From: an uncultured Gammaproteobacteria bacterium
Lineage (GTDB): Bacteria; Pseudomonadota; Gammaproteobacteria; Steroidobacterales; JBCBZW01
Length of the DNA stretch: 64,000 nt
NCBI GenBank assembly: GCA_965369325.1
Contig: CBDUQI010000007.1
Coordinates: 92-64,091 of the forward strand
Reading direction: 5' to 3'
The notes under the pieces are model-generated. The model searched no databases, was not told the DNA's origin, and was given only the letters and a program-made list of their open reading frames with translations. Within the stretch, counting starts at the first letter, position 1, and each line of letters starts with the position of its first letter. Positions 1 through 64,000 of the stretch are shown piece after piece. Made by a program: the position numbers and the translations under genes.

Positions 1-995
1 ATGCCGGCCTCATTGGAGAACACCGCCCGTTGGAACCCGATAATCATCACCCCTAGCGCCCCGCCACTCATCGCACTGGCATCGAAGGCGCCGGTGAAGA
101 TCGCGTGAACGGCGAACGGCAGCGCCTCGTAGTTCATGGCGATGATGGTGAGCGCACACACCATATAAAACACAGCCATAAAGGGCACCACTTTCGCCGC
201 CACCCGGGCAATGCTCTTGATGCCGCCTACAATCACCAGTGCGACGATCGTGGCGATCACCAGTCCAAACAGCCATCCTTTACCCACAAACCAACTGCCC
301 TGTGGCCCACCCGTGACGTTAACGAACTGCACGTAGGCCTGGTTGGATTGAAACATATTGCCGATGCCCATGCAGCCGAACACAATGCCAAGCGCATAGA
401 ACTTGGCCATGAAGCCGCCCAGCCGTGGCAACCCTCGCTCTGCCAGCCCGCGCTCCAGGTAGTACATCGGCCCGCCGGATATACTGCCATCGTCGTTGCG
501 CTTTCGATACATCGTGCCGAGCGCGCATTCCACAAACTTGGTCGACATGCCGAGCAGTCCGGCCAGCACCATCCAGAATGTGGCGCCAGGACCGCCGAGG
601 GAGATGGCGACGGCAACCCCGCCAATGTTGCCAATCCCAACGGTGCCCGAGACGGCCGTGCTCAGCGCTTGAAAATGCGAGACCTCCCCCGGATGATCGG
701 GAGCAGTATAGTCGCCGCGCACCAAATGCAACGCATGCTTAAAGCCACGAAAATTGATGAACCCGAAGTAGACCGTGAAAAACACGGCGCCGAGCACCAA
801 CCACAGCACTACCAGCGGTAGATCGGCACCAAGCACTGGGACGGTAAAGAATACGACACTGGAGATTACGGCGGTTACAGGCTGGACGGTCGCGTTAATC
901 AGCTCGTCAATACCTGAACCGTTTTGCGCGCACGCTGGCATTGCGGCGCCAATCAGACCAAGCAACATACCCGTCAGTTGATGAATTTTCATCAT
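1..995 (-). CDS. alanine/glycine:cation symporter (AGCS family), N-terminal part only; C-terminus lies beyond the left window edge
   Basis: Absent from the ORF track because it runs off the window. Hand translation of the reverse strand from ATG (complement of 993-995) gives MMKIHQLTGMLLGLIGAAMPA...HFQALSTAVSGTVGIGNIGGVAVAISLGGPGATFWMVLAGLLGMSTKFVECALG... The frame is open to position 1. Multi-TM protein with an AGCS-like GTVGxGNIxGVA signature. Confidence 0.85.
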   Translation of the reverse strand, partial: MMKIHQLTGMLLGLIGAAMPACAQNGSGIDELINATVQPVTAVISSVVFFTVPVLGADLPLVVLWLVLGAVFFTVYFGFINFRGFKHALHLVRGDYTAPDHPGEVSHFQALSTAVSGTVGIGNIGGVAVAISLGGPGATFWMVLAGLLGMSTKFVECALGTMYRKRNDDGSISGGPMYYLERGLAERGLPRLGGFMAKFYALGIVFGCMGIGNMFQSNQAYVQFVNVTGGPQGSWFVGKGWLFGLVIATIVALVIVGGIKSIARVAAKVVPFMAVFYMVCALTIIAMNYEALPFAVHAIFTGAFDASAMSGGALGVMIIGFQRAVFSNEAG

Positions 996-1382
996 GTTCG
1001 CACCTGCGGCCGCCCGACAGACAATCGGGCGCAACTCGTTGCGCAGTCAGCAAGCAGCGTGCAATCTATTGATAAGGGCATTCACGATCTCCGAGACACA
1101 TATATCGTACGGTTAAAGCTGCACTATAAGGTAATTCCACGGTTCCCGTGAAATACCAAAATTCATTCGCCTCACACTCCAGAGCACAATGGGAGACTTT
1201 GTGCGGCATGATGCCAACCGCACTGGCAAGCCCAGACCCTTACGTTATGCCGGCCGGCCGGTTCGCGCCCCTGGCGGCCACCGTTCGGGGACCCTCGGAA
1301 TCGGCGCCGGCCAAGGGGCATGGCTATCACGTATGATCTACCTATCGGGCACCGCGAGATCATCCGACAAGGAACCCATCAT

Positions 1383-2264
1383 ATGAGCCTCTCTAGCAAA
1401 CCATTGGACAAGAAGTTCGTTACCGTCAATGGCCGCCGCATGGCCTATGCCGAGGCCGGCACCGGCACTGCGATTGTGCTACTGCATGGCAACCCCACCT
1501 CCTCGTATTTGTGGCGCAACGTCATACCGCACCTAAGCTCACTCGGGCGCTGCATCGCGCCGGACCTGATCGGCATGGGCGATTCGGACAAATTGCCCGA
1601 CAGCGGCCCCGATCGCTACACCTTTGTGGAGCATCGCGACTATCTCGACGGTTTGCTGGACGCTCTGGATGTCCGTGAGAATATTACTTTTGTTATCCAC
1701 GACTGGGGCTCCGCTCTGGGCTTCCACTACACCCATCGTCGCCCCGCGGCTGTGCGCGGCATCGCCTATATGGAGAGCATCGTAGGCCCCCTCACCTGGG
1801 CGGCCTGGCCGCAAGCCGCGCGCCCCGTGTTTCAGGGCTTTCGATCACCTGCGGGCGAGGAGATGGTGCTCGAGAAGAATGTCTTCGTGGAGAAAGTGTT
1901 GCCGGGGTCGATCCTGCGCAAGCTCACGGCCGATGAGATGGCCGAGTACCGACGTCCGTTCACCGAGACGGGTGAAGCACGCCGGCCAACCCTCACCTGG
2001 CCACGGCAAATCCCGATAGAAGGCGCTCCTGAGGATGTTCATCAGATCGTCAGCGATTACAGCGAATGGCTGGCACAGTCGAGCCTGCCCAAGCTTTTCA
2101 TCAACGCTGAACCAGGCGCCATTCTTACCGGCCCCCAACGAGAGTTCTGCCGCACCTGGCCCAACCAGCAGGAGGTCACGGTAGCCGGCAATCATTTTAT
2201 CCAGGAAGACTCACCCGATGAGATCGGCAGAGCAATCGCCACCTGGATGGGTAGCGCGATGTAG
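1383..2264 (+). CDS. haloalkane dehalogenase (alpha/beta hydrolase, HLD-II / DhaA-like)
   Basis: ORF 1320..2264. Motifs: [12 protein letters not shown], nucleophile elbow [10 protein letters not shown]-terminal [10 protein letters not shown]. Start placed at the in-frame ATG 1383 (MSLSSKPL...), preceded by AAGGAA. Confidence 0.85.
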
Positions 2265-2310
2265 CAATCAGCCTTGGCTTGTGCCAGTGGAAGTAATCAT
2301 TCGGGAAATT

Positions 2311-2333
2311 GGCCGCCCCGCTCGAAGGCGGCC
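2311..2333. terminator. GC-rich hairpin between convergent genes (possible bidirectional terminator)
   Basis: GGCCGCC (2311-2317), 9-nt loop, GGCGGCC (2327-2333). Lies between the dehalogenase stop (2264) and the stop of the minus-strand gene at 2346. No clear U-tract. Confidence 0.35.
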
Positions 2334-2345
2334 GTACTCATAGAT

Positions 2346-4583
2346 TTACATCTCGTTGAGTTCCCGAAACAGGCTGCGCATGCCCCGCCTGAACTTCCCG
2401 GTATCGGTGGAGGAAATCACGTTCGCGTCCACTAGCTCCCTCAAAGCCATTCTGACACAGCGCATAAACGCCGCCTCTTGTAGGGTCAGCCGACGCAATA
2501 CTTCCCCATCAGACTCCGCCGAGCCCGCCTGCAGCGCACGCACTGGATCGCAGGGTATTTCCGGGAAAATGACGGTCTCTCCAGCCCTGGCGTTTAGATA
2601 TCGATTCTGCACTCCACCGGGCCATAACACATCCACCACGCCCTTCCGTCCGGTCCCCAGGCCAAAATGAGCGGTAAGGCTATTCTGGGACTGATAGCTG
2701 GAACCGCCGACTATCGGCTGCATCGCCGTACTGCCCTCTTTGGGTGTGAAACGTACAACGGCCCCGATGCCATCACGATTCACGCTGCCATCAGTGACGA
2801 GCCCGATCGTTCCGACCAAATTCACGGCAATCCAATTATTACCGTTGTTGGCATCACTGATTTCAACGGACAGTTTTCCATTAGGATAGTCAAGAAAAGC
2901 CGGTAGGAAAGTAAACTGCTCCGGCACACCCGTCTCAGCGAACACTGGGCTAATCAAAGCCTCAGGGCCAAATGCGCCGCCAAACAGCTCACCAAATGGA
3001 TTCGGTAACACCTCCGGTTCATCCGGTACGGGATTGGGAATACTGAAAGCCGCGGCGGAGACCACGTCTACAAACCCGTCATTGTTCAAATCTCCTGCGG
3101 CCAAGCCTTCTTCAACCCCCAACAAGTGACGCCTGCCGTCGTCCTCGGCCAACGCCATCGTATCGCGTGAAAAATTCCCGTCGCCATCATTTGTAAGTAC
3201 CGCTAATGGGTTGTCAGCGAATATAAACGGCCCTTGTATTCCGCCTACATACAGGATGTCAGTGTCCGCATCGTTGTCATAGTCAAACGCCACTGTGCCC
3301 CAGCCAAACGCGCTGGTGATCATGCCGGGAACCGAAGGGGCCGGATCACCGAGATCGACCGAATCAATGAAGGCCCCCTCGTCCGTTCCGAAAAACCAGC
3401 GGCTGGCGTTGGTACCCAATGCGTCCTCAGGAGGCAATCCGAGCACGGCGTCAATGATCACACTAGAATTCGCGTCTCCGAAATTGGACGCAAAATAGTC
3501 CATATGACCATCACGGTTGAAGTCCGCGAAACTCAATCCCATCCATCCCCCAGTGGTAGACTGAATCGCGTCCACGAACTCCCCGCTACCGTCATTCTTG
3601 AACAGGTGAATCAAGCCTCGGTCCAAATTGAGCTCACCAGGTGGAAAACTTAGCGGCGCTATCGCGCCCTGATCATCGGCTTCAAAAATGTCGATATTGC
3701 CATCCAGATCAAAGTCTACCATGGCAACCGCCCAGGTGATGCCAGCAGGAGCATCAGGAATGGGCACTACTTCGCCATCCACCGATATCCTCATTCCCTC
3801 CAACACATGAATACCAGATGTCTGACTTGCGTCAGCGAACTGATTCCCGCCGATGTTGATAAACAACTGATTGTGTTGATTCGAATCTATGGGTTCTAAC
3901 GCGATGGGCAACCGATTGTTCATATCGAAGGCGTTACCCACGTAGATATCCAACAATCCATCGTTGTTGACGTCGCCCATGCTTGCCGATATCGACCAGT
4001 AAGCACCGCCGCCGCTGTTGCTGCTCGCAGTGATATCCGTAAACGTACCGTCTCCGAGATTCTCAAATAGGCGATTCTCCTCGCCCGCTCCCAGGACATA
4101 CAAATCGTGATCACCGTCATTGTCGATGTCGCCGAAGACACAGCCTGAGCCATCATGATCCACCGCAGCGACATCTGCAGCCAACGCCTTGTCGAGAAAC
4201 CCGATGACGCCGTCCTCGACTAATTGATTGTGATACAGGCTATTCGCCGTACCTGGGCCGTTGGTCACGTAGATATCCAGATCACCGTCGTTGTCATAGT
4301 CCAGCAAACAAATCCCAGGAGTACCACGTGCCTTCATGGGCATATTGAAAATATCAACCGGAGAAAAAGGCCCGTCAGGGTTACTGCTCAAGAATTCGAA
4401 ATTGCTGTTCCTCGCCGAGGGAGTTCTTTCGTACGCATCTACCGCCGCATCCGAAAATGTACTAAACGTCATGCCACCGGAGACTGCATCGGTATCAGTA
4501 GAAGACGCGTAGACATTTTGCAGCGTGCAACTGCCGACAAGCATTGAGACCACGACATTCCTCACCATGGACACTCTCTTCAT
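2346..4583 (-). CDS. secreted FG-GAP/VCBS-repeat beta-propeller protein with ASPIC/UnbV C-terminal domain (CRTAC1 family)
   Basis: 745-aa ORF with an N-terminal signal-like segment. Repeated DxDxDGxxD FG-GAP motifs (DYDNDGDLDIYV, GDIDNDGDHDLYV, GDVNNDGLLDIYV, DFDLDGNIDIF, DLNNDGFVDVV). UnbV-like tail NRDGIGAVVRF...GGSSYQSQNS. GGAG RBS upstream. Confidence 0.8.
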   Translation of the reverse strand: MKRVSMVRNVVVSMLVGSCTLQNVYASSTDTDAVSGGMTFSTFSDAAVDAYERTPSARNSNFEFLSSNPDGPFSPVDIFNMPMKARGTPGICLLDYDNDGDLDIYVTNGPGTANSLYHNQLVEDGVIGFLDKALAADVAAVDHDGSGCVFGDIDNDGDHDLYVLGAGEENRLFENLGDGTFTDITASSNSGGGAYWSISASMGDVNNDGLLDIYVGNAFDMNNRLPIALEPIDSNQHNQLFINIGGNQFADASQTSGIHVLEGMRISVDGEVVPIPDAPAGITWAVAMVDFDLDGNIDIFEADDQGAIAPLSFPPGELNLDRGLIHLFKNDGSGEFVDAIQSTTGGWMGLSFADFNRDGHMDYFASNFGDANSSVIIDAVLGLPPEDALGTNASRWFFGTDEGAFIDSVDLGDPAPSVPGMITSAFGWGTVAFDYDNDADTDILYVGGIQGPFIFADNPLAVLTNDGDGNFSRDTMALAEDDGRRHLLGVEEGLAAGDLNNDGFVDVVSAAAFSIPNPVPDEPEVLPNPFGELFGGAFGPEALISPVFAETGVPEQFTFLPAFLDYPNGKLSVEISDANNGNNWIAVNLVGTIGLVTDGSVNRDGIGAVVRFTPKEGSTAMQPIVGGSSYQSQNSLTAHFGLGTGRKGVVDVLWPGGVQNRYLNARAGETVIFPEIPCDPVRALQAGSAESDGEVLRRLTLQEAAFMRCVRMALRELVDANVISSTDTGKFRRGMRSLFRELNEM

Positions 4584-4642
4584 AACAATATTCTCCTTTA
4601 TTGACCCGTTCGCTGCATACAGCGAACCCCTGTCTGAAGACC

Positions 4643-7600
4643 CTACGCGGTTTCTGCTGACTTGCTGCTACTGGTAGAGAACCTCTGATGAATGCACTGA
4701 CTAAACAGCTCCACGTCTTGTTGAGACATAAAGTGATTGCCCTCGTGCAGTATCGTTTTGGTATCAAAAGACGTCGTCAGATCGTGCCAACTTGAGACCT
4801 GCAACGGATACGTCCACAAATCCCTTTTCCCAGCAACGGCCGTGATCGGACAATCCAGCTTAGGCGCGTCGTCACATGTGTAGTTGGCCATCAACATCAG
4901 GTCCGAACGAACCAGATTTCTTAGCGGCGCTGAACGCCTCTTTCCGTCAAACGAATCAAGCAGTGGACAATCGATGACGTTCAGCAATTCGGCCAGTTTT
5001 CCATCGTCCAGCAGATGTCCGTTCGGCGCCGTGTAAAGCGTCGGACTGACGACCCCCGATACCACCATAAACTCCGGCTCCGAGTATCCGTCGAGTTTAA
5101 GCCGCTTTGCCAATTCGTACTGGATAATCCCGCCAAAACAATGTCCAAAAAAGCCGAACGGCCGGCCAATATAATCCAGTACGGACGGCAGCAGCTCCTC
5201 TACGATGTCCTGTATGTTCTCGGTACACGCCTCATCCTTTCTCAGCCCGTGCCCTGGGTATTGAACGACAGCTACTTGCCAGTGTTCGCCCATCGACAGA
5301 GGAAGGTAGGCCGGGCTCGGAGATGTTTCCCAAGCACCTGGAAAACAAAGCAATGTGTTCTTTCGAGGACTGTAACGGCTCGGCCAATGCAAGAGATTTG
5401 GATTAGTGTGCCCTGCCAGATGCCGCCGACTGTCTCGCCCGTATACAACCTGCGACGTTGCGACAGAGATGGCGCCGACCTCCGCAACTTCGAAGCGGTG
5501 CCGATGACTGGAGCTGGACGTAGACAAACCCAACGTGTGATTGATCTCGTCCAAAATGATGTCCCGGTCTGATTCGATAAAGTAATGATCGCCATCCAAC
5601 AAATTCAACCGAAACTCGCTACTCGTATAGCCACCCCATGCCCGCATTGCGCACGGCGCCGCGAACAGATCATGATTAGCCGCAAAGCCGGTGATGGGTG
5701 CTGAGAACACAACGTCGTCGGTTTTAGCTTCAGCATAGTGCGCTACAGCTTCGAAGTCCGCCCGTAACATTGGGGTCATCAGATCGAGCACTTCTTTATC
5801 TTTATGCAGTGCCCCGGCGCTAGTGAAACTGATCAGATCCAGCACTTCTAAGAACTTCTGCTCTCCCAGCGCGTACACCATCGGCGAATTGTACAAATGA
5901 GGCGCCATGCAACCGGATACAAAGACGTGATGAGGCTCAATTCCTGCTGTGAGCTTAAGTTGGGCGGCGACCTCGTACATCACGATTGCGCCCATGCAAT
6001 GGCCAAAGAAAATGACAGGCTTGTCCAGCATCGGCCCCATTGCACCCGCCACCGCTTTTTTCATCTGCTCGATACGAGTCAATGGCGACTCACCCAATCG
6101 CGCCGCGCGGCCCGGGAGGTGAACCGCGCATACTTCTATCTCGGGCGAAAGCGCCTCATGCCAATCTTGAAATACCACCGGGCCTGCGCCGGCGTAGGGG
6201 AAGCAGAACATTCGATACTTAGCGTCCGGTCTCGGATGCGGCGTCACTATCCAGGCACCCTCACGTTGCGGCTCAGTCTGTCCCGCAACGCCTTTACCGG
6301 CGGCGCCTTGTATGTCGAACGTATCGAGCATGACGTCAACAATTTTTGCCACGCTCGTGTCACGCAACAGTGTGGCAACCGGCAGGCTTACACCAAAACG
6401 ATCCAGTTTCGCTTTTAACTCCACAGCCATCAGCGAGTCCATTCCAAGGCTGGTAAGTGCTTGCTCAGGCAGCAAACGATTGGCGTCAAATCCGAATAAC
6501 TTTGATAGTATTTCCTGCACTTCCGCGATAGCTACCTCTTTAACTTCATCTTCCGGCAACGAGTCGAATTTCTCGCGCAGCCCCTGCTCCTCGGCACTTT
6601 GGCTGGACGCCTGCCCCTGCGCCTGAGCATCAGCCAGGTCGCCAAAGCGTGTTGTGGCCCCCGCAGGGTTAAACCGCAGCCACTTCTCCCAATCAATTGG
6701 CGAGATAGTGATCTGCGTGTCGCCGTCACACAATGCCATACCCATCAACTCGAGACCGTCGCGGGAATGCAGTGCGCGCAAGCCGTTTTCCTCAAGACTA
6801 CGTCGATAGAAGTCTTCATCGGCGGCCATGCCCACATCAGCAATGACGCCCCAATTTACCGACAACGCTGGCTGGCCGTTCGCCTTGCGAAAATGCGCCA
6901 AGCTATCCATGAACCCGTTAGCTGCGGCGTAGTTACCGGACCCTTGATTTCCTAACGTCGTTGCCACTGAGGAGAACAACACGAAACACTCAAGATCCCA
7001 ACGTTGCGACAATTCGTGGAGATTCAACGATCCACGGATTTTTGTGGCCGCCACTCGTTCAAATTTCTGCATGTCTTGCTTCAACAGTAAGGCATCATCC
7101 AAAACGCCCGCCGCATGAAAAACGCCTCGGACCGGGACATCCGGATTTACCGAATTGATGATTGTTTCGACATCGGCGCGGTCCGAGATATCGGCCTTAA
7201 TGACGGTGACTTGCGCTCCCATCGTCTCCAGATCCTTCACCAGCCGTTGCGCTGCAGGGCTGGTCGCGCCGCTACGCCCCAGCAAAGACAAATGTCGACA
7301 GCCTCGCTCAACCAACCAGCGCGCCAGCGAGGATCCAAACCCACCAAGGCCGCCGGTGATCAGATAGCTTGCGTCGCTTTGGAATACCGGAGCCGTTGGC
7401 GCATTCACTTCAAGCTGATCTGCCTCTGCGAAAGAAACAACAAGTTTTCCCATATGCCCGCCGGACAACATCGACTTAAACGCCGCCTGCGCCTGATTCG
7501 CCGGATAGCAAGTCGACTTAAGTGGCTGCAGGTCACCACTGCTGTACAAATCATGAATGCGCGCTAGCATCGCGCCGCAATACCCAGGCCGTTGTTGGAG

Positions 7601-10600
7601 CATGCGGTCAAGGTCCACCGCAAAAAACGAGAGATTGTAGTGGAACGGCTTCATCCCAATTGGTTTATTACGATTGATATCCATTTTGCCAATCTCAACA
7701 AAACGTCCATAGTCACGCAGTAAAGACAAACTCAGATCGATTAACGGGCCCGCCAATGAGTTCAAAACAACATCAACACCTTCCTCGTCAGTATCCGCCA
7801 GTATGTCCTGTGCGAAACTTGGCGAGCGCGAATCATAAATATGCTCTACCCCGAGACTTTGAAGAAACGATCGTTTCTCATCGTTGCTCGCGGTCGCGTA
7901 AACTTCGGCACCGACCCATTGTGCGAGTTGGATCGCTGCTTGGCCGACGCCCCCTGCCGCTGCGTGTATTAGCACGCGGTCACCCTTAGATAAACGAGCC
8001 AGGTCAACCAGACCGTAATAGGCGGTCATGAACACCATTGGCATAGCCGCGGCCTCCTCGTCTCCCAATGAGGAGATGGGCACCACCAGTGAATCAACGG
8101 TGACTGTGTGCGATCGTAGGCTGTGTGGCGCGAGCGCCATCACCCTATTGCCCACAGAAAGATCACGCACTTGGGATCCGTGGGCGAGCACAACGCCTGC
8201 GCATTCCATCCCCAAGGTATCTCCACTCCAAAGATTCTCCTCCATCAGATCGATGGGAAACAACCCGCTAGCCTTCAACACGTCCTTGAAGTTGAGGGAG
8301 GCGTGACTTACTTTGATCAACACCTCATTAGGCCCTGGCAATGGCAGCGGCATTGGCACGTAACACAGACTGTCGAGATGGCCGGATTCCCGAAATTCCA
8401 TAGAGAAGGCTCGCCCGTCAGCCAATGTTGCAACTGCAGAGCTTTTCCCTTCCCGACGTATCAGACGCCGAACATAGCGTCGTCCATCGCGAAGAGTTAC
8501 TTCCTCCTCATCTGCGCCGGGCGCTATCTCACGGTAGATATCATCCAAGTCGTCTGCGGAGATACGCTCCCCCAGATCGATGATCTTGCTCGCGAGCTCT
8601 GGATGCTCGTTACCCAGCACTCGAACAAGGCCGAACAGTGGGGATTGAGCAAGGTGAATATTCGAAGTGTTGTCACACTCAGATGCCTCACAGGTAAGAA
8701 TACGCAACGCGGCCGGCATCTTAGAAAGGCTTGAAAGACTCTGCAATAGATACACAACACTGCCAAACCCGTCACTCTGACGGGACATAACCTGTTCGAC
8801 ATCAAGCGCGTCACCGCGTGGTGCGTCGAATGCAAAACCGTGCACAACATTGTGAATTTCCACCCCCGCTGCGGCGAGATCCTGCACCAATTGCTGGTAA
8901 TGCTCCCGGCAAGACGGATCAACTTGGTAGAGGCTTTCACCCAGTTTTTTATACGTATTAGCCTTTTTTACCTCTACCAGTTTTTGCTCACGGTCCCGAA
9001 AAGCGGTGCTAATCCACTCGCTCTGTTCATTGGTGAGAACCAACCAGACCTGATCTTTGTCGACTTCGCGCGTGGGAATATCTTCCAACTGCCAATCAAA
9101 ACTGTACAGCCACTGCGCAGCATGTTTCTGGAGGTTTTCACTTGAGTAGTCAATCGCCTCGCAACGCAACTGTCGAATATCTAGAATTGGAAGGCCGTCG
9201 TCGCCATACAACATGACGTTCGCGGTGAACGAATGCTCACCCTTTTTGGTGATACGGGCGTGACTCCAACAGTCCATGGACTGCGGTTTGTTCACCAGCC
9301 GGCAGCTTTTGATACTTACCGGCAGATATGCCTGGTCACGCATATCCGCATCTTCCGCGGTCAGCGAAAGAGCGCCGAAGATGCAATGCAAGCTGGCATC
9401 CAGCCAAGCCGGATGGAAGTTGTAGCCGTCGCCATCGCCGTCGGCGCCGTCAGTTTCGAACGGCGTGATGCGCGCCAGGCATTCGTCCACGCCTTGGTGC
9501 ATTTTGATGATGCGTTGAAAGTCTTTCCCGTAGTGAAATCCGATATGCCCGAACAGTTCATACAGGTAGTCGACCGGCAGTTCCCTAGTACAGCGCGCAA
9601 GAATCGCCTCGATATCCGCGCAGGCGCACAGGCGTGTGGCTTGCTTTCGTACATGGCCTTGACAATGTCGGTCCCAACCGCTCTGGCTCTCTGATAACGA
9701 GCTAATCGCGAAGGAATTGTCGGCATCTATGGCGAACTGCAGACTCACTGCATCGGTGGGTGGCACGAACAACGCTTTGCTCAAACGTAGGTTTTCAACA
9801 ACGCAATGCTCTTTGTCCCAATCGACATCGACCGCTGCGCAAGCCATTTCGATATAGCCGGCGCCGGGAAACACCACCTCGCCCTGAATTTTGTGATCCC
9901 TCAAGTATGGGTATCGGTCCAGATCAATGGTCTGATTCCATACGGTGTTAGCCAATTGCAGCCTTGCACCCAACAACGGATGTGTCTTCCCTTTGGCGGC
10001 CACCAGCGTTTGCATGGCATAACCCTTACGAACACTGGCCGCATCCTCAGACTCTGCCCAGCACGATATCGGTTGCCATGGGTAGTTGGGCAGATTGAGT
10101 AACTTGCCTTCGGGATAGATACTTTTCCAATCAACATCTGTCCCGTGCTGATAAAGATTGGACAGATTACGCAGCAGATTCTTTCTTTCCTGCTGCTCGC
10201 GCCGCAAACTATGCGCTTGCGGCGCCGTCTTGCCCACCGCCTCCAGGCACTCTCGAATAGCACCCGACAGAACAGGATGCGGACCCACCTCCAGGATGGG
10301 TGGCAACTCAGTGGCTTCCTCGCGCAGGCACCAATTCATCAACGCCTTGGCGAAATACACGGGCTGTCTGACATTTCTCCACCAATACTCGGCATGCAAC
10401 TGTGGTCCATCAAGCTCACCGCCCGTCACTGTAGAGATGTACGGAATCTGTGAATTCTTAGGCGTCAAGGTGGCCAGGGACGCGAGTAAATCCTCTTGTA
10501 GAGGATCCATCTTCGAGCTGTGATAGGGCACCTCTACGATGAGAGGACGATTGAATATCTCTTTGTTCTCCAGCTTTCTGGCAATCACGCCTAGCACCTC

Positions 10601-12721
10601 AGCATCGCCGGAGAGTGTGACGCTTGTCGGGCTGTTTACGGCCGCGATCGATACTTGCTGCATCGCCTCCGGGAACATGGCCGTGACGTCCTTCTCGCTG
10701 GCGCCAACCGCAAGCATCGTGCCGGTTCCGCGCATACGATACTGCAGCTGGCTGCGGTAATACGACAGCCGCACCGCATCGTCCAATGACAGTATCCCGG
10801 CAACGTGTGCTGCCGATACCTCTCCCACCGAGTGGCCCATTACCGCCGAAGGTACTACTCCCCAACTCCTCCACAGATTCGCCAGCGCCACCTGGATACT
10901 AAAGATCGCCGGCTGCGCTACCGTGGTTTCCTGAACACGAGAATCGCCTTCTTCGCGCGCCAGCTCCTCAAGTAGTGACCAGCCCGTAAGGGGTAGAAAC
11001 GCCTGATCACAGCTCCGCATCGTTTGTTCAAAAACTGGCTCCTGCTCCAGCAGCTCTCGACCCATTGCCCACCATTGCGGCCCCATACCCGTAAATACAA
11101 ACAGCGGACCAGGCCTAGTATTGTCACTGTTGGCAAGTCGCAGATCATCGGTATTTTTTGAAAGTTGGACCAGTTGTCTTTGCAAATCGGCCTGATCGTC
11201 GACAAGCAACGTAGCGCGGTAACCAAAATCCCCGCGCCGTGATGCCAGGGTATACGCCAAATCGGCAAGAACCGGTTGATTGTCCTCGACGTACCGACTG
11301 ATTTGCTCAGCCTGCGCACTCAATGCCTCCGGAGAATGAGCAGAGAGCTTTATTAAGTCCGTGTCCCGCCCAGTTGGCGGATATGAGCCGGCACCGTTGG
11401 TGAGTTGAGCCGTATCTTTTCGCTTCGGTGGCTCCTTGAGCAACACATGCACATTGGTACCGCCAAAACCAAATGAATTGACGCCGGCAATTTTCTCTGT
11501 TGGTTGCTGCCAGTCTTCCAATTCAATGGGCACCCGCAGCTTCAGCGCCGGCAAATCGATCTTCGGATTCACTTCCTCGAAATTGAGGTTGCGGGGAATT
11601 TTTCCGTTCTTTAGCGCCAACGCCGCTTTGATGAGGCCAGCCACGCCCGAGGCTGACTCCAAATGTCCCATGTTGGATTTGACCGACCCGATAACACATG
11701 TTTCACCATCAGCGCGTCCGTTCGACAGCACCCGCCCCAGAGCGTTCGCCTCGATGGGGTCACCGACCGGCGTACCGGTACCATGTGCTTCCACATACCC
11801 AATATCGCTGGGCTCAATCCCGGCGTTTTCAATCGCGGCGTGAAGCAATGTCTCTTGCGCCGAACCGTTTGGAACCGAGATACCCACCGTTCGCCCGTCC
11901 TGGTTACACGCCGAGCCGATGACGAGCGAGTAGATCGGGTTTTTGTCGTTCAGCGCCGCCGACAACGGCTTTAGCAACACCAGGCCGGCCCCCTCGCCGC
12001 GTACATAGCCGTTCGCTCGCGAATCAAATGAAAAACACCGTCCGTCAGGGCTGAGCATCGATGCCTTGCTCATCGCGATGGTCATCTCAGGGCGAATTAT
12101 CAGATTAACCCCACCCGCCAAGGCTGTATCACACTCGCCGTTGTGAATACTCTGACACGCCAGATGAATCGCCAACAAAGACGAGGAGCAAGCTGTGTCT
12201 ACGGCCATGCTCGGGCCGCTTAAGTTGAACGCGTAAGATACTCGGTTAGCGGCAATGCTCATCGCGGTACCCGTACCGGTATGAGCATTTAAATGATGCC
12301 GTTCGTTAAACTGAATATGCTGATAATCGTGAATGAATATCCCTACGAAAACACCGGTTCTAGCGCCACTTAACTTGCTCGGTAATTCTCCTGCATCCTC
12401 CATAGCTTCATACGCAGTTTCCAGTAATAGCCGTTGCTGCGGGTCAATATGCGCCGCCTCACGTGGAGAGATTTTGAAAAATTCGGGATCAAACCCATCA
12501 ATGCTGGGCAGGAATCCGCCCCTTGTTGCGTATGTTTTGCCTGGTGTCGTCGGGTCCTTCGAGTAGAGCGCTTCGAAGTCCCATCTATCTGTCGGCACTT
12601 CACCAACCGCGTCGGCGCCACTCCTCAACAAACGCCAGTAAGAGTCTACGTCATTGACGCCGCCTGGAAAACGACAGCCAACCCCCACAATAGCAATGGG
12701 CTCTTTCGTTTCGAATTTCAT
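4643..12721 (-). CDS. type I polyketide synthase, single fully reducing module: KS-AT-DH-(psiKR)-ER-KR-ACP-TE-TE
   Basis: 2692-aa ORF starting directly with KS (EPIAIVGVGCRFPGG). Domain motifs are listed in the sub-features below. AGGAAG RBS before ATG 12721. Confidence 0.95.
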   Translation of the reverse strand: MKFETKEPIAIVGVGCRFPGGVNDVDSYWRLLRSGADAVGEVPTDRWDFEALYSKDPTTPGKTYATRGGFLPSIDGFDPEFFKISPREAAHIDPQQRLLLETAYEAMEDAGELPSKLSGARTGVFVGIFIHDYQHIQFNERHHLNAHTGTGTAMSIAANRVSYAFNLSGPSMAVDTACSSSLLAIHLACQSIHNGECDTALAGGVNLIIRPEMTIAMSKASMLSPDGRCFSFDSRANGYVRGEGAGLVLLKPLSAALNDKNPIYSLVIGSACNQDGRTVGISVPNGSAQETLLHAAIENAGIEPSDIGYVEAHGTGTPVGDPIEANALGRVLSNGRADGETCVIGSVKSNMGHLESASGVAGLIKAALALKNGKIPRNLNFEEVNPKIDLPALKLRVPIELEDWQQPTEKIAGVNSFGFGGTNVHVLLKEPPKRKDTAQLTNGAGSYPPTGRDTDLIKLSAHSPEALSAQAEQISRYVEDNQPVLADLAYTLASRRGDFGYRATLLVDDQADLQRQLVQLSKNTDDLRLANSDNTRPGPLFVFTGMGPQWWAMGRELLEQEPVFEQTMRSCDQAFLPLTGWSLLEELAREEGDSRVQETTVAQPAIFSIQVALANLWRSWGVVPSAVMGHSVGEVSAAHVAGILSLDDAVRLSYYRSQLQYRMRGTGTMLAVGASEKDVTAMFPEAMQQVSIAAVNSPTSVTLSGDAEVLGVIARKLENKEIFNRPLIVEVPYHSSKMDPLQEDLLASLATLTPKNSQIPYISTVTGGELDGPQLHAEYWWRNVRQPVYFAKALMNWCLREEATELPPILEVGPHPVLSGAIRECLEAVGKTAPQAHSLRREQQERKNLLRNLSNLYQHGTDVDWKSIYPEGKLLNLPNYPWQPISCWAESEDAASVRKGYAMQTLVAAKGKTHPLLGARLQLANTVWNQTIDLDRYPYLRDHKIQGEVVFPGAGYIEMACAAVDVDWDKEHCVVENLRLSKALFVPPTDAVSLQFAIDADNSFAISSLSESQSGWDRHCQGHVRKQATRLCACADIEAILARCTRELPVDYLYELFGHIGFHYGKDFQRIIKMHQGVDECLARITPFETDGADGDGDGYNFHPAWLDASLHCIFGALSLTAEDADMRDQAYLPVSIKSCRLVNKPQSMDCWSHARITKKGEHSFTANVMLYGDDGLPILDIRQLRCEAIDYSSENLQKHAAQWLYSFDWQLEDIPTREVDKDQVWLVLTNEQSEWISTAFRDREQKLVEVKKANTYKKLGESLYQVDPSCREHYQQLVQDLAAAGVEIHNVVHGFAFDAPRGDALDVEQVMSRQSDGFGSVVYLLQSLSSLSKMPAALRILTCEASECDNTSNIHLAQSPLFGLVRVLGNEHPELASKIIDLGERISADDLDDIYREIAPGADEEEVTLRDGRRYVRRLIRREGKSSAVATLADGRAFSMEFRESGHLDSLCYVPMPLPLPGPNEVLIKVSHASLNFKDVLKASGLFPIDLMEENLWSGDTLGMECAGVVLAHGSQVRDLSVGNRVMALAPHSLRSHTVTVDSLVVPISSLGDEEAAAMPMVFMTAYYGLVDLARLSKGDRVLIHAAAGGVGQAAIQLAQWVGAEVYATASNDEKRSFLQSLGVEHIYDSRSPSFAQDILADTDEEGVDVVLNSLAGPLIDLSLSLLRDYGRFVEIGKMDINRNKPIGMKPFHYNLSFFAVDLDRMLQQRPGYCGAMLARIHDLYSSGDLQPLKSTCYPANQAQAAFKSMLSGGHMGKLVVSFAEADQLEVNAPTAPVFQSDASYLITGGLGGFGSSLARWLVERGCRHLSLLGRSGATSPAAQRLVKDLETMGAQVTVIKADISDRADVETIINSVNPDVPVRGVFHAAGVLDDALLLKQDMQKFERVAATKIRGSLNLHELSQRWDLECFVLFSSVATTLGNQGSGNYAAANGFMDSLAHFRKANGQPALSVNWGVIADVGMAADEDFYRRSLEENGLRALHSRDGLELMGMALCDGDTQITISPIDWEKWLRFNPAGATTRFGDLADAQAQGQASSQSAEEQGLREKFDSLPEDEVKEVAIAEVQEILSKLFGFDANRLLPEQALTSLGMDSLMAVELKAKLDRFGVSLPVATLLRDTSVAKIVDVMLDTFDIQGAAGKGVAGQTEPQREGAWIVTPHPRPDAKYRMFCFPYAGAGPVVFQDWHEALSPEIEVCAVHLPGRAARLGESPLTRIEQMKKAVAGAMGPMLDKPVIFFGHCMGAIVMYEVAAQLKLTAGIEPHHVFVSGCMAPHLYNSPMVYALGEQKFLEVLDLISFTSAGALHKDKEVLDLMTPMLRADFEAVAHYAEAKTDDVVFSAPITGFAANHDLFAAPCAMRAWGGYTSSEFRLNLLDGDHYFIESDRDIILDEINHTLGLSTSSSSHRHRFEVAEVGAISVATSQVVYGRDSRRHLAGHTNPNLLHWPSRYSPRKNTLLCFPGAWETSPSPAYLPLSMGEHWQVAVVQYPGHGLRKDEACTENIQDIVEELLPSVLDYIGRPFGFFGHCFGGIIQYELAKRLKLDGYSEPEFMVVSGVVSPTLYTAPNGHLLDDGKLAELLNVIDCPLLDSFDGKRRSAPLRNLVRSDLMLMANYTCDDAPKLDCPITAVAGKRDLWTYPLQVSSWHDLTTSFDTKTILHEGNHFMSQQDVELFSQCIHQRFSTSSSKSAETA
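4680..5365 (-). other. thioesterase domain 2 (PF00975-like) with Cys at the nucleophile position
   Basis: LLCFPGAWETS...FFGHCFGGII...EGNHFM. The Cys codon is the complement of 5138-5140 (residue about 2528). Confidence 0.75.
5535..6235 (-). other. thioesterase domain 1 (PF00975-like) with Cys at the nucleophile position
   Basis: FCFPYAGAG...FFGHCMGAIV...DGDHYF. The Cys codon is the complement of 5996-5998 (residue about 2242). The canonical motif is GHSMGG. Confidence 0.8.
6330..6545 (-). other. PKS acyl carrier protein domain (approximate bounds)
   Basis: LGMDSLMAVEL. The phosphopantetheine Ser codon is the complement of 6434-6436 (residue about 2096). Confidence 0.85.
6830..7385 (-). other. 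PKS ketoreductase domain (approximate bounds)
   Basis: Rossmann motif YLITGGLGGFGSSLARWL; SSVATTLGNQGSGNYAAANGF. Confidence 0.8.
7440..8400 (-). other. PKS enoylreductase domain (approximate bounds)
   Basis: MDR-type fold motifs, NADPH site LIHAAAGGVGQAAIQLAQ. Confidence 0.8.
9150..10000 (-). other. PKS dehydratase domain (approximate bounds)
   Basis: HPLLG and the HxxxGxxxxP motif (HKIQGEVVFPGAGY). Confidence 0.8.
10230..11110 (-). other. PKS acyltransferase domain (approximate bounds)
   Basis: FVFTGMGPQWWAMG, catalytic GHSVGE, later YHS motif (VPYHSSKM). Confidence 0.85.
11426..12706 (-). other. PKS ketosynthase domain (approximate bounds)
   Basis: DTACSSSL active-site Cys, EAHGTGTPVGDP, SNMGHLESASG, C-terminal GFGGTNVHVLL. 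Confidence 0.9.
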
Positions 12722-12801
12722 CTTTCTTCCTTGGCGTAACCGCCGAGAATGGGGCTGATTCTTAAGGTCGCAACGGAAACCTGAAGAGACAATTTGTTCA
12801 T

Positions 12802-13605
12802 CTAAATATTTAGATGCCTAATTTCCTTGGCGGGCCAATCCTTGTGATATTTTGTGTACACTTTTTCATCTTCCAGGCGCTCGTAGTCTTTTACCGGTGC
12901 ACTCCAGTTGTTAATACTGTGGTGTCTGTTGTGGTAAATGATCCCGTTGAGCAATACCCTGCCCCACAAAAATCGCATCGCCGGCAGTACATGGCGCATA
13001 TCTTCTGCGCGCTCATAAACACCAAAGTCCGAATCGGCACGAAAACTTGATCGATGGGTGTAATAATTGAAAAAGAAAATTGCGATTGCCCGGATGAACC
13101 TTTGTGAAAGCACGTGTATCCAGTAGATCGCTCCAAAGAACACCAGGTGTACGGACAACATCGTGACGTTGATGAGAATGCTGGTGATCAGTTGCCGATT
13201 CATGCCTTTTTCCCGGTAATACTGATAACCGTTGTATTCGCTCTCAAACACGTTCCACACCAAGGCACTAAGACAATGACCGTTGTAGTAGGGGAGCCAC
13301 GGATCTGTGTACGTCCCGAAGTAGCGATGGTGTCTGTTGTGCGTATTGCGAAACGCGAGCAGCCCCCCCCAAATGGGATCCGCTACTAATGGATGCCGAG
13401 ACGTAAACCAAATGTCCTTCAAGGGGGCGCCGTGACTCAGATCGTGGATGTGCAAGTAGATCGCCGGGTAGAATATGATGTTGCACAAGACCAGCACATA
13501 CCACGGCAACCAGCCGCAGGCGAAAGCGATAAAGACAAAATATAAAAACGCGCTTCTCAGAAGTACGCCAAGATTCAGAAAAAATCCCTCTCTTGCCTTT
13601 ATCAC
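12802..13605 (-). CDS. membrane fatty-acid desaturase/hydroxylase family protein (three His boxes)
   Basis: ORF 12802..13623. His boxes HDLSHG, HNRHH and HNRHH; several TM segments. Start moved to the in-frame GTG at 13605, 7 nt after GGAGG. There is no ATG upstream of the first His box. Confidence 0.75.
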   Translation of the reverse strand: MIKAREGFFLNLGVLLRSAFLYFVFIAFACGWLPWYVLVLCNIIFYPAIYLHIHDLSHGAPLKDIWFTSRHPLVADPIWGGLLAFRNTHNRHHRYFGTYTDPWLPYYNGHCLSALVWNVFESEYNGYQYYREKGMNRQLITSILINVTMLSVHLVFFGAIYWIHVLSQRFIRAIAIFFFNYYTHRSSFRADSDFGVYERAEDMRHVLPAMRFLWGRVLLNGIIYHNRHHSINNWSAPVKDYERLEDEKVYTKYHKDWPAKEIRHLNI

Positions 13606-13663
13606 TCCGCCACCTCCGAGCAATTACTTAACAGCAATGGACGCTACGGAAGCTGCCTGGCGA

Positions 13664-15037
13664 TCACCTGACTTCCGCCAGGGGTAAACCACTAGGCACT
13701 CTCGTAGGTACGGTTTTGCGCAAATCCTGTGCTGATGGATCAGTAAGGGCGTTAAGGAAATCGAGTAAATCCACAACCTGGTCGTCAGTCAGGTTCATTG
13801 ATGGCAACTCGATTGCATCGGAGATTGCCTGAGTTATTTCATCATTGTTAAACGCGATCAAATCCATCGCGTCCAGGTCAGGGCGCGGCGGCATAACGAT
13901 CTGTGACGGATCGGCGTTCGCCAAGGCTTGCTGAGGATTCAGGTGATGCCGAACCACCGCCTCCAAGGAATTGTAGAACCCATCGTGCCCCCATGGACCG
14001 GTCAAAGCGGTATTGCGCAACGACGGTGTGCGGAACTTGTATCTGTCGGCACTATCGCCGGTAAAATCTTCACGCCCGAAGTCTTCAACACCTTCTATGC
14101 CGTTGCCAAAACCGGGCCCCACCTGCGGAATGCCAATTGCGTAAAATTTGTGATCCGTCTGGAACAACCCACTATGGCAGGCGCTGCACTGTGCTTCGCC
14201 ATAGAACAAGCGCATTCCCCGCTTGGCGCTGCGACTCATGGCGCTCCTGTCACCACGTAACAACCGATCGAACGGGCTGTTATCCGACCGAAAAGCCGTC
14301 CCCTGAAACGCTGCCAGCGCTTCGCCAAGCTGAACGATATCCATTTGATCGGGATCAAGGGCCACATCCGGAAAGGCTGCGGTGAACAACTCAACGTACT
14401 CAGGAATCGCCCGCATCCGCTCGACCAGCGATTCCCAAACAGGAACATGTGGACCGCCAGCGCCCGCATCGGCCATCTCATTGGTACCCGGCTGCCCCAA
14501 CATCTCCTGCGTATCGGTCTGAGCGAAAATTGATAGCGCGGCGAGTGGACTGCTGAATCCTAGTGGTAAGTTTTCACCTGCGGGTGTATCGAAGCCCTGG
14601 GGAATCTGCTCGTTGACCTGAATCCGGCCGTCCCAGAACAGCGTCATAAACTCCCGATGGCCAAGGTTAAACAGCGGGGTCATGTTGCGAGCACCTCTGG
14701 CCTGTGGGTCCAGACTGCTCGGCGGAAAGTTGCCGGCGTTGCGCTGTACGCTAAGGCCCTCGGCCCCGGTACCGATATTCGTAGACAAACCATCGACGGT
14801 GCCGATTAACGGCGAATGACAGGTGGCACAGGAAATATCTCGGTTGCCACTCAGTTCCTTATCAAAGAACAACATTTGCCCCAAGGCCACCATTTCCTGC
14901 GATGGTTGAATGAAATCGTCGTCCATAGCGGCCAGCGGCAGCAATTGACCCAATCCAGCATCGTCATCCGCCACAACCGGTGCGGACACAACAAATGCAC
15001 AACTGATGACGAGCGCCAACCAATATCGTTTACGCAT
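13664..15037 (-). CDS. periplasmic di-haem cytochrome c peroxidase / MauG family protein
   Basis: 457-aa ORF with a signal peptide (MRKRYWLALVISCAFVVSAPVVA) and two CxxCH motifs (CATCH, CSACH). CCP-like core GPWGHDGF. Confidence 0.85.
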   Translation of the reverse strand: MRKRYWLALVISCAFVVSAPVVADDDAGLGQLLPLAAMDDDFIQPSQEMVALGQMLFFDKELSGNRDISCATCHSPLIGTVDGLSTNIGTGAEGLSVQRNAGNFPPSSLDPQARGARNMTPLFNLGHREFMTLFWDGRIQVNEQIPQGFDTPAGENLPLGFSSPLAALSIFAQTDTQEMLGQPGTNEMADAGAGGPHVPVWESLVERMRAIPEYVELFTAAFPDVALDPDQMDIVQLGEALAAFQGTAFRSDNSPFDRLLRGDRSAMSRSAKRGMRLFYGEAQCSACHSGLFQTDHKFYAIGIPQVGPGFGNGIEGVEDFGREDFTGDSADRYKFRTPSLRNTALTGPWGHDGFYNSLEAVVRHHLNPQQALANADPSQIVMPPRPDLDAMDLIAFNNDEITQAISDAIELPSMNLTDDQVVDLLDFLNALTDPSAQDLRKTVPTRVPSGLPLAEVR

Positions 15038-15200
15038 AACCCGACTCCTCTGCGAGGTACTAAATATATTCAGTCAATACCGATACGTAGCACGGCGATT
15101 GGCCGGGCTCGTGGTGGGGGAAAAATCAGGGTACGTTGCGCCTTAGGCGCGCAGCGTAAACCCGAAATAGCCTGCGAATCGCGGATGCGGCACCGCAGGC

Positions 15201-15236
15201 GATGTACGTACTGCGCTAACTGGCAGTACGTACATC
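15201..15236. terminator. perfect 14-bp stem-loop 12 nt downstream of the 15248 gene stop (attenuator/terminator or RNA-stability element)
   Basis: GATGTACGTACTGC (15201-15214), 8-nt loop, GCAGTACGTACATC (15223-15236). No U-tract follows on the minus strand, so it is not a canonical intrinsic terminator. A second imperfect palindrome (GCGCCTTAGGCGC) lies near 15137-15152. Confidence 0.3.
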
Positions 15237-15247
15237 ACGTGATGTTC

Positions 15248-15871
15248 CTATTCGGTGAAGCAGAGCTGGCCCTCTTCGACAGCAAAATCGGCAACCCGAT
15301 TTTCCGGATCGTCACACCCGTTTACTGTGCCTTTCCAAACGATACTGCCAGACTCAATATTTCTGAATGCACCGGTTCCGATTGAAGTATCGAACAACAT
15401 TTGCTCCGTCGCCTCCGCGAACTGCGGATTGCCGTTATCGTCGGGGCAACTGCCGACGTCGATAGTAAACAAGCCCTCGTTGGAGGTTATGCTGCCGATT
15501 CGATCTCGGGTACCCAGAATATGTCGAGTAACAAAGCCCCCAGCCGCCTCGTCAAATGGATGCCCCAGCAACGCACCGGCCAGAATTGTCCGCTCGCCAT
15601 CTTTGGAAATCACCATCCTGTATCGACCTATCTCCCTATCGCTGTTCAGGCCGTCGATCTCAAAGACAGCGCGTGACACCTCATAACGCCCTCTCAACAC
15701 GTCGTAACAACCACTAAATACACTTTCCCCATGATCTAATGAGCTCGTCGAGTCTTTGAGGCTTGCCTGGTCCGGCACATTTGCGGCTTGGTCCGCCGAC
15801 GCCGCCCCTGCCAGAACAACGGACAAACACATGACGACAGACAACACCTTTTTATTCAAAACGTTAGACAC
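15248..15871 (-). CDS. exported protein of unknown function (first gene after the MerR-type promoter)
   Basis: ORF 15248..15892. Start moved to the in-frame GTG 15871, 8 nt after GGAGG, giving a signal peptide MSNVLNKKVLSVVMCLSVVLAGAASA. No family recognised. Confidence 0.6.
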   Translation of the reverse strand: MSNVLNKKVLSVVMCLSVVLAGAASADQAANVPDQASLKDSTSSLDHGESVFSGCYDVLRGRYEVSRAVFEIDGLNSDREIGRYRMVISKDGERTILAGALLGHPFDEAAGGFVTRHILGTRDRIGSITSNEGLFTIDVGSCPDDNGNPQFAEATEQMLFDTSIGTGAFRNIESGSIVWKGTVNGCDDPENRVADFAVEEGQLCFTE

Positions 15872-15961
15872 ATCGATTCCCTCCGCTAACACGTAATTTG
15901 GGGTACAACCACCATCATGATGGTGTACCTTTAGGTATGGTATGGAACGTAACTCAGTGCT

Positions 15962-15992
15962 ACTCTACAACTTAAAGCATACATTATGTCAA
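15962..15992 (-). promoter_or_regulatory. MerR-type promoter, 19-bp spacer, firing toward the PKS operon (site 1)
   Basis: Minus-strand read: TTGACA (complement of 15987-15992), 19-nt spacer TAATGTATGCTTTAAGTTG, TAGAGT (complement of 15962-15967). 27 of 32 nt are identical to site 2 at 21996-22026. Overlaps the 5' end of the divergent regulator gene, as in mer/sox loci. Confidence 0.6.
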
Positions 15993-16423
15993 GTAATATT
16001 ATGACCGACTTTACGATTGGCGAAGTCTCCAAGCGCTCGGGCCTAAGCGCCTCCGCAATCAGGTATTACGAAGCCGAAAGCATCGTGCCTAAGCCTGCCC
16101 GCAGAAACGGACGGCGGATTTACGATGAAGATTGGATGAACCGGTTGGGCATCGTATTAATCGCGCAAGAGGCAGGGTTCTCACTAAAGGAAATACGGAA
16201 TTTGACACGGCAACTTGGCAACTCAGGATCGTCTAGTTCCGAGCAGTTGCAGCACGCTGCCCGGTGTCAATTGCAAACATTGAACGATCGCAAAGTACGA
16301 ATACAACAAATGGAGCAATTGTTAGAAGGTTTGCTACATTGCCATTGTCACAGCCTCGACAAATGCGGTCAGATTGCATTAAGACTGGTGTCGCCTACAG
16401 GCGGAAAAACTACCGCCTCCTAG
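15986..16423 (+). CDS. MerR-family transcriptional regulator, SoxR-like
   Basis: N-terminal HTH FTIGEVSKRSGLSASAIRYYEAESIV...GRRIY, coiled-coil dimerisation helix, C-terminal HCHCHSLDKC cluster. The true start may be ATG 16001 (MTDFTIGE...), since 15986 overlaps the -35 of the divergent promoter. Confidence 0.85.
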   Translation: MSSNIMTDFTIGEVSKRSGLSASAIRYYEAESIVPKPARRNGRRIYDEDWMNRLGIVLIAQEAGFSLKEIRNLTRQLGNSGSSSSEQLQHAARCQLQTLNDRKVRIQQMEQLLEGLLHCHCHSLDKCGQIALRLVSPTGGKTTAS

Positions 16424-16492
16424 CTCACAGCCTACTGTCGTAACGTTAACCAGGTGGGCCCTTCCGGCTTTCGCCCCATCAAGCTACTGCCC

Positions 16493-17689
16493 TCAGAAAT
16501 ATCGGGTTACCCGTATCTGCAGATAATCATCGCTTTCAAAAGAATACTGTGCCGAACTCTCCTCAGCCCCGCTAAACATACGCAGCCTCAACCCTGCGGT
16601 TATGCTCTCGCCAATACGACGCTCTGCTTCCAGATTGTAGAACCGCTCCGAATTGCGGCGGTCAAAAATCAGCCCCGCAAGAATATTGGTGTCTTGAGTA
16701 TCGTTTAAGGTCAATCTGCTGCCAACAAACACGTCATCATCGAAAGTCGTCGGTGGATCGTGCAAATTGCGGTCATCGTACAAGTACTCCATCAGAAAAC
16801 CGAAATCGGCATTCGAGTTCATCAGTTGATATCGCGTGTATTCAAATCCCGCGACCGCAGCAAAGAACGAGCTATTACCACCGGTTGCGACCAGGCTCTC
16901 CAACTTCCACAGCCATGCCGCCCCGGTGTACTGCAAATCCAGTCCCCATTGCCGCATCTGAGTATAGATAGGTATCAACTTGTCCCGGCCCCGGTTTAGC
17001 GTAAACCCCGGCTCCCTGCTGGTGCCGTCAAAGTAATACAGACCCACGTCAGCGCTGCCAAAATAATGGCTGTAACGTACGGCGAAATCCGTATGTTTTT
17101 GTTTGGCTGCCGATTCAAACCTGGCGCGGTCATCGTCCACTACCAACGAAGCTCTAAATCGCCCGTCTTGGCCACCAAACGTACGTTCGCGAAAATAGGG
17201 CAACACATAGAAGTCCAGCTTGCCCCAATCACGTTGCAAGCTGAGGTTAACCATTGGCTGACCCAACTTGTCCTCCTGATCCGGGTCCTCAACCAAATCG
17301 GTCTGATTGATGACGTCGATCAAATGACGGGATTCCGCCACGCCCCAGAACACCTTGTTGACACCCACAAGCAATTCCCAGCCGCCGCCCTCGTAGGCCC
17401 AGTAAGCTTCACGAAGATCAGGGTGTGTGCGCTGGGAATCTACCTCGTCAATCCGCAGAAATGGTTGGATACTGATCCGATGTTTTTCATCCTCGCTGCG
17501 CCAGCGCCATTCAAAATTAAGCAATGCGGAGAACTGTGCATCATCCACTTGTTTCCTAAAATTGGGGGACTCTAGAAAAAAGCGCGACTCTAATCCAGTG
17601 TCCAAAGACAATTTCCACTCGCCGGCCCACCCTGACTGAGGTAGGACTAGCAACCCGAGTGTGAACAAGTGGAAAAACGACAATCGCAT
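16493..17689 (-). CDS. putative outer-membrane beta-barrel protein (unknown family)
   Basis: 398 aa. Signal peptide MRLSFFHLFTLGLLVLPQSGWA, alternating-pattern sequence, C-terminal ...IRVTRYF (aromatic terminal residue typical of OM barrels). Its start overlaps the upstream stop (TGATG). Confidence 0.6.
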   Translation of the reverse strand: MRLSFFHLFTLGLLVLPQSGWAGEWKLSLDTGLESRFFLESPNFRKQVDDAQFSALLNFEWRWRSEDEKHRISIQPFLRIDEVDSQRTHPDLREAYWAYEGGGWELLVGVNKVFWGVAESRHLIDVINQTDLVEDPDQEDKLGQPMVNLSLQRDWGKLDFYVLPYFRERTFGGQDGRFRASLVVDDDRARFESAAKQKHTDFAVRYSHYFGSADVGLYYFDGTSREPGFTLNRGRDKLIPIYTQMRQWGLDLQYTGAAWLWKLESLVATGGNSSFFAAVAGFEYTRYQLMNSNADFGFLMEYLYDDRNLHDPPTTFDDDVFVGSRLTLNDTQDTNILAGLIFDRRNSERFYNLEAERRIGESITAGLRLRMFSGAEESSAQYSFESDDYLQIRVTRYF

Positions 17690-18501
17690 CAGCGCAGGCT
17701 ACGCAACCTTCCTTTTACGAAATCCTGATCCTTCAAACCAACGGAAAACTGGTAGTCACCGTAAAACAGGTCTGTGCTTTTATCAGTCTGATGATTCACC
17801 ATTCTCAGCGTTTGCGCCCGCCAGATCCCATCGTAGTTTTGATATTCCTCTAACGTGAGGGTTTTCAATAAATCACCGCGTCGATCGTAGAATTCAATTT
17901 TCCGAATTTGGAAAACCTGCTGATCAATCCAGACCAACTGTCGGGCGTAGCCGGAGCTCTCATACCTGGGTAGCCGCTCAAGCACATCGTAGATCACGCC
18001 ATCGTCGCCGTTCTCTGCACGCAGGTATTTGTAGGTGTACTTATTCAACTCCTGGGATGTAAAATCTTCAAACGCAAACTCCGACCCCACAAATGGACCG
18101 GATTTGTTGGCCGACGCGATACGTTTAACTCTTTTCAGGGCCGGCAGAAATAGCCACTGATCATCCGGCTCCAGGATTTTCGCATGGGACAGCAATGCGG
18201 TGCCTTCGATATCCCTCGGACTCTTAAACACCACCAGACTTTTGTCACCAAAAGCCTCATCTGCGACTTCCAATGTCGTAACACGCAGCTGGCGGGTGCT
18301 CTCCTGTCCGGCCGCGTTGCGCAGAATCATCTTCAGGGTGACTTTGCTATCGCCAAAGCCGCGATCAGATCGGTCCGCTCGGGCCGCAACGTCCAAGCCC
18401 TTCTGATCGGCATCTTGCGCTTGTGCGCTCACCGTCAAACCTAGCGCGCACAACAATACCGCACTACATACAACGTTGTTGGTAAGTGAATTAATAGACA
18501 A
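17689..18501 (-). CDS. LolA-like periplasmic protein (outer membrane lipoprotein-sorting protein family)
   Basis: 270 aa with a signal peptide. Family-like motif QWLFLPALKRVKRIASANKSGPFVGSEFAFEDF. TTG start after GGAG. Confidence 0.75.
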   Translation of the reverse strand: MSINSLTNNVVCSAVLLCALGLTVSAQAQDADQKGLDVAARADRSDRGFGDSKVTLKMILRNAAGQESTRQLRVTTLEVADEAFGDKSLVVFKSPRDIEGTALLSHAKILEPDDQWLFLPALKRVKRIASANKSGPFVGSEFAFEDFTSQELNKYTYKYLRAENGDDGVIYDVLERLPRYESSGYARQLVWIDQQVFQIRKIEFYDRRGDLLKTLTLEEYQNYDGIWRAQTLRMVNHQTDKSTDLFYGDYQFSVGLKDQDFVKGRLRSLR

Positions 18502-18563
18502 AGAATTCTCCGAAGTATTTCACGCCGAATTTTGAGCAACCTCAGCTAAGCCAATTTGTATAA

Positions 18564-20930
18564 TCAGGATGCCTCCGGTTGAGGAATTTTCCTGGCTGAA
18601 CCAACGACCAGCTTCTCTCCGCCCAAGAGCAGTAGCGCCGGCAGGAATAAAAAATCGAGTATAAGAGCGAAGATAATGGCCAGGGCCGTCAACAAACCGA
18701 GATCGGCATTCACTTTGAAACTGGACGTCACCAAGACAAGGAATCCAGAGGCCAATATGAGCGTGCTGACCATGATCGCTGTCCCTACACTGGTAAACGC
18801 GTAGCGGATAGAATCGGCCGAATCCAATCCTTTTTCGCGTCGCGCCCTCACGTATTTGGACAAAAAGTGCACCGTATCGTCTACCACGATACCTAACGAG
18901 ATAGAACCGACGATTGCGACAGAAAACCCCACCTCTCCCACCAGCAAGGCCCACGCCCCGAATGTAGCCAGAATCGGCAGCCCGTTTGGCACAAGACTTA
19001 GCAAGCCCAAAGGCCAACTGCGTAGCGCAATCACCATGATCAGTGCGATGGCTAGTATTGCAACAATTGTACCGCGAATCATGTTGCTTACGTTTCGCTC
19101 GGTAATGTATGTGAACATCACTTGTGCACTGGTCGGTTTCGCATGCATATACTCAGGCAGGTTTTGTTTGCCCCAAGCAGCCGTGTCCTGAAGAAACTTC
19201 TTGGCTTGCATTGTCGTTGAATTGTGCAGCGTTGCTGTAACTCGACTTGCCGATTTGTCAATGTTGATTCGATCATTCATATCCAGCCCGTACGGCAAAG
19301 ACATCTCGTACAACAAAAGGTATTGAGCTGACAATTCACGGTTGTCAGGAATCCGATAATACGCTGGATCATCGCCATGAAGATTCTTATTTAGTCGCTT
19401 CATCACATCGGAAATACTATATACATGCATTACCTCGGGATGGTTGCGTAGAAATTCGGCAAACTGCTCCAGTTTTTCCAAATAGAACGGTTCACTGACT
19501 GCTCCAGGGCCGGACGCGCCCACAGAAAACTCGATGGGATACATGCCGAAGTGCTTCAGTGCCCTGTCGCTGTCGGTTCGAAATTCAATACTCTCGTCAA
19601 AATAATCTACCCACTGAGTGTTATATTGAATTGAGGGAATGAATGCGATCAGCACTATCGAGGCTGCGCCAAGGCCGATCAACAACTTGTTTCTTTGGCT
19701 AATTGCGAAATCAGCAATTCGAACCATTAGGCGATGTGACCAGGATCGTCGGTGACTCACTTTTACCTTGAAGGGCAACAGGCTAACCATCGCCGGCAAT
19801 ACGGTAATGCTGTACAACCAAGCGGCCGCGATGCCTGCGGCTGTGATATTGCCCAAATGCCAAAACGGCGGAGAGTCTGAGAAGTTGAGCGCAAGAAACC
19901 CAACAATAGTCGTAATTGAAGTAATCGTGACGGGAAGAAAATTCAACCGCATCGCCTCGACGATCGCTGCGCCCTTCGCCAATCCTTCGCGCAGCGCAGC
20001 TCTGAAAGACACCAGGATATGAATCGAATCCGCAATAGCAAGTGTGAGGATTACGATAGGTGCCGAACCCGAGACGGGAGTGAGTTCGACCCCGGTAAAC
20101 CCCGCCACCCCCATTCCAACGGTAGTCGATAAGACAATGATCACCAAGGTCACGAATGTGCCACTGATGGACCTAAGAATAAGAACCGTCATGATCAAAA
20201 TGATGCCGAACATGACCGGTATTACGCTGCTAATATCGCGAATGGCGGCCTCTGAGAATGCATTGTTGAGCATCGACACACCGGTGAGCGAAATCTCCAA
20301 GTGTGGGTACTCAGCCTCAATACTATCTCTTACTTCACGGGCGGCCGCAGCGGCCTCAAACACCTCGGCCAGTCTCTCACCGGGGTACTGCAATATCACA
20401 TTGACAGCGGTTGCGTTCGCTTTAGGGGTGATAAGCTGGTTCAGTAGCAACGGCTCATCAAGCGCGATTTGTAGCTTACTCTCTAGTTCGGAACTGGATG
20501 CCGATTCAGCATTATTCACTAAATCTTCGACTATCAAGTCGTCATCTACACCTGTGGTACTTTGAAAATTGGTGAGCGAATCCACCCGAATCGCAAAGGG
20601 TATTTTCCAGGCTGAATCGGTAAGCGCCGTGATGGCAGTGAGCGTCTTGTTGCTGAACACAGTGCCGTCGTCCGGCTCCAAAACGAACAAGAAATTGTCG
20701 TTCTTAGTGTAGGTCTCCTGTACGTGCTCGAATGCCCTCAGCTCGGGATTGTCTGGTGAGAAGAAGACGCGGTAGTTGTTGGCGAATTCAAGCTTTAGTA
20801 TTCCTGCACCGACACCCGCAGCCAGGATGACGGCGCAAGCGATAACTCCCCAGCGAAATCGGATGACCCAACGAGCAAAGCCAGTTGCGAACTCGTCGAC
20901 GTTCTTAAAATACCCTGACACAACGAGCAC
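18564..20930 (-). CDS. RND-superfamily exporter of the MMPL / COG1033 type
   Basis: 788 aa with two 6-TM bundles, each preceded by a large soluble loop. SSD/MMPL-like segments (GVSMLNNAFSEAA..., VDDTVHFLSKY). GTG start. Confidence 0.85.
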   Translation of the reverse strand: MLVVSGYFKNVDEFATGFARWVIRFRWGVIACAVILAAGVGAGILKLEFANNYRVFFSPDNPELRAFEHVQETYTKNDNFLFVLEPDDGTVFSNKTLTAITALTDSAWKIPFAIRVDSLTNFQSTTGVDDDLIVEDLVNNAESASSSELESKLQIALDEPLLLNQLITPKANATAVNVILQYPGERLAEVFEAAAAAREVRDSIEAEYPHLEISLTGVSMLNNAFSEAAIRDISSVIPVMFGIILIMTVLILRSISGTFVTLVIIVLSTTVGMGVAGFTGVELTPVSGSAPIVILTLAIADSIHILVSFRAALREGLAKGAAIVEAMRLNFLPVTITSITTIVGFLALNFSDSPPFWHLGNITAAGIAAAWLYSITVLPAMVSLLPFKVKVSHRRSWSHRLMVRIADFAISQRNKLLIGLGAASIVLIAFIPSIQYNTQWVDYFDESIEFRTDSDRALKHFGMYPIEFSVGASGPGAVSEPFYLEKLEQFAEFLRNHPEVMHVYSISDVMKRLNKNLHGDDPAYYRIPDNRELSAQYLLLYEMSLPYGLDMNDRINIDKSASRVTATLHNSTTMQAKKFLQDTAAWGKQNLPEYMHAKPTSAQVMFTYITERNVSNMIRGTIVAILAIALIMVIALRSWPLGLLSLVPNGLPILATFGAWALLVGEVGFSVAIVGSISLGIVVDDTVHFLSKYVRARREKGLDSADSIRYAFTSVGTAIMVSTLILASGFLVLVTSSFKVNADLGLLTALAIIFALILDFLFLPALLLLGGEKLVVGSARKIPQPEAS

Positions 20931-21078
20931 CCCCGGAATGGTAAATCCTTGCTCAAACGCTCCATCAACGGCAGGCCCGCCTGTCGCGGCAATCCCCGCG
21001 CAGACTTTATCGCGATCGGCCCCCGTGCCATCGATCTAACACCTGTGCCGTAATGCCGCCCCAAACTCCCGATCCGAT

Positions 21079-21300
21079 TTATTCAATCGAACGACGCCAG
21101 CGTAACGCAGCCACCAATGCCCAAATACTCTCAGCAATCATAAATGGGTAAGAGCCCAACAAGAAAGCGTAGATCGCAGCCAGCAGGCAACCCAGCGCGA
21201 ATATACCCACGTAAATCGAGCCGCGAGACTCCAGAGCATAGCTGGCCACCATGATTGTGACTGCCAACAGACCGAATAGCTCAGTGGGATTACTGATCAT
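21079..21300 (-). CDS. small membrane protein (73 aa, 2-3 TM)
   Basis: Hydrophobic ORF, third gene of the operon driven by promoter site 2. No family assigned with confidence. Confidence 0.5.
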   Translation of the reverse strand: MISNPTELFGLLAVTIMVASYALESRGSIYVGIFALGCLLAAIYAFLLGSYPFMIAESIWALVAALRWRRSIE

Positions 21301-21337
21301 CGCGCACCGCCGACCCGACCAGGATGCTCAATGAACA

Positions 21338-21646
21338 CTATGTAATCGGTTTTTGCCTGCGCCACATCTTGAGCAAACGATAGCCCAGTAGCCCCAACAG
21401 CATCAATATTCCAACTAACCCGATAGCGACCCCGATCATCTCAACAATTGGCGGTGGGCTCAGCCACCTTGATGCCGCACTAAAACCGCCCAAACCGACC
21501 AATGCGAGAATGATTGGAAGTTCGCAGGCCACAATCGAAAGTACACCTATGAGCACGCCGGTAACACCGGCGCGCCGGATTTTCTTTGATGATGAACTGG
21601 GCGATGAGTTCGCATCGTGGGCGGAGCTGTTCACGGATTCACTCAT
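21338..21646 (-). CDS. small membrane protein (102 aa) with a Ser-rich N-terminus and one intramembrane Cys (VACELP)
   Basis: Two predicted TM helices. Its start overlaps the upstream stop by 4 nt (ATGA). Confidence 0.55.
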   Translation of the reverse strand: MSESVNSSAHDANSSPSSSSKKIRRAGVTGVLIGVLSIVACELPIILALVGLGGFSAASRWLSPPPIVEMIGVAIGLVGILMLLGLLGYRLLKMWRRQKPIT

Positions 21647-21963
21647 TGTACTCTACTCGTTATTGCGCTTCGGAAGATTTCGATCATATTCGCAGCCTCT
21701 GGAGGGCCTTGTATCAACAAGGACAATCCATCTGCAGGCTCGCTGATCGTGAAGGTCAGGAATCCGCAACACCCTTTTTCGGCGGATACGAACTCCTCTA
21801 CCTGTGCTCTGAGTAATTCGGAATCCTCAAACTCAACCTGAAACCCATCCGGTACGGATTGCGAGCTGAGGACCTTTGATATTACCAGTTCGCGGAGGGT
21901 CGATCGACGTTGCTTCCTCTCTTGCGACGACAACGTGCAGAAAAGTTCAGAATCATTTTGCAT
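21643..21963 (-). CDS. small cytoplasmic Cys-containing protein (CTL...GCCGFLTF motif)
   Basis: ORF 21643..21978 begins at GTG. ATG 21963 is preferred (MQNDSELFC...), 8 nt after GAGGAG. Cys9 plus the adjacent Cys pair resemble small proteins I recall next to MerR/ArsR regulators. That is a memory-based, weak recognition. Confidence 0.55.
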   Translation of the reverse strand: MQNDSELFCTLSSQERKQRRSTLRELVISKVLSSQSVPDGFQVEFEDSELLRAQVEEFVSAEKGCCGFLTFTISEPADGLSLLIQGPPEAANMIEIFRSAITSRVQ

Positions 21964-21995
21964 GCAGACACTCCTCACATAGATGGCTTACGGCC

Positions 21996-22026
21996 ACTCT
22001 ACAACTTAAAGCCGACTTTAAGTCAA
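21996..22026 (-). promoter_or_regulatory. MerR-type promoter, 19-bp spacer with near-perfect dyad (site 2)
   Basis: Minus-strand read: TTGACT (complement of 22021-22026), 19-nt spacer, TAGAGT (complement of 21996-22001). The spacer holds the dyad ACTTAAAG-N4-CTTTAAGT (22004-22023, 18 of 20 palindromic). Confidence 0.6.
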
Positions 22027-22170
22027 GCGCACCCACGGAGTGCGGCATCCTTCTATCCTTGCGTATAGGTAGTTTCCGAAGGTCCGTACGGCCATTGCGG
22101 ATGTGGCTTGCCTTGGTTAGTCAGCACAATAGCGGCCATTGATACCTGAGTTTGCCCGCTGGAGTCGCTC

Positions 22171-23598
22171 ATGGACCTCGCCAATACCTACAACGATAAG
22201 GTTGTGCGCCAGTTTTCGATCATGACGATTGTCTGGGGCATCGTCGGCATGCTCGTCGGCGTCATTATTGCTGCACAACTGTACTGGCCACAGCTCGGGT
22301 TCGACCTGCCGTGGCTCAGCTTCGGTCGGCTGCGACCGCTGCACACCAACGCGGTAGTATTCGCCTTTGGCGGCTGTGCGCTCATCGGCACCGCGTTCCA
22401 CGTGGTCCAGCGCACCTGTCATGTCCGACTGTTCGCCGACAAACTGGCGGCCTTCGTGTTCTGGGGATGGCAAGTGGTCATCGTACTAGCCGCGGTCACC
22501 CTACCCCTGGGACTGACGCAAAGTAAGGAGTACGCCGAACTCATTTGGCCCATCGACGTATTAATCGCCGTCGTGTGGGTTGCGTTTGCTGTCGTTTTTT
22601 TCGGCACCATCGCCAAACGTCGAGTTAAGCACATCTATGTGGCCAACTGGTTCTACGGGGCGTTCGTGCTGGCCATCGCAGTGCTGCACATTGTCAACTC
22701 GCTGGCCATTCCAACCTCACTCACCCACTCCTACCCCGTGTACTCGGGTGTCATCGATGCCATGGTGCAGTGGTGGTACGGGCACAATGCGGTGGGCTTT
22801 TTCTTAACCGCCGGCTTCCTTGGGATGATGTACTACTACGTGCCGAAGCAAGCCGAGCGCCCTGTTTATTCGTACCGCTTGTCGGTGGTGCATTTCTGGG
22901 CACTTATTTCGATCTACATGTGGGCCGGCCCACACCATCTGCACTACACCTCCGTGCCCGATTGGGCGCAGTCGCTTGGCATGGTGTTCTCGTTAATTCT
23001 GCTGGCTCCAAGTTGGGGCGGGATGATCAACGGCATGATGACCCTGAGCGGTGCCTGGGACAAACTTCGCGACGATCCGATTCTAAAGTTCATGATTGTC
23101 TCGCTCAGCTTCTACGGCATGTCGACCTTCGAGGGCCCCATGATGTCGATCAAGTCGGTCAACGCACTCTCCCATTACACCGACTGGACAATCGGTCATG
23201 TGCATTCCGGCGCACTGGGATGGGTGGCCATGATGACCATCGGTGCCATGTACAGCTTAATCCCGAAACTGTTCGGGCGTGAGCGCATGTACTCAATCGG
23301 GCTGATCAACACGCATTTTTGGATCATGACCATTGGCATCGTGCTCTACACGGTATCCATGTGGATCGCCGGGATTACTCAGGGGCTGATGTGGCGCGCG
23401 ACCAACCCTGACGGGACCTTAACCTACACGTTTATCGAGTCGTTGGTGGCCACATACCCGTACTATCTGATGCGTTTCATTGGGGGTCTGACGGTGCTCA
23501 TAGGCATGTTCATCATGGCGTACAACGTGTACAAAACGATACGCAGCGGCAGCCCCGAGAGCGCCCCTGTCCTTGCCCCGGCAGGAGCTACCGCATGA
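22171..23598 (+). CDS. ccoN: cbb3-type cytochrome c oxidase subunit I
   Basis: 475 aa, 12+ TM, haem-copper oxidase His ligands (HNAVGFF, HHLHY, GHVH). Typical N-terminus [15 protein letters not shown]. Confidence 0.95.
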
Positions 23599-24254
23599 AA
23601 CACGAGAAGATCGAACGCAATGTCGGCTTGATGGGCGTACTGATTCTGCTCGTCATCAGCATTGCCGGACTGGTGGAGATTGTGCCCCTGGCTGGCCAGG
23701 CGCAGATCATCCAGCCCTCCGAGGGGATAGAGCCCTACGGCGCGCTGGCGCTGGCCGGTCGTGACATCTATGTGCGCGAGGGTTGTTACCTGTGCCACTC
23801 GCAGCAGATTCGCCCGTTCCGCGCCGAAACGCGTCGGTACGGTCACTACTCGCTTGCGGGGGAGTCGGTTTACGATCGCCCGTTCCAATGGGGCTCTAAA
23901 AGGACCGGCCCGGACCTGGCTAGGGTCGGGGGACGCTACAGCGACGAGTGGCACCGTGTGCACATGCTAAACCCCCGAGATGTCGTCCCTGAGTCGAACA
24001 TGCCCAGTTTTCCCTGGCTGGCCAAGGCTTCACCTGATCCAACGGTGATTGCAGGGCGCATGCGGGCCTTGCGCACGCTGGGCGACCCTTACACCGACGA
24101 GCAAATCGCTGGCGCCGCTGAGGCGATCGGCAGTGCGACCGAACTCGACGCGTTAGTGGCCTACCTGCAGGGGCTGGGTACAAACATCAGCCGCACTGCC
24201 CCTGCGCAGCTAACCGACACCGGGACGGCGACCGCTGCCAATGGAGGCCAGTAA
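23595..24254 (+). CDS. ccoO: cbb3-type cytochrome c oxidase subunit II (mono-haem)
   Basis: [13 protein letters not shown]..., single CYLCH haem site, ATGA overlap with ccoN. Confidence 0.95.
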
Positions 24255-24463
24255 TGGACACGTTGATTGATTTTGGTTTGCTTCGCGGTCTGATCACCGT
24301 GGTCGTGTTCGCCGCGTTCGTCGGCGTGGTGGTGTGGGCTTACTCCAGCCGTCGAGCAACTGAGTTCGAAGCCGCATCGCGTCTGCCGCTGGACGAGGAG
24401 GATGCCCCGCCAGCCATCGCTGTCGGGGAAGGCGCTCTGTCAACGCCAGCGGTGGAGTCATGA
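24254..24463 (+). CDS. ccoQ: cbb3-type cytochrome c oxidase subunit CcoQ
   Basis: 69 aa, single TM, positioned between ccoO and ccoP, overlapping both neighbours. Confidence 0.75.
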   Translation: MDTLIDFGLLRGLITVVVFAAFVGVVVWAYSSRRATEFEAASRLPLDEEDAPPAIAVGEGALSTPAVES

Positions 24464-25377
24464 GCAGCGGTTGGCACTGGTTCGTGACCGTTCTAACGCT
24501 GATCAATATTATTGCCTGCCTGTGGCTGATTGTCTGGACGACCCGTCAGGGCGACAGCGAAAAAGAGGCGATGGAGACACTGGACCACTCGTGGGACGGT
24601 GACCTGCGTGAGCGCAACAACCCGCTGCCGCGCTGGTGGCTGTATTTGTTCGTCGCCACCATCATCTGGGGCATCGGCTACCTCTTGTGGTACCCAGGAT
24701 TGGGCGCGTATACGGGCATCTCAAAGTGGACGCAAATCGATCAGTATCTGGCCGAACGCGAGCGTATCGATGCCGTGTATCACCAAAAATTCAGCGAGCT
24801 TGCCAAGTTGGACTACGCACAGCTCAGCCGTCACCCCGAAGGCATGGAGATTGCCAGCCGACTGTTCGGTGCCAACTGCGCGACCTGTCATGGCGCCGAT
24901 GCTCGCGGCGCCAAAGGCTTCCCCAATTTGACTGACAGTGAATGGCTCTGGGGCAACGATGCGATCGCGATAACCCATACGATTACGAACGGACGGGTTG
25001 CCGCCATGCCGCCATGGGGCCCGGCGCTCGGCGAAGACGGGGTCAAAGCGGTGGTCGCCTATGTGCAGTCAATATCGGGACAAAACGTGGATTCCACGCT
25101 CGCCGACGCCGGCAAGACGCATTTCAGCGTCATGTGCATCGCCTGCCACGGTCCAACTGGGCAAGGCATGCAATTGCTCGGTGCACCCAACCTCACCGAC
25201 AACATCTGGCTGTACGGCAGCGATGCGCAGTCTCTGACACACTCGATCGCCAAAGGTCGCACCGGGAACATGCCCGCCCACGGCACCTTGCTGAGTGAGG
25301 AAGAGATAAAATTGCTCACCGCCTATGTACTGAGCCTGGGGCCCTCTCCTAACGCGCCGGCCGGCGGCGGGGGCTAG
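24460..25377 (+). CDS. ccoP: cbb3-type cytochrome c oxidase subunit III (di-haem)
   Basis: 305 aa, N-terminal TM, two CxxCH motifs (CATCH, CIACH). Confidence 0.9.
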   Translation: MSSGWHWFVTVLTLINIIACLWLIVWTTRQGDSEKEAMETLDHSWDGDLRERNNPLPRWWLYLFVATIIWGIGYLLWYPGLGAYTGISKWTQIDQYLAERERIDAVYHQKFSELAKLDYAQLSRHPEGMEIASRLFGANCATCHGADARGAKGFPNLTDSEWLWGNDAIAITHTITNGRVAAMPPWGPALGEDGVKAVVAYVQSISGQNVDSTLADAGKTHFSVMCIACHGPTGQGMQLLGAPNLTDNIWLYGSDAQSLTHSIAKGRTGNMPAHGTLLSEEEIKLLTAYVLSLGPSPNAPAGGGG

Positions 25378-25379
25378 CA

Positions 25380-25736
25380 ATGGAACACTGGAACCAGCGC
25401 AAACGCAGTATCGCGGTTGTCATCTGGCCCTCGTTCTTGACGGCGTGCCTCAGCACGTTATTGTTCTTTGCCTATATCGATGCCACCCGCTTGCAGCACG
25501 CCTTTGTGTTCGCGATCGACAACCTGAGCGATCAAGCGATCTACTCCATCGGGTTTCTATTTTTTTGGCTGATCGCCCTGGTCGCCACCGGCATCTCCAC
25601 CTGGTTGCTCCGCACAGAACGGCGCGCTCGCGATTTCCCAGTACTCGAGGAAGAGGCTCGCGAGAGCCTGGCCGGTCGCACAGGCGATCTGCCCGAGGAC
25701 TCGACCGATACGGGGGCGCCGCATGGCAAACATTGA
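25380..25736 (+). CDS. small membrane protein between ccoP and ccoG
   Basis: 118 aa, 2-3 TM, acidic tail. No family recognised. Coding status is inferred from position and hydrophobicity only. Confidence 0.45.
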   Translation: MEHWNQRKRSIAVVIWPSFLTACLSTLLFFAYIDATRLQHAFVFAIDNLSDQAIYSIGFLFFWLIALVATGISTWLLRTERRARDFPVLEEEARESLAGRTGDLPEDSTDTGAPHGKH

Positions 25737-27120
25737 TTCACCGGCGGGCGGGTCTCCGAGTGGATCTCTGTACGAAAAGCAGGCCAAAGTTTATCCGCAC
25801 GACGTGCAGGGCAAGTTCTCCAACCTTCGCCGCATTGCCATGTACGTGCTGTTGGGGCTTTTCTACGGGGTTGTCTGGCTCAAGTGGGACGGTCGCCAGG
25901 CAGTGCTGTTCGATCTCCCCGCGCGTCAGTTTCATATTTTTGAGCTTACGCTGTGGCCTCAGGACTTTATCTATCTCGCTCTTCTCCTGTTGATCCTAGC
26001 GCTAACGCTATTCTTTACCACCGCCTTGGCCGGGCGTCTGTGGTGTGGCTACGCCTGCCCGCAGACCGTGTGGACCGAAGCGTTTCTAGTGATGGAACGC
26101 TGGACAGAGGGGCCGCGCAACAAACGCATAAAGCTTGATCGCAGCCCTATGACTCGCGACAAACTTATACGCAAAGCGTCAAAGCAGTTTCTGTGGATCA
26201 CATTCTCCCTGTGGACAGGATTCACATTCGTTGGTTACTTCACGCCCGTGCGTGAGCTTAGCGCCGACATTCTGACCTGGACGGTGCATCCCTGGGGTGT
26301 GTTCTGGCTGTTGTTCTACGGCTTCGCCACCTACGGCAATGCCGGTTTTCTGCGCGAACAGGTGTGCAAGTACATGTGCCCTTACGCGCGCTTCCAAAGT
26401 GCCATGTTCGATAAGAACACGTTGATCATCGCGTATGATGAGAACCGTGGCGAACCGCGCGGTGGCCGCTCACGCAAGGCGCAACGCGCTGATAACACGA
26501 AGGGCGATTGTATTGACTGCACCTTATGCGTGCAGGTGTGTCCAACCGGGATCGACATCCGCGACGGGCTGCAGTATGAATGCATTGCCTGCGCTGCGTG
26601 CATCGATGTCTGCAACGACGTCATGGCCAAGATGCGATACCCGAAGAATCTCATCCGATACACCACTGAGAATGCCGACAATGGCAACGCGATCCGCATT
26701 CTTCGTCCACGCGTTATTCTGTACGCCACCTTGCTGGCCCTGATCACCGCCGGGATGCTGGTGTCGCTGGGAACCCGCACGCCGCTGCGCATGGAAGTGG
26801 TGCGCGACCGCAACGCCCTGTACCGACTCGTCGATAATCACCAGGTAGAAAACGTCTACACTCTGAGAGTGGTCAACATGACCGACACCCCCCAGCAGTA
26901 TTCGCTTCAGATCAGCGGCATGGAGGGCGTCCAAATGGACGTTCCACCACTCCACGTACCCGCGGCGCAGGCGCAGGCATTTGCTATTAGGCTGCGTGCG
27001 AACCAGAGTGACGGGTTCGGCGCCGTGCCCGTTACTCTCACGCTGCGTGCCGACACTAACCATCAGATCAACATCGAGCGCACCACCAAGTTCTTTTATC
27101 CTACCGAGGCTGCGCGATGA
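25723..27120 (+). CDS. ccoG: cbb3 oxidase accessory protein CcoG/FixG (4Fe-4S ferredoxin-type membrane protein)
   Basis: 465 aa. CGYACPQ, CKYMCPYARFQ and ferredoxin motifs CIDCTLCVQVCP / CIACAACIDVC. Confidence 0.9.
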   Translation: MANIDSPAGGSPSGSLYEKQAKVYPHDVQGKFSNLRRIAMYVLLGLFYGVVWLKWDGRQAVLFDLPARQFHIFELTLWPQDFIYLALLLLILALTLFFTTALAGRLWCGYACPQTVWTEAFLVMERWTEGPRNKRIKLDRSPMTRDKLIRKASKQFLWITFSLWTGFTFVGYFTPVRELSADILTWTVHPWGVFWLLFYGFATYGNAGFLREQVCKYMCPYARFQSAMFDKNTLIIAYDENRGEPRGGRSRKAQRADNTKGDCIDCTLCVQVCPTGIDIRDGLQYECIACAACIDVCNDVMAKMRYPKNLIRYTTENADNGNAIRILRPRVILYATLLALITAGMLVSLGTRTPLRMEVVRDRNALYRLVDNHQVENVYTLRVVNMTDTPQQYSLQISGMEGVQMDVPPLHVPAAQAQAFAIRLRANQSDGFGAVPVTLTLRADTNHQINIERTTKFFYPTEAAR

Positions 27121-27320
27121 ACGCACGACGCGAAGTTCACTGGTATAGCGAACCGACTATGATACTTGTCGCGGGAATTTTGTGTTTTGCTTTACTGTCT
27201 GGCCTTTCGATGTTGTGGATGGCCACGAATCAGAGCGACACTCTGCTACTAAGCGACGAGGAATACGCCCAATGGCGCGACGACATGCGCGCCACGACAC
27301 CGCCCTCGCCCCATGACTAG
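27117..27320 (+). CDS. ccoH: short FixH/CcoH-like single-TM protein
   Basis: 67 aa, one TM. Sits in the canonical ccoH slot with ATGA overlap to ccoG and an 8-nt overlap with ccoI. Much shorter than the typical FixH of about 160 aa. Confidence 0.45.
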   Translation: MNARREVHWYSEPTMILVAGILCFALLSGLSMLWMATNQSDTLLLSDEEYAQWRDDMRATTPPSPHD

Positions 27321-29829
27321 CTCTTGCTTTCATTGCCACGAGCCGGTGCCGGCCGGGGTTGACCTGACGATACGAGTCAACGAGCGCGAGCGGGCGGTGT
27401 GTTGCACCGGATGCCTTGCGGTAGCCCGGTTGATTCTTGATGGCGGTCACGCGGACTACTATCGGTTCCGAGAACGACCCGGCCAATCTATCAGCGTTGA
27501 CGAGCTAAACTCGATATCCCGGTGGCGCGCGTTTGATGCTGAATGTCCAACTGATGCAGAGGGTTTCGCCTCGGTGCATATGCTCATCGAAGGGCTGCAC
27601 TGCGCGGCGTGTTCCTGGCTCATCGAATCCGCCCTCGGCAAGTTGGATGGCGTTCAAAGCATCCAGGTAGATGTATCCAGCGGCACTGGGACTCTACGCT
27701 GGGCCCCATCAGTACGCCCGCTGAGTGAAGCACTGGCTGTTCTCGTGCGGCTGGGATATCGGCCCCACCCGCTGGAGAGCAACAGCGCAAGCCGCGCGCA
27801 TCAGCACGAACGCAGCGACCTACTAAAGCGATTGGCCGTAAGTGGACTCGGCATGATGCAGGTCATGATGTTTTCGGTGGCCACCTACGCGGGCGCCATG
27901 CAAGGCATCGACCCGGCGATCGAGCGCCTTCTTCTAGGGGTATCAATGATCGTGGCTGCCGCTGTCGTGTTCTACGCCGGAGCACCGTTCCTCAGCGGTG
28001 CCCTGCGCGCCCTGCTCACACGCCGTCTCAACATGGATGTGCCTGTGGCCATCGCGTTGTTGTTAGCGTTTGGCGCCAGCTGCCTGCACTTCTACAAAGG
28101 CGAAGGCGCGACCTACTTTGAATCCGTTAGCATGTTTGTATTTTTCCTGCTGTGTGCCAGGTTTGTCGCAATGCTGGTGCGGCACAAAGCGCTGGATGCG
28201 AAACTCGCACTCGCGCCGATGCTACCTGACGTGGCACTGAAACTGATCCACCATGATGGGCACAAGGAAGAGCCGATCACCGCGCCGGTGCCACGCACCA
28301 CGTTGCGCCCTGGTGATCTCATTCGAGTGCCCGCCGGTGAGGCGGTTGCCGCCGATGGCGTCGTGGAGCATGGCAGTGCGCACCTTGATGAGTCGCTTTT
28401 GTCGGGCGAATCGGAGCCCGTCGCGAAACAGCCCGGCGACACTGTGCTCGCGGCCAGCATCAATCTTGATGGTGCACTGCTCGTTCGGGTATGCGCTGCG
28501 GACGCCGATAGCCGAGTCGCCCACATCGCTACCACGCTTAGCGCCGTGCGCCACCAGCGACCAGTCTATGCGGGTCTTGGGGAGCGGCTGGCGCGACATT
28601 TCGTACTGGCCTTGCTCGTGGTGGCGAGCGCCGTCGGTGCTGTCTGGTGGCTGATCGCGCCGGAGCGGGCGCTGGGAATCGTACTCGCCGTTCTGGTGGT
28701 GACCTGCCCGTGCGCACTGTCGCTGGCGATCCCGACCGCCCTTTCCGCAGCCGCCTCGCAGCTCGCCCGAGGTGGCTTGTTGGTGAACCGCTTAGAGGCA
28801 CTAGAAAGCCTGAGCCGTATCACGCACGCAGTGTTCGACAAGACCGGTACCTTGAGTCAGGGCAAACCGGTCATCGATGACGTCGTGGTCAACCCCGCCC
28901 ATTCTCAAGCAGTCTCTGCGGAAAAATTGTTGTGCCTGGTGTCCAGCCTTGAACAACACGCCAGCCATCCGCTCGCCGAAGCATTCCGACATATCCCGCC
29001 GGCAGGCCCGGCGCGAAACGTTCAAACGATCTTTGGATGTGGTTTGTGCGGTAGCGTTGGTACTCGAGCACTCAGGGTTGGGCATGGCGAATTTGTTGGC
29101 GTCGATCTCCGTCACCCTTGGGCGCGACAAGCGAATGTATTGGTGGCCGATCAGGATGGGCTGCTTGGCGCAGTGATGCTCAGCGATGCGTGGCGAGCGG
29201 ACGCCAGGACCACCATCGATGCTCTGCGAGCGCGTGGAATTCGGAGCGAAATTTTAAGCGGCGACCGACCAGAACGCGTTAACGAGGCAGTGCGTGCGCT
29301 GGGCCTCGACAGCGGCACCGCTTCATGCCTTCCCGAGGAGAAGGTGTCGCATTTGCATATGCTACAGGACCGCGGTGAAGTAGTATTGGCGGTAGGCGAT
29401 GGCGTGAATGACGCGCCGTTATTGGCGGGCGCGGACGTCTCGGTAGCGCTCACCAGTGGCGCTCAACTGGCACAGAGCGGGGCAGACATCGTGCTGACCG
29501 GATCTGCGCTGCATCCGCTAACGTTGCTTCCAGACCTCGCCCAAAGACTACAACGCACCATCCGCCAGAACCTGCTCTGGGCCATTGGCTACAATGTGCT
29601 CGCCGTACCGTTAGCCGCTCTGGGCTTGATCGGCCCCGGGTTTGCCGCGTTAGGCATGTCGTTAAGCTCCCTATTCGTGGTACTCAACTCCTCGCGCTTC
29701 GCCTGGCAAGGCGAACGCGGCTTTGCCGCCGCCCGCGCTGCTGGTCAGGCAGCAAAGGGATCGAACAGCACTCGCCTGCCCGTCAGCCCACAAGCAGCTA
29801 TGGGCAAACCGGTGAGGCCCGCGGGATGA
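27313..29829 (+). CDS. ccoI: copper-translocating P1B-type ATPase CcoI/FixI
   Basis: 838 aa. N-terminal CFHCHEPVP and CCTGC, HMA-like CAAC, TM CPC, DKTGT, GDGVNDAP. Confidence 0.9.
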   Translation: MTSSCFHCHEPVPAGVDLTIRVNERERAVCCTGCLAVARLILDGGHADYYRFRERPGQSISVDELNSISRWRAFDAECPTDAEGFASVHMLIEGLHCAACSWLIESALGKLDGVQSIQVDVSSGTGTLRWAPSVRPLSEALAVLVRLGYRPHPLESNSASRAHQHERSDLLKRLAVSGLGMMQVMMFSVATYAGAMQGIDPAIERLLLGVSMIVAAAVVFYAGAPFLSGALRALLTRRLNMDVPVAIALLLAFGASCLHFYKGEGATYFESVSMFVFFLLCARFVAMLVRHKALDAKLALAPMLPDVALKLIHHDGHKEEPITAPVPRTTLRPGDLIRVPAGEAVAADGVVEHGSAHLDESLLSGESEPVAKQPGDTVLAASINLDGALLVRVCAADADSRVAHIATTLSAVRHQRPVYAGLGERLARHFVLALLVVASAVGAVWWLIAPERALGIVLAVLVVTCPCALSLAIPTALSAAASQLARGGLLVNRLEALESLSRITHAVFDKTGTLSQGKPVIDDVVVNPAHSQAVSAEKLLCLVSSLEQHASHPLAEAFRHIPPAGPARNVQTIFGCGLCGSVGTRALRVGHGEFVGVDLRHPWARQANVLVADQDGLLGAVMLSDAWRADARTTIDALRARGIRSEILSGDRPERVNEAVRALGLDSGTASCLPEEKVSHLHMLQDRGEVVLAVGDGVNDAPLLAGADVSVALTSGAQLAQSGADIVLTGSALHPLTLLPDLAQRLQRTIRQNLLWAIGYNVLAVPLAALGLIGPGFAALGMSLSSLFVVLNSSRFAWQGERGFAAARAAGQAAKGSNSTRLPVSPQAAMGKPVRPAG

Positions 29830-29984
29830 AGATTCTGTTTGTACTAATTCCATTGAGCCTGTCGTTATTTGCAATTGCCGTTGGAGCTTTCTTCTGGATG
29901 GTGCGCCATCGACAGTTCGACGATCTGAACTCCGCAGGATGGCGTGTGCTGTTAGATGATGCACAGGATCACCCAGACCCATGA
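29826..29984 (+). CDS. ccoS: cbb3 oxidase maturation protein CcoS/FixS (52 aa)
   Basis: Below the ORF-track size cut-off. Hand translation: MKILFVLIPLSLSLFAIAVGAFFWMVRHRQFDDLNSAGWRVLLDDAQDHPDP. Its ATG overlaps the ccoI stop, and its TGA overlaps the next ATG (29981). Confidence 0.8.
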   Translation: MKILFVLIPLSLSLFAIAVGAFFWMVRHRQFDDLNSAGWRVLLDDAQDHPDP

Positions 29985-30700
29985 TTCCGGAGTCGATGAC
30001 CGCAGGCGCCGCCCTGCTGACCGGCTTGATGGCAAGCGGCCACTGTCTTGGCATGTGCGGGCCAATGGCGGCGCTCGGCGCGTCGAGTGACGGCAGCCAA
30101 CGGGGCCGGCGCTCGTTGCTCTACAACACCGGGCGAATGATGAGCTACACGGCCATGGGGGCAACGTTCGGGTATCTTGGTTTCGCGCTGGGTGACGTTG
30201 CCGGAATTGCGCATTGGTCGGGGATGCTACGTCTTGCTCTGGGTGGCATATTGCTGCTAATCGGACTTCAACTTCTGCGCCGGCGCCCTGGTGTATCGGT
30301 GTTCGAGCGTGTGGGTGCTCGTTTGTGGGCCCAGCTAACGCCGCTCACCCATCGCCTGAGGCCAGCAGAAAATCACCGCGACCTGTTTGTACTTGGGTTG
30401 CTGTGGGGTTGGCTGCCGTGCGGCATGGTCTACAGTATGCTGGCGGTCAGCGCCGTCTCGGGTGGGGCCCTGCAAGGGGCCAGCATCATGTTAGCTTTTG
30501 GGACGGGTACTTTACCAGCAATGCTGGGCGTGTCTCTGGCTGGCTCACGTCTGCGCGGCCTCGGCACCATGGCGTCACGCCGGGCGTTAGGCGCCGCGCT
30601 GATTGTTGGCGGCATATGGCTGGCCATGATGCCGCTCTACCATGCATTGCCTTCAAACCAACCCGGCGCACCCGCACACCACCACGCCCTGCACCACTAA
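29981..30700 (+). CDS. DsbD_2 / TauE-SafE-like membrane protein commonly found after ccoS
   Basis: 239 aa, about 6 TM. Motifs GHCLGMCGP and WGWLPCGMVY. Confidence 0.65.
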   Translation: MIPESMTAGAALLTGLMASGHCLGMCGPMAALGASSDGSQRGRRSLLYNTGRMMSYTAMGATFGYLGFALGDVAGIAHWSGMLRLALGGILLLIGLQLLRRRPGVSVFERVGARLWAQLTPLTHRLRPAENHRDLFVLGLLWGWLPCGMVYSMLAVSAVSGGALQGASIMLAFGTGTLPAMLGVSLAGSRLRGLGTMASRRALGAALIVGGIWLAMMPLYHALPSNQPGAPAHHHALHH

Positions 30701-30712
30701 CGCCAGCGGCCT

Positions 30713-31351
30713 CTAGCTTTCGAAGTATCCCGCTCGGAACAGTTCGCGGATGAGTTGTGCGAGGGAGGTGACGCCCATTTTTTCCATCACATGCGCACGA
30801 TGTATCTCCACTGTCCGCTGCGAGATACTCAAGTCAACCGCGACCACCTTATTGGCTTTGCCATCGGCTACCATCGCCAGCACGTCGCGCTCACGCGGCG
30901 TAAGTGAGGCCAAACGCGCCCGTGTATCATTCATCGAAGCCGTCATGTCGATCTCGACCTGATTGGAGTCCAACACCTCGTGGATACGATCAAGTAATTC
31001 TTGATCGCGGAAAGGCTTAGGCAAAAAATCAACGGCGCCCCGCTTAAGCGCTTCGACGACCATTTCAATGTCGCCGTGGCCGGAGATAAAGATTATCTTC
31101 AGCGCAGTACAACCCCTGTCCTTCAGCATCTGTTGTAACTCAAGCCCGCTCATTGAGGGCATTCGCACATCCAGCAACAATACGCCGGGCTCGCCATCAT
31201 AATGCTCGAGAAAGTCGTTCGCCGATGCGAATGCAGCGGCCTGAAGGCCTACCGAATCCAAAAGAAAACTCAAACTGTCGCGCACCGCCGCATCATCGTC
31301 CACCACATAGATGCGCTGACGGGTCGGCAATTCAGAGACTGACTTAAACAA
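30713..31351 (-). CDS. fixJ: two-component response regulator, FixJ/LuxR type
   Basis: REC domain (YVVDDDAAVRDSL...LLLDVRMPSMSGL) plus LuxR HTH (LTPRERDVLAMVADGKANKVVAVDLSISQRTVEIHR). The track ORF extends to 31387. TTG 31351 is preferred, 9 nt after GGAGG. Confidence 0.85.
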   Translation of the reverse strand: MFKSVSELPTRQRIYVVDDDAAVRDSLSFLLDSVGLQAAAFASANDFLEHYDGEPGVLLLDVRMPSMSGLELQQMLKDRGCTALKIIFISGHGDIEMVVEALKRGAVDFLPKPFRDQELLDRIHEVLDSNQVEIDMTASMNDTRARLASLTPRERDVLAMVADGKANKVVAVDLSISQRTVEIHRAHVMEKMGVTSLAQLIRELFRAGYFES

Positions 31352-32513
31352 TATCGCGGCCCTCCGTTGCGGGTAGAGTAAACACAAAACGCATGCCGCC
31401 AGCCGGATTGGGTGCGCAACTCAAGCGCCCACCGTGGCGTTGCACAATCGTACTGCAAATTGACAACCCGATCCCCATACCGTCCGGTTTGGAGGTTTCG
31501 AACGGATTGAAAATTGCGTCCAACTTCTCATGCGGCACGCCCTCGCCGTGATCGACGACCGCTACTGCAACCCCGTCCCCATCCCGGTCCACGCTGGTCT
31601 CAATACAAATACCCAACTCTGCCTGGGAGCGCTTGATCATGGCTTCAAGCCCGTTGCGTACCAAATTAATCACCACTTGCTGAATCTGCACCGCATCAAT
31701 CTCCACTAGCGGCAGCTCATCACCCAGCGCGAGACGAATGGGCGCGTCACTGTCGCGCGCCTCGGTTTCAATCAACACGAGAAGATCGCGAATAACGTCG
31801 TTAATGTTCAGACGCTCGCGCGGTGTTTCATGTTCCTGCGCCAGTTCGCGCATACGCACAACCACATCGCCAGCGCGGCGTGCTTGCTGCGCAACACAGC
31901 TCATGGCGTAAGCCAGCTTCTCCAAATCCGGCGTGTCCTGCATAAGCAATCGCTGGCCAGCGTCAGCATACGTGGTAATCGCCGACAATGGTTGATTGAT
32001 CTCGTGGGCAATTCCGGCGGCCATTTCGCCCAACGTACTGACCCGATGCACATGCGCCAGCGAACGCTCCAACTGCCGGCCGTGCGCGCGCTCCATACGC
32101 AATTCGTTTTGCAGGCTGGTGCGCCGTCGCAGATCACGCATGATGCCTACGAACAGCGAGCGCTCCCCCATTGGGGCCTCGCCGACCGAGAGATCTATCG
32201 GAAACACCTCCCCGTCGCTGTGACGGGCCTTAACCTCGCGCCCGATCCCAATAATGCGGGGGTCACGGGTACGCAGATACCGGCTCATGTACCCATCATG
32301 CTCGGAACGGTAGGGCTCAGGCATCAAAACCGTCACGTTCCGACCGATCACCTCGTGCGCCGTATACCCAAACATCCTCTGCGCACCGCTGCTGAAGGAC
32401 AAAATACTGGCGCGCTCATCAATCACGACAATCCCGTCCACCGCCGCGCCGAGCAACGCCTCCAGTAATCCATCACTGGCACTCTCGATAGCATCCCTGG
32501 ACGTCTTACTCAT
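31344..32513 (-). CDS. fixL: PAS-domain sensor histidine kinase, FixL-like
   Basis: PAS region (DGIVVIDERASILSFSSGAQRMFGY...), H-box AHEINQPL, ATPase G-boxes (DHGEGV, GMGIGLS). The track ORF starts at 32666. ATG 32513 (MSKTSRDAIE...) is preferred because the longer form overlaps the divergent USP gene. Confidence 0.8.
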   Translation of the reverse strand: MSKTSRDAIESASDGLLEALLGAAVDGIVVIDERASILSFSSGAQRMFGYTAHEVIGRNVTVLMPEPYRSEHDGYMSRYLRTRDPRIIGIGREVKARHSDGEVFPIDLSVGEAPMGERSLFVGIMRDLRRRTSLQNELRMERAHGRQLERSLAHVHRVSTLGEMAAGIAHEINQPLSAITTYADAGQRLLMQDTPDLEKLAYAMSCVAQQARRAGDVVVRMRELAQEHETPRERLNINDVIRDLLVLIETEARDSDAPIRLALGDELPLVEIDAVQIQQVVINLVRNGLEAMIKRSQAELGICIETSVDRDGDGVAVAVVDHGEGVPHEKLDAIFNPFETSKPDGMGIGLSICSTIVQRHGGRLSCAPNPAGGMRFVFTLPATEGRDIV

Positions 32514-32639
32514 CTGTTGCTGCGCCTGCGCATACGTAATTTCCGAAGCTGGCCATCGGATAGCCCGCGATGTGTCCTCAATTGTGGGAGTGTACCTTCT
32601 GTCGTAATTATCACAATTCCCCAGTCCCGGAGTGAATAG

Positions 32640-33587
32640 TTGAGAACATTTGTCATCGACTATCAAAAATCACCCCCCGATTCCAGCAAGGATACGCCGC
32701 CGAGCATTACCGCTGCGCACTCGTTGCTGGAGGAAGGCGATAGCGTTCGACTGTTTCACAGTGTTTTCCATCCTCAGCTGGCCGATGCCGACTCCAAGCC
32801 TGACAAGCACATACTGCGCGAAGCGATAGACCTGCTGTTGCACGGCCGACGCGATTCGCTGGGTCGCATCGGCGAGACGTTCGCGCGCTATGACCTCGAC
32901 TCGCAAGTGGCGTGGACGGACTGCGGCTGGCAGGCGCTGCTGCGGTACGCCCGCGCGCAACATGCAGATATGGTAATCGCCCAGAGCGATCGCCCCACCC
33001 GTTGGCAACGTATTTCGCACCTGAACCGGGATTGGCAATTGATCCGCCACTGTTCTGCGCCACTAATGCTAACGCGCCCGGGCGCTACGCATCAGTACCA
33101 ACGCATCCTCGCGGCCGTCGACCCGGTGCACGTCGACGACAAACCGGCGGAGTTGGATCATCGCATCTTGCGCCATGCCGCCGCGATCGCGCGACGTCAC
33201 AAATCATCTTTCCACGTCCTGAACGTTATCCCACCAATCGGCCCGGTCGCCGCAGGCGTCGGCGGGGTTCCTGCCACCTTCACCGAGCCGGTGTTCGACG
33301 GCGTACTTGAAGGGCGCCGCCAACTCCTGCAACAGCTTGTCAGCACCTTGGATTGCCCCGTGGATGATGTACGGGTTGTTGTCGGCGTGCCCTCGCACGA
33401 GATCGTAGCGCACGCAGCGAAACAGAATGCCGACCTTGTCGTGATGGGCGCGGTGTCGCGAACGGCGCTACGCAATCTTCTTATTGGCAGCACTGCCGAA
33501 AAAGTGTTGGATCAATTACGTGCCGACACCCTGATCATTAAGCCAGGAGCACACACACGCCGGGGTCAAACCGGCGCGACTTGCTAA
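32640..33587 (+). CDS. tandem universal stress protein (UspE-like)
   Basis: 315 aa with two USP-like halves. C-terminal motif DLVVMGAVSRTALRNLLIGSTAEKVL. TTG start is uncertain. Confidence 0.7.
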   Translation: MRTFVIDYQKSPPDSSKDTPPSITAAHSLLEEGDSVRLFHSVFHPQLADADSKPDKHILREAIDLLLHGRRDSLGRIGETFARYDLDSQVAWTDCGWQALLRYARAQHADMVIAQSDRPTRWQRISHLNRDWQLIRHCSAPLMLTRPGATHQYQRILAAVDPVHVDDKPAELDHRILRHAAAIARRHKSSFHVLNVIPPIGPVAAGVGGVPATFTEPVFDGVLEGRRQLLQQLVSTLDCPVDDVRVVVGVPSHEIVAHAAKQNADLVVMGAVSRTALRNLLIGSTAEKVLDQLRADTLIIKPGAHTRRGQTGATC

Positions 33588-33638
33588 GTCGCGGGCAAAC
33601 TCATCAACAACCCCAAGCGCCGGTATGTTCGCGACAGC

Positions 33639-35153
33639 TCACCTCAGTTTCATCCAGGCGGTCTTGATGTTGACGTAGTTCTCGAGCGCGTGGAGCGACT
33701 TATCGTGACTATTCCCCGACTCCTTGACCCCACCCAGCGGCACCGTCAAATCCGATCCACCGTAGCAATTGACATGCACCGTTCCCGCCTGGATGCGGCG
33801 TATCATCCGATGCGCAGTATTCAGGTTCGCCGTCCATACACCGGCGGAAAGACCGAAACTCGTCGCATTCGCAATGCGAATCGCCTCCTCCTCATTCTGG
33901 AATCGAAGAACACTGAGGACGGGGCCAAATACTTCTTCGCGAGCGATAGCCATCTCTGGCACAACGCCGGAAAAGACGGTGGGAGCCATGTAAGCGCCGC
34001 CGGTGCCGGCATGCAGCACGTGCCCGCCTGTTCGCAGTTCAGCCCCCTCGCTTTGTGCTTGTTCGACCAAGCCGCAAATGCGCGACAACTGCTCGTGGCT
34101 TGCCACAGCACCCACGTCGCTCATCATTGAGAGGGGGTCGCCGACCACGAGCGCTTCGGCAGCCGATGTGATCTTATCGATCACTTCATCGGCAATACAC
34201 TCCTGCACCAACAGCCGGGTCGCGGCGATGCAGACCTGACCGGAATTACGGAACATCCCGTTGGCGCTCGCCTTCACCGCCGTATCGATGTTCTCTACGT
34301 CCTCGAAGATGATATTAGGCGATTTACCGCCGAGTTCCAGATACACACGCTTGAGATTCGATCTCGCCGAATACTCGAGCAGGCGCCGGCCAACGCCGCC
34401 GGAGCCTGTGAAAGCGATGACATCAACATCCTGATGGAGCCCCAGTGCTTCGCCGGCAACATCACCCAGCCCGGTCACCACGTTCAGCACCCCAGCTGGC
34501 ACGCCAGCTTCCAGCGCCAGCTGCGATATCCGGATGAGCGACAGCGACGCGATCTCAGGTGGCTTCATTACCACAGAATTGCCCGCCGCCATCGCCGCAG
34601 AAAATTTCCAAGCGCCTATCATCAGCGGGAAGTTCCAGGGAACGATCACCCCCACCACGCCCACGGGCTCGCGCTGGATCAGCCCAACAATGTCATCGGC
34701 ACTTGGCGCGATCTGGCCGTAGACCTTGTCGATGGCCTCTCCGTAGTACTCAATGGTGTTAGCCGCCCCCAGCGGTTCCGCTTTTATCGCCATCTGGATC
34801 TCGGTGCCGTTGTCACGCGTCCCGAGCACGGCCAGTTCCATCGCATGATCGCGCACGAGTGCGGCCCAGCGATGCATCACCTTCTTGCGCTGCGCGGGCG
34901 CCATTCGCGACCAGTCGCCACGGTCGAATACGCGGCGGGCGGCAATTACGGCCGCATCCACGTCGCCCGATGCGGCGGCGGCCAACGTCGTCAGCGGCGC
35001 GCCGTCGATCGGGCTGCTGACACTGAGCGTTTCGCCGGATTGCGCCGGAACCGTCTTGCCTTCGATCAACAGCCCCTGTGGCAGGATGGGGGCGTTACGG
35101 AGTGCATCAATATCAACCTGATTGAGCATTTCTTTCATTAGCCTCGAACACAT
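33639..35153 (-). CDS. NAD(P)+-dependent aldehyde dehydrogenase
   Basis: 504 aa. ELGGKSPNIIF, catalytic-Cys region NSGQVCIAATR, EEVFGPVLSV. Confidence 0.9.
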   Translation of the reverse strand: MCSRLMKEMLNQVDIDALRNAPILPQGLLIEGKTVPAQSGETLSVSSPIDGAPLTTLAAAASGDVDAAVIAARRVFDRGDWSRMAPAQRKKVMHRWAALVRDHAMELAVLGTRDNGTEIQMAIKAEPLGAANTIEYYGEAIDKVYGQIAPSADDIVGLIQREPVGVVGVIVPWNFPLMIGAWKFSAAMAAGNSVVMKPPEIASLSLIRISQLALEAGVPAGVLNVVTGLGDVAGEALGLHQDVDVIAFTGSGGVGRRLLEYSARSNLKRVYLELGGKSPNIIFEDVENIDTAVKASANGMFRNSGQVCIAATRLLVQECIADEVIDKITSAAEALVVGDPLSMMSDVGAVASHEQLSRICGLVEQAQSEGAELRTGGHVLHAGTGGAYMAPTVFSGVVPEMAIAREEVFGPVLSVLRFQNEEEAIRIANATSFGLSAGVWTANLNTAHRMIRRIQAGTVHVNCYGGSDLTVPLGGVKESGNSHDKSLHALENYVNIKTAWMKLR

Positions 35154-35156
35154 ATC

Positions 35157-35202
35157 GGTTCACTATTTGAACCCTAGTTACAAATAATGCTTGCAAATTT
35201 GC
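35157..35202. promoter_or_regulatory. two palindromes in the divergent aldehyde-DH / IclR intergenic region (candidate operators)
   Basis: GGTTCA-N5-TGAACC (35157-35173) and the perfect 10-bp palindrome GCAAATTTGC (35193-35202). Confidence 0.25.
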
Positions 35203-35257
35203 CGTTTTCAGTCAAGAATTGCCTGCCTTTTCGCCCGCTTGGAGCTATTGCGCGGCA

Positions 35258-36040
35258 ATGCAAACCGTTCAAAAAGCGCTATCACTGCTCAACTACTTTA
35301 CCGAGCAGACGCCGGACTTCGGGCTAACGGAAATGGCCCGCACATCTGGTTTTGACAAGGCATCGACCCGGCGCCTACTGGTTGCGCTGCAGTCCAAAGG
35401 CTTTGTGGAGCAGGACGTCAATACTCGCAGGTACACACTGGGGTCGGCCATCCTCCGGCTCGCGAAGATTCGCGAATCCATTCGCCCCACTCACCTAGTT
35501 GTGGCCCCGATCCTGTCCGCACTGATGGAAGCCGCCGGCGAAACCGCGCATTTCTCTCTCTACGCTGGCGGACAACTCGGCACTGTCGCCGCCATAGAGC
35601 CTTCCAAAGCAAACCGTGTGATTCTGCAAGAAGGTGAGGTATTGCCCGTGCATGCCTCGGCCTCGGGTCTCGCCTACCTGGCGTTCGCCCCTCCGAGTAT
35701 TGTGAAAACCGTGCTCGCGAAAAAGATGACTGCCTTTACGTCGGATACGGTCACTGACGTGTCCCTCATACGTCAGATGCTTACTACTGTCAGGGAACAA
35801 GGATACGCCGTTTCCCGAAACGGCTTCGAGGACGGTGTCTGCGGTATCGCGGCACCGGTCTTTACGGCTGGCGAATTCGCTGAAGGCGCCGTCGCAGTGG
35901 CAGCCCCCGGCTCGCGGGTAGATACCACCGATCTCGAGGTGTTGCGCAAGCGGGTGATCGCCACCGCACGCAGAATTTCTGCGGAGCTCGGCGCGGCATA
36001 CCCGATTGACGAATGCGGCGCCCGGAGCGTCGTGGCATGA
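35258..36040 (+). CDS. IclR-family transcriptional regulator
   Basis: N-terminal wHTH (VQKALSLLNYF...LTEMARTSGFDKASTRRLL) plus IclR effector domain. Start moved from 35219 to ATG 35258. Confidence 0.85.
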   Translation: MQTVQKALSLLNYFTEQTPDFGLTEMARTSGFDKASTRRLLVALQSKGFVEQDVNTRRYTLGSAILRLAKIRESIRPTHLVVAPILSALMEAAGETAHFSLYAGGQLGTVAAIEPSKANRVILQEGEVLPVHASASGLAYLAFAPPSIVKTVLAKKMTAFTSDTVTDVSLIRQMLTTVREQGYAVSRNGFEDGVCGIAAPVFTAGEFAEGAVAVAAPGSRVDTTDLEVLRKRVIATARRISAELGAAYPIDECGARSVVA

Positions 36041-36690
36041 GCTTGGATCGTGCACTCGTGCTCGATTTCGGCGGCGTCATTTCGAAAACACTGTTCGAAG
36101 ATCATGCCAGGAACGAGGCCGCGCTGGGGCTGGAAGCTGGCACATTAACGTGGATGGGACCGTTCGATCCTTCGTCCGATCCGCTTTGGGTGAAAATGCA
36201 GAACGATGAAATCTCCGAGCGGGACTATTGGCGCTTGCGTACGCGGGAAGTGAGCGAACTCGCTGGTCGGCACTGGAGCGAAATGTCGGATTTCGTGCGT
36301 GCCGTTCGAGGTGACGAGTGCAACGCGATAATTCGCCCCGAAGCCACGCAGCTTGTGCATGAAGTGAAACAGGCCGGTACGAAACTGGCCATCCTGTCGA
36401 ATGAACTCGATCTGTTTTATGGCGAAGGTTTCACCGCACGCTGGGATTTTTTCGATGCGTTTGACGCGGTGGTTGATGGCACATACACGGGCGTGCTTAA
36501 ACCCGACATCCGCGCATATACAAACTGCGCCGAAACGTTGGGCGTTGCACCCGCCGACTGCGTTTTCATTGACGACCAATTGAGGAACGTCCGGGGTGGG
36601 ATGCAGGCTGGGATGATGGCCGTACACCTAAACGTCACCCAGCCAGGCGATGCGTTTACGCGCGCAAAACAACTTTTATTCGAGGACTGA
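36037..36690 (+). CDS. HAD-superfamily hydrolase (subfamily IA-like)
   Basis: Motif I LVLDFGGVI, later SNE...; motif IV FIDDQLRNVRG. ATG 36037 overlaps the IclR stop (ATGA). Confidence 0.8.
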   Translation: MSLDRALVLDFGGVISKTLFEDHARNEAALGLEAGTLTWMGPFDPSSDPLWVKMQNDEISERDYWRLRTREVSELAGRHWSEMSDFVRAVRGDECNAIIRPEATQLVHEVKQAGTKLAILSNELDLFYGEGFTARWDFFDAFDAVVDGTYTGVLKPDIRAYTNCAETLGVAPADCVFIDDQLRNVRGGMQAGMMAVHLNVTQPGDAFTRAKQLLFED

Positions 36691-36692
36691 TT

Positions 36693-38057
36693 GTGCCAAG
36701 CACCGAGTTTCTGGAGCGACACAACGCTCAACATCACTGGCATCCGATGGCTCACCCGGCAGAGATGCTGGCGAAACCGCCCATTGTCATTTCGAGCGCG
36801 AAAGGCGTCTGCGTGACCGACATGCATGGCAACACCGTGCTCGACGCAGTCGGTGGCTTGTGGAACGTCAACCTCGGCTATTCCTGCCAGCCGATCAAGG
36901 ACGCGATTTCGCGGCAGCTTCAAGAGCTGCCGTATTACTCATCGTTCCGGGGAACAACCACGGCGCCCACCGTTGAGCTTTCTGTAGCGTTGCGGGACTG
37001 GTTCGCGGACGACGGGCTCGTGCGGGCATTTTTCACTTCCGGCGGCTCGGATTCGGTTGAAACGGCCCTGCGTCTGGCGCGGCAATATCATCGCATCACG
37101 GGGCAGCCGGACAGAACGAAGTTCCTAAGCCTGCGCAACGGCTACCACGGTACCCACTTCGGCGCCGCGTCCGTAAATGGCAACGCCAAGTTCAGACGCA
37201 ATTACGAGCCCCTCCTGCCCGGATGCTTTCATATTCCAGCCCCTTGGACCTACCGGAACCCTTTCGAGGAATCCGATCCGGAGAAACTGGCTAACCTGTG
37301 CGCAAAGGCGCTGGAGGCCGAGATCGATTTTCAGGGCGACGATACGATCGCCGCCTTTATCATGGAGCCGGTGCTCGGGGCAGGCGGCGTGATCGTGCCA
37401 CACCCATCCTTTATGCCGCAGGTGCGGAAAATTTGCGACCGACATGGCATTCTGCTTATCGCGGACGAGGTGATTACCGCTTTCGGGCGCACCGGCGCGT
37501 GGACAGGCTCGCGACTATGGGGCGTCAATCCCGATATCGCATGTATCGCAAAAGGCGTCTCGAACGGCTACTTTCCCGTGGGCGCGACGATGATCTCTCA
37601 GCCGGTTGCCGAGGCGTTTGAGAGCAATAAAACCAGCACTGGGTCGATCGGGCATGGTTACACCTACTCGGCGCATCCCGTGGGGGCTGCGGCGGCGCTC
37701 GCGACCATCAAACAACTGACCGAATCCGATGTCGCGGCCAACGCGAAGGCGCGCGGCGCTGAGTTAATCCAGGCCTGCCAGCAATTGCAATCAACGCATC
37801 AGTGCATAGGCGACGTTCGCGGCCAGGGCTTGATGATCGGCCTTGAACTTGTCGCCGATCGTAAGAACAAGACGCCAGCGGACAAGGCGGTGATGGACAC
37901 GGTGTTTAAAGTGGCATACGAATCGGGGACGATGATTCGAATCTCCGGCAACACCATCATCCTGTCTCCACCTCTAATCATCACCGCGCAGGATGTGCAA
38001 CGCATTGCAGCATCGCTTGCCGCGGGTTTCCAGGCAGCCGAGGCATTAGGCGCGTAA
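36693..38057 (+). CDS. class-III (omega) PLP-dependent aminotransferase
   Basis: 454 aa. SGGSDSVETALRLAR, LIADEVITAFGRTG, PLP-Lys region CIAKGVSNGYFP. Confidence 0.9.
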   Translation: MPSTEFLERHNAQHHWHPMAHPAEMLAKPPIVISSAKGVCVTDMHGNTVLDAVGGLWNVNLGYSCQPIKDAISRQLQELPYYSSFRGTTTAPTVELSVALRDWFADDGLVRAFFTSGGSDSVETALRLARQYHRITGQPDRTKFLSLRNGYHGTHFGAASVNGNAKFRRNYEPLLPGCFHIPAPWTYRNPFEESDPEKLANLCAKALEAEIDFQGDDTIAAFIMEPVLGAGGVIVPHPSFMPQVRKICDRHGILLIADEVITAFGRTGAWTGSRLWGVNPDIACIAKGVSNGYFPVGATMISQPVAEAFESNKTSTGSIGHGYTYSAHPVGAAAALATIKQLTESDVAANAKARGAELIQACQQLQSTHQCIGDVRGQGLMIGLELVADRKNKTPADKAVMDTVFKVAYESGTMIRISGNTIILSPPLIITAQDVQRIAASLAAGFQAAEALGA

Positions 38058-38126
38058 CTGCACCAGCGCGGGCACATACAATTCGAAGAAACCAGGTCGG
38101 GGGATTTGGTGCGAGGGGAACAGCAT

Positions 38127-39299
38127 ATGACAACGACTGAAGAGCAGGACCACCTGTCTACCGTGCTCGCCGCGATCCTGGCCGTGGCCGTCTCGGGGAC
38201 CGCGATTACGGTTCAGCCCGGCATGGTGCAGGGCATGGTCTCATTACTTGATTTCAGCCCCGCCGATGCGGGGGCGGTGTCATCGTTCGAACTACTCGGC
38301 TTCGTCGGCGGCGCCATCGCGTTCGCCATCATTGGGAACCGAATTGACTGGTTCCGCGCAACGTTAGCAGGCGGCATCCTGATGGTCCTGATGAACATGC
38401 TTAGCATGTATCTGGATACCTACGCGCCGTTTGCGGCGGCGCGACTGGGCGCCGGCGTGGGTGCAGGTCTGGTGACCGGAATTGCGTGGGCCATACTGGC
38501 ACAGTCCACCAATCCCGCCCGCAACTTTGCTTGGGCAACGATGGGCATCATTGCCTTCAGCGCGCTCATGTTCTGGCAGCTACCGAATATTTTCGCCGGC
38601 GGTACCTACGATCACTTTCTCATGGTATTTTCCATCTGCGTGCTGGTCTCGCTCGGTGTGGCCTTCATCGCTGTCGAGTACAAGCGCGGCATCAGTGGCG
38701 CAACGGAACAGATTGGCCACGCGAGTGTTCCGGTCATGAGCGTTGTCGGGCTGATCAGCGTCACCTCGATCCTGATCTTCCATCTGGGCTATATGGCCGC
38801 GTATACCTACATGTCGTTGATCGGTGAGGCGAATGGCTTATCTGCCGAGAAGCAGATTGCCAGCGCGTTGGGCCTGTCGCAGTTGGCAGGCGTGGCGGGC
38901 GCATTCGCTGTCGCCTGGTTGGGCGAGAAAATCGGTTACCTGCGCTCGACTGCAATCGTCGTCATCCTTGGCGCCGTGGGCATCCTGGCGCTCACGGGCA
39001 GTCTGGACTATCCAAAATTCCTAACGCTTAACCTGGTGTTCCAGTTTTGCTGGAACAGTGGGATGCCCCTCATCCTGGGCATCGTGGCACTGGGCGATCG
39101 AACTGGGGGATTGATCAAAGTGGCAGTGCCCCTGCAGTTTGTGGGTATGTCGGCCGGCGCTGCGCTTGCCAGTCGCATCGTCGACAGCGGTGCGTCGTTC
39201 AATACAGTCCTTATGGTGGCAGCGGTGATCTCTGTGTTGTCTTTGCTCGCCATCGGGCCACTCGGTATGCGCATTCACAAGGATGCAGCGGCAGCCTAA
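38127..39299 (+). CDS. MFS transporter
   Basis: About 390 aa, 12 TM. Start moved to ATG 38127 after GAGGGG (track start is TTG 38106). Confidence 0.8.
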   Translation: MTTTEEQDHLSTVLAAILAVAVSGTAITVQPGMVQGMVSLLDFSPADAGAVSSFELLGFVGGAIAFAIIGNRIDWFRATLAGGILMVLMNMLSMYLDTYAPFAAARLGAGVGAGLVTGIAWAILAQSTNPARNFAWATMGIIAFSALMFWQLPNIFAGGTYDHFLMVFSICVLVSLGVAFIAVEYKRGISGATEQIGHASVPVMSVVGLISVTSILIFHLGYMAAYTYMSLIGEANGLSAEKQIASALGLSQLAGVAGAFAVAWLGEKIGYLRSTAIVVILGAVGILALTGSLDYPKFLTLNLVFQFCWNSGMPLILGIVALGDRTGGLIKVAVPLQFVGMSAGAALASRIVDSGASFNTVLMVAAVISVLSLLAIGPLGMRIHKDAAAA

Positions 39300-39301
39300 C
39301 G

Positions 39302-41773
39302 TTGAGCGTAAACACAGCACTACCCGCGAAGGCTCGCGTCGTAATCATCGGCGGCGGCATTATCGGGCTGTCAACGCTGTACCACTTGGCCAAGAAAGGC
39401 GTGAGCGATGTCGTGTTGCTGGAACGCAAGGCCATCGCCTCGGGTACCACCTGGCATGCCGCTGGCATTGTCGGCCAACTGCGCGATTCGAAGGCACAAA
39501 CGGAGCAATGCAAGTACACGACGCGATTGTTTCGCGAGCTGGAGCAGGAGACCGGACAGGCGACCGGGTACAAGCAAAATGGCACTTTGCACTATGCGCT
39601 TTCCGACGTGCGCATGGAGCAGCTAAAACGCAATCACACCCATGCGCAAAGAATGGGCATCAAGAGTCAGCTACTGTCGGTCGAGGCGCTTAGCGAGCGC
39701 TGGCCACTGCTCGACACCGCAGGTGTACTGGGCGGATTCGTGGTCCCCTCAAACGGGCAAGTCAACGCGTTGGATGTCGCCCAGGCGCTAAGAATCGGCG
39801 CCCGCCAGATGGGTGCACAGGTATTCGAGCAGACCCTGGTCTGCGGGCTCGCGACAAAGGACGGCAGGGTCACTGCGGTCGAAACCGATAACGGCGCCAT
39901 CGCCACCGACAAGGTGTTGCTGGCCAGCGGAATGTGGACGCAGGAATTCGCCAAACGCCACGGCGTAACGGTACCGTTGCATGCGGCGGAACACACTTAT
40001 GTGGTCACCGAGCCGATTGCCGGGCTGCCTAGGGACTTGCCGGTCCTGGTAGGTTCTGAAGATCGAATCTACTTTAAGGAAGATGCAGGAAAGCTGCTTA
40101 TCGGCGCATTCGAAGCACGCGGCAAGGCCTGGGGGCAAGCGGGCATTCCGGACGGATTTGAGTTTGACGAGCTGCCCTACGACATCGAGCACAACGAAAA
40201 TATTCTCAATACTATGCTCGCGCGCCTCCCGGTGCTGAACGAATTCGGTGTGCGTACATTCTTCTGTGGCCCGGAGAGCTTCACAGCGGACGGTCGCCCC
40301 ATCATGGGCCCCGCGCCCGAACTCGACGGCCTCTGGATCGCCGCCGGCATGAACTCAAATGGCATCCTGCTATCCGGCGGCGTCGGCTTGACGATGGCGC
40401 ACTGGATCGTTGACGGCGAGCCCGGCAGCAGCATGGCACCCGTGCTGACATCGCGCTCGCACTTCTTCCAATCCAACCGGCGCTACCTGGCTGAGAGAGT
40501 GACCGAGTCGATTGGTTTTCATTACGGGCTGGCCTGGCCGGGGCGTCAGATACAGACCGCACGCGGAGTACGGCGGGTGCCGCTGCATGCGCAGCTTCAG
40601 AGGGCCGGCGCCAAGTTTGCGGAGAGAAGCGGTTGGGAAATTCCGATGTACTTCGATAAGGCCAGTGACGCATGGCCCACGAAGCCATCAATAGGTCGCC
40701 AGGCATGGGCGCGCGAAGTTGAGGCTGAGTGCTTGGCTGCGCGGGATGGCGCCGTCATTGCAGATCAGTCGATGTACGCGAAGATCGTGGTGCAAGGGCC
40801 GGATGCGGTCCGGGCGCTCGATCGGGTCTGCGGTGCGAACCTGTCCGTGCCCGTCGGGCGATCCGTCTATACGCAGTTCCTCAACCGGCGCGGTGGAATC
40901 GAGGCCGATGTTACTATCACCCGGCTCGCGCCGACGAAGTACATCGTCCTCACGGGGCATCCGAGCCAAACGCGGGATCAGGCCTGGATCAGGCAACACG
41001 CCGATAGCGCCTGGCGGTTCGAGATATTCGATGCGACCTCCGCATTCGCGCTACTCACCCTGCACGGACCCGCCTCGCGCGCTATCCTTCAAACGCTTTC
41101 TGACGATGATTTGTCCGCCGATGCATTTGCCTTCGGCGCGGCGCGTGAGATTGACGTGGGCTACGCACGCAGTTGGGCTATCCGCCGCTCATTTATCGGC
41201 GAGTTGGGCTATGAGTTGCTCATGCCAACGGAGTTCTGCGCGCAGGTCTACGAGCAGATACAGGAGGTGGGCGCGGATCGGGGACTCAGGCACTGCGGAC
41301 TCTTCGCCATTAACCACTGTCGAATGGAAAAGGCCTTCCGCCATTTCGGCCACGATATCGGCGAAGACGACACGCCGTTCGAGACCGGACTGGGCTTCGC
41401 CGTAGATCTGGACAAGCCGGAACAGTTCCTAGGCAAGGCGGCGCTGAAGGCACAGACGGCAAGCGGACGGGCGACAAAGCACCGCACGCTAAGCATCGCG
41501 TTAACGGATGCCGATCCCGTCCGTGGACCGTTCCTGATTCACAACGAAGTGATCAAGAAAGACGGCGCCATCGTCGGACATGTCACCTCCGGTGCTTGGG
41601 GGTATCGGACAGGAAAATCACTCGGCCTCGCGTCCGTGCACAACGAATCAGGCGTCAGCAAGGCATGGATCGACGAAGGCGGTTTTGCCGTCGTGGTGGC
41701 AGGCCAATCGTACGCCATCGACGTACAACTGGGCCCGTTCTACGATCCCACAGGCGAACGAATGCGCGGCTAG
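39302..41773 (+). CDS. FAD-dependent oxidoreductase of the dimethylglycine/sarcosine dehydrogenase family (DAO domain + GcvT-like folate-binding domain)
   Basis: Dinucleotide fold VVIIGGGIIGLSTLYHLAKKG. C-terminal aminomethyltransferase-like region (GELGYELLMP...). The track ORF starts at 39047 inside the MFS gene. The in-frame TTG 39302, right after the MFS stop, is preferred. Confidence 0.85.
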   Translation: MSVNTALPAKARVVIIGGGIIGLSTLYHLAKKGVSDVVLLERKAIASGTTWHAAGIVGQLRDSKAQTEQCKYTTRLFRELEQETGQATGYKQNGTLHYALSDVRMEQLKRNHTHAQRMGIKSQLLSVEALSERWPLLDTAGVLGGFVVPSNGQVNALDVAQALRIGARQMGAQVFEQTLVCGLATKDGRVTAVETDNGAIATDKVLLASGMWTQEFAKRHGVTVPLHAAEHTYVVTEPIAGLPRDLPVLVGSEDRIYFKEDAGKLLIGAFEARGKAWGQAGIPDGFEFDELPYDIEHNENILNTMLARLPVLNEFGVRTFFCGPESFTADGRPIMGPAPELDGLWIAAGMNSNGILLSGGVGLTMAHWIVDGEPGSSMAPVLTSRSHFFQSNRRYLAERVTESIGFHYGLAWPGRQIQTARGVRRVPLHAQLQRAGAKFAERSGWEIPMYFDKASDAWPTKPSIGRQAWAREVEAECLAARDGAVIADQSMYAKIVVQGPDAVRALDRVCGANLSVPVGRSVYTQFLNRRGGIEADVTITRLAPTKYIVLTGHPSQTRDQAWIRQHADSAWRFEIFDATSAFALLTLHGPASRAILQTLSDDDLSADAFAFGAAREIDVGYARSWAIRRSFIGELGYELLMPTEFCAQVYEQIQEVGADRGLRHCGLFAINHCRMEKAFRHFGHDIGEDDTPFETGLGFAVDLDKPEQFLGKAALKAQTASGRATKHRTLSIALTDADPVRGPFLIHNEVIKKDGAIVGHVTSGAWGYRTGKSLGLASVHNESGVSKAWIDEGGFAVVVAGQSYAIDVQLGPFYDPTGERMRG

Positions 41774-41834
41774 ACACGCTGGCAGGCTGATTAAACAGCC
41801 ACGCGATTGCCGCGGCACACGGCCTTTGGTGGAT

Positions 41835-43484
41835 CTAGCGCCGGGTTTCTCGCGTATCTTCTGCGTTTGGTACTGCCACGCCGCGGATCACCAGCTTGGC
41901 GAAGGCCTCCGGCCCATTGAGTATGTTCGCCACGCCGCCTATGATCAACGGGCGCATTGATCCGCTGGCCTCAGTTGCTAGCACGTCTAGCCCGAAGAAC
42001 CCGGGCGGACCGGTAAATGCGAGATGGAACGGTTCCACGGCGGTGGCTGATGGGCCTAAAATGAACTCCCCTTCCGGCGTTACCACGATACCGCTACCGT
42101 CTCCAATGTCTACCACCGCCAAACCCTCGAACGGGAACCAGTCATATCCACCCGCTAAGTTGTTGGCGAACGCTGCCAAGCCACCGCCGCTGTTCACGAA
42201 GTCTATGATGTCAGCGCCCCGAAGGTTGATCTCTGCGAGATCAGCGGGGCTGAGTCCGCCGCCGACATCCGCTGTAGCGGTCGGCATGTAGATGGCATCG
42301 TAAGGCGTTGTACCCGGAGTCAAATCGACATTAGCAATGCTGGCCCCCGAGAACTGGGTTAGGGTGAACCCCAGCGGCGACATGATGCTGGCGGCTTCAT
42401 TGCCCAGGCTAGAACTCCCTCCCAGCATGACAATCTGGGAAGGCGTCGCGTGCAAGACGGAGTTCAAGACCACGAAATTCAAGATGTCCCGGATCATCTC
42501 GTCTCCGGCGGTCCCGTGATCTTCAGGATCCATTCCAGAGAGGATGATCGGACCAAGTGCCCCGCCCCCTTCGCTCAATCGAATAATGCCGACGTCTGTA
42601 ATACCGCTAGGTATCGGCGGCACCTCAACACTGCTTCCGACTAACTGTTGTTGGTCTACGACGATGCTCGCGCGCACGATCAACGAGTCGGTAATGGTGC
42701 TAGCGACGTCCGGCAGGGTGAACGATCCGTCGACATTGCTTGTGGTTTCGTTGGGCAGGCCAAACACAGAAATCGCTGCGCCTTCGGCCGGTGTGCCATC
42801 CTCAAATTCCACGAAACCCTCGATCTGCGTCAGCGGATCGTCCGGCACGACCGTCAACTGTGCGACTGACGTCGCTCCCTCGTTAACAGCTGTCACGAAG
42901 GCAGTACCCCGGCCCTGGGCTGTCGCCAGGCCGTTCGCGCTTACATCGATCACCTGCGGATTGCTGGTGCGATATACGGACCATGCGCTCGCCGCAGTCA
43001 CATCTTGATTGCTGCCGTCGGCGAGAATTGCCTCTACCGTCAGCTGCGTCGTCTCGCCAACAGCTGTCAGCACCGAGAGCTCGCCGGGCGCGACATCGAT
43101 ATCGATCGAGACGGGAAACGGTGGGGGTGTCTGAGTCAGGGTGAGGCGGTCGATGATGAACGTCTCACCTTGTGTGATCTGAAAAGGGTCGCTGAAGGCC
43201 CATTCAGTGATGCCATCGACCGTGCGTGTGGCGACTACGCGAATAAAATCGTCACCCAAAAAGTCGGGCGGAGTGCCCGGGCCACCTGCTCCGAAGTCGT
43301 CTGGTGACGCGACGTTCGCGAGCGTAAACCCACCTCCTGGTTCGACTTGGACGGTCTGACCGTTCACGGTAACCATCCAGGTTTCGTCCAATTGTTGCGC
43401 ATGCGCAGAACACCCGGCAAGGCAAGCCAGCACGGCGATCGAGTTGAAGAACCTCCTGGCCCTACTGCGGGGGTTACGCCACAT
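41835..43484 (-). CDS. exported lipoprotein with Big_2 Ig-like and carboxypeptidase-regulatory-like domains plus an unassigned C-terminal domain
   Basis: The track ORF reaches 43553. ATG 43484 gives MWRNPRSRARRFFNSIAVLACLAGC, with lipobox LAGC. Big_2-like SAWSVYRTSNPQVIDVSANGLATAQGRGTAFVTAV. CarbopepD_reg-like IEGFVEFEDGTPAEGAAISVFG. Confidence 0.6.
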   Translation of the reverse strand: MWRNPRSRARRFFNSIAVLACLAGCSAHAQQLDETWMVTVNGQTVQVEPGGGFTLANVASPDDFGAGGPGTPPDFLGDDFIRVVATRTVDGITEWAFSDPFQITQGETFIIDRLTLTQTPPPFPVSIDIDVAPGELSVLTAVGETTQLTVEAILADGSNQDVTAASAWSVYRTSNPQVIDVSANGLATAQGRGTAFVTAVNEGATSVAQLTVVPDDPLTQIEGFVEFEDGTPAEGAAISVFGLPNETTSNVDGSFTLPDVASTITDSLIVRASIVVDQQQLVGSSVEVPPIPSGITDVGIIRLSEGGGALGPIILSGMDPEDHGTAGDEMIRDILNFVVLNSVLHATPSQIVMLGGSSSLGNEAASIMSPLGFTLTQFSGASIANVDLTPGTTPYDAIYMPTATADVGGGLSPADLAEINLRGADIIDFVNSGGGLAAFANNLAGGYDWFPFEGLAVVDIGDGSGIVVTPEGEFILGPSATAVEPFHLAFTGPPGFFGLDVLATEASGSMRPLIIGGVANILNGPEAFAKLVIRGVAVPNAEDTRETRR

Positions 43485-43521
43485 CGGTATTGCCTCCTGC
43501 GCTGCTTGCGCGGCCTGCTGA

Positions 43522-44127
43522 TTAGTGCTGTTTCGGTCCTGCATACCGGTCACCCAACGCGATGGCTATTTTCAGAACATTGGATTTGAGTAAATCCACC
43601 GAGTACTTTCCGTCCAAGTAGGAGACCATCGGCAATGTCACCTGGATCTCGTAGTTGCCATCAGGTAGCGGCTCGGCTGAGGTATCGAATGGCGGACACC
43701 CCATCGTTAGTTGCCAGTTGTTTTCGCCTCTCGCCAGCACATCGAACGTACGATTGGAGGTGGACGGCAATCCGTCAGCCCGGTTGATTTTCGCTCTCGC
43801 CATCGGGGTGCTGAAGACAACCTCTCCGGTCGCGTTCCAAACCTGCAGCAGCAGCGGCGGGTCGGCATCATAGGTGGTGACCTCTACGTCCGTTGCGCTA
43901 GGGTTGATCAACGAAGCCCGCAGCCGCAGCGTTCGACCTTCTGCTTCCGAGGTTTCCTCGGCGTCCAGGTTCAGTTTCAATTCGCTCGCTCCTGCGGCAC
44001 CGGGTCGCGTCAAGGGATCTGCCGCCACCGTGTGTGCGCCTAGAATGATGCCAATGCATAGCACCGACTCTGCTAACAACTTGATTGCGGCGCGCCCGCT
44101 TGGTGCTTTGATTCGCATCGGGATCAT
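43522..44127 (-). CDS. exported protein of unknown function (possible single beta-sandwich domain)
   Basis: The track ORF reaches 44172. ATG 44127 (MIPMRIKAPSGRAAIKLLAESVLCIGIILGAHTVAA) gives a signal peptide. The segment LRLRASLINPSATDVEVTTYDADPPLLLQVWNATGEVVF weakly recalls BsuPI-type inhibitor folds. Confidence 0.5.
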   Translation of the reverse strand: MIPMRIKAPSGRAAIKLLAESVLCIGIILGAHTVAADPLTRPGAAGASELKLNLDAEETSEAEGRTLRLRASLINPSATDVEVTTYDADPPLLLQVWNATGEVVFSTPMARAKINRADGLPSTSNRTFDVLARGENNWQLTMGCPPFDTSAEPLPDGNYEIQVTLPMVSYLDGKYSVDLLKSNVLKIAIALGDRYAGPKQH

Positions 44128-44150
44128 TCTCAGTACCTTACCAATATTTG

Positions 44151-46388
44151 CTACGGTGGACATGCAGCCCACCCCTGGGTAGCGGCCAGCATCTGAATCT
44201 GCACGACAATCGGATCGACAACAGCTCGCTCCGCTGCATCCGTGTTCGCGTTAGGATCCGGAATCGCGAAAAATACCGTCCGAGCGTCCGTGTTCGCGGT
44301 GGTAATCGCAGTGCCATATTGTGAGAGGCCTATGATCTCCGTGCGTGCCTGGGTAGCGGTTTTCCCCGCCGTGTGCTCGACTGTCAGCGCTTCAATAGTA
44401 CTCTTCATCGTGGCAAATTCCGGGTTCAATGAGTCCTCCCATTCTTGCACATGTACTTGCTCGTGCGCCTCGACCGCCGCGAGTACATACCACGAAGAGC
44501 CGCCCAATGCATTCAGGTCTGCGATCATTTGGCAGTGATTGGCTTCCGTTGCCACGCCTACTGACGCTTCCCTTACGCCGGGCAACAGTTGAGCTCCAAT
44601 ATCGTAAGTGCTGTCCGCAAGTACGACTTTGGGTTTCCATTTCTTAGTGGCACAATCGAAGTAGGCCTCGATGTCGACATCGGTGAACGGATCGGGCCTC
44701 ATGATGCCCCAGTTACTGCCGGGGGAGATTCGCATGTCTTCTGCGTAAGTCACTGCGGTGACTTCGCCTGATGGCGGCTGCGATCCCACGCAGACGGTTT
44801 GCTCCCCGACCACTAGTGGCGACGGCGGGCAGTCACGTTCGACCTCGGCGGTGAAGCGACATACATAGTCGCCAAATTCATTCGCGTCAACCGTCAGGGA
44901 GTCGCCGTCACCGCTCCGAGAGCTAAACGGCTCCATCAAATCGTACGCATATGTCACCGTGGCTGGGGCGACCGGCTCGGTGGACCCACCCTGCTGTCCG
45001 CCCGGACACTCCACTTCTTTCGTCCCGCCACTGTCCGTGACACCCGATACCGAGCAAGTGAAGGTATCGCCCAGCATCGGCATCGGATCGTCGACGCTGA
45101 CGGACCCGCCGGACAAGCTCCCGTTATCGGTGCAGGTGATATTTTCGACACAGCAGTCGGCGGAGACTGAGTAGGGCGGGCAGTTGCATCCCCAGCCGGA
45201 TACGGACAATCCAGTGCCTGGATCGGAACTGATGCTGGACCCATCGGTGCTGACGCTGCCTGAAGCAACAATCTCGAACCGGTTGGTTTGGTGATCAAAC
45301 GACAAGAAGTAGGCGACCGACCCTGGCGCCAAACCGCTCATGTTTGGGTAGGTCACTTCTATCGGCGGGTCAAAGCGTGCACCGGCGGGCTGCAGCGTCC
45401 AGGCAAACGGTGGCGCCGCGCCGTCGGGCATAGGCATCGGGACATTATCGAAATGCACCTGATTGAGCGATAAGATCGCAGGGGCGGCCGGGCTCGGGGA
45501 ACTGCCGTCGGCGAGCGTCATTGAACCAGCGCGCACCAGCATCTGCAGCCCGTCGATTCCATCGACACCAAGTATCGTATCGGTAGTATTGTCAAAATTG
45601 GTTGCATTTGTCGGATCCAAGCGAGGCAACAATACCGGAGCAGGGAGCGTGTTGTCCGCATTGGGCACCACCACCGTGTCGAGACCGAGCGCTGGAAAAC
45701 TCCCGGGGAGGACGGGCTCGCCGTCAACGGCGGTGGCCACCAGGCCGTCCACGTGTACTTTTGCCGCGCCATCGGGGATGTCCAGAAATTCAAATTGTCC
45801 CTGCCGATCGGTTTGCGTGGCGGCCAACGCTTGCCCAGCAACAGTAGCCGTCACCGACGCCCCTTCGATTGGCCGGTTGCCGTTGTCGAGAACCAAGCCC
45901 GCGAGCCGAGTCTCCATATCTTCCTGGCGTTCCAAGCCGAATGCAGTGAATGTCGCGGGAACGCCGGTAAATCCAGGGAACGTCGCGCGTACACGATGAT
46001 TGCCTTGATTAGGACCCAAGGTGAACGCAACTTCGGCGTGCCCCGTGGCGGATGTCGGCACAGTGACCTCGTCCAAAGCATCAACGTTGCCGCCGCCGGT
46101 AACGACGCCAAAAGTGACCGCAACACCCGACACTCCGTTGCGGCCGTCGCTAACCCATACGCGCAACGGTGAAGACAGCGGTGAGGAAACCTCACCACGT
46201 TGGTTTTCACCTGCCCCGATGTTGATCTGAGTCGGCGGGCCGGAAAACGCTGATGAGAAAAATGTCGCGCTGCCAGCAACATCCCGCGAAGTGGCGATCA
46301 CCCGGTTGTTGCCCGAGCCGGCGTCACTGCCGACACGCAGGTACGCTCGGGCCTCGCCAGAGGCGTCCGTGCGCTGTTGAAATAGCAT
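44151..46388 (-). CDS. C-terminal 745-aa portion of a giant exported Ig-like repeat protein (see frameshift finding)
   Basis: No signal peptide of its own. Invasin/Big_1-like repeats at the N-terminus (TDASGEARAYLRVGSDAGSGNNRVIATS, VTFGVVTGGGNVD...), a carboxypeptidase-regulatory-like unit, a Cys-rich segment (GWGCNCPPYSVSADCCVENITC), and one HEQVH motif near the C-terminus. Confidence 0.6.
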   Translation of the reverse strand: MLFQQRTDASGEARAYLRVGSDAGSGNNRVIATSRDVAGSATFFSSAFSGPPTQINIGAGENQRGEVSSPLSSPLRVWVSDGRNGVSGVAVTFGVVTGGGNVDALDEVTVPTSATGHAEVAFTLGPNQGNHRVRATFPGFTGVPATFTAFGLERQEDMETRLAGLVLDNGNRPIEGASVTATVAGQALAATQTDRQGQFEFLDIPDGAAKVHVDGLVATAVDGEPVLPGSFPALGLDTVVVPNADNTLPAPVLLPRLDPTNATNFDNTTDTILGVDGIDGLQMLVRAGSMTLADGSSPSPAAPAILSLNQVHFDNVPMPMPDGAAPPFAWTLQPAGARFDPPIEVTYPNMSGLAPGSVAYFLSFDHQTNRFEIVASGSVSTDGSSISSDPGTGLSVSGWGCNCPPYSVSADCCVENITCTDNGSLSGGSVSVDDPMPMLGDTFTCSVSGVTDSGGTKEVECPGGQQGGSTEPVAPATVTYAYDLMEPFSSRSGDGDSLTVDANEFGDYVCRFTAEVERDCPPSPLVVGEQTVCVGSQPPSGEVTAVTYAEDMRISPGSNWGIMRPDPFTDVDIEAYFDCATKKWKPKVVLADSTYDIGAQLLPGVREASVGVATEANHCQMIADLNALGGSSWYVLAAVEAHEQVHVQEWEDSLNPEFATMKSTIEALTVEHTAGKTATQARTEIIGLSQYGTAITTANTDARTVFFAIPDPNANTDAAERAVVDPIVVQIQMLAATQGWAACPP

Positions 46389-47545
46389 CTGCCCCGCCCA
46401 AAGCCATCCGCACCCAATCGGCCGTCGCTACGCCTCACTTCGAACGTCACCACTTTGTTGGCAAACGGCGTACCGTCTGCGCGCGTCAAACGCACGGCCA
46501 GCGGGTCGGGTAGCATCGTATTTACTTGTGTTTCTTGATGGTTTCCCAATGCCACCTCCAGCCAGGGGCTGTCCACAGGTACTGGCACTTGGAGGACAGT
46601 AACGTTCGCGATTGCGCGATTGCCAACCGCGTCTACCGCTTCAACGAGTAAGATTGTGTCGGCACCGGGGGTCAACGGGACATTTCGAGCCAAAAAGGTG
46701 CCGTTGGTGCCGATTCCGGCGTCCACTTCGGCACTTATCCCGTTCACCGACACCGCGAGGCCCATAAAACCGCTGAGCAGATCGCTGACTCTGCCGACGA
46801 CATCTGTCGTGAGATTAATGATTTCCCCGCCATCTAGCGGTGTATCCACATGTACCATCGGCGGCGAACTGTCCTGGACCACCGTGGCCATGGTCGTGGC
46901 GCTACGTTCACCGTCTGCGGCAATCGCCGTTACCGAAAGCTGGTTTCTCATGTTTGTGGTAAGCGCCACTTCAGCTTCGAAACGTCCGTCCGATACATCG
47001 GATGTGCTACTGGCCGTCGGCGTTACAATTTGAACCGTTTCTGAGCGCGGCGCTGTCCCGCGAAGAGTTATCGTAGTATCCGCGGTGATCTGGGGGGGCG
47101 CGTCGAGCGCGACGGGCGAAGGGACGAAGCTTACTGACCACAGCAGGTCCGCCTCGTCGAAACTGCCACTGCGGTCGTGTATCACACGAAAGACCTGTTG
47201 CGATTGTCTAATACTGCCCGCCGGCGAATCGCCAAACGTCAACCGACTCGGGCCGGCCTGCGATAAGAACGGAGATGCGAGAGTCAGATCCGCGACCACG
47301 TTACGTGCATCTTCGCCGGTGTTGGTCAGCTGCGCACTGTACGTGAGCTCCACCGAATAGCGGTCGAGTCGTTCTTGTTCAAGCAATACGTAATTGCCCA
47401 CCGTGAGATCGGAAAGCTCATTGCGGACAGATTTTCCGTCCCGGATCGAGGCCTCACTTCCCGCGCCCGGAATTGGATCGCAGTACACACCTGTGCTGGC
47501 CAAGACCGCAGCGATCGCGAGCGTTGCTTTCACCAACAGGTTCAT
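46298..47545 (-). CDS. N-terminal 415-aa portion of the same giant exported Ig-like repeat protein
   Basis: Signal peptide MNLLVKATLAIAAVLASTGVYC, then Ig-like repeats. The last 30 codons look non-protein-like, consistent with reading past a frameshift. Confidence 0.6.
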   Translation of the reverse strand: MNLLVKATLAIAAVLASTGVYCDPIPGAGSEASIRDGKSVRNELSDLTVGNYVLLEQERLDRYSVELTYSAQLTNTGEDARNVVADLTLASPFLSQAGPSRLTFGDSPAGSIRQSQQVFRVIHDRSGSFDEADLLWSVSFVPSPVALDAPPQITADTTITLRGTAPRSETVQIVTPTASSTSDVSDGRFEAEVALTTNMRNQLSVTAIAADGERSATTMATVVQDSSPPMVHVDTPLDGGEIINLTTDVVGRVSDLLSGFMGLAVSVNGISAEVDAGIGTNGTFLARNVPLTPGADTILLVEAVDAVGNRAIANVTVLQVPVPVDSPWLEVALGNHQETQVNTMLPDPLAVRLTRADGTPFANKVVTFEVRRSDGRLGADGFGRGRCYFNSARTPLARPERTCVSAVTPARATTG

Positions 47546-48165
47546 GCCGGATCAACGTCTGCGGCACCCGAATCAACGCCCAGTCGGAAAGGCGAAACGT
47601 CACGGACAGCTGACCGACAGCCGGTCCAAACGAGAAGCCCAATCGCGACTAGGGAAATCACCGTCGGCTCGTCTATGGGCGTCATACTCGCCAGCGTTGT
47701 TAATCCGGAGTCCAAGAGCGCAAAAGTGTTCGGATCGAATATTTCAAATACCTGCACGCCGGGCAAACTCGAGGAGTCCAGCCACAGGAACTCCACCGCG
47801 AAACCACTAAGGGTTTCATCAACCAGAACTCCACCGCTATTCGCGAGCGCATCGTAGGCAGCGGGGAGGCCGATACCGGAGCTGAGAATGATCTCATCCC
47901 AAGCGGCATCTATTACCGTGGAGGACGATATTGACAGTGATGCTTCATCATACAGCGCCGGGTCGAACCAGATGCTGAAAGATTCAATTGCGGTGCCAAG
48001 ACCAAGTGACCCGTCGTTTGTTAACGAGTACTCGTATCGGTACGAATCGCCGCCCAGTGAAATCAAATCCGCATCGATCACGATTGCATGAGCAGTGCCC
48101 GCTATACCTAAGGCGCAAGCAGTGAACGTCCGGGCCAAATTTGTGTTTATCATTGAGCGCTCCAA
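47542..48165 (-). CDS. exported protein with a weak PEP-CTERM-like C-terminal sorting segment
   Basis: Signal peptide (MINTNLARTFTACALGIAGTAHA). C-terminal IDEP + TVISLVAIGLLVWTG + CRS (47611-47679). 4-nt overlap with the next gene. Confidence 0.5.
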   Translation of the reverse strand: MERSMINTNLARTFTACALGIAGTAHAIVIDADLISLGGDSYRYEYSLTNDGSLGLGTAIESFSIWFDPALYDEASLSISSSTVIDAAWDEIILSSGIGLPAAYDALANSGGVLVDETLSGFAVEFLWLDSSSLPGVQVFEIFDPNTFALLDSGLTTLASMTPIDEPTVISLVAIGLLVWTGCRSAVRDVSPFRLGVDSGAADVDPA

Positions 48166-48190
48166 GCACTACCACTGTGTTCGCTGGGGA

Positions 48191-48856
48191 TCAAGATAGC
48201 AGTCGCCTTCCAAGGTGACTCGGCAAAATTTGTGATTCGTTCGTTGTCGCAGGCGATTTACTTTGGCTTCGTTGATCACCTATCTGCTGACGGAACACCC
48301 GCGGGCACAGACCTGTGAAACGACGAAACGCCCGTTCGAAGGTCCGAAGATCGCCAAAGCCGACGTCATGTGCAATCGTGGTGATCGTCAGATCTGTGCT
48401 CATTAGCTCGATGGCACGCTGTATCCGCAGATCGCTTAGCCACCGTTTGAATGTCATCCCGGTATGTTGCTTGAAGTAACGCGAGAAGTAGGTTTTCTCG
48501 AGCCCCGCCACTCTGGCGGCTACCGCAAGATTGAGATGGTCGGCATAATGATCGTGGACAAATCGAATAACGCGATTTAGGCGAGGGCATCCGGAACCTC
48601 CCAGGGCAAGTTCAAGTAGATTTTTTGTCGCCACACCGCCCCCTTTACACGCCACCCTCAACGCCCGAACACAGGCGAGCAGCTCATTGCGCGCTCGGCC
48701 GCTGGTCATTCTGGCGTCGCGGCTACTGAGCCACCACGCTGGGATATAGTGCAGTTTCGGGTAGCGATCTCGCACCCAGTTACACAGATCGGCTTTTGGG
48801 AGGCGGCATGCATTTACCTCGCTGAATGTCTCTGACTGGGGGTAATCTCTCCGCAC
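48191..48856 (-). CDS. AraC-family transcriptional regulator (short N-terminal domain)
   Basis: C-terminal double HTH: LNLAVAARVAGLEKTYFSRYFKQHTGMTFKRWLSDLRIQRAIELM...IAHDVGFGDLRTFERAFRRFTG. Confidence 0.8.
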   Translation of the reverse strand: MRRDYPQSETFSEVNACRLPKADLCNWVRDRYPKLHYIPAWWLSSRDARMTSGRARNELLACVRALRVACKGGGVATKNLLELALGGSGCPRLNRVIRFVHDHYADHLNLAVAARVAGLEKTYFSRYFKQHTGMTFKRWLSDLRIQRAIELMSTDLTITTIAHDVGFGDLRTFERAFRRFTGLCPRVFRQQIGDQRSQSKSPATTNESQILPSHLGRRLLS

Positions 48857-48866
48857 ATCTGTCGCT

Positions 48867-48947
48867 CATCGAACATTCGATGCGTTATTATCTAAGATCG
48901 GGATTTTTCAACGCGCTGCTAGACCAGCGGCGATCGAATCTAGCAGC
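48867..48947. promoter_or_regulatory. two inverted repeats in the AraC / UPF0261 divergent intergenic region
   Basis: CATCGAA-N2-TTCGATG (48867-48882) and GCTGCTAGA-N15-TCTAGCAGC (48915-48947). Confidence 0.25.
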
Positions 48948-48983
48948 AACAGACGCTTAATCGCCCAAAGCAGGAAATACTTC

Positions 48984-50222
48984 ATGAACAAGACGGTAAA
49001 GGTGCTGGTCATCGGCACCTACGACACCAAGTCTGATGAACTCGAATACCTCGCACAAAAGATTAAATCGCAGGGCGGTGTCGTTGTCTGCATGGACGTT
49101 GGCGTACTGGGAGATCCGAAAGGTGCAGTCGACCACAGCAAACACGCGGTTGCCGAGTCGGCGGGCAGTACGATCGAGAAAATTGTCGCGCTGGGTGATG
49201 AGAACTCTGCAATGCAGGTGATGGCCGAAGGCGCGTCTGCATTGACACGAAAGCTGCACGCGTCCGGCGAGATAAATGCCATGATCGCGCTGGGCGGCAC
49301 CATGGGGACCGATCTGGCGCTCGATTGCGCCCAGGCGTTGCCGATGGGCGTGCCCAAGTACGTAGTATCGACGGTGTCGTATTCGCCGATTATCAATGCC
49401 GGGCGGCTGGCGGCCGATGTGCAGATGATTCTGTGGGCCGGCGGCCTCTACGGACTGAACAGCCTGTGCAAGTCCTCGCTAAGTCAGGCGGCTGGCGCGG
49501 TCGTGGGCGCGGCCCGGGCGGCAGAGCCGCCTCAGTTCGACCGACCCGTGGTAGGCATGACTAGTCTCGGCAAGTCGTGCCTGAGTTACATGGTGACGCT
49601 CAAGCCAGAACTCGAGCGGCGCGGTTTTGAGGTCGCGGTTTTTCACGCGACAGGGATGGGTGGGCGTGCCTTTGAGAGCCTCGCCGCACAGGGCTCGTTT
49701 GCGGTCGTCATGGATTTCGCCCTGCCGGAACTTGGCAATCTCATCAACGGCTCCATCATCAACGGCGGCCGGAGTCGAATGATGAACGCCGGTCGCCAGG
49801 GCATTCCCCAGCTAGTCGCGCCGGGGTGCGTGGACCTCATCGATCTGCCCACATGGCAGGAGGTGCCGGAGAAATTCAGCGACCGACCCTACCATGCGCA
49901 CAACCGACTGATTGCCTCCGTCGCGCTAAACCTGCAGGAACGTCGAGCGACGGCGAGGGCCATCGGTGAGCGACTGCACAAGGCGACGGCACCGGTGCAC
50001 CTGGTGCTTCCGAACCTCGGCATCGAAGAGTGGGATCGTGAAGGCGGCGACGCGCACGATCCTCAGGGCCTCGCCGCGTTCCTCGACGAGATGCGCAGCG
50101 CGATTCGCCCGCCCATCGCGATGACCGAGATCGACGCGCATATCAACGACCCGGCGTTCTGTGCAACCGTGCTTGAGATCTTCGACGGCTGGGTTGCCGA
50201 CGGAACCGTCACCAAGCGATAA
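48984..50222 (+). CDS. UPF0261 / Tm-1-like ATP-binding domain protein
   Basis: 412 aa. Family-typical N-terminus KVLVIGTYDTKSDELEYL and GGTMGTDL segments (recognised from memory of the family). Confidence 0.75.
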   Translation: MNKTVKVLVIGTYDTKSDELEYLAQKIKSQGGVVVCMDVGVLGDPKGAVDHSKHAVAESAGSTIEKIVALGDENSAMQVMAEGASALTRKLHASGEINAMIALGGTMGTDLALDCAQALPMGVPKYVVSTVSYSPIINAGRLAADVQMILWAGGLYGLNSLCKSSLSQAAGAVVGAARAAEPPQFDRPVVGMTSLGKSCLSYMVTLKPELERRGFEVAVFHATGMGGRAFESLAAQGSFAVVMDFALPELGNLINGSIINGGRSRMMNAGRQGIPQLVAPGCVDLIDLPTWQEVPEKFSDRPYHAHNRLIASVALNLQERRATARAIGERLHKATAPVHLVLPNLGIEEWDREGGDAHDPQGLAAFLDEMRSAIRPPIAMTEIDAHINDPAFCATVLEIFDGWVADGTVTKR

Positions 50223-50255
50223 CATGAATACTCGACAACGCAAAGCGGGATCAAC

Positions 50256-52307
50256 GTGAGCACCACCAATCGTTATGACATCCTTTTCGAGCCGGTAAGG
50301 ATCGGCCCAGTGTTCGCGCCCAACCGGTTTTATTCCGTGCCGCACGCAACCGGTCACTCGGCGCTGATGCCCAATGGATCCATTGGTATTCGCGAGATGA
50401 AAGCGCGGGGCGGATGGGGCGTGGTGAGCATGCAGTTGGCCGAAATCGATCCGACTTCGGACATCTCCAACTTGCCCCTGGAAAAATTCTGGAACCAGAG
50501 CGATGTTCGCGCCCACGCGCACATGATTGAGAAAGTGAAAGCGCACGGGGCGATCACTGCGGTGGAACTCGGCCACACAGGGCTGCGCTCACGTAATCTC
50601 GCGACTGGCTATCCACCGATGGCTCCCTCCTCGCTACCAATCCTCAAACCCGTCGTCCCGGTGCATGCCAAGGCGATGACGAAGGCCGACATCCGTGAGT
50701 TCCGCCTTAGCCATCGCAAAGCCGTTCGGCGAGCCGTCCAGGCCGGTTACGACATTGTTTACGTCTACGCGGCCCACGAGGCCTCGCTGCTCTCGCACTT
50801 CCTGAATCCGGCGCTTAACCACCGCTGCGATGAATACGGTGGCTCCCTAAAAAACCGTGTACGTCTGATTCGGGAAGTGCTCGAAGACGCACACGATGAA
50901 GTCGCCGGCGAAGTGGCGATCGCCATTCGGTTTGCCGTACACAACCCCGACTCCGGCAGCGCGCTAAAGAGCGATGGGGAGGGTTACGAGGCGGTGGAGA
51001 TGCTCGCCGATCTGCCGGATCTGTGGGACGTCAACATCACCGGCTGGTCCAACGATAGCGGCACGTCGAAGTTCGATGATGAAGGTTTCCAGGACGAGTT
51101 CACGGCATTCCTCAGGACGTTAACTGCAAAACCAGTCGTGGGCGTAGGCCGGTACACCACGCCCGACCGCATGGTCAGCATGGTGAAAAAGGGACACCTG
51201 GACTTCATCGGCGCAGCACGACCCTCAATCGCCGACCCCTATCTGCCGAACAAAATCCGCGAAGGACGCATTGAGGACATTCGTGAGTGTATCGGCTGCA
51301 ATATTTGCGCGGCCCACGACGCCTACTCCGTCCCGATTCGTTGCACGCAGAACCCGACGATCAGCGAGGAGTGGCGGCGCAACTGGCACCCAGAAGAGGT
51401 CCCCGCCACCAGCGCACCTGAGTCGATACTGGTTATCGGCAGCGGCCCCGCCGCAATGGAATGTGCGTTAACGCTTGGCCGGGCTGGGCATGAAGTCACT
51501 ATCGCCGAAAAACAAAACGAGCTGGGCGGCCGCGTCAGACGGGAGAGCGAACTGCCTGGCCTCGCCGCCTGGCGTCGGGTGATCGATTATCGGCTTTACC
51601 AACTGCGCCAGATGGACAAGGTCAACATCTACCCCGGCAGCGAGGTGGATGTGGGAATGGCAACCGAGTTCGGCGCCGACCACATCGTGGTGGCGACGGG
51701 TGCATCATGGCGACGCGACGGCGTGGGCAGTACTAACTACGCGGGGTTCGACTGGCTCGATCAGCTCAACGTCTACACGCCGGATGACATCCTCGCCGGC
51801 CAGTTGCCCTCCGGCCCGGTCTTGGTCTACGACGACGACCACTACTACATGGGCGCTGTGATCGCCGAGAAGCTGGCGCTGGCGGGACGCGCAGTCAGCA
51901 TCGTCTGCCCGCTGCCGACACTGGCTTCCTGGACCAACTACACGATGGAGCAATCACGCTACGTCACTAGGTTGCACAGCCTTAACGTCAACATGCACTC
52001 CGGCTGTTACCTCACAAGAAGCGACGACGGCGGGTTAGAAGTCCGGCGCGGCGATATCAGCGAGGTGGTACACCGGCTGGCGATCAAAAGCCTGGTCCTG
52101 GTCACAGCGCAACAGGGCTCGACCGCGCTTGCCGATGCGTTGACGGACAACCTTGGCGAGACGAAGGTGACGGCCATTGGTGACTGCATTGCGCCAGGCA
52201 CCATCCAGGCCGCCGTATTCGCCGGTCATCTCGCCGCGCGTGAACTGCTTGGCCACGAACCTGACGACCGAGTTTACCGACGCGAAGAAGCGATACTGCG
52301 TATCTAG
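50256..52307 (+). CDS. trimethylamine/dimethylamine/histamine-dehydrogenase-family flavoprotein (OYE-like FMN domain + 4Fe-4S + ADP-binding domains)
   Basis: 683 aa. YDILFEPVRIGP...RFYSVPHATG, GYDIVYVYAAHE, DEYGGSLKNR, ARPSIADPYLPNKI, CIGCNICA...CTQNP, VIGSGPAAMECA. Close N-to-C resemblance to TMADH as I remember it. Confidence 0.8.
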   Translation: MSTTNRYDILFEPVRIGPVFAPNRFYSVPHATGHSALMPNGSIGIREMKARGGWGVVSMQLAEIDPTSDISNLPLEKFWNQSDVRAHAHMIEKVKAHGAITAVELGHTGLRSRNLATGYPPMAPSSLPILKPVVPVHAKAMTKADIREFRLSHRKAVRRAVQAGYDIVYVYAAHEASLLSHFLNPALNHRCDEYGGSLKNRVRLIREVLEDAHDEVAGEVAIAIRFAVHNPDSGSALKSDGEGYEAVEMLADLPDLWDVNITGWSNDSGTSKFDDEGFQDEFTAFLRTLTAKPVVGVGRYTTPDRMVSMVKKGHLDFIGAARPSIADPYLPNKIREGRIEDIRECIGCNICAAHDAYSVPIRCTQNPTISEEWRRNWHPEEVPATSAPESILVIGSGPAAMECALTLGRAGHEVTIAEKQNELGGRVRRESELPGLAAWRRVIDYRLYQLRQMDKVNIYPGSEVDVGMATEFGADHIVVATGASWRRDGVGSTNYAGFDWLDQLNVYTPDDILAGQLPSGPVLVYDDDHYYMGAVIAEKLALAGRAVSIVCPLPTLASWTNYTMEQSRYVTRLHSLNVNMHSGCYLTRSDDGGLEVRRGDISEVVHRLAIKSLVLVTAQQGSTALADALTDNLGETKVTAIGDCIAPGTIQAAVFAGHLAARELLGHEPDDRVYRREEAILRI

Positions 52308-52387
52308 ACTAGGGTTGTCTTCGCAGGATCGAGTGGCACCCCGAACTTGTTAGGCTCGTCAAAACACCATGCCGACCTATCAGCAAC

Positions 52388-53359
52388 TCACGCGTAGCCG
52401 TAGAAGGCACTGACATCCAGCATGTCCTGTACTACCGGCTCTCCTTGAGTTAGGGGCGAGTAGAGTGGATCCAGCGAGCGATGACGATACAGTGTATCCG
52501 TCGGCGCCGACTGGCCCTGCGGCTGGTAGTCGCTGGTCGGATTGTTGATCTGCCAGATCGCCCATATGCGGTCCACATTGCAGTGATTCAGGAAGAACAC
52601 CGGATCGTTGGGTGATGTTCCCGGCAGCATGTCGCCGCCGACCCAGACATGCACAAGATTGTGCGTCATCGGCGCCTGGGCAGCTGGCACCCACCCTTCC
52701 ATACGATTCCGGAAGGCGTCGGACGAGGCGTCCCAGTTCGGGCGATCGTAAACTGGATCAGCGAGGGCGCTGTCTACGTGCGCCGTTCGCGGCAGGCGCG
52801 GCGCAGATCTCCCGAATTGTCTGCGCAAGCCTCGGTCGGTGGCGCGCAATTGGCCGTTTGGATCCTGCTCGACGTTGACGACGAAGTCCGCTTTGGTGAA
52901 TGGACCATCGGCAACCTCATCGCCCACCAACTGACCGTCACCGCCGACGACACGCCAGATGGGTGCGGTACGGCGCTGTTGAGTAAGTGTAAGGTCGCCC
53001 CCATCCGCCGTCCAGTCCCAGTAAGGCATCCCGAAGTCGTCGGGACCCAATCCCAACACCCGCTGCATCTGCCGCTCGAGTGAAAGCAGGTACCAGCGAT
53101 GCCACGGGAGGAAGACGGGTCCCATGTGAGCCGCGTTGCGGCTGCTGCCGTTCGACATCACACTCATGGCCCAGGAATGCCAAATGACGAAAAGGTCCCA
53201 GGTGGACAACGCGCGTGTACCAGCCAAAGGTCCTGCGTTAATGCCGATGTCCGACGTCGACATCCCGGACTGCTCCAGCTTCAGTCGCCTACATGATTCG
53301 ATAAATCGGTCGCGGTCCTGATCGTTCTGCAATATGTTACGTCGTGTTGCTACCATCAA
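52388..53359 (-). CDS. tyrosinase (type-3 copper protein)
   Basis: 323 aa. CuA region HSWAM...HMGPVFLPWHRWYLL. CuB region HNLVHVWVGGDM...SPNDPVFFLNHCNVDRIW. No signal peptide. Confidence 0.9.
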   Translation of the reverse strand: MMVATRRNILQNDQDRDRFIESCRRLKLEQSGMSTSDIGINAGPLAGTRALSTWDLFVIWHSWAMSVMSNGSSRNAAHMGPVFLPWHRWYLLSLERQMQRVLGLGPDDFGMPYWDWTADGGDLTLTQQRRTAPIWRVVGGDGQLVGDEVADGPFTKADFVVNVEQDPNGQLRATDRGLRRQFGRSAPRLPRTAHVDSALADPVYDRPNWDASSDAFRNRMEGWVPAAQAPMTHNLVHVWVGGDMLPGTSPNDPVFFLNHCNVDRIWAIWQINNPTSDYQPQGQSAPTDTLYRHRSLDPLYSPLTQGEPVVQDMLDVSAFYGYA

Positions 53360-53949
53360 CCCATCTCCTGTTTGCTGGTGAGCGCCGGGAAATCGTCGGG
53401 AAAGGCGTCGATCACCTGCTTCATCAGCTCGAGCGCCGAGGCAGTCGTGTAGTTCGGCAAGCCGTGATAGTGCACGTTGCCATCATCGCTCACTCCCATG
53501 TGCGCTCCCAATGGCTCGCCATCGATCTGAACTTCGTACGACGTCTTGAGTCGGATAACGTGCCCTTTGTATTGCGCTGTACGAATTGAGGCATGAGCCT
53601 GTGAATCGTGTCTTTCACCGTGAGCTGCCGCCCGCTCAGTTTCGTACGTTCGCAGTACCGCCTCTTTGCGCAGCGGCCCCTCCGCCGACTGCCCAAGCGC
53701 GGCTGCCACGCTGATAACCGGGGCAAAGGCGTGTGCCGTGTGCCCCGCCGTAGGAGTCTTCACGGGCGGCGCCATAAGTGCAGTCGGGTCGGGGCGATAA
53801 ACGCTGGTAACCGTGTGGCGAAGCTCTTGCTTGCCGGCATCCCACCCGGTCGCCGTTTGAGCTTCGACCTGAGTCAGGTTGCAGGTGCAAGGAGGAGCGC
53901 AGCAACAAGGTTTGCAGCCGCAATACGGATTGAGACTATTAGATGTCAT
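53356..53949 (-). CDS. MelC1-like tyrosinase caddie/copper chaperone with an N-terminal Cys-rich extension
   Basis: C-terminal YKGHVIRLKTSYEVQIDGEPLGAHMGVSDDGNVHYHGLPNYTTASALELMKQVID parallels the Streptomyces MelC1 pattern (YKGRRI...V.VDG.EL.V....DGS......Y....T.....A..AVD). ATG 53949 follows GAGGG (track start 53982). 4-nt overlap with the tyrosinase start. Confidence 0.6.
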   Translation of the reverse strand: MTSNSLNPYCGCKPCCCAPPCTCNLTQVEAQTATGWDAGKQELRHTVTSVYRPDPTALMAPPVKTPTAGHTAHAFAPVISVAAALGQSAEGPLRKEAVLRTYETERAAAHGERHDSQAHASIRTAQYKGHVIRLKTSYEVQIDGEPLGAHMGVSDDGNVHYHGLPNYTTASALELMKQVIDAFPDDFPALTSKQEMG

Positions 53950-54111
53950 GAGTGTACCCTCGGATGTAGGCGATCGACGCACTTAACTTGTTAGTGTCCC
54001 GAATGATCCACTGTTCGCACATCACGGTCGTACCTCCCCCCCACACCACCGGAGGGCGAGGGCGTATCTCAAGATGTGGTGGATTGCGGCGGCATCGACT
54101 AGACTCGGGGA

Positions 54112-54996
54112 ATGGACGCAAGGTCTTTGTGGAACGCATTCGTCGATCTTTTCGGCGTTGTAGATTGGGGGGTATTTCTCCCAGCTACTTCAATAGTTTT
54201 GTCACTAGTGGCGCTAAGGATGTCGGCGAAAAACACCATGGAGGAGAAAGAACTTAGAGAACGTCAAACGAATGTCGAAATCGAGACAAAACTGTCGCGA
54301 GCATGGGATCTTCTAGGTGGCAACGTAGAATTCGAAAGCATCAGGGAATTCGCCAGCCGCCGTGACCTAAATGAGGCAAAACGGCTCATAAACGAGTGCA
54401 CCGTTCTAAATGATAGCTATGCTCCTTGTTTCCGGCATTGGGGCTTGTACCATCTAGGCTTACATCAATTCGAAAAAGCAGAAACCGCGTTTCGAAAAGC
54501 CATTGAAATGGACCCGGACCATGCGATGGCGTACGGCGACCTTGGCGTTACTCTCAATAAATTACACCGTTTCAAAGAAGCTGAAACAGCCTGCCGAAAG
54601 TACATTGAACTAGCCCCTGACCGCCCATTGGCGTATGTCCAACTTGGGGGAATTCTCGGTAATTTATCTCGTCCGAATGAAGCGAAAATGGCTTTCGAAA
54701 AAGCCACTGAACTCGACCCCGACTACGCGCTTGCCCATGCCAACCTTGGAGCTGCTCTCATTTCTTTACTCCGCTACGACGACGCTGAAATAGCTTACCG
54801 AAAATCTATTGAATTGGACCCGGACGTTTCGGCTGCGTACGCAAACCTTAGGGCCACTCTCCGCAAATTGGGCCGTCACGATGAGGCCGTATTAGTCGAT
54901 CCAAAGCCATTCGATTCTGATTTGTCGCCTGTAGTTCGTTCGAGCGGCGGGCACTACCACTCGGAAGGGGCTAGCCGTCTGCCGACGGAACGCTAG
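54112..54996 (+). CDS. membrane-anchored TPR-repeat protein
   Basis: 294 aa. N-terminal TM, then at least five 34-aa TPR units (AETAFRKAIEMDPDHAMAYGDLG, AETACRKYIELAPDRPLAYVQLG, AKMAFEKATELDPDYALAHANLG, AEIAYRKSIELDPDVSAAYANL). Visibly lower GC than its neighbours. Confidence 0.8.
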   Translation: MDARSLWNAFVDLFGVVDWGVFLPATSIVLSLVALRMSAKNTMEEKELRERQTNVEIETKLSRAWDLLGGNVEFESIREFASRRDLNEAKRLINECTVLNDSYAPCFRHWGLYHLGLHQFEKAETAFRKAIEMDPDHAMAYGDLGVTLNKLHRFKEAETACRKYIELAPDRPLAYVQLGGILGNLSRPNEAKMAFEKATELDPDYALAHANLGAALISLLRYDDAEIAYRKSIELDPDVSAAYANLRATLRKLGRHDEAVLVDPKPFDSDLSPVVRSSGGHYHSEGASRLPTER

Positions 54997-55116
54997 CTTC
55001 ACTGCGACCGGTCGCACAAGAAGATTCGAATGACTGAACGTGGCCGTTGACTTGGTACCACAAACGCGCGAAATCGGTCTATTAGTTGAAAAACTCCGTC
55101 AAGATTCAGCCATGAA

Positions 55117-55261
55117 AAGAGCGACGACAGCGGGTTAGAAATCGGCGCGGCGATATCGGCGAGGTGGTACACAGGCCGGCGATCAAAAGCCTGGTCCGGG
55201 TCATGGCGTAACAGGGATCGATCGAATTTGCCGGCGCGAAGAAGTAGTCCTGCGCACCTAG
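55117..55261 (+). pseudogene. decayed duplicate of the 3' end of the TMADH-family gene (matches 52018-52133 and 52279-52307)
   Basis: Hand alignment. About 115 nt match at roughly 85-90% identity with a 1-nt gap. An internal deletion of about 145 nt follows. The last 29 nt up to a TAG match at about 75%. No intact reading frame. Confidence 0.7.
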
Positions 55262-55339
55262 CGCGAGGTTATTGCACAATTAGGGCGAACGCTCACGCGC
55301 GAGGAATCCGTCACCCGAGGGGCCCGGTGGATTGGCAGT

Positions 55340-56578
55340 TCATCGCTTTTCGAGCTGTCGCACCAAGACCCGGCGGGCGCGGCGCCGGTCCGCGCGCAGT
55401 ACCACAATCTCGTGCCCGGCCCACGCGACCGAGTCGCCAACCGCCGGAATACGTTCGAGCCTCTCTGTCAGCAGACCGCCGATCGTGGTCACCTCCTCCT
55501 CGGGCTCCCACGTAACGCCGAGCTTCGCCGCGAGGCGGCGCAGGTCGACGTTTGCGCGCACGACCAACGACCCGTCCGCATTCAGGTCGAAGTCTTCGTT
55601 CGGCCGGTCGCTCTCATCGCGGATGTCGCCAACGATCTCCTCCAGCACATCCTCGAGCGTTGCAATGCCCAGCACGCTGCCGTACTCGTCCACGATAATT
55701 CCCAGGTGCCGGTGGCTGTCTTGGTAAAGCTTCATCAGTTGTGGCAGCGCCACGGTCTCCGGGATGATCAGCGCCTCGTGCCGGTTGGCATCCCAGTCGA
55801 TCTCGCTGTCCTCGTGGGTTAGGAGCCAGTGCAGCACCTGCTTGGCGAGGACCACGCCCGTCACGTCGTCGATCTCGCCGGTCAGCGTGAACGGGAAGCG
55901 GCTATGCCCGGTGCGCAGAATAAGTTCAAGCACCTTTTCGCGACTCATGTGTGCGGATAGGAAATGCACCTCCTCGCGCGGCAGCATCACATCGTGCGCC
56001 TGCAGTTGCCTTAGCTGCGTGGCACCCACGATCATACCCGCGGTGCGGGCGCCGACCGCGCCCTCACTCCGGCCGAGTACCGCGAGCAGCCGGATCTCCT
56101 CTGCGGAGGTGATGGGCGCCTCGACGTCCCGCCGGATTGAGCGAGAGATCTTCTCGCTGAGCAGTACCATGGGTTTCAGCAGCCGCGTGAGCCAGTGGAT
56201 ACCATGCGCAACAGGGCCCGCGAGAGCCTGTGCATGGGAGACGCCGACAGTCTTCGGAATGATCTCGGTAAGCAGCAACACCGCAAGCGTGAACAGGATA
56301 GAGAATATCCACAACGTGCCGGGGTCGAACACATCCGAGTAACTCGCTCCCGCCACCGCCGCGCCGATGGTGTGGGCGGCCGTATTAAGGATCAGGATCG
56401 CCGCAATGGGGATATCCATGTTGTCCTTGAAGCTTGCGAGCAAGCGGCCGGCCCGGCGGCCGTCGCGGCTCAGCAAGACGATCTGCGGCCTGGTCAGGGA
56501 CAGCAGCACCGACTCGAAGATCGAGCAAATAAACGAGATGATCAGGACGACGGCGACAGCTGTAACGAAAAGGAGCAT
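55340..56578 (-). CDS. CNNM/HlyC-CorC family transporter (DUF21 + CBS pair + CorC_HlyC)
   Basis: 412 aa. N-terminal DUF21 TM region (SIFESVLLSL), CBS region, C-terminal ...GDSVAWAGHEIVVL. Confidence 0.85.
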   Translation of the reverse strand: MLLFVTAVAVVLIISFICSIFESVLLSLTRPQIVLLSRDGRRAGRLLASFKDNMDIPIAAILILNTAAHTIGAAVAGASYSDVFDPGTLWIFSILFTLAVLLLTEIIPKTVGVSHAQALAGPVAHGIHWLTRLLKPMVLLSEKISRSIRRDVEAPITSAEEIRLLAVLGRSEGAVGARTAGMIVGATQLRQLQAHDVMLPREEVHFLSAHMSREKVLELILRTGHSRFPFTLTGEIDDVTGVVLAKQVLHWLLTHEDSEIDWDANRHEALIIPETVALPQLMKLYQDSHRHLGIIVDEYGSVLGIATLEDVLEEIVGDIRDESDRPNEDFDLNADGSLVVRANVDLRRLAAKLGVTWEPEEEVTTIGGLLTERLERIPAVGDSVAWAGHEIVVLRADRRRARRVLVRQLEKR

Positions 56579-56607
56579 TGCACAGTTCCAGGTGGACGTG
56601 CTGGTAC

Positions 56608-59600
56608 TTAAGGATTCACCAGCACGTTGGTGAGGGCCGCCGTATCCGGGAACGTCACGTGGCCGTCAAATTCTCTGATGGTTGACAGGGTGCCGCTAAC
56701 ATCATTGTCCGTAAAAGACTCCAACACCGGCATTGAGACTTCGGATAGGGTGGCTGTGATATCAATATAGCGCTCTTCGGGACTGTTGGAATCGCGCACG
56801 GTAACGGTGAGCAGAGAATCGAAGCTTATCTCGGCATCCAGGGTTGCCAACACACGGAACTCAAGCGGGTTGGTACTGCCATCAGTTCCCAGGCTAAAAC
56901 TGGTGAGCGCCGGGAATGCGACGAGGCTGCCCTCATCCTGCGCGCGCCACTCGCTGTCGTCGATGTCGGTTTCGTAGGTGGTCACCGCCGGCAATGTCAC
57001 CTGAGCGCCTTCAAAGGCCGCGACGGTTGAGCCGTCGAACATCGTTAGGTTCGGGAGCTCGAGCGGTCGTCCTGTCACCTCAAAGTCACAAGCGATGCAG
57101 CTAACAATTTGGGTGAGCTCGATGTTGCCGTCGGCGGGCAGCGTGAAATCAACATCCACCATTTCAACAAGCGCCGGCACCAGGATAGTGCCCCCTGCGG
57201 GCGTCACCAACGATTGCCCCTGGTAGAAAATACCCGTGCGTTGCAGTGTTGGGCTGTTGTCGATAATGCTCTCAAGCAGTGGTGCCTCTATCGTGCTGTC
57301 GGGACCGGTGGCTCTAAGCTCAATGCTCCGAAGGTCATCCGACTGCGTAGCGATCGCATGAGTCAGCAAGGGCATAGAAATCACACCGCCAGCCGTTGCC
57401 GTTATGGTCATATCGGCGGCGGTCGACTCGCCAACTACCCCCATGGTGATATCGGTGAGATTTGGTAACGCCAATCGCGACGATTGGGCCTCCCAACCGG
57501 CACCGTGTTCGCTCATAAAACTGCTCACGCCAGGCAGCGTCACGTCTGCGTTAAACAAGAAAATCCCAGTCCCCCCAATATCGGTAAGAACGGGCGCGGT
57601 AAAACTAGTGTCGCTCAAGCGTAACGAGCTGTTTGTCCAGGCAGTCATTTGTGACATGTTAAACGTGCCGCCATTTTGCACGTCGACTCTCGCCCCGTTC
57701 ATAGCGGTGAACGATGAGGCATCTATTTCGCCGCCATGTCTGGCGTTCCACCAATTGCCAGCATTGGCCATGTCGATGGCGCTCAGCTGTGGCAGGAGGA
57801 TGCGGCTTGCGCTGCCCTGCGCGGTGAAGACGGTGAAATTTGACGAGTTGCCGGAGGTCGTCTCGGTGGTAAAAATGGCGTGCAAGCTCGGCAGATCTAT
57901 CGTCCCTCCCTGCTCGGCGGACAAACTCCACTCGCCTCGAACGTCAAGTTCTGATCCTAGTTGCACGGTCGCCAGGTTGGGTACACTCAGACGGCTGCCG
58001 GAATCTGTGGCGCTCCAATCGGTCGGGTGCAAGGTCGTCACAAAGTCAACGATCAGTGCCAGCGTAACATCCGCCCCGTCGAGGACGGCCAATTCGCTGT
58101 CGGTGATATCCGAAAGCTGGTCAAGTGCTACGGTACGGTCGGCAAACGCCAGCCGGCTGCCTGTCCAGGATGTAATGTGCTGAATGCCGATATTTGACTC
58201 ACCGCCTAACATCAGATCCACGAACGCAATTGTGTCCGGCAACAAAATATCAATAGTGGCGCCATCGGTAGCCGACAGCGACGACCGGTCGGTTGCATCA
58301 CGCCCCACGATGCCTTGCAGTTGGGGCACGTAAATCGCACTGCCGTTGCGATCAGTGCCAAGATGCAATACATGGTGCTCGGCGCCAGCGAGCAGGGGCA
58401 AATCAATCTGACTGCCCGAATCGGCCTGCAGGTACAACTCACCGTTGTTTTCGCTATTCGGTGTGGTGATGTGAACCAGGTTGGGCAGCCCAAGGAAGCT
58501 ACTGCCCAACAACTCCCATTCGGCCCGCTCGCTGATATGGTTCACGATACCTGGCAGTTGCAGCGAGGCACTATTGAGTAAAAAGACCGACGAGTTCGTA
58601 AAATCGGTGATGTTAGGCAGGCTCTCCACGCGGCTCAGCATATCGATACTGCTGTATGCCAGCGTCGTCAATCCGCCCAGATTGACGTTGGAATCGCGTT
58701 CAATGTCTAGCGAAACGTAGCGAAGTTCTTGTAACAAAGGCGTGTGCAAGTCGGCATCACCGTCTACCTGCACAACGGAGCGATGCCCATCGCCAACAAA
58801 ACGCCGCAACACGGGCATATCGATACTGCTACCGGCATCCAGCACGCGAATGTCCAGGCCTGCACGAGCCCCGAGCAGAATATCGGTCACTTGCGGTAGG
58901 GTTATACCGCCCGCGTTGGCGGCCGTCATGCCTAAATCCACAGTGACATCCGTGGCCAGTCCTGCCTGTATGCCGATCAGATTGGGCATGGACAGAACGC
59001 TGCCCTCCCCGTCCGCGGTACACTCGAGCGCGAGCTCAGTAGCTAACTCAACCGGGCCGGACAGTGATAACAGCGCACCGGCTGAGGCTGTGAAACTCCC
59101 CTGTAAAACAGGAAGGCTACTAATGTCTACGTTTGCCATCGGCCCAACGGCTTCGAAACGTGCCCCTCGTTCGAGCAAGAAGTCCCCGTCCAACTGCGCA
59201 TCACCAGCGACGGTTAGAGACTGAAACTCACTGACGACTAACGTCTCGCGGGTACTCAGGGCATATACTTGCGCGTCGCTATCGGCGACCGTAATCACCG
59301 GGTTTGCTGCCGGTAGATTGATCACCACCCGATTGTTCGGACCGGGTATCCCTGGCGGGTCCCAATTTGTTGCGCTCTCCCAGACGCCGTCGCTTTCGTT
59401 GATCCAGTAAATCGCTGCCGTTGGCCCAGGCGCGGAGAACATGAACGCCCTCATGATCGCAAGATCCAGAATGTCCACCTGACCGCTGCCGTCGAAGTCA
59501 GCATCAGCGTTCTCGGTGAAGACGACGTCTCTATACAATGCAAAGTCGGCGAAATCGACGGTGTTGTTGTTGTCCAGATCTGGGTCGCAGCGGTTGCCGA

Positions 59601-59781
59601 ATCCGTCCTGATTGGTGTCGCGCTGGTCGGGGTTGTAGGTCAGGAGGCAGTTATCCGCCGAGTCGTCAATGCCGTCGCCGTCGTCGTCCGTGCTGGCACT
59701 GGCGGCTTGGCCCAGCAGACAGGCCACTATGACAAGACCTAACGATCGGGCTGCGAATTGCATTGTCGTCTTTCGTTCCAT
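56608..59781 (-). CDS. large exported protein: TSP3/dockerin-like calcium-binding module followed by about 900 aa of LRR-like repeats
   Basis: The track ORF reaches 59844. ATG 59781 or 59763 gives signal peptide MQFAARSLGLVIVACLLGQAASA. Module DNCLLTYNPDQRDTNQDGFGNRCDPDLDNNNTVDFADFALY...DFDGSGQVDILDLAIMRAFMF. Then recurring LPNL(T/V)xI... units. Confidence 0.6.
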   Translation of the reverse strand: MERKTTMQFAARSLGLVIVACLLGQAASASTDDDGDGIDDSADNCLLTYNPDQRDTNQDGFGNRCDPDLDNNNTVDFADFALYRDVVFTENADADFDGSGQVDILDLAIMRAFMFSAPGPTAAIYWINESDGVWESATNWDPPGIPGPNNRVVINLPAANPVITVADSDAQVYALSTRETLVVSEFQSLTVAGDAQLDGDFLLERGARFEAVGPMANVDISSLPVLQGSFTASAGALLSLSGPVELATELALECTADGEGSVLSMPNLIGIQAGLATDVTVDLGMTAANAGGITLPQVTDILLGARAGLDIRVLDAGSSIDMPVLRRFVGDGHRSVVQVDGDADLHTPLLQELRYVSLDIERDSNVNLGGLTTLAYSSIDMLSRVESLPNITDFTNSSVFLLNSASLQLPGIVNHISERAEWELLGSSFLGLPNLVHITTPNSENNGELYLQADSGSQIDLPLLAGAEHHVLHLGTDRNGSAIYVPQLQGIVGRDATDRSSLSATDGATIDILLPDTIAFVDLMLGGESNIGIQHITSWTGSRLAFADRTVALDQLSDITDSELAVLDGADVTLALIVDFVTTLHPTDWSATDSGSRLSVPNLATVQLGSELDVRGEWSLSAEQGGTIDLPSLHAIFTTETTSGNSSNFTVFTAQGSASRILLPQLSAIDMANAGNWWNARHGGEIDASSFTAMNGARVDVQNGGTFNMSQMTAWTNSSLRLSDTSFTAPVLTDIGGTGIFLFNADVTLPGVSSFMSEHGAGWEAQSSRLALPNLTDITMGVVGESTAADMTITATAGGVISMPLLTHAIATQSDDLRSIELRATGPDSTIEAPLLESIIDNSPTLQRTGIFYQGQSLVTPAGGTILVPALVEMVDVDFTLPADGNIELTQIVSCIACDFEVTGRPLELPNLTMFDGSTVAAFEGAQVTLPAVTTYETDIDDSEWRAQDEGSLVAFPALTSFSLGTDGSTNPLEFRVLATLDAEISFDSLLTVTVRDSNSPEERYIDITATLSEVSMPVLESFTDNDVSGTLSTIREFDGHVTFPDTAALTNVLVNP

Positions 59782-59824
59782 CTCACTACTGGGCACCCGT
59801 GCCACGGTTCGCGCGAGGACATCG

Positions 59825-60697
59825 TTAGGGCATCGCGATGCCACTTGGACCCGGCGAACCGAAAAACAGTGTTTTCATGACGCCGAAGTCAGCAAAGTTC
59901 ACCTGCAAATCACCGTTGAGGTCTGCATCGAGATTGTCACTCCCGAAAAACGCCGATTTCAGTAGCGTCAGATCGTTAAAATCCACCAAGCCATCGTTGT
60001 CCAAATCTGGATCGCACGCGTTGCCGTAGCCGTCACCGTTGGTATCACGCTGATCTTCGTTGGCGACCGCTGTGCAATTGTCCAACGCGTCAGCGATACC
60101 GTCGACATCCTCATCGGCCACAGTTGCTTGGATGTGCATGCCAAAAAACTGCAGACCCTCACATTCCTGCCCGCTCAGGCAGTAAATGGGACCGCCTATG
60201 CCGCCACCATCTGTTTCAATGGATGTTGAGGTGATGGGTGCAATCACTTCAAATGATGCATCAGCGATGTGGACCACTTCGTCGCGTATACCGATACCAA
60301 AGTACAAACTAAGGGCCAGCTCGATAATGCCATTTAGCTCATCGACGATCACCGGCTCTAACAAATAGCAGACGCCTAAACATACATCGCCACCGCTATC
60401 TTCCATCACATACCTAAAGCTGTCGTAGACGAAGGCGAGATGCGTCGGATCGTAGTCGATCTTGAAACCACCGCCGGTGATTGGGTTTGAGATGCCGTTG
60501 ATGTGCATTTCGATGGTGAAGCGCTCACCGACTGCGGGTGCTGCCATTACCTCAGGTACCAGCGATACTCCAAAGCTATCGACTCCACCGTTGATCGCAA
60601 GCGCAAGGGGGGTTTCCATAGACGACGCCGCCGGAACGGCCAGCAGAAGACTAAGGACAATACAATTGCACCAGCACAAAGGTTTCATGAGTTGCAC
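59825..60697 (-). CDS. exported protein: cohesin-like N-terminal domain + TSP3/dockerin-like C-terminal module
   Basis: 290 aa with a signal peptide. The segment VGERFTIEMHINGISNPITGGGFKIDYDPTHLAFV is cohesin-like (weak recognition). C-terminal DNCTAVANEDQRDTNGDGYGNACDPDLDNDGLVDFNDLTLL...DLNGDLQVNFADFGVMKTLFF. Confidence 0.55.
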   Translation of the reverse strand: MQLMKPLCWCNCIVLSLLLAVPAASSMETPLALAINGGVDSFGVSLVPEVMAAPAVGERFTIEMHINGISNPITGGGFKIDYDPTHLAFVYDSFRYVMEDSGGDVCLGVCYLLEPVIVDELNGIIELALSLYFGIGIRDEVVHIADASFEVIAPITSTSIETDGGGIGGPIYCLSGQECEGLQFFGMHIQATVADEDVDGIADALDNCTAVANEDQRDTNGDGYGNACDPDLDNDGLVDFNDLTLLKSAFFGSDNLDADLNGDLQVNFADFGVMKTLFFGSPGPSGIAMP

Positions 60698-60812
60698 TCC
60701 AACATCTTGCGGTAGCCCAATACATTATTCACCCGACACCCTGACTAAGCAAGTTCCCGAGGCCGTACATACGCGGTGAGTATCGAGTATGTCGGCATCA
60801 ACCGTAGCGTCG

Positions 60813-61370
60813 TTAGCGTTCGCATACGCTAAGCTGCGATGCCCTAACGTACGTCGCGGCGTATTGGCCTAAATTGACACCAAACACCGTGGATAGCGTA
60901 TCCTCCACCGTCACCAATTCTGCGCCCAGTGACTCGGTTAGCCGTGCTTGACCCAGCCATGCTCCAAGTACTGTAGCCAACACCATTGGGACAGTATCAG
61001 AGTCTCCAGCACTATAGGCCAGAATCTGCACGGCAGCGATCGAATCGTCGCGCTTGTAGGCGATTGCACTCGTTATTTGGTACAGAAATAGCAACGGATC
61101 GAATCGCCACAACGAGTGGCGATTTACCGGAAAATCGGCGTAAAAATACGCATCCCGGGCCTGCTCCAGAAAATCCTTATCCGACTCAAATGACGTGCTC
61201 CGCCCGAACATCCAGGCCGCTTCTAACGATGTTTTCACAAGATCGACGTTAGGATGCCCCGCCCTAGCTGAATCCGACAACAACGCTAATGTGGTTCGCA
61301 AATACCAGTCGGCGAAACGCTCGGGGCCAGGTGGATGGTTGACCGCTTGCTGTACCAGGGCCGCGAACAA
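60813..61370 (-). pseudogene. possible truncated ADP-ribosylglycohydrolase-family gene fragment
   Basis: 185-aa ORF with a TTG start. An in-frame stop lies 30 codons upstream, with no ATG in between. Only the C-terminal family-like motif is seen (GDSDTVPMVLATVLGAWLG, compare GGDTDT...G). The N-terminal third of a normal family member is missing. Confidence 0.35.
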
Positions 61371-61651
61371 ACCGGTAATTGTGCGTCCGTAGGCCTGGTC
61401 GAAGGTCGTAAAGCGCGAGAAAGAAACCCTAACACAGCAAGTGGGCCAATTATGAAGGGGCTAGCCACGACCTTAGCGGACATTAGCTAAGCGTCTTACT
61501 TTAGGCGATTTTAAGGCACTGATGGAAGTTCGATTTCCCCACGAAAACAGACTGACGGTAGGCCTCCAACTTGCGATCAACAAAACCTGGAGTGGTCAAG
61601 GCGATTGTAGTAATCGCCGTAATTGAGATCGGATCGCTGAATTGCAAAAGT

Positions 61652-62932
61652 TTATTTGATAAAAGCTGGCAAGATCCTTTCGGCCGTTAACTGCAAGGTT
61701 GAGGGGTGTCTTTCATGGCCAGTAGTCACCACCATCAAATCAAGTTCCTCGATCAAAATGATAAACTGGCCGCCGCCGCCCTGGGCAGATACGCTAAAAT
61801 AGCTCTTATCGCCGTAACTCAAATCTCCACTCCACCAAAAATAACCATACCCTTGATTAAAGACATCTTTGCCACCACCGAAAATGTCATCGTCACCGTT
61901 AGAGAGGATCCTACTGGTTGCCTTGGTGATATACGCTTCTGGAACCAGTTGTTCGCCGTTCCATTTTCCTTTGTTCATAGCCAGGGCGCCAAACTTCAAC
62001 ATATCACGTGATGTTATGGCCGATCTCCATCCTGCAGCTGGCAGGCCGCCCAGCCCAGCTTGCCAACCATAAGTCCTTATTTCCATTTTGCCGAGGAGTT
62101 CATTTTTGATAAAATCTTCGGCGGTACCTGGCACGATGGCGTCAATGACTTGCATCACCAAAGGTGAACTGTAGTTTCCATATGAAAAAGAACTCTGAGA
62201 CTCTGCGGTAATGGGTGCGCTTTGTTCGAAAATGGCTTGAACCAAGCTTTGCCCTTTTACCTGGTCAGGATATTTGTCGAATTCTTCTCTCTGTTCATCG
62301 CTGATGCGAATTCCAGTACGCATAGTCAATGCCTGGTGCAGGGTAACTTTTTCTGCACCTTCAACAAATTTTGTCGGATCCAGTTCTTTGAGAAAACTAA
62401 CCAGAGGTTTGTCTAAGTCCGCCATGGTCAGATAATTCAGTTGAATTGCACGGCCAAGCGCCAGACCGGTGTAGGTTTTCGTCGCTGACGCCTGCGGATG
62501 GGTCAGGTTGACACGACCCAATAAATAGTAGGATTCAAATACAAGCTTGCCTTTATGAGCAATCAGCAGGCTGTCGATTTTATCGTGTTGACCGTCTGCG
62601 ATTTCCTGAGCCAGCTTGACAAACATGTCTTTATCGCTGCCATCGACGCTCAATTCACCCATGAAAAGCCCGTCTTTTCTGTCCGTTGGGGCTGTATCGA
62701 TGTAGGCATTCTTGAGTTTCGGAATATCCCGGATTGACCCTTCATCACCGGATGGAACGTCCTCCGCGACATAATTCACATTAGGATTTTTCCAGTACCC
62801 AAGCTCGACGTGATCAGCCGTCGCCTCTGGCGCGAGATTTTTGTTTTCTTCGGCGCCTGCTGCTGCCAAGCTGCTAAGACCACTCAATAGGGCGGCGGCG
62901 ATTAAACTCTTGAATTTTAGATTGATGGTCAT
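61652..62932 (-). CDS. beta-lactamase-family serine hydrolase (class C / PBP4*-like), exported
   Basis: 426 aa with a signal peptide. SxxK motif (ASATKT). Low GC by eye. Confidence 0.85.
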   Translation of the reverse strand: MTINLKFKSLIAAALLSGLSSLAAAGAEENKNLAPEATADHVELGYWKNPNVNYVAEDVPSGDEGSIRDIPKLKNAYIDTAPTDRKDGLFMGELSVDGSDKDMFVKLAQEIADGQHDKIDSLLIAHKGKLVFESYYLLGRVNLTHPQASATKTYTGLALGRAIQLNYLTMADLDKPLVSFLKELDPTKFVEGAEKVTLHQALTMRTGIRISDEQREEFDKYPDQVKGQSLVQAIFEQSAPITAESQSSFSYGNYSSPLVMQVIDAIVPGTAEDFIKNELLGKMEIRTYGWQAGLGGLPAAGWRSAITSRDMLKFGALAMNKGKWNGEQLVPEAYITKATSRILSNGDDDIFGGGKDVFNQGYGYFWWSGDLSYGDKSYFSVSAQGGGGQFIILIEELDLMVVTTGHERHPSTLQLTAERILPAFIK

Positions 62933-63040
62933 GTAAAGCCTCGAGATTCTAAGCAGTTCTGTGAACGGTCTAATCAGAGCTCAAATGTGGTAACTATTTT
63001 GATACCCCTGTTAAAGGATCATGACTTGGGTCTGAGGTCC

Positions 63041-63689
63041 TCAATAAACTGTGCATTCAACCCAAAATATATCGACCTGTCTTCCACCATTTTTGCGATC
63101 CTCAATACGTTTATCAAAAAAAGGGAATTTTCCATCAGGTGACACACTCGGATAGTTTTCGGCGTCGGGTGTGTTTATCTTGTCGCCCAAGTTAATGGCC
63201 GGACCCCATGAGCCATCGGTCGTTCTATAGCTGATATACAGATCAGGCGTGCCATATCCACCTTCTCTTCTGCTATCAAAAATGATGTAGGATTCATCAG
63301 GCGCAATGAACAGATGGGCATTGTATCTGCCGATGGCGAACTGCGGGCCCAGCGATTTCGGCTGTTCATATTTTCCGTCTATCATCTATGACAACAGACC
63401 CACGCCTCTGATTATTTTTATATTCAAGGGCAATCAACTGACGGAGCGGCCCATCTCTATCTCCTCTCACGAAATAGAAAGTGTTCATATCCGACACGAA
63501 CATACCTTCTTTTTCTTCAGAAGCTCTTGTATTAAAAATACCGGGCGCAAAAACCTCAGCCGTTGAGTCTGGCGCCATTTGCCCGAGATAGGAGCCATCG
63601 GGGATGGGGATAGCATCTCGGGCATGGCTGCCGCTGCTCATCATTAGTACAGAAAGCAGTGAAAGCGTTGAAGCAAAAATGCGTCTCAT
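63041..63689 (-). pseudogene. PD40/TolB-like beta-propeller repeat protein split into two overlapping ORFs (frameshift near 63366-63388)
   Basis: ORF 63366..63689 carries the signal peptide (MRRIFASTLSLLSVLMMSSGSHA). ORF 63041..63385 carries the PD40 repeats (PDLYISYRTTDGSWGPAINLG, YPSVSPDGKF). The second ORF's ATG directly follows an in-frame TAG. The junction contains the repeat GATGATAGA. Confidence 0.5.
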
Positions 63690-63698
63690 GATTTTTCC

Positions 63699-64000
63699 TT
63701 ATTCAACAAACGCGGGTACGATGGTGTTTGAAACCTGAGACAGGATTGTGTCTTCCCCATCATGGCCAGTGATCACAACAATTAGGTCAAGCTCTTCAAG
63801 AGCTATAATGTGTTGTCCGCCACCACCCCAAGCTATTTTGGTGTCATAGCTTTTATTACCGACTGTTATGTCCGTTTGATACCAAAAATAGCCATAGAAA
63901 AAGGTTTCGGGCTGCCAATCTTCAGTAGGCCGAGTAATCCTACTGGTGGCCTTAGCTAGATAAACTGCTGAAATAAGCTGTTCGCCATTCCATTTGCCTT
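63699..64000 (-). CDS. second beta-lactamase-family serine hydrolase, C-terminal part only (5' end beyond the right window edge)
   Basis: Hand translation: GKWNGEQLISAVYLAKATSRI...AWGGGGQHIIALEELDLIVVITGHDGEDTILSQVSNTIVPAFVE*. Clearly paralogous to the C-terminus of the 61652..62932 product. Confidence 0.75.
   Translation of the reverse strand, partial: GKWNGEQLISAVYLAKATSRITRPTEDWQPETFFYGYFWYQTDITVGNKSYDTKIAWGGGGQHIIALEELDLIVVITGHDGEDTILSQVSNTIVPAFVE

Follow-up and report, generated by a model that had tools for sequence, protein, structure and literature searches.

Two leftward operons in an island of low GC3

The window analysed here is a 64,000-nucleotide stretch of DNA from an uncultured gammaproteobacterium (GCA_965369325.1, CBDUQI010000007.1:92-64091), in which fourteen genes between positions 2346 and 21978 form a low-GC3 island. 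Twelve of the fourteen have GC3 values of 0.54-0.61, whereas the flanking abh314 and ccoNOPGI genes have values of 0.66-0.76, and it is plausible that the genes from 2346 to about 22030 (~19.7 kb) were acquired by this bacterium horizontally. Neither a tRNA gene nor border repeats were found at the island. ORF and Pfam profile searches located all nine genes of the original prediction, in place and with the domains assigned to them, and the domain calls for which it had suggested a Pfam check were borne out. The two minus-strand gene blocks that it described, here called operon 1 and operon 2, are seen in the gene coordinates, except that block 2 begins further upstream, with three small ORFs (21079-21978, minus strand). 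It had also stated that no PPTase, ligase or glycosyl-/acyltransferase is encoded in the window; this agrees with our gene calls, which contain no acyltransferase, ligase, glycosyltransferase or PPTase for a membrane-anchored lipid, and with a crude regular-expression search of the window, which found no PPTase motif.

A PKS with tandem cysteine thioesterases and its His-box partner

Operon 1 encodes a PKS of 2692 aa (4643-12721, minus strand), whose Pfam domains are arranged in the order KS-AT-DH-(pseudoKR)-ER-KR-ACP-TE-TE. It is a fully reducing type I PKS with a single module and a KS that begins at residue 7. In the PDB it comes closest to mycocerosic acid synthase (9d2z, 1078 bits), with which it is colinear over residues 7-1967. 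The catalytic motifs are all intact, and DTACSS, HGTGT, GHSVGE, HxxxGxxxxP, HAAAGGVG, GGLGGFG, YAAAN and DSL are kept in five PKS orthologues. Domain order, motifs and the 9d2z match together uphold the earlier assignment of a MAS-type fully reducing synthase that opens with the KS. The AT combines GHSVGE with an unusual VPYHS, not the methylmalonyl-type YASH, and the Pks2 model gives 1311 bits where its equivalog cut-off is 2400. By these sequence comparisons, the PKS is a relative, and not an orthologue, of MAS/Pks2. The MAS/Pks2 systems (PDIM, sulfolipid), whose MmpL pumps are HAE2 RND proteins, share with the window the KS-AT-DH-ER-KR-ACP order and an MMPL-domain permease beside the synthase, but MAS lacks the two C-terminal cysteine thioesterases of the window PKS, the window lacks the FadD ligase and the Pap acyltransferase, and its pump is HAE3-like rather than HAE2 and is accompanied by a LolA-like protein and an outer-membrane barrel in a diderm envelope. 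Partner PKS modules are absent from the window and from the sister loci, which, together with the single module, suggests that the module is used iteratively.

In both thioesterase domains the nucleophile position is Cys instead of Ser, namely C2242 (GHCMG) and C2528 (GHCFG), and GHCxG is kept in 19 of 21 relatives for the first domain and in 16 of 21 for the second. Our literature search turned up no PKS with a tandem TE. The alpha/beta-hydrolase TEs of ObiF1 and SulM, which likewise have Cys for Ser, form a beta-lactone or beta-lactam (PMC11298585, PMC6668435), but each is a single NRPS TE with other flanking motifs (Gln-Cys-Asn in SulM), whereas two tandem GHCxG domains end the PKS of the window.

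Next to the PKS gene lies the gene for a His-box protein (12802-13623, minus strand; 273 aa), the true start of which is probably near 13605, giving 267 aa. Its three His boxes are invariant, with H54/H58 (HDxxH), H89/H92/H93 (HxxHH), H184 and H225/H228/H229 (HxxHH) unchanged throughout the alignment, and a hydropathy scan shows hydrophobic segments that fit a polytopic membrane protein. Two of five relatives match PF00487 (best E 1.7e-8), the window's own protein has no Pfam match and no sequence relative in the PDB, and the family comprises just five clusters among 5.8e9 proteins. Judged from its sequence features, it is a divergent FADS-like di-iron membrane enzyme, in line with the earlier call of a His-box membrane desaturase. 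UndB, which makes 1-alkenes out of free fatty acids (PMC11204201), is likewise small and membrane-embedded, with three His boxes of the fatty acid desaturase superfamily, and a TE would release an UndB-type substrate, but the profile and PDB searches gave the window protein no specific similarity to such enzymes, and it misses even PF00487. The PKS and His-box genes are adjacent in every related locus of sufficient length, about 16 in all (the window, L001-L007, L012, L013, L015, L016, L018, L019, L024-L026 and the P0128 contig), and they are the conserved biosynthetic core of a cassette whose family has about 5 to 25 members.

Exported proteins of operon 1

The first gene of operon 1 encodes exp214, an exported protein of 214 aa (15248-15892, minus strand). 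The original prediction of an exported 207-aa protein holds as regards the export signal, and its length is that obtained from the start codon chosen there. The mature form of ~165 aa has four conserved Cys, three invariant and one near-invariant, as well as His124. The family is rare and unnamed, with 20 representatives among 1.8e9 proteins, and exp214 has no Pfam or NCBIfam match. Its AF2 model is an all-beta up-and-down barrel (pLDDT > 90 for residues 61-214) for which there is no confident fold match in the PDB, the best being PloI4 with a TM of 0.42. The following gene (13664-15037, minus strand) encodes a periplasmic di-haem CCP/MauG-like enzyme of 457 aa with a signal peptide, a call confirmed by its two CxxCH haem motifs (CATCH and CSACH) and by PF03150 (3e-35). 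Its PDB matches are to bCCPs and MauG, and its scores lie below all family cut-offs: 258 against 340 bits for TIGR03981, 148 against 363 for MbnH, and 144 against 444 for MauG. The CCP gene adjoins exp214 in L001, L003 and L005 as well, at 72-75% identity. In the MauG/preMADH and MbnH/MbnP pairs, as in the window, a di-haem enzyme gene stands beside the gene for a small exported protein, and MbnH turns a Trp of MbnP into kynurenine, creating a copper site (PMC11951088). In contrast to MbnP, exp214 has no conserved Trp or WxW and no MbnP match, and is predicted to be a barrel that has no close solved relative.

The last gene of operon 1 (2346-4583, minus strand) encodes a CRTAC1-like beta-propeller of 745 aa with FG-GAP/VCBS repeats (FG-GAP_3 2e-35) and a UnbV_ASPIC domain (4e-12); these domains and an N-terminal signal with a lipobox-like LVGSC motif agree with the secreted beta-propeller proposed earlier. 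The gene has the GC3 of the island (0.597), but no homologue occurs in L001-L030, and we therefore regard it as accessory.

An RND permease, a LolA-like protein and an outer-membrane barrel

The trio of operon 2 begins with an RND permease of 788 aa (18564-20930, minus strand), in which PF03176 matches in two stretches (4e-40) and the hydropathy profile is consistent with 12 TM segments and a pair of large loops. Among the family models it scores best for HAE3 (TIGR00921, 157 bits, cut-off 352); HpnN gives 113 bits and the MMPL/ActII model TIGR00833 gives 107 (cut-off 875), all below cut-off, and PDB matches to MmpL4/5 (46 and 33 bits), MexK and HpnN are weak. The earlier description as a 12-TM COG1033/MMPL-like RND protein is right about the MMPL domain and the 12 TM segments, but the protein is HAE3-like; a true MmpL (HAE2) was rejected on the TIGR00833 score. 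The LolA-like periplasmic protein (17689-18501, minus strand; 270 aa) was correctly recognised, matching PF17131 (TP_0789-like) at 1.4e-56 and DUF1329 in Pfam at 1e-10, with PDB matches to 3bk5 (3.5e-74), LolA3 (9tp6) and DUF1329 (4z48). Its stop codon overlaps the next start in the TGATG reported at 17689, which is present in the sequence. The third protein (16493-17689, minus strand; 398 aa), of an unnamed family and ending in RVTRYF, is modelled by AF2 as a barrel of ~18 strands (pLDDT 80) with Foldseek matches at probability 1.0 to OccK/OpdQ, AlgE, OmpM1 and porins, and the model agrees with the outer-membrane channel that had been proposed. By domains and models, then, the trio has the envelope-spanning make-up ascribed to it.

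Upstream of the RND gene lie the three small ORFs, of which o111 (21643-21978, minus strand) is the first gene of operon 2. It encodes a soluble domain with Cys motifs (FCxL ... CCG[FY]L) that is homologous to the C-terminal half of a 227-aa protein in L001 and of a 204-aa protein in L005 (tblastn, 1e-9 and 1.7e-8), and the CC and C motifs are invariant in the family alignment. An ATGA overlap joins it to o102 (21338-21646, minus strand), a 2-TM membrane ORF of 102 aa with a VACELP motif and marginal similarity to MerTP only (E 0.078), and between o102 and the RND gene we read, from sequence and hydropathy, a further small membrane ORF of 73 aa, o73 (21079-21300, minus strand). The interval from o73 to the RND gene has neither a predicted sigma-70-like promoter nor a predicted terminator, and transcription from o111 may read through into the RND gene across the 148-nt gap.

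The closest characterised analogue of the trio is AmeABCD, an efflux pump for hydrocarbon tolerance from a genetic island of Castellaniella defragrans, the deletion of which lowers monoterpene tolerance and Nile Red efflux (PMC6394551). AmeABCD also combines an HAE3 RND protein (~787 aa) with a LolA-superfamily protein and an outer-membrane protein. However, its outer-membrane protein is of the DUF1302 type, which the window barrel does not match, its LolA-superfamily (DUF1329) protein has 451 aa against 270 aa in the window, its BNR-type partner AmeC has no counterpart in the window operon (no BNR/COG4447 gene), and it adjoins catabolic genes, whereas the genes beside the trio are biosynthetic. 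In Thalassolituus oleivorans, TOL_3187, which has two MMPL domains along with one LolA-like domain, and the domain-less porin-like TOL_3188 that follows it show an induction on n-C28 alkane that is 42-fold or exclusive (PMC6304351), in a context of alkane use and not of biosynthesis. TOL_3187 resembles, by its description, a protein of L033 in which the LolA-like protein is fused to the RND protein, a fusion which implies that the two work together.

Twin promoters and a MerR-family regulator

Between the two operons lies the gene for a MerR-family regulator (15986-16423, plus strand; Pfam MerR_1 and MerR-DNA-bind) with a C-terminal CxCx5C. Its start is overlapped by a predicted promoter, P1 (15962-15992, minus strand), that has the form TTGACA-N19-TAGAGT, points to exp214 and carries in its spacer the dyad ACTTAAAG-N4-CATTATGT (15970-15989). 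A second predicted promoter, P2 (21996-22026, minus strand; TTGACT-N19-TAGAGT), points to o111 and the RND trio and has a perfect spacer dyad, ACTTAAAG-N4-CTTTAAGT (22004-22023). P1 and P2 are identical at 27 of 31 positions; -35 and -10 boxes, 19-bp spacer and dyad have stayed in register, and the flanks have diverged. Their identical 17-nt core occurs exactly twice, against 0.07 expected, the dyad is found at these two sites only, against 0.04 expected, and TTGAC[AT]-N19-TAGAGT has no match in the 64 kb other than P1 and P2. A 19-bp spacer with an internal dyad is a hallmark of promoters activated by MerR-family proteins, and both features of such an activator system, a winged-helix MerR HTH and a dyad within an over-long -35/-10 spacer, can be read from the sequence here. 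We infer binding of the regulator to these operators, and it is probably this MerR-family protein, encoded in the island itself, that controls both operons. A perfect 16-bp palindrome, CACCATCATGATGGTG (15910-15925), also lies in what is predicted to be the operon 1 leader, perhaps as a further operator, perhaps as an RNA hairpin.

The regulator had been called SoxR-like. Aligned to SoxR (2zhg) and MerR (5crl), it keeps three of the four SoxR cluster Cys in register, the first being Leu, but SoxR scores no better (64 bits) than CueR (66.7) or MerR (55.8), all under the family cut-offs. The incomplete Cx2CxCx5C and the score of 64 bits against the 117 bits demanded by the SoxR model (TIGR01950) rule against SoxR itself.

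Does the trio belong with the cassette?

The trio family, counted by barrel homologues, numbers at least 7930 and the cassette about 5 to 25, so that the trio is at least 300 to 1000 times commoner, and the gene order RND-LolA-barrel is kept in L001, L008, L009, L011 and L031-L033. In all six cases sampled, the closest relatives of the window trio stand alone as an operon behind TetR, among unrelated neighbours and without a PKS. In L001, an orthologous cassette (56-72% identity) lies beside a divergent operon in which the 227-aa o111 homologue is the first gene, ahead of RND, LolA and barrel genes, and cassette and trio share one MerR intergenic region. The window trio is only 40-47% identical to that of L001, against 55-72% to stand-alone trios (closest L008, 65-72%); the L001 trio is thus of a different lineage, and a trio must have been recruited or replaced at least twice beside the cassette. 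On the other hand, the PKS-Des cassettes of the soil clade as a rule have no trio. No trio, exp214 or CCP gene occurs in the visible flanks of any clade-B locus (these extend to 10 kb at most in L006, from Myxococcota, and to 5 kb in L012), and at the third clade-A lineage (L003/L005) the 5.8 kb visible upstream and the 0.8 kb visible downstream contain no trio. The gene-neighbourhood check proposed earlier points both ways, with the trio beside the PKS cassette in L001 and without a PKS in the six sampled relatives. We argue from these sequence patterns that co-regulation and repeated recruitment speak for a coupling of the two blocks.

A proposed pathway and its alternatives

Our preferred reading, to which we give a probability of about 0.5, is that the island is one regulon of two leftward operons, the first of which makes an acyl lipid that the second, rewired, exports. 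Operon 1 (exp214, the MauG-like CCP, the His-box enzyme, the PKS and the CRTAC1-like protein) would yield a long, largely saturated acyl chain. The MAS/FAS-like PKS, presumably acting iteratively, would extend a primer with malonyl units and fully reduce each beta-carbon, and the chain would leave the ACP through the two cysteine thioesterase domains. The FADS-like di-iron enzyme might then alter it by desaturation, hydroxylation or UndB-like decarboxylation, while exp214 and the di-haem enzyme might bind or oxidise the lipid in the periplasm or form an enzyme-substrate pair of the MauG/MbnH type. Operon 2 (o111, o102, o73 and the RND, LolA-like and barrel genes) would be a common hydrophobe-efflux module placed under the cassette's type of promoter, whose pump would most likely collect from the inner membrane either the hydrophobic product or some toxic intermediate, to be handed on through the LolA-like carrier to the barrel. 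Within this scheme, we infer the chain length, the chemistry and the identity of the pump substrate. The twin promoters before both operons make lipid export plausible, though unproven; the original prediction of a Gram-negative counterpart of mycobacterial lipid export is favoured by the domains, the single island, the promoters and L001, and disfavoured by the stand-alone trio relatives and the cassettes without a trio. Co-regulation is no proof of a common substrate, and MerR/SoxR regulons often join pumps with unrelated redox enzymes.

The trio could instead be an AmeABCD-type pump that confers tolerance to hydrophobes or solvents in general and was drawn into the same stress regulon without carrying the PKS product. 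The two operons would then answer one signal, redox or thiophilic-metal stress, in parallel, one by remodelling or producing a lipid and the other by expelling toxic hydrophobes. SoxR-type regulons of non-enteric bacteria pair RND pumps with oxidoreductases, as is generally known, and the regulator of the island keeps three of the four SoxR Cys. The nearest trio relatives also stand alone behind TetR, a layout common among efflux pumps, many lineages have the PKS-Des cassette without the trio, and AmeABCD itself gives monoterpene tolerance (PMC6394551). We nevertheless consider this explanation unlikely, if a serious one, given that a trio of different lineage beside the L001 cassette is hard to explain without a benefit specific to the cassette, and that in both loci the first gene of the trio operon is an o111 homologue specific to the cassette. 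It is distinctly less likely that the island is mainly a response to thiophilic metals such as mercury, in which MerR-type sensors would induce Cys-rich proteins of membrane and periplasm (those of the MerC type, members of the o111 family, exp214 together with its MauG-like partner, cf. MbnP/MbnH), and lipid and pump would serve metal sequestration or envelope protection rather than the making of a secreted metabolite. Sister loci do contain MerC-family genes (116-130 bits) and MerR regulators with the Cys spacing of Hg-MerR (C..C-x8-C, read from sequence), and in L005 there is also a P-type ATPase, together with another MerR of metal type; yet the MerC matches fall under the NCBIfam cut-offs of 140-170 bits, the window has no MerC and a regulator with a different Cys pattern, neither MerA nor MerB is present, and the clade-B cassettes have no metal genes. 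Likewise, the invariant CC and C motifs of the o111 family, the invariant Cys and His of the exp214 family, and the precedent of MbnH, a MauG-like enzyme that builds the copper site in the neighbouring MbnP (PMC11951088), would suit metal binding, but exp214 has neither the WxW motif of MbnP nor a match to that family, and no chemical rationale ties a saturated polyketide lipid to metal binding.

That the juxtaposition is incidental, with two unrelated modules in one island and promoters made alike by local duplication without function, appears very improbable to us. Members of the trio family are numerous and mobile, as the IS elements around the L032 trio show, and the adjacency is seen in two loci only. 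Against this, the promoter elements were kept in register while their flanks diverged, the L001 adjacency recurs with a non-orthologous trio and another gene orientation, and composition is uniform over both blocks. Beyond the preferred reading of lipid synthesis and export, we put forward, as a tentative and rather doubtful possibility, that the PKS represents a new type I class, with tandem cysteine TEs and an obligate FADS-like partner, which makes a new lipid, either secreted or of the envelope, and that in marine gammaproteobacteria the cassette twice captured an HAE3 trio and put it under a shared MerR-type switch. If so, one candidate product is a hydrocarbon and another a strained or thioester-derived species; it would be the first lipid of a megasynthase to be carried through a diderm envelope by this very common but functionally unassigned kind of transporter, and a trio family of thousands would gain its first native substrate.

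Precedents for proposed lipid export by RND and LolA-like proteins

The original prediction did not recognise the gene combination as a described pathway; the concept of lipid export has, by analogy, precedents in ApeLMN, flexirubin LolA2/LolB2 and AmeABCD. ApeL/M/N (LolA-like/RND/LolB-like) are proposed to localise an aryl-polyene lipid to the outer membrane (PMC8253772), and LolA2/LolB2 of flexirubin clusters are likewise proposed to transfer lipid to that membrane (PMC11885536). In both, synthesis is by dissociated type II FAS-like enzymes, and acyl- and glycosyltransferases attach the product to a lipid anchor, whereas the window has a type I megasynthase and no such transferase, and their outer-membrane partner is a LolB-like lipoprotein (DUF3261) where the window has a barrel of ~18 strands. 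An ApeL/M/N-type module was accordingly rejected for the window trio, in which the RND and LolA-like proteins are present and the third part is the barrel and not a DUF3261 lipoprotein. What the window has in common with the aryl-polyene and flexirubin systems is a Gram-negative lipid cluster with an RND protein and a LolA-like protein of its own.

Near-identical promoters head both gene blocks

Two copies of the 17-nt sequence ACTCTACAACTTAAAGC, and no more, are present in the 64-kb window (at 15962 and 21996), against 0.07 expected even with three mismatches allowed, and both fall at putative minus-strand promoters. P1 (15992..15962, TTGACA-N19-TAGAGT) heads exp214-CCP-Des-PKS-CRTAC1 (operon 1) and P2 (22026..21996, TTGACT-N19-TAGAGT) heads o111-o102-o73-RND-LolA-barrel (operon 2). 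They share 27 of 31 positions, and nothing else in the window matches the pattern; the standard promoter scan covers spacers of 16-18 nt and is blind to 19-nt promoters, so these were spotted by eye and confirmed with a regular expression. Their spacers contain a dyad, ACTTAAAG-N4-CTTTAAGT, which is perfect at 22004-22023, carries two mismatches at 15970-15989 and has these two sites only in the window (0.04 expected). Promoters activated by MerR-family proteins classically have a 19-bp spacer around a dyad. Because near-identical promoters with a shared dyad head both blocks, the blocks look, at the level of their DNA, like one regulon. Within operon 2, the standard scan (16-18 nt spacers) predicted no sigma-70-like promoter and no terminator in the o73-RND gap.

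The MerR-family gene between the blocks (15986-16423, plus strand), whose start codon lies within the first putative operator, is the obvious candidate for the regulator. The original prediction called its 145-aa product SoxR-like, which is only partly right: of the [2Fe-2S] cysteines of SoxR, four in number, three are in register, and the CueR, SoxR and MerR models score equally, each below its cut-off. A canonical SoxR was ruled out by the three-of-four cysteines, with Leu in place of the first, and the score under the cut-off. Between the predicted operon 1 transcription start and the start codon of exp214 lies a perfect 16-bp palindrome, CACCATCATGATGGTG (15910-15925), possibly a leader hairpin or a second operator. 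An operator search in the intergenic regions of two related loci, L001 and L005, gave nothing convincing, and the window's dyad is missing from 30 of 30 fetched loci, so the sister loci would use other operators.

The transport trio is a widespread module paired with the cassette in two lineages

All nine ORFs of the original prediction lie where it placed them, and their domains were upheld by profile searches. Block 2 does contain the RND (18564-20930), LolA-like (17689-18501) and barrel (16493-17689) genes, with a real TGATG overlap at 17689, but the RND gene is not the first, as three small co-directional ORFs precede it on the minus strand: o111 (21643-21978), a homologue of the C-terminal Cys-motif domain found in two larger proteins, one of 227 aa (L001) and one of 204 aa (L005); o102 (21338-21646), which overlaps o111 by ATGA and has two TM segments; and o73 (21079-21300), a small membrane ORF. 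Profile searches, PDB matches and hydropathy identify the RND protein as HAE3-like with an MMPL Pfam domain, and the LolA-like protein matches PF17131 (E=1.4e-56) and PDB 3bk5 (3.5e-74). For the 398-aa protein, the model is an outer-membrane barrel with ~18 strands, whose fold matches OccK/OpdQ, AlgE and porins at probability 1.0. Conservation across the barrel family is highest at residues ~109-145 (NKVFWGVxESRHLxDxINQxDLVEDxDxEDKLGQPM), which are also the sole very-low-confidence part of the model (pLDDT 30-46) and could form a plug or a constriction loop that depends on a partner or ligand.

Marine Gammaproteobacteria contain thousands of members of the RND-LolA-like-barrel family, for which, to our knowledge, no substrate has been established. 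At least 7930 homologues of the barrel were counted, with Porticoccus, Woeseia, Xanthomonadales and Wenzhouxiangellaceae among the named sources. All six sampled relatives (52-65% barrel identity) carry a TetR-RND-LolA-barrel unit among unrelated neighbors and without a PKS; the trio is thus an autonomous module of wide occurrence. JGI sample 3300082556 yielded both such a stand-alone trio behind TetR (L031, on a 1.15-Mb contig) and a PKS contig related to the window (L002). Another stand-alone relative (L033, 4792-7989) encodes RND and LolA-like parts in one 1065-aa fusion, which shows that the two work together; the fusion architecture matches Thalassolituus TOL_3187/3188, induced on n-C28 alkane (PMC6304351).

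In L001, a trio flanks an orthologous cassette, divergently, with one common MerR intergenic region, and the first gene of its trio operon is an o111 homologue. The window trio is 40-47% identical to the L001 trio and 55-72% identical to stand-alone trios (closest, L008, 65-72%), and therefore the cassette appears to have acquired or replaced its trio at least twice, from different lineages. The third lineage of the same PKS clade (clade A; L003/L005) has no trio within 5.8 kb upstream and 0.8 kb downstream, and is uninformative or mildly negative as a test of the pairing. Metagenome and genome scans for further clade-A loci returned relatives from a second clade (clade B) only, and therefore the co-occurrence rests on two informative clade-A loci of three. 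The neighborhood check of PKS against trio came out positive for the window and L001, and the visible flanks of clade B and of the third clade-A lineage are without a trio.

A rare synthase cassette with two cysteine thioesterases

The 2692-aa protein (4643-12721, minus strand) is a KS-AT-DH-ER-KR-ACP-TE-TE synthase with KS from residue 7, as predicted. Among solved structures its best relative is 9d2z, the mycocerosic acid synthase of mycobacteria, which aligns at 1078 bits over a single colinear stretch (residues 7-1967). Its catalytic motifs are all present and conserved in four orthologues. In both TE domains, cysteine replaces the usual nucleophilic serine, in GHCMG at C2242 (TE1, residues 2240-2244) and GHCFG at C2528 (TE2, residues 2526-2530). 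The TE1 cysteine is found in 19 of 21 relatives examined and that of TE2 in most (two distant relatives have GHDFG), GHCxG being conserved across both clades. Cysteine thioesterases are uncommon. The characterized examples are ObiF1, which forms a beta-lactone, and SulM, which forms a beta-lactam (PMC11298585, PMC6668435). In the literature search, tandem TEs came up for NRPSs only, and no PKS with an ACP-TE-TE end did; this end is rare, with ~18 proteins in a 5.8-billion-protein database. A crude regular expression for Sfp/AcpS-type motifs matched in no frame of the window, in agreement with the predicted lack of a PPTase.

The adjoining gene (12802-13623) was predicted to encode a membrane desaturase, and the 273-aa product does have the three His boxes of that superfamily, invariant in a five-member alignment, but it is very divergent and has no Pfam match itself; PF00487 matches only two of five relatives, and no PDB sequence relatives were found even at E=10. 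The protein falls into only five clusters among 5.8 billion proteins, with three loci in 185,579 species genomes and 19 metagenome loci. The window, L001/L002 and L003/L005 form clade A (PKS identity 62-68%), with the order exp214-CCP-Des-PKS. Clade B takes in Myxococcota, Vicinamibacterales and a large number of soil contigs (GC 0.54-0.73, mostly at least 0.59), with the order PKS-Des2-Des1 or Des-PKS and without exp214, CCP or the trio. Since the PKS directly adjoins the His-box gene(s) in every locus long enough to show neighbors, the conserved functional unit is the PKS plus the His-box enzyme. This synthase family, KS-AT-DH-ER-KR-ACP-TE(Cys)-TE(Cys), is invariably accompanied by a divergent His-box enzyme and appears to be undescribed; its product and the function of the two cysteine thioesterases are of interest to enzymology. 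Most clade-B loci (for example L006, 8942-10774) have two tandem His-box paralogues after the PKS, and the P0128 contig additionally has a canonical FA_desaturase and a free-standing ACP. The CRTAC1-like gene (2346-4583) occurs only in the window among the loci compared.

Upstream in operon 1, profile searches and PDB matches identify the 457-aa protein (13664-15037) as an exported di-haem CCP/MauG-family enzyme. For the 214-aa exp214 (15248-15892), the model is an up-and-down beta-barrel, with pLDDT exceeding 90 over residues 61-214; the protein has no family match, and a Foldseek search of the PDB yielded no confident counterpart of its fold (best TM 0.42; top E-value matches, TM ~0.15). MbnP was ruled out as its identity, as there were no NCBIfam/Pfam matches and no conserved Trp or WxW.

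A proposed lipid pathway and its alternatives

We put the probability of the whole mechanism, in which one regulon makes a PKS lipid and the trio transports it outward, at about one half; it builds on the observed genes, motifs, promoters, composition and co-occurrence. A signal sensed by the MerR-family protein would activate both operons. The PKS, with AT motifs GHSVGE and VPYHS, would iteratively build a long saturated chain from malonyl units, which would pass via the two Cys-TEs to be desaturated, hydroxylated or decarboxylated by the FADS-like enzyme; UndB is a precedent for such action on free fatty acids (PMC11204201). The exp214 barrel and the MauG-like enzyme might both handle the lipid, or might be substrate and enzyme to each other in the manner of MbnP and MbnH (PMC11951088), and the RND, LolA-like and barrel proteins would carry the hydrophobic product outward.

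The main rival, which we consider rather unlikely, makes the pump a tolerance device that is co-regulated with the cassette but handles another substrate. The closest characterized analogue of the trio, the HAE3 system AmeABCD, confers tolerance to hydrophobic monoterpenes (PMC6394551). Repeated recruitment of the trio and the twin promoters are the main evidence suggesting functional coupling to the cassette. The sister loci bring up a response to metals: in L001 (6465-7643) and L005 (61-5588), MerC-family genes directly precede exp-CCP-Des-PKS, the MerR regulators there have Hg-type C..C-x8-C spacing, and the o111 domain is Cys-rich. L005 has, in addition, part of a heavy-metal P-type ATPase and another MerR of the metal type. 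The MerC matches (116-130 bits) are below the cut-off and the evidence is weak for the window itself; we consider this reading improbable. A trio co-regulated with a defined biosynthetic cassette offers a direct experimental handle on cargo and direction, and the twin promoters bring the regulon hypothesis within reach of one reporter pair and one regulator.

The analogy with mycobacterial MAS/MmpL systems drawn in the original prediction holds for the architecture in the window but not for membership, as scores fall below the equivalog cut-offs, the AT type differs, and the window pump is HAE3 rather than HAE2. The original prediction recognized no described pathway in this gene combination. 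The idea that Gram-negative lipid clusters bring along dedicated RND and LolA-like transport proteins already exists, for aryl polyenes (ApeL/M/N; PMC8253772) and for flexirubin (LolA2/LolB2; PMC11885536). What is new is the synthase family with a double Cys-TE and an obligate His-box partner, the periplasmic pair of exp214 and a MauG-like enzyme, the use of an HAE3 trio with a beta-barrel, and the explicit predicted wiring of both operons at the promoter level.

Both blocks lie in one island of low GC3

From the CRTAC1-like gene to o111, the 12 genes measured out of 14 have a GC3 of 0.54-0.61, and the six flanking genes have 0.66-0.76; both blocks are therefore parts of a single foreign island of ~19.7 kb. 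A search of its borders found no tRNA gene and, between the two, no direct or inverted repeats of at least 10 nt. On the right, the island is flanked by the ccoNOQP-ccoGHIS core. The CcoN encoded there shares a 90% cluster with MAG proteins labelled 'Gammaproteobacteria bacterium', in line with an uncultured gammaproteobacterium as the source. A GC-rich hairpin (GGCCGCC...GGCGGCC) at 2264-2346, between the convergent alpha/beta-hydrolase and CRTAC1-like genes, is probably a bidirectional terminator at the left edge. The right end of the window (60000-64000), with a GC of 0.47-0.52 compared with ~0.59 elsewhere, may be a further foreign segment.

Follow-up and report, generated by a model that had tools for sequence, protein, structure and literature searches.

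The type I polyketide synthase (PKS) encoded at 4643..12721 on the minus strand of the analysed DNA (the window, a stretch of 64,000 nucleotides from an uncultured gammaproteobacterium) ends in two consecutive thioesterase domains, TE1 and TE2, and in both of them a cysteine stands at the nucleophile elbow. As judged from their sequences and folds, TE1 and TE2 are type II thioesterase-like alpha/beta-hydrolases of the RedJ/RifR/BorB kind, each with an intact Cys-Asp-His triad. The arrangement KS-AT-DH-ER-KR-ACP-TE1-TE2 with Cys triads is the hallmark of a conserved, uncharacterised PKS family. In the favoured reading, which is given a probability of roughly 0.45, TE1 is the release catalyst and would act through a thioester acyl-enzyme in a probably non-hydrolytic manner, TE2 is a predicted competent accessory paralogue, and the lipid product would be modified and exported by the products of neighbouring genes.

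The synthase

The fully reducing synthase consists of 2692 aa, and its reading frame is open throughout 8 kb, with no interruption. The domains were assigned from the ORF list, the translation, Pfam and NCBIfam. Pfam recognises the KS, AT, DH, ER and KR domains, a PP-binding domain (aa 2067-2129) and the thioesterase family PF00975. The catalytic motifs of the KS, AT, DH and ACP are kept in the orthologues. The ACP (aa 2060-2136; 6314..6544, minus strand; PF00550 over aa 2067-2129) contains a conserved LGMDSL motif, and its phosphopantetheine serine, Ser2096, is encoded by codon 6434-6436 of the same strand.

The order KS-AT-DH-ER-KR-ACP, with intact active sites, is that of the mycobacterial synthases Mas and Pks2. 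The NCBIfam Pks2 model aligns to the synthase across aa 8-2107, but the score of 1310.9 bits lies below the equivalog cut-off of 2400. Unlike the synthase of the window, Mas and Pks2 are not known to have thioesterases and are off-loaded by PapA acyltransferases, with MmpL export; the thioesterase of Pks13 transfers its acyl chain to trehalose and uses a serine. The logic of a PKS-made lipid exported by an RND transporter is nevertheless similar, an MMPL/HAE3 transporter being encoded in the neighbourhood. Because of the Mas/Pks2-like domain order and the lack of a loading module, the synthase probably works iteratively. The DH and ER are apparently active, and a fully reduced chain would therefore be the default product.

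Structure of the two thioesterase domains

PF00975 matches the C-terminus of the synthase in two stretches and scores 198.5 bits, where 26.4 would suffice, and the Pfam family Abhydrolase_6 also matches TE2 (aa 2458-2665). As delimited by the HMM envelopes, TE1 extends over aa 2154-2402 (5516..6262) and TE2 over aa 2447-2685 (4667..5383), both on the minus strand. They are connected by a poorly conserved linker that is predicted to be disordered (aa 2403-2446; 5384..5515, minus strand). The two domains are 27% identical to each other (BLASTP, 3e-22). TE1 matches RedJ at 1.2e-36 and RifR at 4.8e-33; TE2 matches BorB at 1.7e-20 and RedJ at 3.7e-20.

The nucleophile of TE1, Cys2242 (TGC, complement of 5996-5998), is contained in the peptide VIFFGHCMGAIVMYE, and that of TE2, Cys2528 (TGT, complement of 5138-5140), in the peptide FGFFGHCFGGIIQYE. 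An earlier, sequence-only reading of this DNA had located both codons as well as the downstream motifs DGDHYF of TE1, which begins at aa 2376, and EGNHFM of TE2, which begins at aa 2660; peptides, codons and motifs all proved exact. When aligned with phmmer to solved type II thioesterases, both cysteines fall opposite the GHSMG serine of RedJ (3qmv/3qmw). The TE2 cysteine is also opposite the GHSMG serine of BorB (6vap), and the TE1 cysteine is opposite the equivalent position of RifR. The remaining triad residues, Asp2351 (5669..5671) and His2379 (5585..5587) in TE1 and Asp2634 (4820..4822) and His2663 (4733..4735) in TE2, all on the minus strand, likewise fall opposite their counterparts in the solved enzymes. 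The elbow motifs, GHCMG and GHCFG, differ from the GHSMG-type motif of type II thioesterases, and neither domain carries that motif with its serine nucleophile.

The AlphaFold2 (AF2) model, in which the triads are numbered C95/D204/H232 (TE1) and C381/D487/H516 (TE2), places each cysteine in a strand-turn-helix elbow of the G-x-Nuc-x-G type together with an Asp and a His. The elbow of TE1 is formed by strand E89-94, C95 and helix H96-112, and that of TE2 by strand E375-380, C381 and helix H382-396; Asp204 (that is, Asp2351) follows strand E196-201 and Asp487 follows strand E479-484. The pLDDT is about 94 at the TE1 elbow, 85-89 at the TE2 elbow and 26-37 across model residues 256-305, the linker between the domains. 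In spite of the disordered linker, the two-domain model has a pTM of 0.78. This hints at a fixed packing of TE1 against TE2, as might also be expected of a composite two-site catalyst.

The PF00975 profile, the phmmer alignments and the AF2 model thus agree with the earlier proposal that two real PF00975-type domains with Cys at the elbow, opposite Asp and His, follow the ACP. The N-terminal motif of TE2, which had been called degenerate, is instead a conserved variant of the family, CFPxA. The type II-like nature of both domains, as opposed to that of canonical type I release thioesterases, had been missed.

Conservation and origin of the tandem

An orthologue with 67% identity has the tandem, as do ten genome loci and some 60 clusters of database proteins. 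It was seen in 54 database proteins, which are representatives of 50%- or 90%-identity clusters and several of which are fragments, in the window and in seven genome loci; these 62 tandem proteins were scored in one HMM register. The proposed family is marked by a C-terminal type II-like tandem, a TE1 motif of the form GHC[MLVI]G and a TE2 that retains Asp and His, and the synthase of the window has all three.

The TE1 nucleophile is Cys in 55 of the 58 informative tandem cases, at identities down to about 33%. The TE2 nucleophile is far more variable: among the 62 tandem relatives it is Cys in 28, Asp in 18, Gly in nine (L007, P0034, P0037, P0038, P0045, P0050, P0051, P0054 and P0070) and Asn in three. 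TE1 remains Cys where the TE2 nucleophile is Asp or Asn (21 clusters) or Gly (9 clusters). The Asp nucleophile belongs to the TE2 of a sister clade, with the motif GHDLG. Both cysteines are kept in the 67%-identical orthologue, in eight of nine informative genome loci (L008 left out) and in relatives from metagenomes that are about 38% identical, so that the survey of orthologues that the sequence-only reading had called for came out in favour of conservation.

In the comparison with locus L011, TE1 is 80% identical and is the second most conserved domain after the KS. TE2 is 60% identical and the linker only 24%, which indicates that TE2 is under clear purifying selection. Against distant orthologues the identities are 45-50% for TE1 and 30-33% for TE2.

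In the tree of thioesterase domains the TE1 and Cys-type TE2 clades are sisters, and the two domains therefore probably arose by duplication of a Cys-thioesterase. A neighbouring clade of mostly free-standing type II-like thioesterases has Ser in 86 of 94 domains. Cys is found in 19 of 109 single-TE relatives, and several of these single Cys-thioesterases terminate PKSs of cultured bacteria (Pseudomonas, Sorangium and Breoghania). The tandem members come, every one, from metagenomes or metagenome-assembled genomes (MAGs) and are spread over several phyla. The supposed rarity of the Cys-for-Ser exchange holds for characterised enzymes and not for this lineage, in which, to judge by the alignments, Cys is the rule.

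Relation to known thioesterases

The best sequence matches of TE1 and TE2 are free-standing type II thioesterases (RedJ, 3qmv; RifR, 3fla; BorB, 6vap; YbtT; ClbQ; TesA; human TE2), with E values of 1e-36 to 1e-17. The same group provides the best fold matches in Foldseek, with TM-scores, normalised to the target, of 0.8-0.88. Common to all are the GH-x-M/F-G elbow, the His before the nucleophile, the Asp after a later strand and the His near the C-terminus. The free-standing enzymes, however, are discrete proteins that use Ser and hydrolyse mis-acylated carriers, whereas TE1 and TE2, both with Cys, follow the ACP within a single ORF of 2692 aa.

A type II-like domain as the last domain of a type I PKS is known from the CylH TE, AjuTE and JerTE, which are single domains with Ser; neither a tandem nor a Cys nucleophile has been reported for them (PMC5707447). 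The nucleophile of CylH is S1201 in the PKS-module construct and S95 in the excised domain, and this TE shows that a fused domain of the kind can serve for editing and not for release (PMC5707447).

The closest parallel to the cysteines is found in the thioesterases of ObiF, which makes the beta-lactone of obafluorin, and SulM, which makes the beta-lactam of sulfazecin. They share with TE1 and TE2 a Cys in a RifR-like triad with the Asp after a later strand, and the published descriptions and the Foldseek comparison uphold the earlier choice of these two enzymes as relevant comparators (PMC6668435, PMC11298585). Both group with the type II thioesterases and use the acyl-thioester enzyme for non-hydrolytic ring closure; the Cys of ObiF is required for ring formation, and that of SulM is described as the catalytic nucleophile (PMC6668435, PMC11298585). 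The loading of ObiF has been described as an energy-neutral transthioesterification (PMC6668435). The differences are considerable. ObiF and SulM are non-ribosomal peptide synthetases (NRPSs) with peptidyl substrates and a single TE, and their sequence similarity to TE1 and TE2 is marginal (E of about 1e-3). Upstream of TE1 there is a reducing PKS with its ACP and not an NRPS PCP with a beta-hydroxy or beta-amino aminoacyl substrate; the Gln-Cys-Asn motif of SulM is replaced by His-Cys-Met in TE1 and His-Cys-Phe in TE2.

A C-terminal pair of consecutive TE domains is also a property of certain lipopeptide NRPSs, those of arthrofactin, lysobactin and teixobactin, in which the first TE performs the main release and the second is auxiliary. 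The lipopeptide tandems belong to the type I lineage and have Ser nucleophiles, in contrast to the tandem of the window, which stands in a PKS context and is of type II lineage with Cys. Literature on tandem TEs on PKSs, on GxCxG/GHCxG motifs and on surveys of Cys-thioesterases yielded only ObiF, SulM, CylH and the S148C variant of PikTE, which is a better cyclisation catalyst, and no description of a tandem Cys-TE PKS family.

Gene neighbourhood

The gene adjacent to the synthase (12802..13623, minus strand, with the start probably at 13605) encodes, by its translation, a membrane protein with the His boxes HX3H, HX2HH and HX2HH, a divergent, fatty-acid-desaturase/AlkB-like putative di-iron enzyme. 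One or two copies of such a gene adjoin the PKS in most loci (L003, L005, L009, L010, L011, L014 and L015), and the homologues are either matched by PF00487 or annotated as 'fatty acid desaturase'. The sole meaningful Foldseek match of the protein is AlkB (8f6t; probability 0.97, E = 0.17), obtained with a mediocre AF2 model (pLDDT 68); it has no sequence match in the PDB. The His-box protein and the 214-aa and 398-aa proteins described below have no Pfam or NCBIfam match even at E = 1.

Next to it lies a gene for a MauG-like protein of the di-haem cytochrome c peroxidase family (13664..15037, minus strand; PF03150, with matches to TIGR03981 and the MbnH family), of which L011 has a 72% identical copy. 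In L014 and L015 a MauG-like gene with MbnP adjoins the PKS. The first gene of the apparent operon (15248..15892, minus strand) encodes a 214-aa protein with no family assigned; a 56% identical copy occupies the same position in L011 and L012. The idea that this protein is an MbnP homologue is not supported, as a BLAST comparison with the MbnP of L014 found no match. A regulator of the CueR/MerR family (NCBIfam CueR 2e-18, SoxR, MerR) is encoded divergently from the operon (15986..16423, plus strand); the equivalent place in L011 is taken by MerR and MerC.

A putative lipid export module follows at 16493..20930 on the minus strand. It comprises a 398-aa protein, a LolA-like protein and an HAE3/MMPL RND transporter (PF17131, PF03176; HAE3 and HpnN-like matches), and L011 has all three genes beside its PKS cluster, with identities of 40-47%. 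Near relatives share both the MauG-like di-haem gene and the HAE3/MMPL transporter with its LolA-like partner. Downstream of the PKS lies a gene for an FG-GAP/ASPIC-UnbV repeat protein (2346..4583, minus strand; Pfam). L001 has a 66% identical counterpart, likewise downstream of its PKS; L011 has none. A haloalkane dehalogenase gene (1320-2264) was considered as a partner comparable to OleB and rejected as not belonging to the cluster, since neither L001 nor L011 has it and its position is beyond the low-GC island.

Chain release

In the favoured reading the finished acyl chain would pass from the phosphopantetheine thiol of the ACP to Cys2242 of TE1 by an energy-neutral transthioesterification and would be held there as a thioester acyl-enzyme. 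What resolves this intermediate would be not bulk water but another nucleophile: an internal hydroxyl, with lactonisation, or else an acceptor molecule or thiol. Such non-standard release, already suggested by the sequence-only reading, is reasonable because the Cys of TE1 is nearly constant while the sister type II thioesterases, which are hydrolytic, retain Ser; a requirement for a non-water nucleophile would account for the difference. TE2, the duplicate of a Cys-thioesterase and still predicted to be competent in the clade of the window, would have an accessory role. It may clear the mis-acylated ACP in cis, as type II thioesterases do, or may serve as a second holding or processing site, though not as an obligatory relay station. 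The product would be a long-chain lipid, which the adjacent His-box di-iron membrane enzyme would oxidise or desaturate and the HAE3/MMPL and LolA-like system of this genome would probably export. Several points stand against this scheme. It is hard to see which internal nucleophile the predicted fully reduced chain would offer, and no gene that might supply an acceptor came to light. Hydrolases with Cys exist, and Cys alone is therefore no proof of non-hydrolytic release. Since the Cys and the intact triad of TE2 are kept in 28 clusters and the domain is under clear purifying selection, its role could be essential and not accessory.

The last point bears on a rather unlikely alternative, in which the two thiols are obligatory partners: the chain would go from the ACP to the Cys of TE1 and on to that of TE2, which would do the final transfer, or each Cys would hold one chain, and two bound chains might be coupled as in PHA synthase, a Cys-dependent alpha/beta-hydrolase. 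Besides the complete triads of the closest clade (the 28 clusters, L011 and L001) and the conservation of TE2 relative to the linker, the pTM of the model, suggestive of defined packing, and the energy-neutral nature of thiol-to-thiol transfer (PMC6668435) are consistent with it. But the relatives that combine a TE1 Cys with Gly (nine clusters) or Asp or Asn (21 further clusters) in TE2 must work without the TE2 thiol, which is thus dispensable or replaceable there, and the earlier proposal of an obligatory relay is weakened accordingly. About equally improbable is plain hydrolysis, in which one or both domains free a fatty acid that the His-box enzyme then modifies, Cys being a lineage-specific equivalent of Ser. 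Every one of the nearest relatives of known structure is a type II enzyme that hydrolyses its substrate, the motif departs from GHSMGA at the nucleophile alone, and membrane di-iron enzymes acting on free fatty acids are known. Ser, however, is one base away (TGY to TCY or AGY), and the retention of Cys in TE1 over so deep a clade argues for selection on Cys-specific chemistry; moreover, the Cys of ObiF is needed for ring formation and not for hydrolysis, and the Cys-thioesterase of SulM is likewise ring-forming.

Formation of a beta-lactone, or another strained or small lactone, is more doubtful still. Here the last cycle would leave a 3-hydroxyacyl thioester, the Cys of TE1 would close the ring as in ObiF, and TE2 would process or proofread. 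The fold and triad layout common to TE1, TE2, ObiF and SulM would suit such a reaction, as would the Asp-type TE2 of the sister clade, since Asp is the kind of nucleophile with which alpha/beta-hydrolases open alkyl halides or strained rings. The similarity to ObiF is only marginal (E = 7e-4 and 1.7e-3), the SulM motif is absent, and the default chain is predicted to be fully reduced. The explanation that the Cys codons are sequencing errors, or that the region is a degenerating pseudogene remnant, can practically be dismissed: although each codon is one substitution from a Ser codon, the ORF is uninterrupted, both cysteines recur in independent assemblies from many phyla, which excludes the base-call error that had been a concern, the triads are intact, and the domains are under purifying selection. 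Comparative conservation rules both possibilities out.

A more far-reaching and unlikely reading combines elements of the above. TE1(Cys)-TE2 would be a composite two-site termination module with a release chemistry new for PKSs, which either hands chains over from thiol to thiol, coupling two of them or passing them to an acceptor, or forms a beta-lactone on TE1 for processing by TE2. With the His-box oxygenase and the HAE3 exporter as its partners, it would yield an envelope lipid of a hitherto unknown class in uncultured bacteria. An Asp nucleophile, as the sister clade has it in TE2, would be in keeping with a part in ring opening or decarboxylation.

Significance

Chain release decides the final product of a PKS, and the few natural Cys-thioesterases that have been characterised, ObiF and SulM, both have unusual ring-forming chemistry. 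If the chemistry of TE1 and TE2 is plain hydrolysis, the finding shrinks to a sequence curiosity. TE1-TE2 is a candidate for a new termination module that PKS engineering could draw on. In this family of reducing PKSs from uncultured bacteria of several phyla, TE1 has kept Cys and the nucleophile position of TE2 has come to vary between Cys, Asp, Asn and Gly, a natural experiment on the choice of nucleophile in alpha/beta-hydrolase release domains. The family also offers a handle on a lipid pathway that consists of the PKS, the putative di-iron enzyme with its His boxes and, in some cases, an MMPL-type exporter.

The synthase and its terminal thioesterases

The polyketide synthase (PKS) is encoded by an uninterrupted frame of 2692 residues at 4643-12721 (-). 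Pfam models place the KS at residues 7-382, the AT at 541-856, the DH at 914-1190, the ER at 1463-1762, the KR at 1784-1961 and the PP-binding domain at 2067-2129. PF00975 (Thioesterase) is matched in two stretches with 198.5 bits, and the second thioesterase domain, TE2, is also matched by Abhydrolase_6 (2458-2665). The NCBIfam model of mycobacterial Pks2 aligns with residues 8-2107 at 1310.9 bits, under its equivalog cut-off of 2400, so that the protein has a Mas/Pks2-like, fully reducing architecture but is not an orthologue. ATs specific for malonyl or methylmalonyl units carry HAFHS or YASHS at the AT motif. The window PKS reads VPYHS (residues 731-735, about 10517-10531, (-)), a departure that makes the extender unit unpredictable by the usual rule. 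PYH is kept here and in all six full-length aligned orthologues, followed by Ser in all except L005, which has Gly.

The sequence-only reading had reported tandem thioesterases that both carry Cys instead of Ser at the nucleophile elbow, and the peptides and codons it quoted match the window exactly. Cys2242 of TE1 is encoded by TGC (complement of 5996-5998) and Cys2528 of TE2 by TGT (complement of 5138-5140); the His motifs are DGDHYF, from residue 2376, and EGNHFM, from residue 2660. Among all PDB chains, the nearest phmmer matches of TE1 are the type II thioesterases RedJ (1.2e-36) and RifR (4.8e-33), followed by BorB, human TE2, YbtT and TesA. The TE2 domain of the PKS matches BorB (1.7e-20), RedJ and RifR. 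ObiF1 is marginal for both domains (6.9e-4 for TE1). In the phmmer alignments the Ser of RedJ GHSMGA falls on the Cys of GHCMGA in TE1 and of GHCFGG in TE2, the Ser of BorB GHSMGA on the TE2 Cys, and the matching RifR position on the TE1 Cys. The triad Asp (ANHD, GKRD) and His (GDHYF, GNHFM) align with triad residues of the solved partners. TE1 and TE2 are 27% identical (3e-22).

The last 545 residues were modelled with AF2 from an alignment of 11 sequences, giving a pLDDT of 76 and a pTM of 0.78 (pLDDT about 90 in TE1 and 75-89 in TE2, linker disordered). Both cysteines occupy a nucleophile elbow: strand 89-94, C95 and helix 96-112 in TE1, and strand 375-380, C381 and helix 382-396 in TE2. 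Asp204 follows strand 196-201, Asp487 follows strand 479-484, and His232 and His516 come after the last strand. The first Foldseek matches in the PDB are RedJ, RifR, BorB, YbtT, ClbQ and TesA (TM-score normalised to the target 0.8-0.88), with ObiF1 and SulM lower in the ranking. Behind its single ACP the PKS carries two type II-TE-like folds, each with an intact Cys-Asp-His triad.

Conservation among orthologues

Queried with the TE-TE region, a word-indexed search returned only 20 matches. The nearest non-self ones, at 38-39% identity, stem from JGI metagenomes and from a MAG of Prolixibacteraceae, and their alignment shows hardly any change in either GHC motif. When one genome per GTDB species was scanned, ten loci emerged, every one from a MAG. 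They are assigned to Flavobacteriales at 58% identity and, at 35-38%, to Polyangiaceae, Archangium, other Myxococcota, Vicinamibacterales, Ramlibacter, Gammaproteobacteria and an unclassified Proteobacteria MAG. A single uninterrupted frame of 2650-2763 residues encodes the PKS in L002, L003, L005, L007, L009 and L010, all with the domain order of the window PKS and intact KS, AT, DH and ACP motifs; in the other four the frame runs off a contig end or, for L006, is divided over two frames.

The TE1 nucleophile is Cys in 10/10 genome loci and the TE2 nucleophile in eight of the nine read (Gly in L007; TE2 of L008 was left out of the count). Both cysteines are also present in L011, a metagenome contig whose PKS matches that of the window at 67% identity from end to end. 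This conservation excludes a base-call error as the source of the Cys codons. Identity between the window and L011 is 84% in the KS, 80% in TE1, 60% in TE2 and 24% in the linker, values that indicate purifying selection on both thioesterases, stronger on TE1.

The wider tandem family

Among 1.84 billion cluster representatives, an exhaustive phmmer search yielded 15,344 matches at E up to 0.001. All TE domains from the best 150 of these, the window and six of the genome loci were aligned to a single HMM to read the triad columns. Tandem thioesterases occur in 62 proteins of this set. In the same set TE1 has Cys in 55 of 58 informative tandems (GHC[MLVI]G), the exceptions being one Ser/Ser protein, one with Gly and an aberrant three-domain protein. 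TE2 there has Cys in 28, Asp in 18 (GHDLG), Gly in 9 (mostly GHGFG, the domain often shortened), Asn in 3, Ser in 2 and Ala in 1, the triad Asp and His being kept nearly always. Among these matches, loci and the window, then, the TE1 Cys is invariant in all but the three exceptions and the TE2 nucleophile is variable. The 109 single-TE proteins among the matches listed have Ser in 87 and Cys in 19; several of the latter domains are C-terminal on PKSs of cultured Pseudomonas cichorii/capsici, Sorangium sp. So ce131 and Breoghania.

In a neighbour-joining tree of 211 domains, which has short internal branches and carries no support values, the TE1 domains form one clade (n=54) with a TE2-Cys clade of 28-30 domains as its sister. 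The two are paralogues, and their sister relationship indicates that the ancestral domain had Cys before it was duplicated. The Ser enzymes, most of them free-standing, form a separate clade (Ser in 86/94), single-Cys PKS domains another (n=11), and the Asp/Asn TE2s are the most divergent group (22 domains).

In a sister group of tandem-TE PKSs (database proteins P0028-P0052 and others, with L013), Asp (GHDLG) or Asn replaces the TE2 nucleophile while the triad His and Asp are kept. One of this group, the Cys/Asp tandem of L013, ends a three-gene modular PKS (10001-17095 of that locus). An Asp nucleophile is unusual in the PF00975 fold and may point to different chemistry. Some members lack the ER (KS-AT-DH-KR-ACP-TE-TE). 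P0012 and P0016 (about 505-516 residues) fuse a 4'-phosphopantetheinyl transferase (PF01648/PF22624) to a TE1-related domain. Names of family members are generic, none of them informative, and no description of a tandem Cys-TE PKS family was found in the literature searched.

Chain release

The sister thioesterases need no more than Ser to hydrolyse, and a single mutation separates Ser from Cys, yet TE1 keeps Cys, which argues that the acyl-enzyme must stay a thioester. The Cys of ObiF is needed for ring closure, its loading being described as an energy-neutral transthioesterification (PMC6668435); the SulM Cys-TE forms a beta-lactam (PMC11298585), and the S148C change in PikTE lowers the barrier for lactonisation. 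Together with these precedents, the retention of Cys favours resolution of the acyl-thioester on TE1 by a non-hydrolytic route. Plain hydrolytic release, which strict retention speaks against, is unlikely. The non-standard release proposed from sequence is a reasonable reading, and the proposal as a whole is upheld in part.

That proposal had also included a relay between the two domains. A relay or two-site mechanism using both cysteines could draw on TE2 of the window clade, which is still a predicted competent Cys enzyme, and on the pTM, which hints at a fixed packing of TE1 on TE2. Such a mechanism is nevertheless unlikely, and an obligatory relay is weakened by relatives that keep the TE2 domain but have lost or replaced its nucleophile. 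They lead one to expect an accessory function instead: TE2 may serve in cis editing, as demonstrated for the type II-like CylH TE (PMC5707447), or as a second processing site.

Genes flanking the synthase

Directly upstream of the PKS lies its conserved partner, a His-box membrane protein gene (12802-13623, (-); boxes HDLSH, HNRHH and HNRHH). One or two copies of this family, about 260-300 residues in size, adjoin the PKS in L003, L005, L009 (11564-13396), L010 (9418-11228), L011, L014 (9231-10004) and L015. The flanks in L009 and L010 are otherwise unrelated, so the minimal unit is the PKS with its His-box gene(s). The protein itself has no Pfam or NCBIfam match; two close homologues match PF00487, one is named 'fatty acid desaturase', and its model, of mediocre quality, gives one meaningful Foldseek match, to the alkane monooxygenase AlkB (probability 0.97). 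Within the desaturase/AlkB di-iron superfamily it seems to form a branch not yet described.

Further upstream are genes for a 214-residue protein of no known family and a MauG-like di-haem protein (13664-15892, (-)), 56% and 72% identical to their L011 copies (7770-9945). A MauG/MbnH-like protein recurs beside the PKS: in L014/L015 its gene, a bona fide MbnP gene (the pair at L014 18316-20192) and an Sfp-type PPTase gene flank a 45%-identical PKS. A kinship of the 214-residue protein with MbnP is not supported, since it has no BLAST similarity to the MbnP of L014/L015. A CueR/SoxR/MerR-family regulator (15986-16423, (+)) diverges from the operon across a 94-bp gap, and L011 has MerR and MerC in the equivalent position, which hints at metal- or redox-responsive control. 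The genes at 16493-20930 (-) encode a 398-residue protein with a weak Wzi-like match, a LolA-like protein (PF17131) and an RND transporter of the HAE3/MMPL type, akin to HpnN, the hopanoid exporter; the trio adjoins the cluster in L011 as well (40-47% identity) and is a candidate lipid-export module. From this neighbourhood, the product would be a lipid, modified by the His-box enzyme and exported by the HAE3 system.

Downstream of the PKS, an FG-GAP/ASPIC gene (2346-4583, (-)) is common to L001 only. GC content is 50-56% over about 2.3 to 22 kb, including the whole cluster, and 58-61% around it; with 44% GC in the L011 cluster, this would fit horizontal transfer. The island borders (about 2300-22000) showed neither a tRNA gene nor any obvious mobility gene. 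A haloalkane dehalogenase gene (1320-2264, (+); NF002938, 435 bits against a cut-off of 241) converges on the FG-GAP gene just beyond the island and is not conserved alongside the cluster in L001 or L011. On the other side lie a cbb3-type cytochrome oxidase locus (22171-29829, (+); CcoN-like COX1, CcoG at 528 bits, CcoI-like copper P-type ATPase) and, further along, amine and aldehyde catabolic genes, a combination that suggests a proteobacterial host. Large frames of 572, 745 and 1078 residues (41835-46388 (-) and 56608-59844 (-)) have absent or marginal NCBIfam matches, the longest with a weak MtsC/MYXO-CTERM-like stretch. GC drops to 47-52% beyond 60 kb.

Relation to known thioesterases

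By lineage TE1 and TE2 are type II-TE-like, but they lack two defining features of that class, a Ser nucleophile and a discrete protein. Like ObiF and SulM they have a Cys nucleophile and a triad with the Asp after the later strand, a layout called 'RifR-like' for those two characterised Cys-TEs (PMC6668435, PMC11298585); the NRPS context and the SulM motif differ, and sequence similarity is marginal. The thioesterases of lipopeptide NRPSs share the tandem arrangement but differ in lineage, nucleophile and context. At the level of sequence the finding is solid; non-hydrolytic release is a proposal, plain hydrolysis retaining a small share of the probability. Judged by its sequences, the feature is a conserved PKS termination module, new to the literature searched, in which a Cys-TE is paired with a diversifying TE paralogue.

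Follow-up and report, generated by a model that had tools for sequence, protein, structure and literature searches.

Two MerR/SoxR-type promoters and their probable regulator from a three-cysteine branch of the SoxR clade

Introduction

When 19 bp separate the -35 and -10 elements of a promoter, RNA polymerase meets them at too great a distance and in the wrong phase. Over-long spacers, with a regulator gene divergent from its target, are the shared logic of the MerR/merT promoter (Tn21/Tn501) and of the CueR, ZntR, CadR and PbrR systems, and the locus described here follows the same logic. The ligand positions of MerR are Cys79, Cys114 and Cys123, and Hg(II), Pb(II) and As(III) are typically bound by three thiolates. 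Escherichia coli SoxR and soxS likewise form a divergent pair of regulator and target, as is found at the first of the two sites reported below. SoxR responds to actinorhodin in Streptomyces and to phenazines in Pseudomonas. In antibiotic producers, SoxR detects polyketides that the cell itself makes, and the genes under its control encode transporters and oxidoreductases (PMC4146615).

Here we analyse a 64-kb stretch of DNA (hereafter the window), which carries two MerR/SoxR-type promoters and a MerR-family regulator gene. The regulator appears to belong to a three-cysteine branch next to SoxR that was previously unstudied.

Results

Two promoter-operators of one design

The two sites, both read directly from the sequence, comprise the following elements.

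15962-15992, minus strand: site 1, a MerR/SoxR-type promoter-operator, TTGACATAATGTATGCTTTAAGTTGTAGAGT
15992-15987 and 15967-15962, minus strand: the -35 (TTGACA) and -10 (TAGAGT) elements of site 1, with a 19-nt spacer between them
15970-15989: dyad core of site 1, symmetric at 14 of 20 positions; transcription start predicted at about 15955
21996-22026, minus strand: site 2, a near-consensus promoter-operator, TTGACTTAAAGTCGGCTTTAAGTTGTAGAGT, with -35 TTGACT, a 19-nt spacer containing ACTTAAAG-TCGG-CTTTAAGT, and -10 TAGAGT

The sites are identical at 27 of 31 positions over the promoters and, according to a repeat finder, at 30 of 35 (family D7); over the 32 nt aligned in the initial annotation, its count of 27 was reproduced. 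Both spacers that it had read as 19 nt between TTGACA or TTGACT and TAGAGT have that length, and of the 20 nt in the core of site 2, 18 conform to the dyad, the value given there. From the right half-site to the -10 element, including the bases between, site 1 matches site 2 over 17 nt. The dyad core of site 1 is less symmetric because its left half-site is degenerate, with an A at position 6 and a T at position 10 that occur in 2% and 0%, respectively, of 193 unique related sites. A weight matrix made from these 193 sites gave 52.3 bits for site 2 and 38.2 bits for site 1, with no further position above 5 bits in the 64-kb window and a maximum of -9 in shuffled sequence.

Site 1 abuts the start of the regulator gene, its -35 hexamer overlapping the annotated ATG at 15986. 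Site 2 lies in a 200-nt gap between a small-protein operon and the divergent ccoN gene, where a predicted start at about 21989 is followed by a Shine-Dalgarno sequence (GAGGAG) and an ATG at 21963.

That the two sites resemble each other by chance, or as copies of a dispersed repeat that does not act as a promoter, is exceedingly improbable and already refuted by the comparative data. By our own estimate, a 17-nt exact match alone would be expected about 0.1-0.2 times among position pairs in 64 kb, but the joint pattern matched twice in the window and not once in 100 shuffles. The search for the dispersed copies that the initial annotation had named as a refutation returned only these two in the 64-kb window, both intergenic and oriented towards genes, and the design is kept across phyla beside MerR genes.

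The same box in other genomes

A box of the design TTGACTTAAAGT-N3-CTTNAAGTTG-TAnnnT is widespread. Scanning genome and metagenome collections with the pattern TTGACNTAANGTNNNCTTNAAGTTG, which has 19 fixed bases, gave at least 120 matches in each, and thus at least 240 loci with the same spacing in many phyla; about 4 matches would be expected by chance in the genome scan, by our own arithmetic for 19 fixed bases. Among the first 120 loci listed, 79 had a divergent MerR-family gene within 300 bp of the box. The -10 positions that the pattern had left free are conserved as TAnnnT in the 193 related sites (T in 89%, A in 96% and T in 97%), exactly 19 nt past the -35 element. A 61% orthologue of the regulator carries the box TTGACTTAAAGTTAACTTGAAGTTG-TACATT upstream, 11 nt from its start. 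By design and conservation, sites 1 and 2 are confirmed at the sequence level as MerR/SoxR-type promoters, the class to which the initial annotation had assigned them: both have the 19-nt spacer and dyad, and the box stands beside MerR genes in many phyla.

The regulator and its clade

16001-16423, plus strand: MerR-family regulator of 140 aa, with a SoxR-like helix-turn-helix, of the three-cysteine 'group D' branch

This is the only MerR-family gene in the 64-kb window, and it lies directly at site 1. The annotated start at 15986 gives a protein of 145 aa, and the ATG at 16001 gives 140 aa, like the 61% orthologue; the latter is more likely, and it lies 8 nt from the box, a placement shared with relatives. 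The initial annotation of a regulator at 15986-16423 was therefore right as to the family and probably not as to the start.

The protein carries a MerR winged helix-turn-helix at its N terminus and then a long dimerisation helix, and its Pfam scores all exceed their cut-offs (MerR_1 58.9, MerR 47.2 and MerR-DNA-bind 38.0 bits). It falls below the cut-offs of the NCBIfam SoxR model TIGR01950 (64.0 vs 116.9 bits) and of the models for CueR (66.7 vs 147.4), MerR (55.8 vs 150.85), CadR-PbrR (54.9 vs 151.45) and ZntR (45.5 vs 167.95). Three cysteines are found at the end of the dimerisation helix, in the sensor loop HCHCHSLDKC (C-x-C-x5-C), with none conserved at the start of the helix. A gapless alignment to E. 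coli SoxR matches them to C122, C124 and C130, with leucine in place of C119. This first cysteine is missing from all sampled group D members, and the branch is defined by its absence.

In our trees, SoxR and group D form one clade (98/98), which leaves out CueR, ZntR, a firmicute MerR1 and two other box-associated groups. Canonical SoxR forms a subclade of its own (100/100) with the window regulator outside it, and the three-cysteine branch was a single clade in the first tree. Together, these data suggest that the regulator is a member of the three-cysteine branch of the SoxR clade, not SoxR proper.

Genes behind site 2 and the g111 family

21643-21963, minus strand: first gene after site 2, a 106-aa cytoplasmic protein of the g111 family, with invariant Cys9 and Cys65-Cys66
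21338-21646, minus strand: second gene, encoding a membrane protein of 102 aa with two helices and an ACELP motif within the membrane, overlapping the upstream gene by 4 nt
21079-21300, minus strand: third gene, encoding a membrane protein of 73 aa whose YgjV-like match is weak
16493-20930, minus strand: MMPL/HAE3-type RND transporter, LolA-like protein and 398-aa probable outer-membrane protein

Site 2 does precede a three-gene operon, as had been proposed, but the description '6 kb away' needs correction, as the operon is the neighbouring transcription unit, convergent with the regulator gene. No terminator-like structure was found in the 148 nt between the third small gene and the MMPL block on the same strand, and read-through from site 2 into the MMPL, LolA-like and outer-membrane genes is possible. 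The 102-aa protein has a weak, unproven likeness to cysteine-rich small membrane proteins encoded beside g111 homologues on plasmids of Bacillales.

The g111 family comprises about 6,700 representative clusters, has three invariant cysteines and is covered by no Pfam or NCBIfam model. The fetched loci hold 19 homologues, nearly all directly after the box and adjoining group D regulators, and the partnership of group D and g111 recurs in more than a dozen loci. One locus has a single-operon arrangement, in which the box is followed by g111 and then the regulator gene, and there are also fusions of g111 domains with MerT, MerR, an AhpC/TSA redoxin and DinB. In relatives, the gene divergent from the regulator is normally of the g111 family; in the window, the g111 gene sits behind site 2. 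The g111 family is therefore a likely recurrent target of group D regulators, judging from these gene partnerships.

The box adjoins at least four MerR subfamilies, canonical SoxR included, and proteins that pass the SoxR model (192-209 bits with TIGR01950) stand beside the same box type. Being common to so many subfamilies, the box alone cannot name its binder, and a MerR-family protein encoded elsewhere, for example a true SoxR, might bind the two sites, leaving the local regulator with another target or a share in them. We consider this improbable: the sole MerR-family gene of the 64-kb window is placed directly at site 1, the box stands at the corresponding position beside the 61% orthologue, and group D and g111 are partners in more than a dozen loci, even as a single fused protein.

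Genes behind site 1

15248-15871, minus strand: first gene after site 1, a 207-aa secreted protein of no assigned family, with a signal peptide, a GGAGGG Shine-Dalgarno sequence and a GTG start at 15871
15910-15925: CACCATCATGATGGTG, a perfect 16-bp palindrome that falls within the 5' leader predicted for the 207-aa gene
15133-15236, minus strand: three consecutive stable RNA hairpins, directly after the 207-aa stop codon
2346-15037, minus strand: MauG-like di-haem protein, 273-aa His-box membrane protein, 2692-aa polyketide synthase (PKS) and 745-aa exported protein

The 207-aa protein has only one known homologue, at 89% identity. The palindrome in the leader might act as an additional operator or form an RNA stem. 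Site 1 may also be a decayed ancestral divergent promoter that now serves mainly as an autoregulatory operator with little leftward transcription, leaving site 2 as the only activated promoter. Consistent with this, its dyad is symmetric at only 14 of 20 positions, two left-half bases are rare or absent in the family, the site abuts the regulator start, and the g111 gene, the usual divergent partner, is here behind site 2. However, the -35 element, 19-nt spacing, right half-site and -10 element of site 1 are all intact, the 17-nt match to site 2 runs from the right half-site to the -10, the site still scores 38 bits, and a gene with a good Shine-Dalgarno sequence begins about 84 nt past the predicted start, making such decay rather unlikely.

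The gap between the 207-aa gene and the MauG-like gene is 210 nt and contains the three hairpins (-22.6, -16.9 and -10.6 kcal/mol, with UAUUUCGGGUUU after the second). The region folds at -91 kcal/mol for 226 nt (z -4.7), and the cluster has no Rfam match; it may be a terminator, attenuator or stabiliser between site 1 and the MauG-PKS genes. No box precedes these genes in the matrix scan of the window, and no good sigma-70 promoter was found in the 210-nt gap. For site 1 to control the MauG-PKS block, transcripts would have to extend beyond the hairpins, and because three such strong structures separate the block from the 207-aa gene, control of the PKS by site 1 stays only possible; that transcripts pass the cluster is plausible but somewhat doubtful. 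Of the regulon of two promoters including the PKS that had been proposed, the adjacent MerR gene as the obvious binder is retained, and the inclusion of the PKS is no more than possible, given the intervening 207-aa gene, the hairpins and the lack of a box.

The signal

Relatives of the regulator are found in resistance loci. In Cohnella silvisoli, a group D regulator is divergent from arsB-arsC-glyoxalase, and on a Peribacillus plasmid a group D regulator, the box, a cysteine-rich membrane protein and g111 lie in a merA/arsenic/Tn3 island. On an Adhaeribacter plasmid, g111 and ynfA directly follow an arsR, arsN2, arsM, ACR3 cluster on the same strand, and further contexts in the clade include P-type ATPase and CcdA-like genes. 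Because of the g111 fusions, the three cysteines, the ars/mer islands and the relative at arsB-arsC, we favour a soft-metal(loid) or thiol signal over redox cyclers. On this comparative evidence, the most likely signal is, tentatively, a thiophilic metal(loid), such as As(III), Sb(III) or Hg(II), or some other stress that reacts with thiols, and a redox-cycling compound is an unlikely one.

The ars and mer contexts belong to distant clade members; the neighbours in the window are the PKS and the RND exporter genes, and no ars genes are present in its 64 kb. The tree places the regulator nearest SoxR and away from the metal sensors.

The initial annotation had implied a SoxR-like redox signal. 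Such a sensor would activate both promoters, and with them the whole polyketide operon, in response to redox-active compounds or the product of the cluster. An RND exporter beside small membrane proteins recalls mexGHI-opmD. The regulator is in the SoxR clade, its box is soxbox-like, no good promoter precedes the MauG-like gene, and SoxR of antibiotic producers sets a precedent for sensing endogenous polyketides (PMC4146615). Moreover, an iron-sulfur or redox mechanism remains a candidate because three cluster ligands are kept at SoxR spacing. In contrast, the first SoxR cysteine is absent, as defines the branch, and the protein scores 64 bits with the SoxR model, whose cut-off is 116.9. The PKS is a fully reducing type I enzyme (KS-AT-DH-ER-KR-ACP-TE-hydrolase), and with its KS-AT-DH-ER-KR set the product is expected to be a saturated lipid, not redox-active. 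The clade contexts are ars, mer, P-type ATPase and CcdA-like genes, and strong hairpins stand between the 207-aa gene and the PKS block. A redox-responsive regulon of this extent is thus unlikely, and the redox signal is not favoured given the missing cluster cysteine and the arsenic, mercury and thiol contexts.

Discussion

A proposed regulon

From the observed design, conservation, clade and gene partnerships, we infer binding, activation, signal and transcript extents as follows, with a probability of roughly 0.7 for the proposal as a whole. Both sites would be activator-dependent sigma-70 promoters with the spacer occupied by a 20-bp dyad to which a MerR-family dimer can bind. For both dyads, the most likely binder is the adjacent regulator (16001-16423). 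By the mechanism of its family, a signal engaging its three-cysteine loop, where the dimerisation helix ends, would lead to untwisting and shortening of the spacer, so that the promoter fires. The products expressed from site 2, a cytoplasmic protein with three cysteines and two small membrane proteins, would form the conserved core of this regulon, and transcription from the site may continue to the exporter genes (MMPL, LolA-like and outer-membrane). Site 1, with its weaker left half-site, would drive the 207-aa secreted protein and probably also autoregulation.

Comparison with known systems

The soxS promoter (NC_000913) has the same register, 19-bp spacer and central dyad as the window sites, with 17-18 of 31 positions identical to these and 22 of 31 to the box of the 61% orthologue. 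The recognition-helix segment of SoxR (GEVxKRSGxxxSAxxxYE) is near-identical in the regulator, and three of the four cluster cysteines are kept at identical spacing. As with SoxR in the non-enteric P. aeruginosa and S. coelicolor, the proposed regulon is small and local, with membrane and export genes (PMC4146615). The regulator differs from SoxR in having leucine for C119, the C-x2-C-x-C-x5-C motif that ligates the [2Fe-2S] cluster being absent throughout group D, and the half-site is CTTAAAG here and CCTCAAG in the soxbox. Group D targets are cysteine-rich proteins and ars/mer-type genes, whereas SoxR targets are oxidoreductases and monooxygenases.

Like MerR, which has C-A-C-H...C at the end of its dimerisation helix, the regulator has a cysteine-based sensor loop, and group D members in mer/ars islands drive small cysteine-rich membrane proteins reminiscent of merT/merP. 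Unlike the metal sensors MerR, CueR and ZntR, it falls outside their groups in the tree and below all their model cut-offs, CadR-PbrR included; it has no counterpart of MerR Cys79/82, its three cysteines sharing one short loop, and its operator is of the SoxR-like type, not mer or cop.

The ars operons under ArsR/SmtB proteins offer a further parallel. The group D member of Cohnella silvisoli takes the usual place of ArsR before arsB-arsC, and g111 is also found directly after an arsR-headed arsenic-resistance cluster on the same strand. ArsR/SmtB proteins have another fold and act as repressors that are released, whereas the family of the regulator comprises activators that distort DNA.

Two MerR/SoxR-type promoters in the window

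We read both promoters directly from the minus strand, with the regulator gene adjoining the first.

15962-15992, minus strand: site 1, TTGACATAATGTATGCTTTAAGTTGTAGAGT
21996-22026, minus strand: site 2, TTGACTTAAAGTCGGCTTTAAGTTGTAGAGT
16001-16423, plus strand: MerR-family regulator

Both sites combine a -35 element TTGAC(A/T), a 19-nt spacer and the -10 element TAGAGT. They are identical at 27 of 31 positions across the promoters (27 of 32 over the span taken in the initial annotation), and a repeat finder returned them as a 35-nt pair with 86% identity. Activation by MerR-type proteins at promoters with 19-20-bp spacers is described in the literature (PMC8113463). The joint pattern matched twice in the window and in none of 100 shuffles, confirming the near-identical, long-spacer pair that the initial annotation had proposed, and the dyad it described at site 2 was recovered by counting self-complementarity over the 20-nt core (18/20, with 14/20 at site 1). 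That the pair is a chance match or a dispersed repeat was rejected by these shuffles and by scanning the window with a weight matrix built from related sites, which scored site 2 at 52.3 bits, site 1 at 38.2 bits and nothing else in the window above 5 bits (shuffles, -9 or lower). Site 1 is probably the weaker predicted operator of the two, because its left half departs from the family at two bases, with A at position 6 (found in 2% of related sites) and T at position 10 (found in 0%).

By its Pfam matches (MerR_1, MerR and MerR-DNA-bind), the product of the gene adjoining site 1 is a MerR-family protein, as first annotated. ATG 16001 is a likelier start than the annotated one at 15986, since the resulting 140 aa equal the length of the closest relative and place the start 8 nt from the promoter box, as in relatives.

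A promoter design conserved across loci

The regulator has a single close relative (61% identity; here the orthologue), encoded on a 749-bp metagenome contig; a box, TTGACTTAAAGTTAACTTGAAGTTG-TACATT, lies 11 nt upstream of the orthologue's start. Scans with the pattern TTGACNTAANGTNNNCTTNAAGTTG, over genomes taken one per species and over a metagenome collection, gave at least 120 loci in each. For the genome collection, 19 fixed bases predict about 4 matches by chance. The window's own contig was not among the matches listed. A divergent MerR-family gene lay within 300 bp in 79 of the first 120 loci among the matches listed. Across the 193 unique sites among those listed, a -10 hexamer was conserved exactly 19 nt past the -35 at positions that the pattern left free (base 1 T, 89%; base 2 A, 96%; base 6 T, 97%), which is expected of a promoter design but not of a simple repeat. 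These two results bear out the MerR-type promoter claim. Judged by sequence, sites 1 and 2 are genuine MerR/SoxR-type promoters, and the adjacent regulator is predicted, most likely correctly, to serve both. As a kind of switch, the two-promoter arrangement is ordinary.

The regulator falls in the SoxR clade

The regulator aligns to E. coli SoxR without gaps, with C122, C124 and C130 matched and C119 aligned to Leu. It scored 64 bits against the SoxR model (cut-off 116.9) and fell below the cut-offs of the CueR, MerR, CadR and ZntR models. In a maximum-likelihood tree its three-cysteine branch, group D, formed one clade (95/89) sister to SoxR. When E. coli CueR, E. coli ZntR and a firmicute MerR1 were added, SoxR and group D formed one clade (98/98) with all three outside, and the monophyly of group D relative to SoxR was not resolved in this enlarged tree. 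The gapless alignment lacking C119, the sub-threshold SoxR score and the trees together place the regulator, at the level of its protein sequence, in the SoxR clade yet not as a SoxR. Its sensor is a three-cysteine variant within that clade, and the three-cysteine branch that it brings to light is either sister or stem to SoxR.

Gene context and reach of the two promoters

The genes around the two sites are arranged as follows.

15871-15248, leftwards of site 1: 207-aa secreted protein without known family
Gap of 210 nt between the 207-aa gene and the MauG-like gene
Beyond the gap, in order: MauG-like di-haem protein; 273-aa membrane protein (12802-13623); 2692-aa fully reducing type I PKS; 745-aa exported protein
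Site 2: between ccoN and a minus-strand run of small genes
Minus-strand run after site 2: 106-aa cytoplasmic Cys protein (21643-21963); 102-aa membrane protein; 73-aa membrane protein
148 nt further on: MMPL/HAE3 RND transporter; LolA-like protein; 398-aa probable outer-membrane protein

The run from the MMPL gene to the outer-membrane protein gene ends convergent with the regulator. The small-protein operon after site 2 had been described as lying 6 kb away; on the gene map it is the neighbouring transcription unit. The 207-aa protein has a single homologue (89% identity). Between the MauG-like gene and the PKS, the 273-aa membrane protein had no hit in a Pfam search; its HDLSH and HNRHH motifs recall histidine boxes known from membrane desaturases and hydroxylases.

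Three hairpins (15133-15236; -22.6, -16.9 and -10.6 kcal/mol) follow the 207-aa gene immediately past its stop codon, the second followed by UAUUUCGGGUUU. The cluster, which includes a 14-bp perfect stem, occurs nowhere else in the window, and folding of the 226-nt stretch gave -91 kcal/mol (z = -4.7). None of the three hairpins passed a strict terminator rule, and an Rfam search of the leaders and gaps, hairpin cluster included, returned no known RNA family. Ahead of the MauG-like gene, the PKS and the MMPL genes we found neither a third box nor a convincing sigma-70 promoter. A search of public sequencing runs turned up none that contains this DNA. Between site 1 and the PKS, read-through, attenuation or a separate unrecognised promoter are all possible, and control of the polyketide genes by site 1 is unproven. 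Since the gap before the MMPL gene is predicted to be unstructured (z = -0.6), transcripts from site 2 could plausibly continue into the exporter genes.

Within the 5' leader predicted for the 207-aa gene lies a perfect 16-bp palindrome, CACCATCATGATGGTG (15910-15925), unique in the window; it may serve as a second operator or form an RNA stem.

A three-cysteine protein family accompanies group D

The 106-aa protein, first gene after site 2, belongs to a family (g111) with members at L002, L024, L037, L067, L104, L122, L126, L245-L247 and other loci. The fetched loci contain 19 homologues, nearly all directly after a box and beside group D regulators. These loci come from Acidobacteriota, Chloroflexota, Cyanobacteriota and Bacillota, and in one of them box, g111 homologue and regulator follow one another as a single operon. 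Three residues are invariant (Cys9, Cys65 and Cys66). A profile search gathered 6,678 representative clusters (E <= 0.001). The family matched no name in Pfam, NCBIfam or PDB sequences, its members at NCBI are labelled 'hypothetical protein', and a fold search with a confident AlphaFold model (pLDDT 87) matched designed proteins only. The conserved partner of the three-cysteine branch is revealed as a large, unnamed family of small three-cysteine proteins.

In some proteins g111 is fused to another domain: MerT, a MerR regulator, an AhpC/TSA redoxin or DinB (DinB_2). Exported members (L037:4138-4305 and L228:7338-8050) are followed by genes for CcdA/DsbD-like membrane proteins with the motif PCVLPLVPG, which suggests a supply of reductant for periplasmic cysteines. 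A likeness of the window's 102-aa membrane protein to MerT or MerF was unsupported and was rejected, as Pfam returned nothing and BLAST did not match it to a MerT-g111 fusion; against plasmid Cys-rich membrane proteins it gave a weak local match (E 0.02).

On two Bacillales plasmids (L245:4696-4932 and L246:4735-4986), membrane proteins of 78-83 aa without family assignment lie between box and g111 homologue; their first helix contains CALCCALP and their tail is rich in Cys. At L122:3-2027, in the metagenome from which the orthologue of the window's regulator also comes, a 674-aa TIR-domain protein is encoded directly upstream of a box-g111-regulator operon.

Candidate signal and overall reading

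In Cohnella silvisoli (L076:566-3293), a group D regulator with a 19-bp-spacer box is divergent from arsB-arsC-glyoxalase, a position normally taken by an ArsR repressor; a MerR-type activator there would be an unusual alternative. A Peribacillus plasmid carries a group D regulator, a box, a Cys-rich membrane protein and a g111 member in one stretch, flanked by merA-merR1, an arsenic-resistance gene and a Tn3 transposase. On an Adhaeribacter plasmid, g111 and ynfA directly follow an arsR, arsN2, arsM, ACR3 cluster on the same strand. A full-text literature search on MerR-type arsenic regulators found nothing specific. The g111 fusions and the ars/mer islands point to handling of soft metal(loid)s or thiols.

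By analogy with these distant relatives, our best guess is that the signal is a soft metal(loid) or thiol-reactive compound, because three thiolates are present in both sensor and target and the contexts are ars and mer. A redox or iron-sulfur mechanism for the regulator is still a live alternative, given its SoxR-like ancestry; a role of SoxR in antibiotic producers is described in the literature (PMC4146615).

Taking the soft-metal(loid) or thiol signal further, we give about one chance in five to the following joint reading: a so far undescribed branch of the SoxR clade, with three cysteines, senses As(III)/Hg(II)-type soft metal(loid)s or thiol stress, its near-universal partner is an unnamed C...CC family of several thousand clusters, and copying has here placed the switch on either side of a 20-kb lipid-PKS and RND-export cluster. 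If so, envelope-lipid synthesis and export would be turned on by soft-metal(loid) or thiol stress. The two sites are precise candidate control points in a gene cluster (iterative PKS, MauG-like enzyme, RND lipid exporter) that is otherwise opaque.

Comparison with SoxR and the soxbox

The E. coli soxS promoter (NC_000913), TTTACCTCAAGTTAACTTGAGGAATTATACT, has the same register as the box, and is identical to the orthologue box at 22 of 31 positions and to the window sites at 17 and 18 of 31. Among the matches listed (L002-L243), regulators of at least four MerR groups accompany the box.

Firmicute NmlR-like
Gammaproteobacterial C-x4-H-x2-C
Canonical SoxR, passing the SoxR model at 192-209 bits
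Group D, the window regulator's own: C-x-C-x5-C

Because regulators of at least four MerR subfamilies adjoin the same 19-bp-spacer box, a soxbox is no specific mark of SoxR and does not by itself identify SoxR control, and regulon predictions that equate the two can be wrong.
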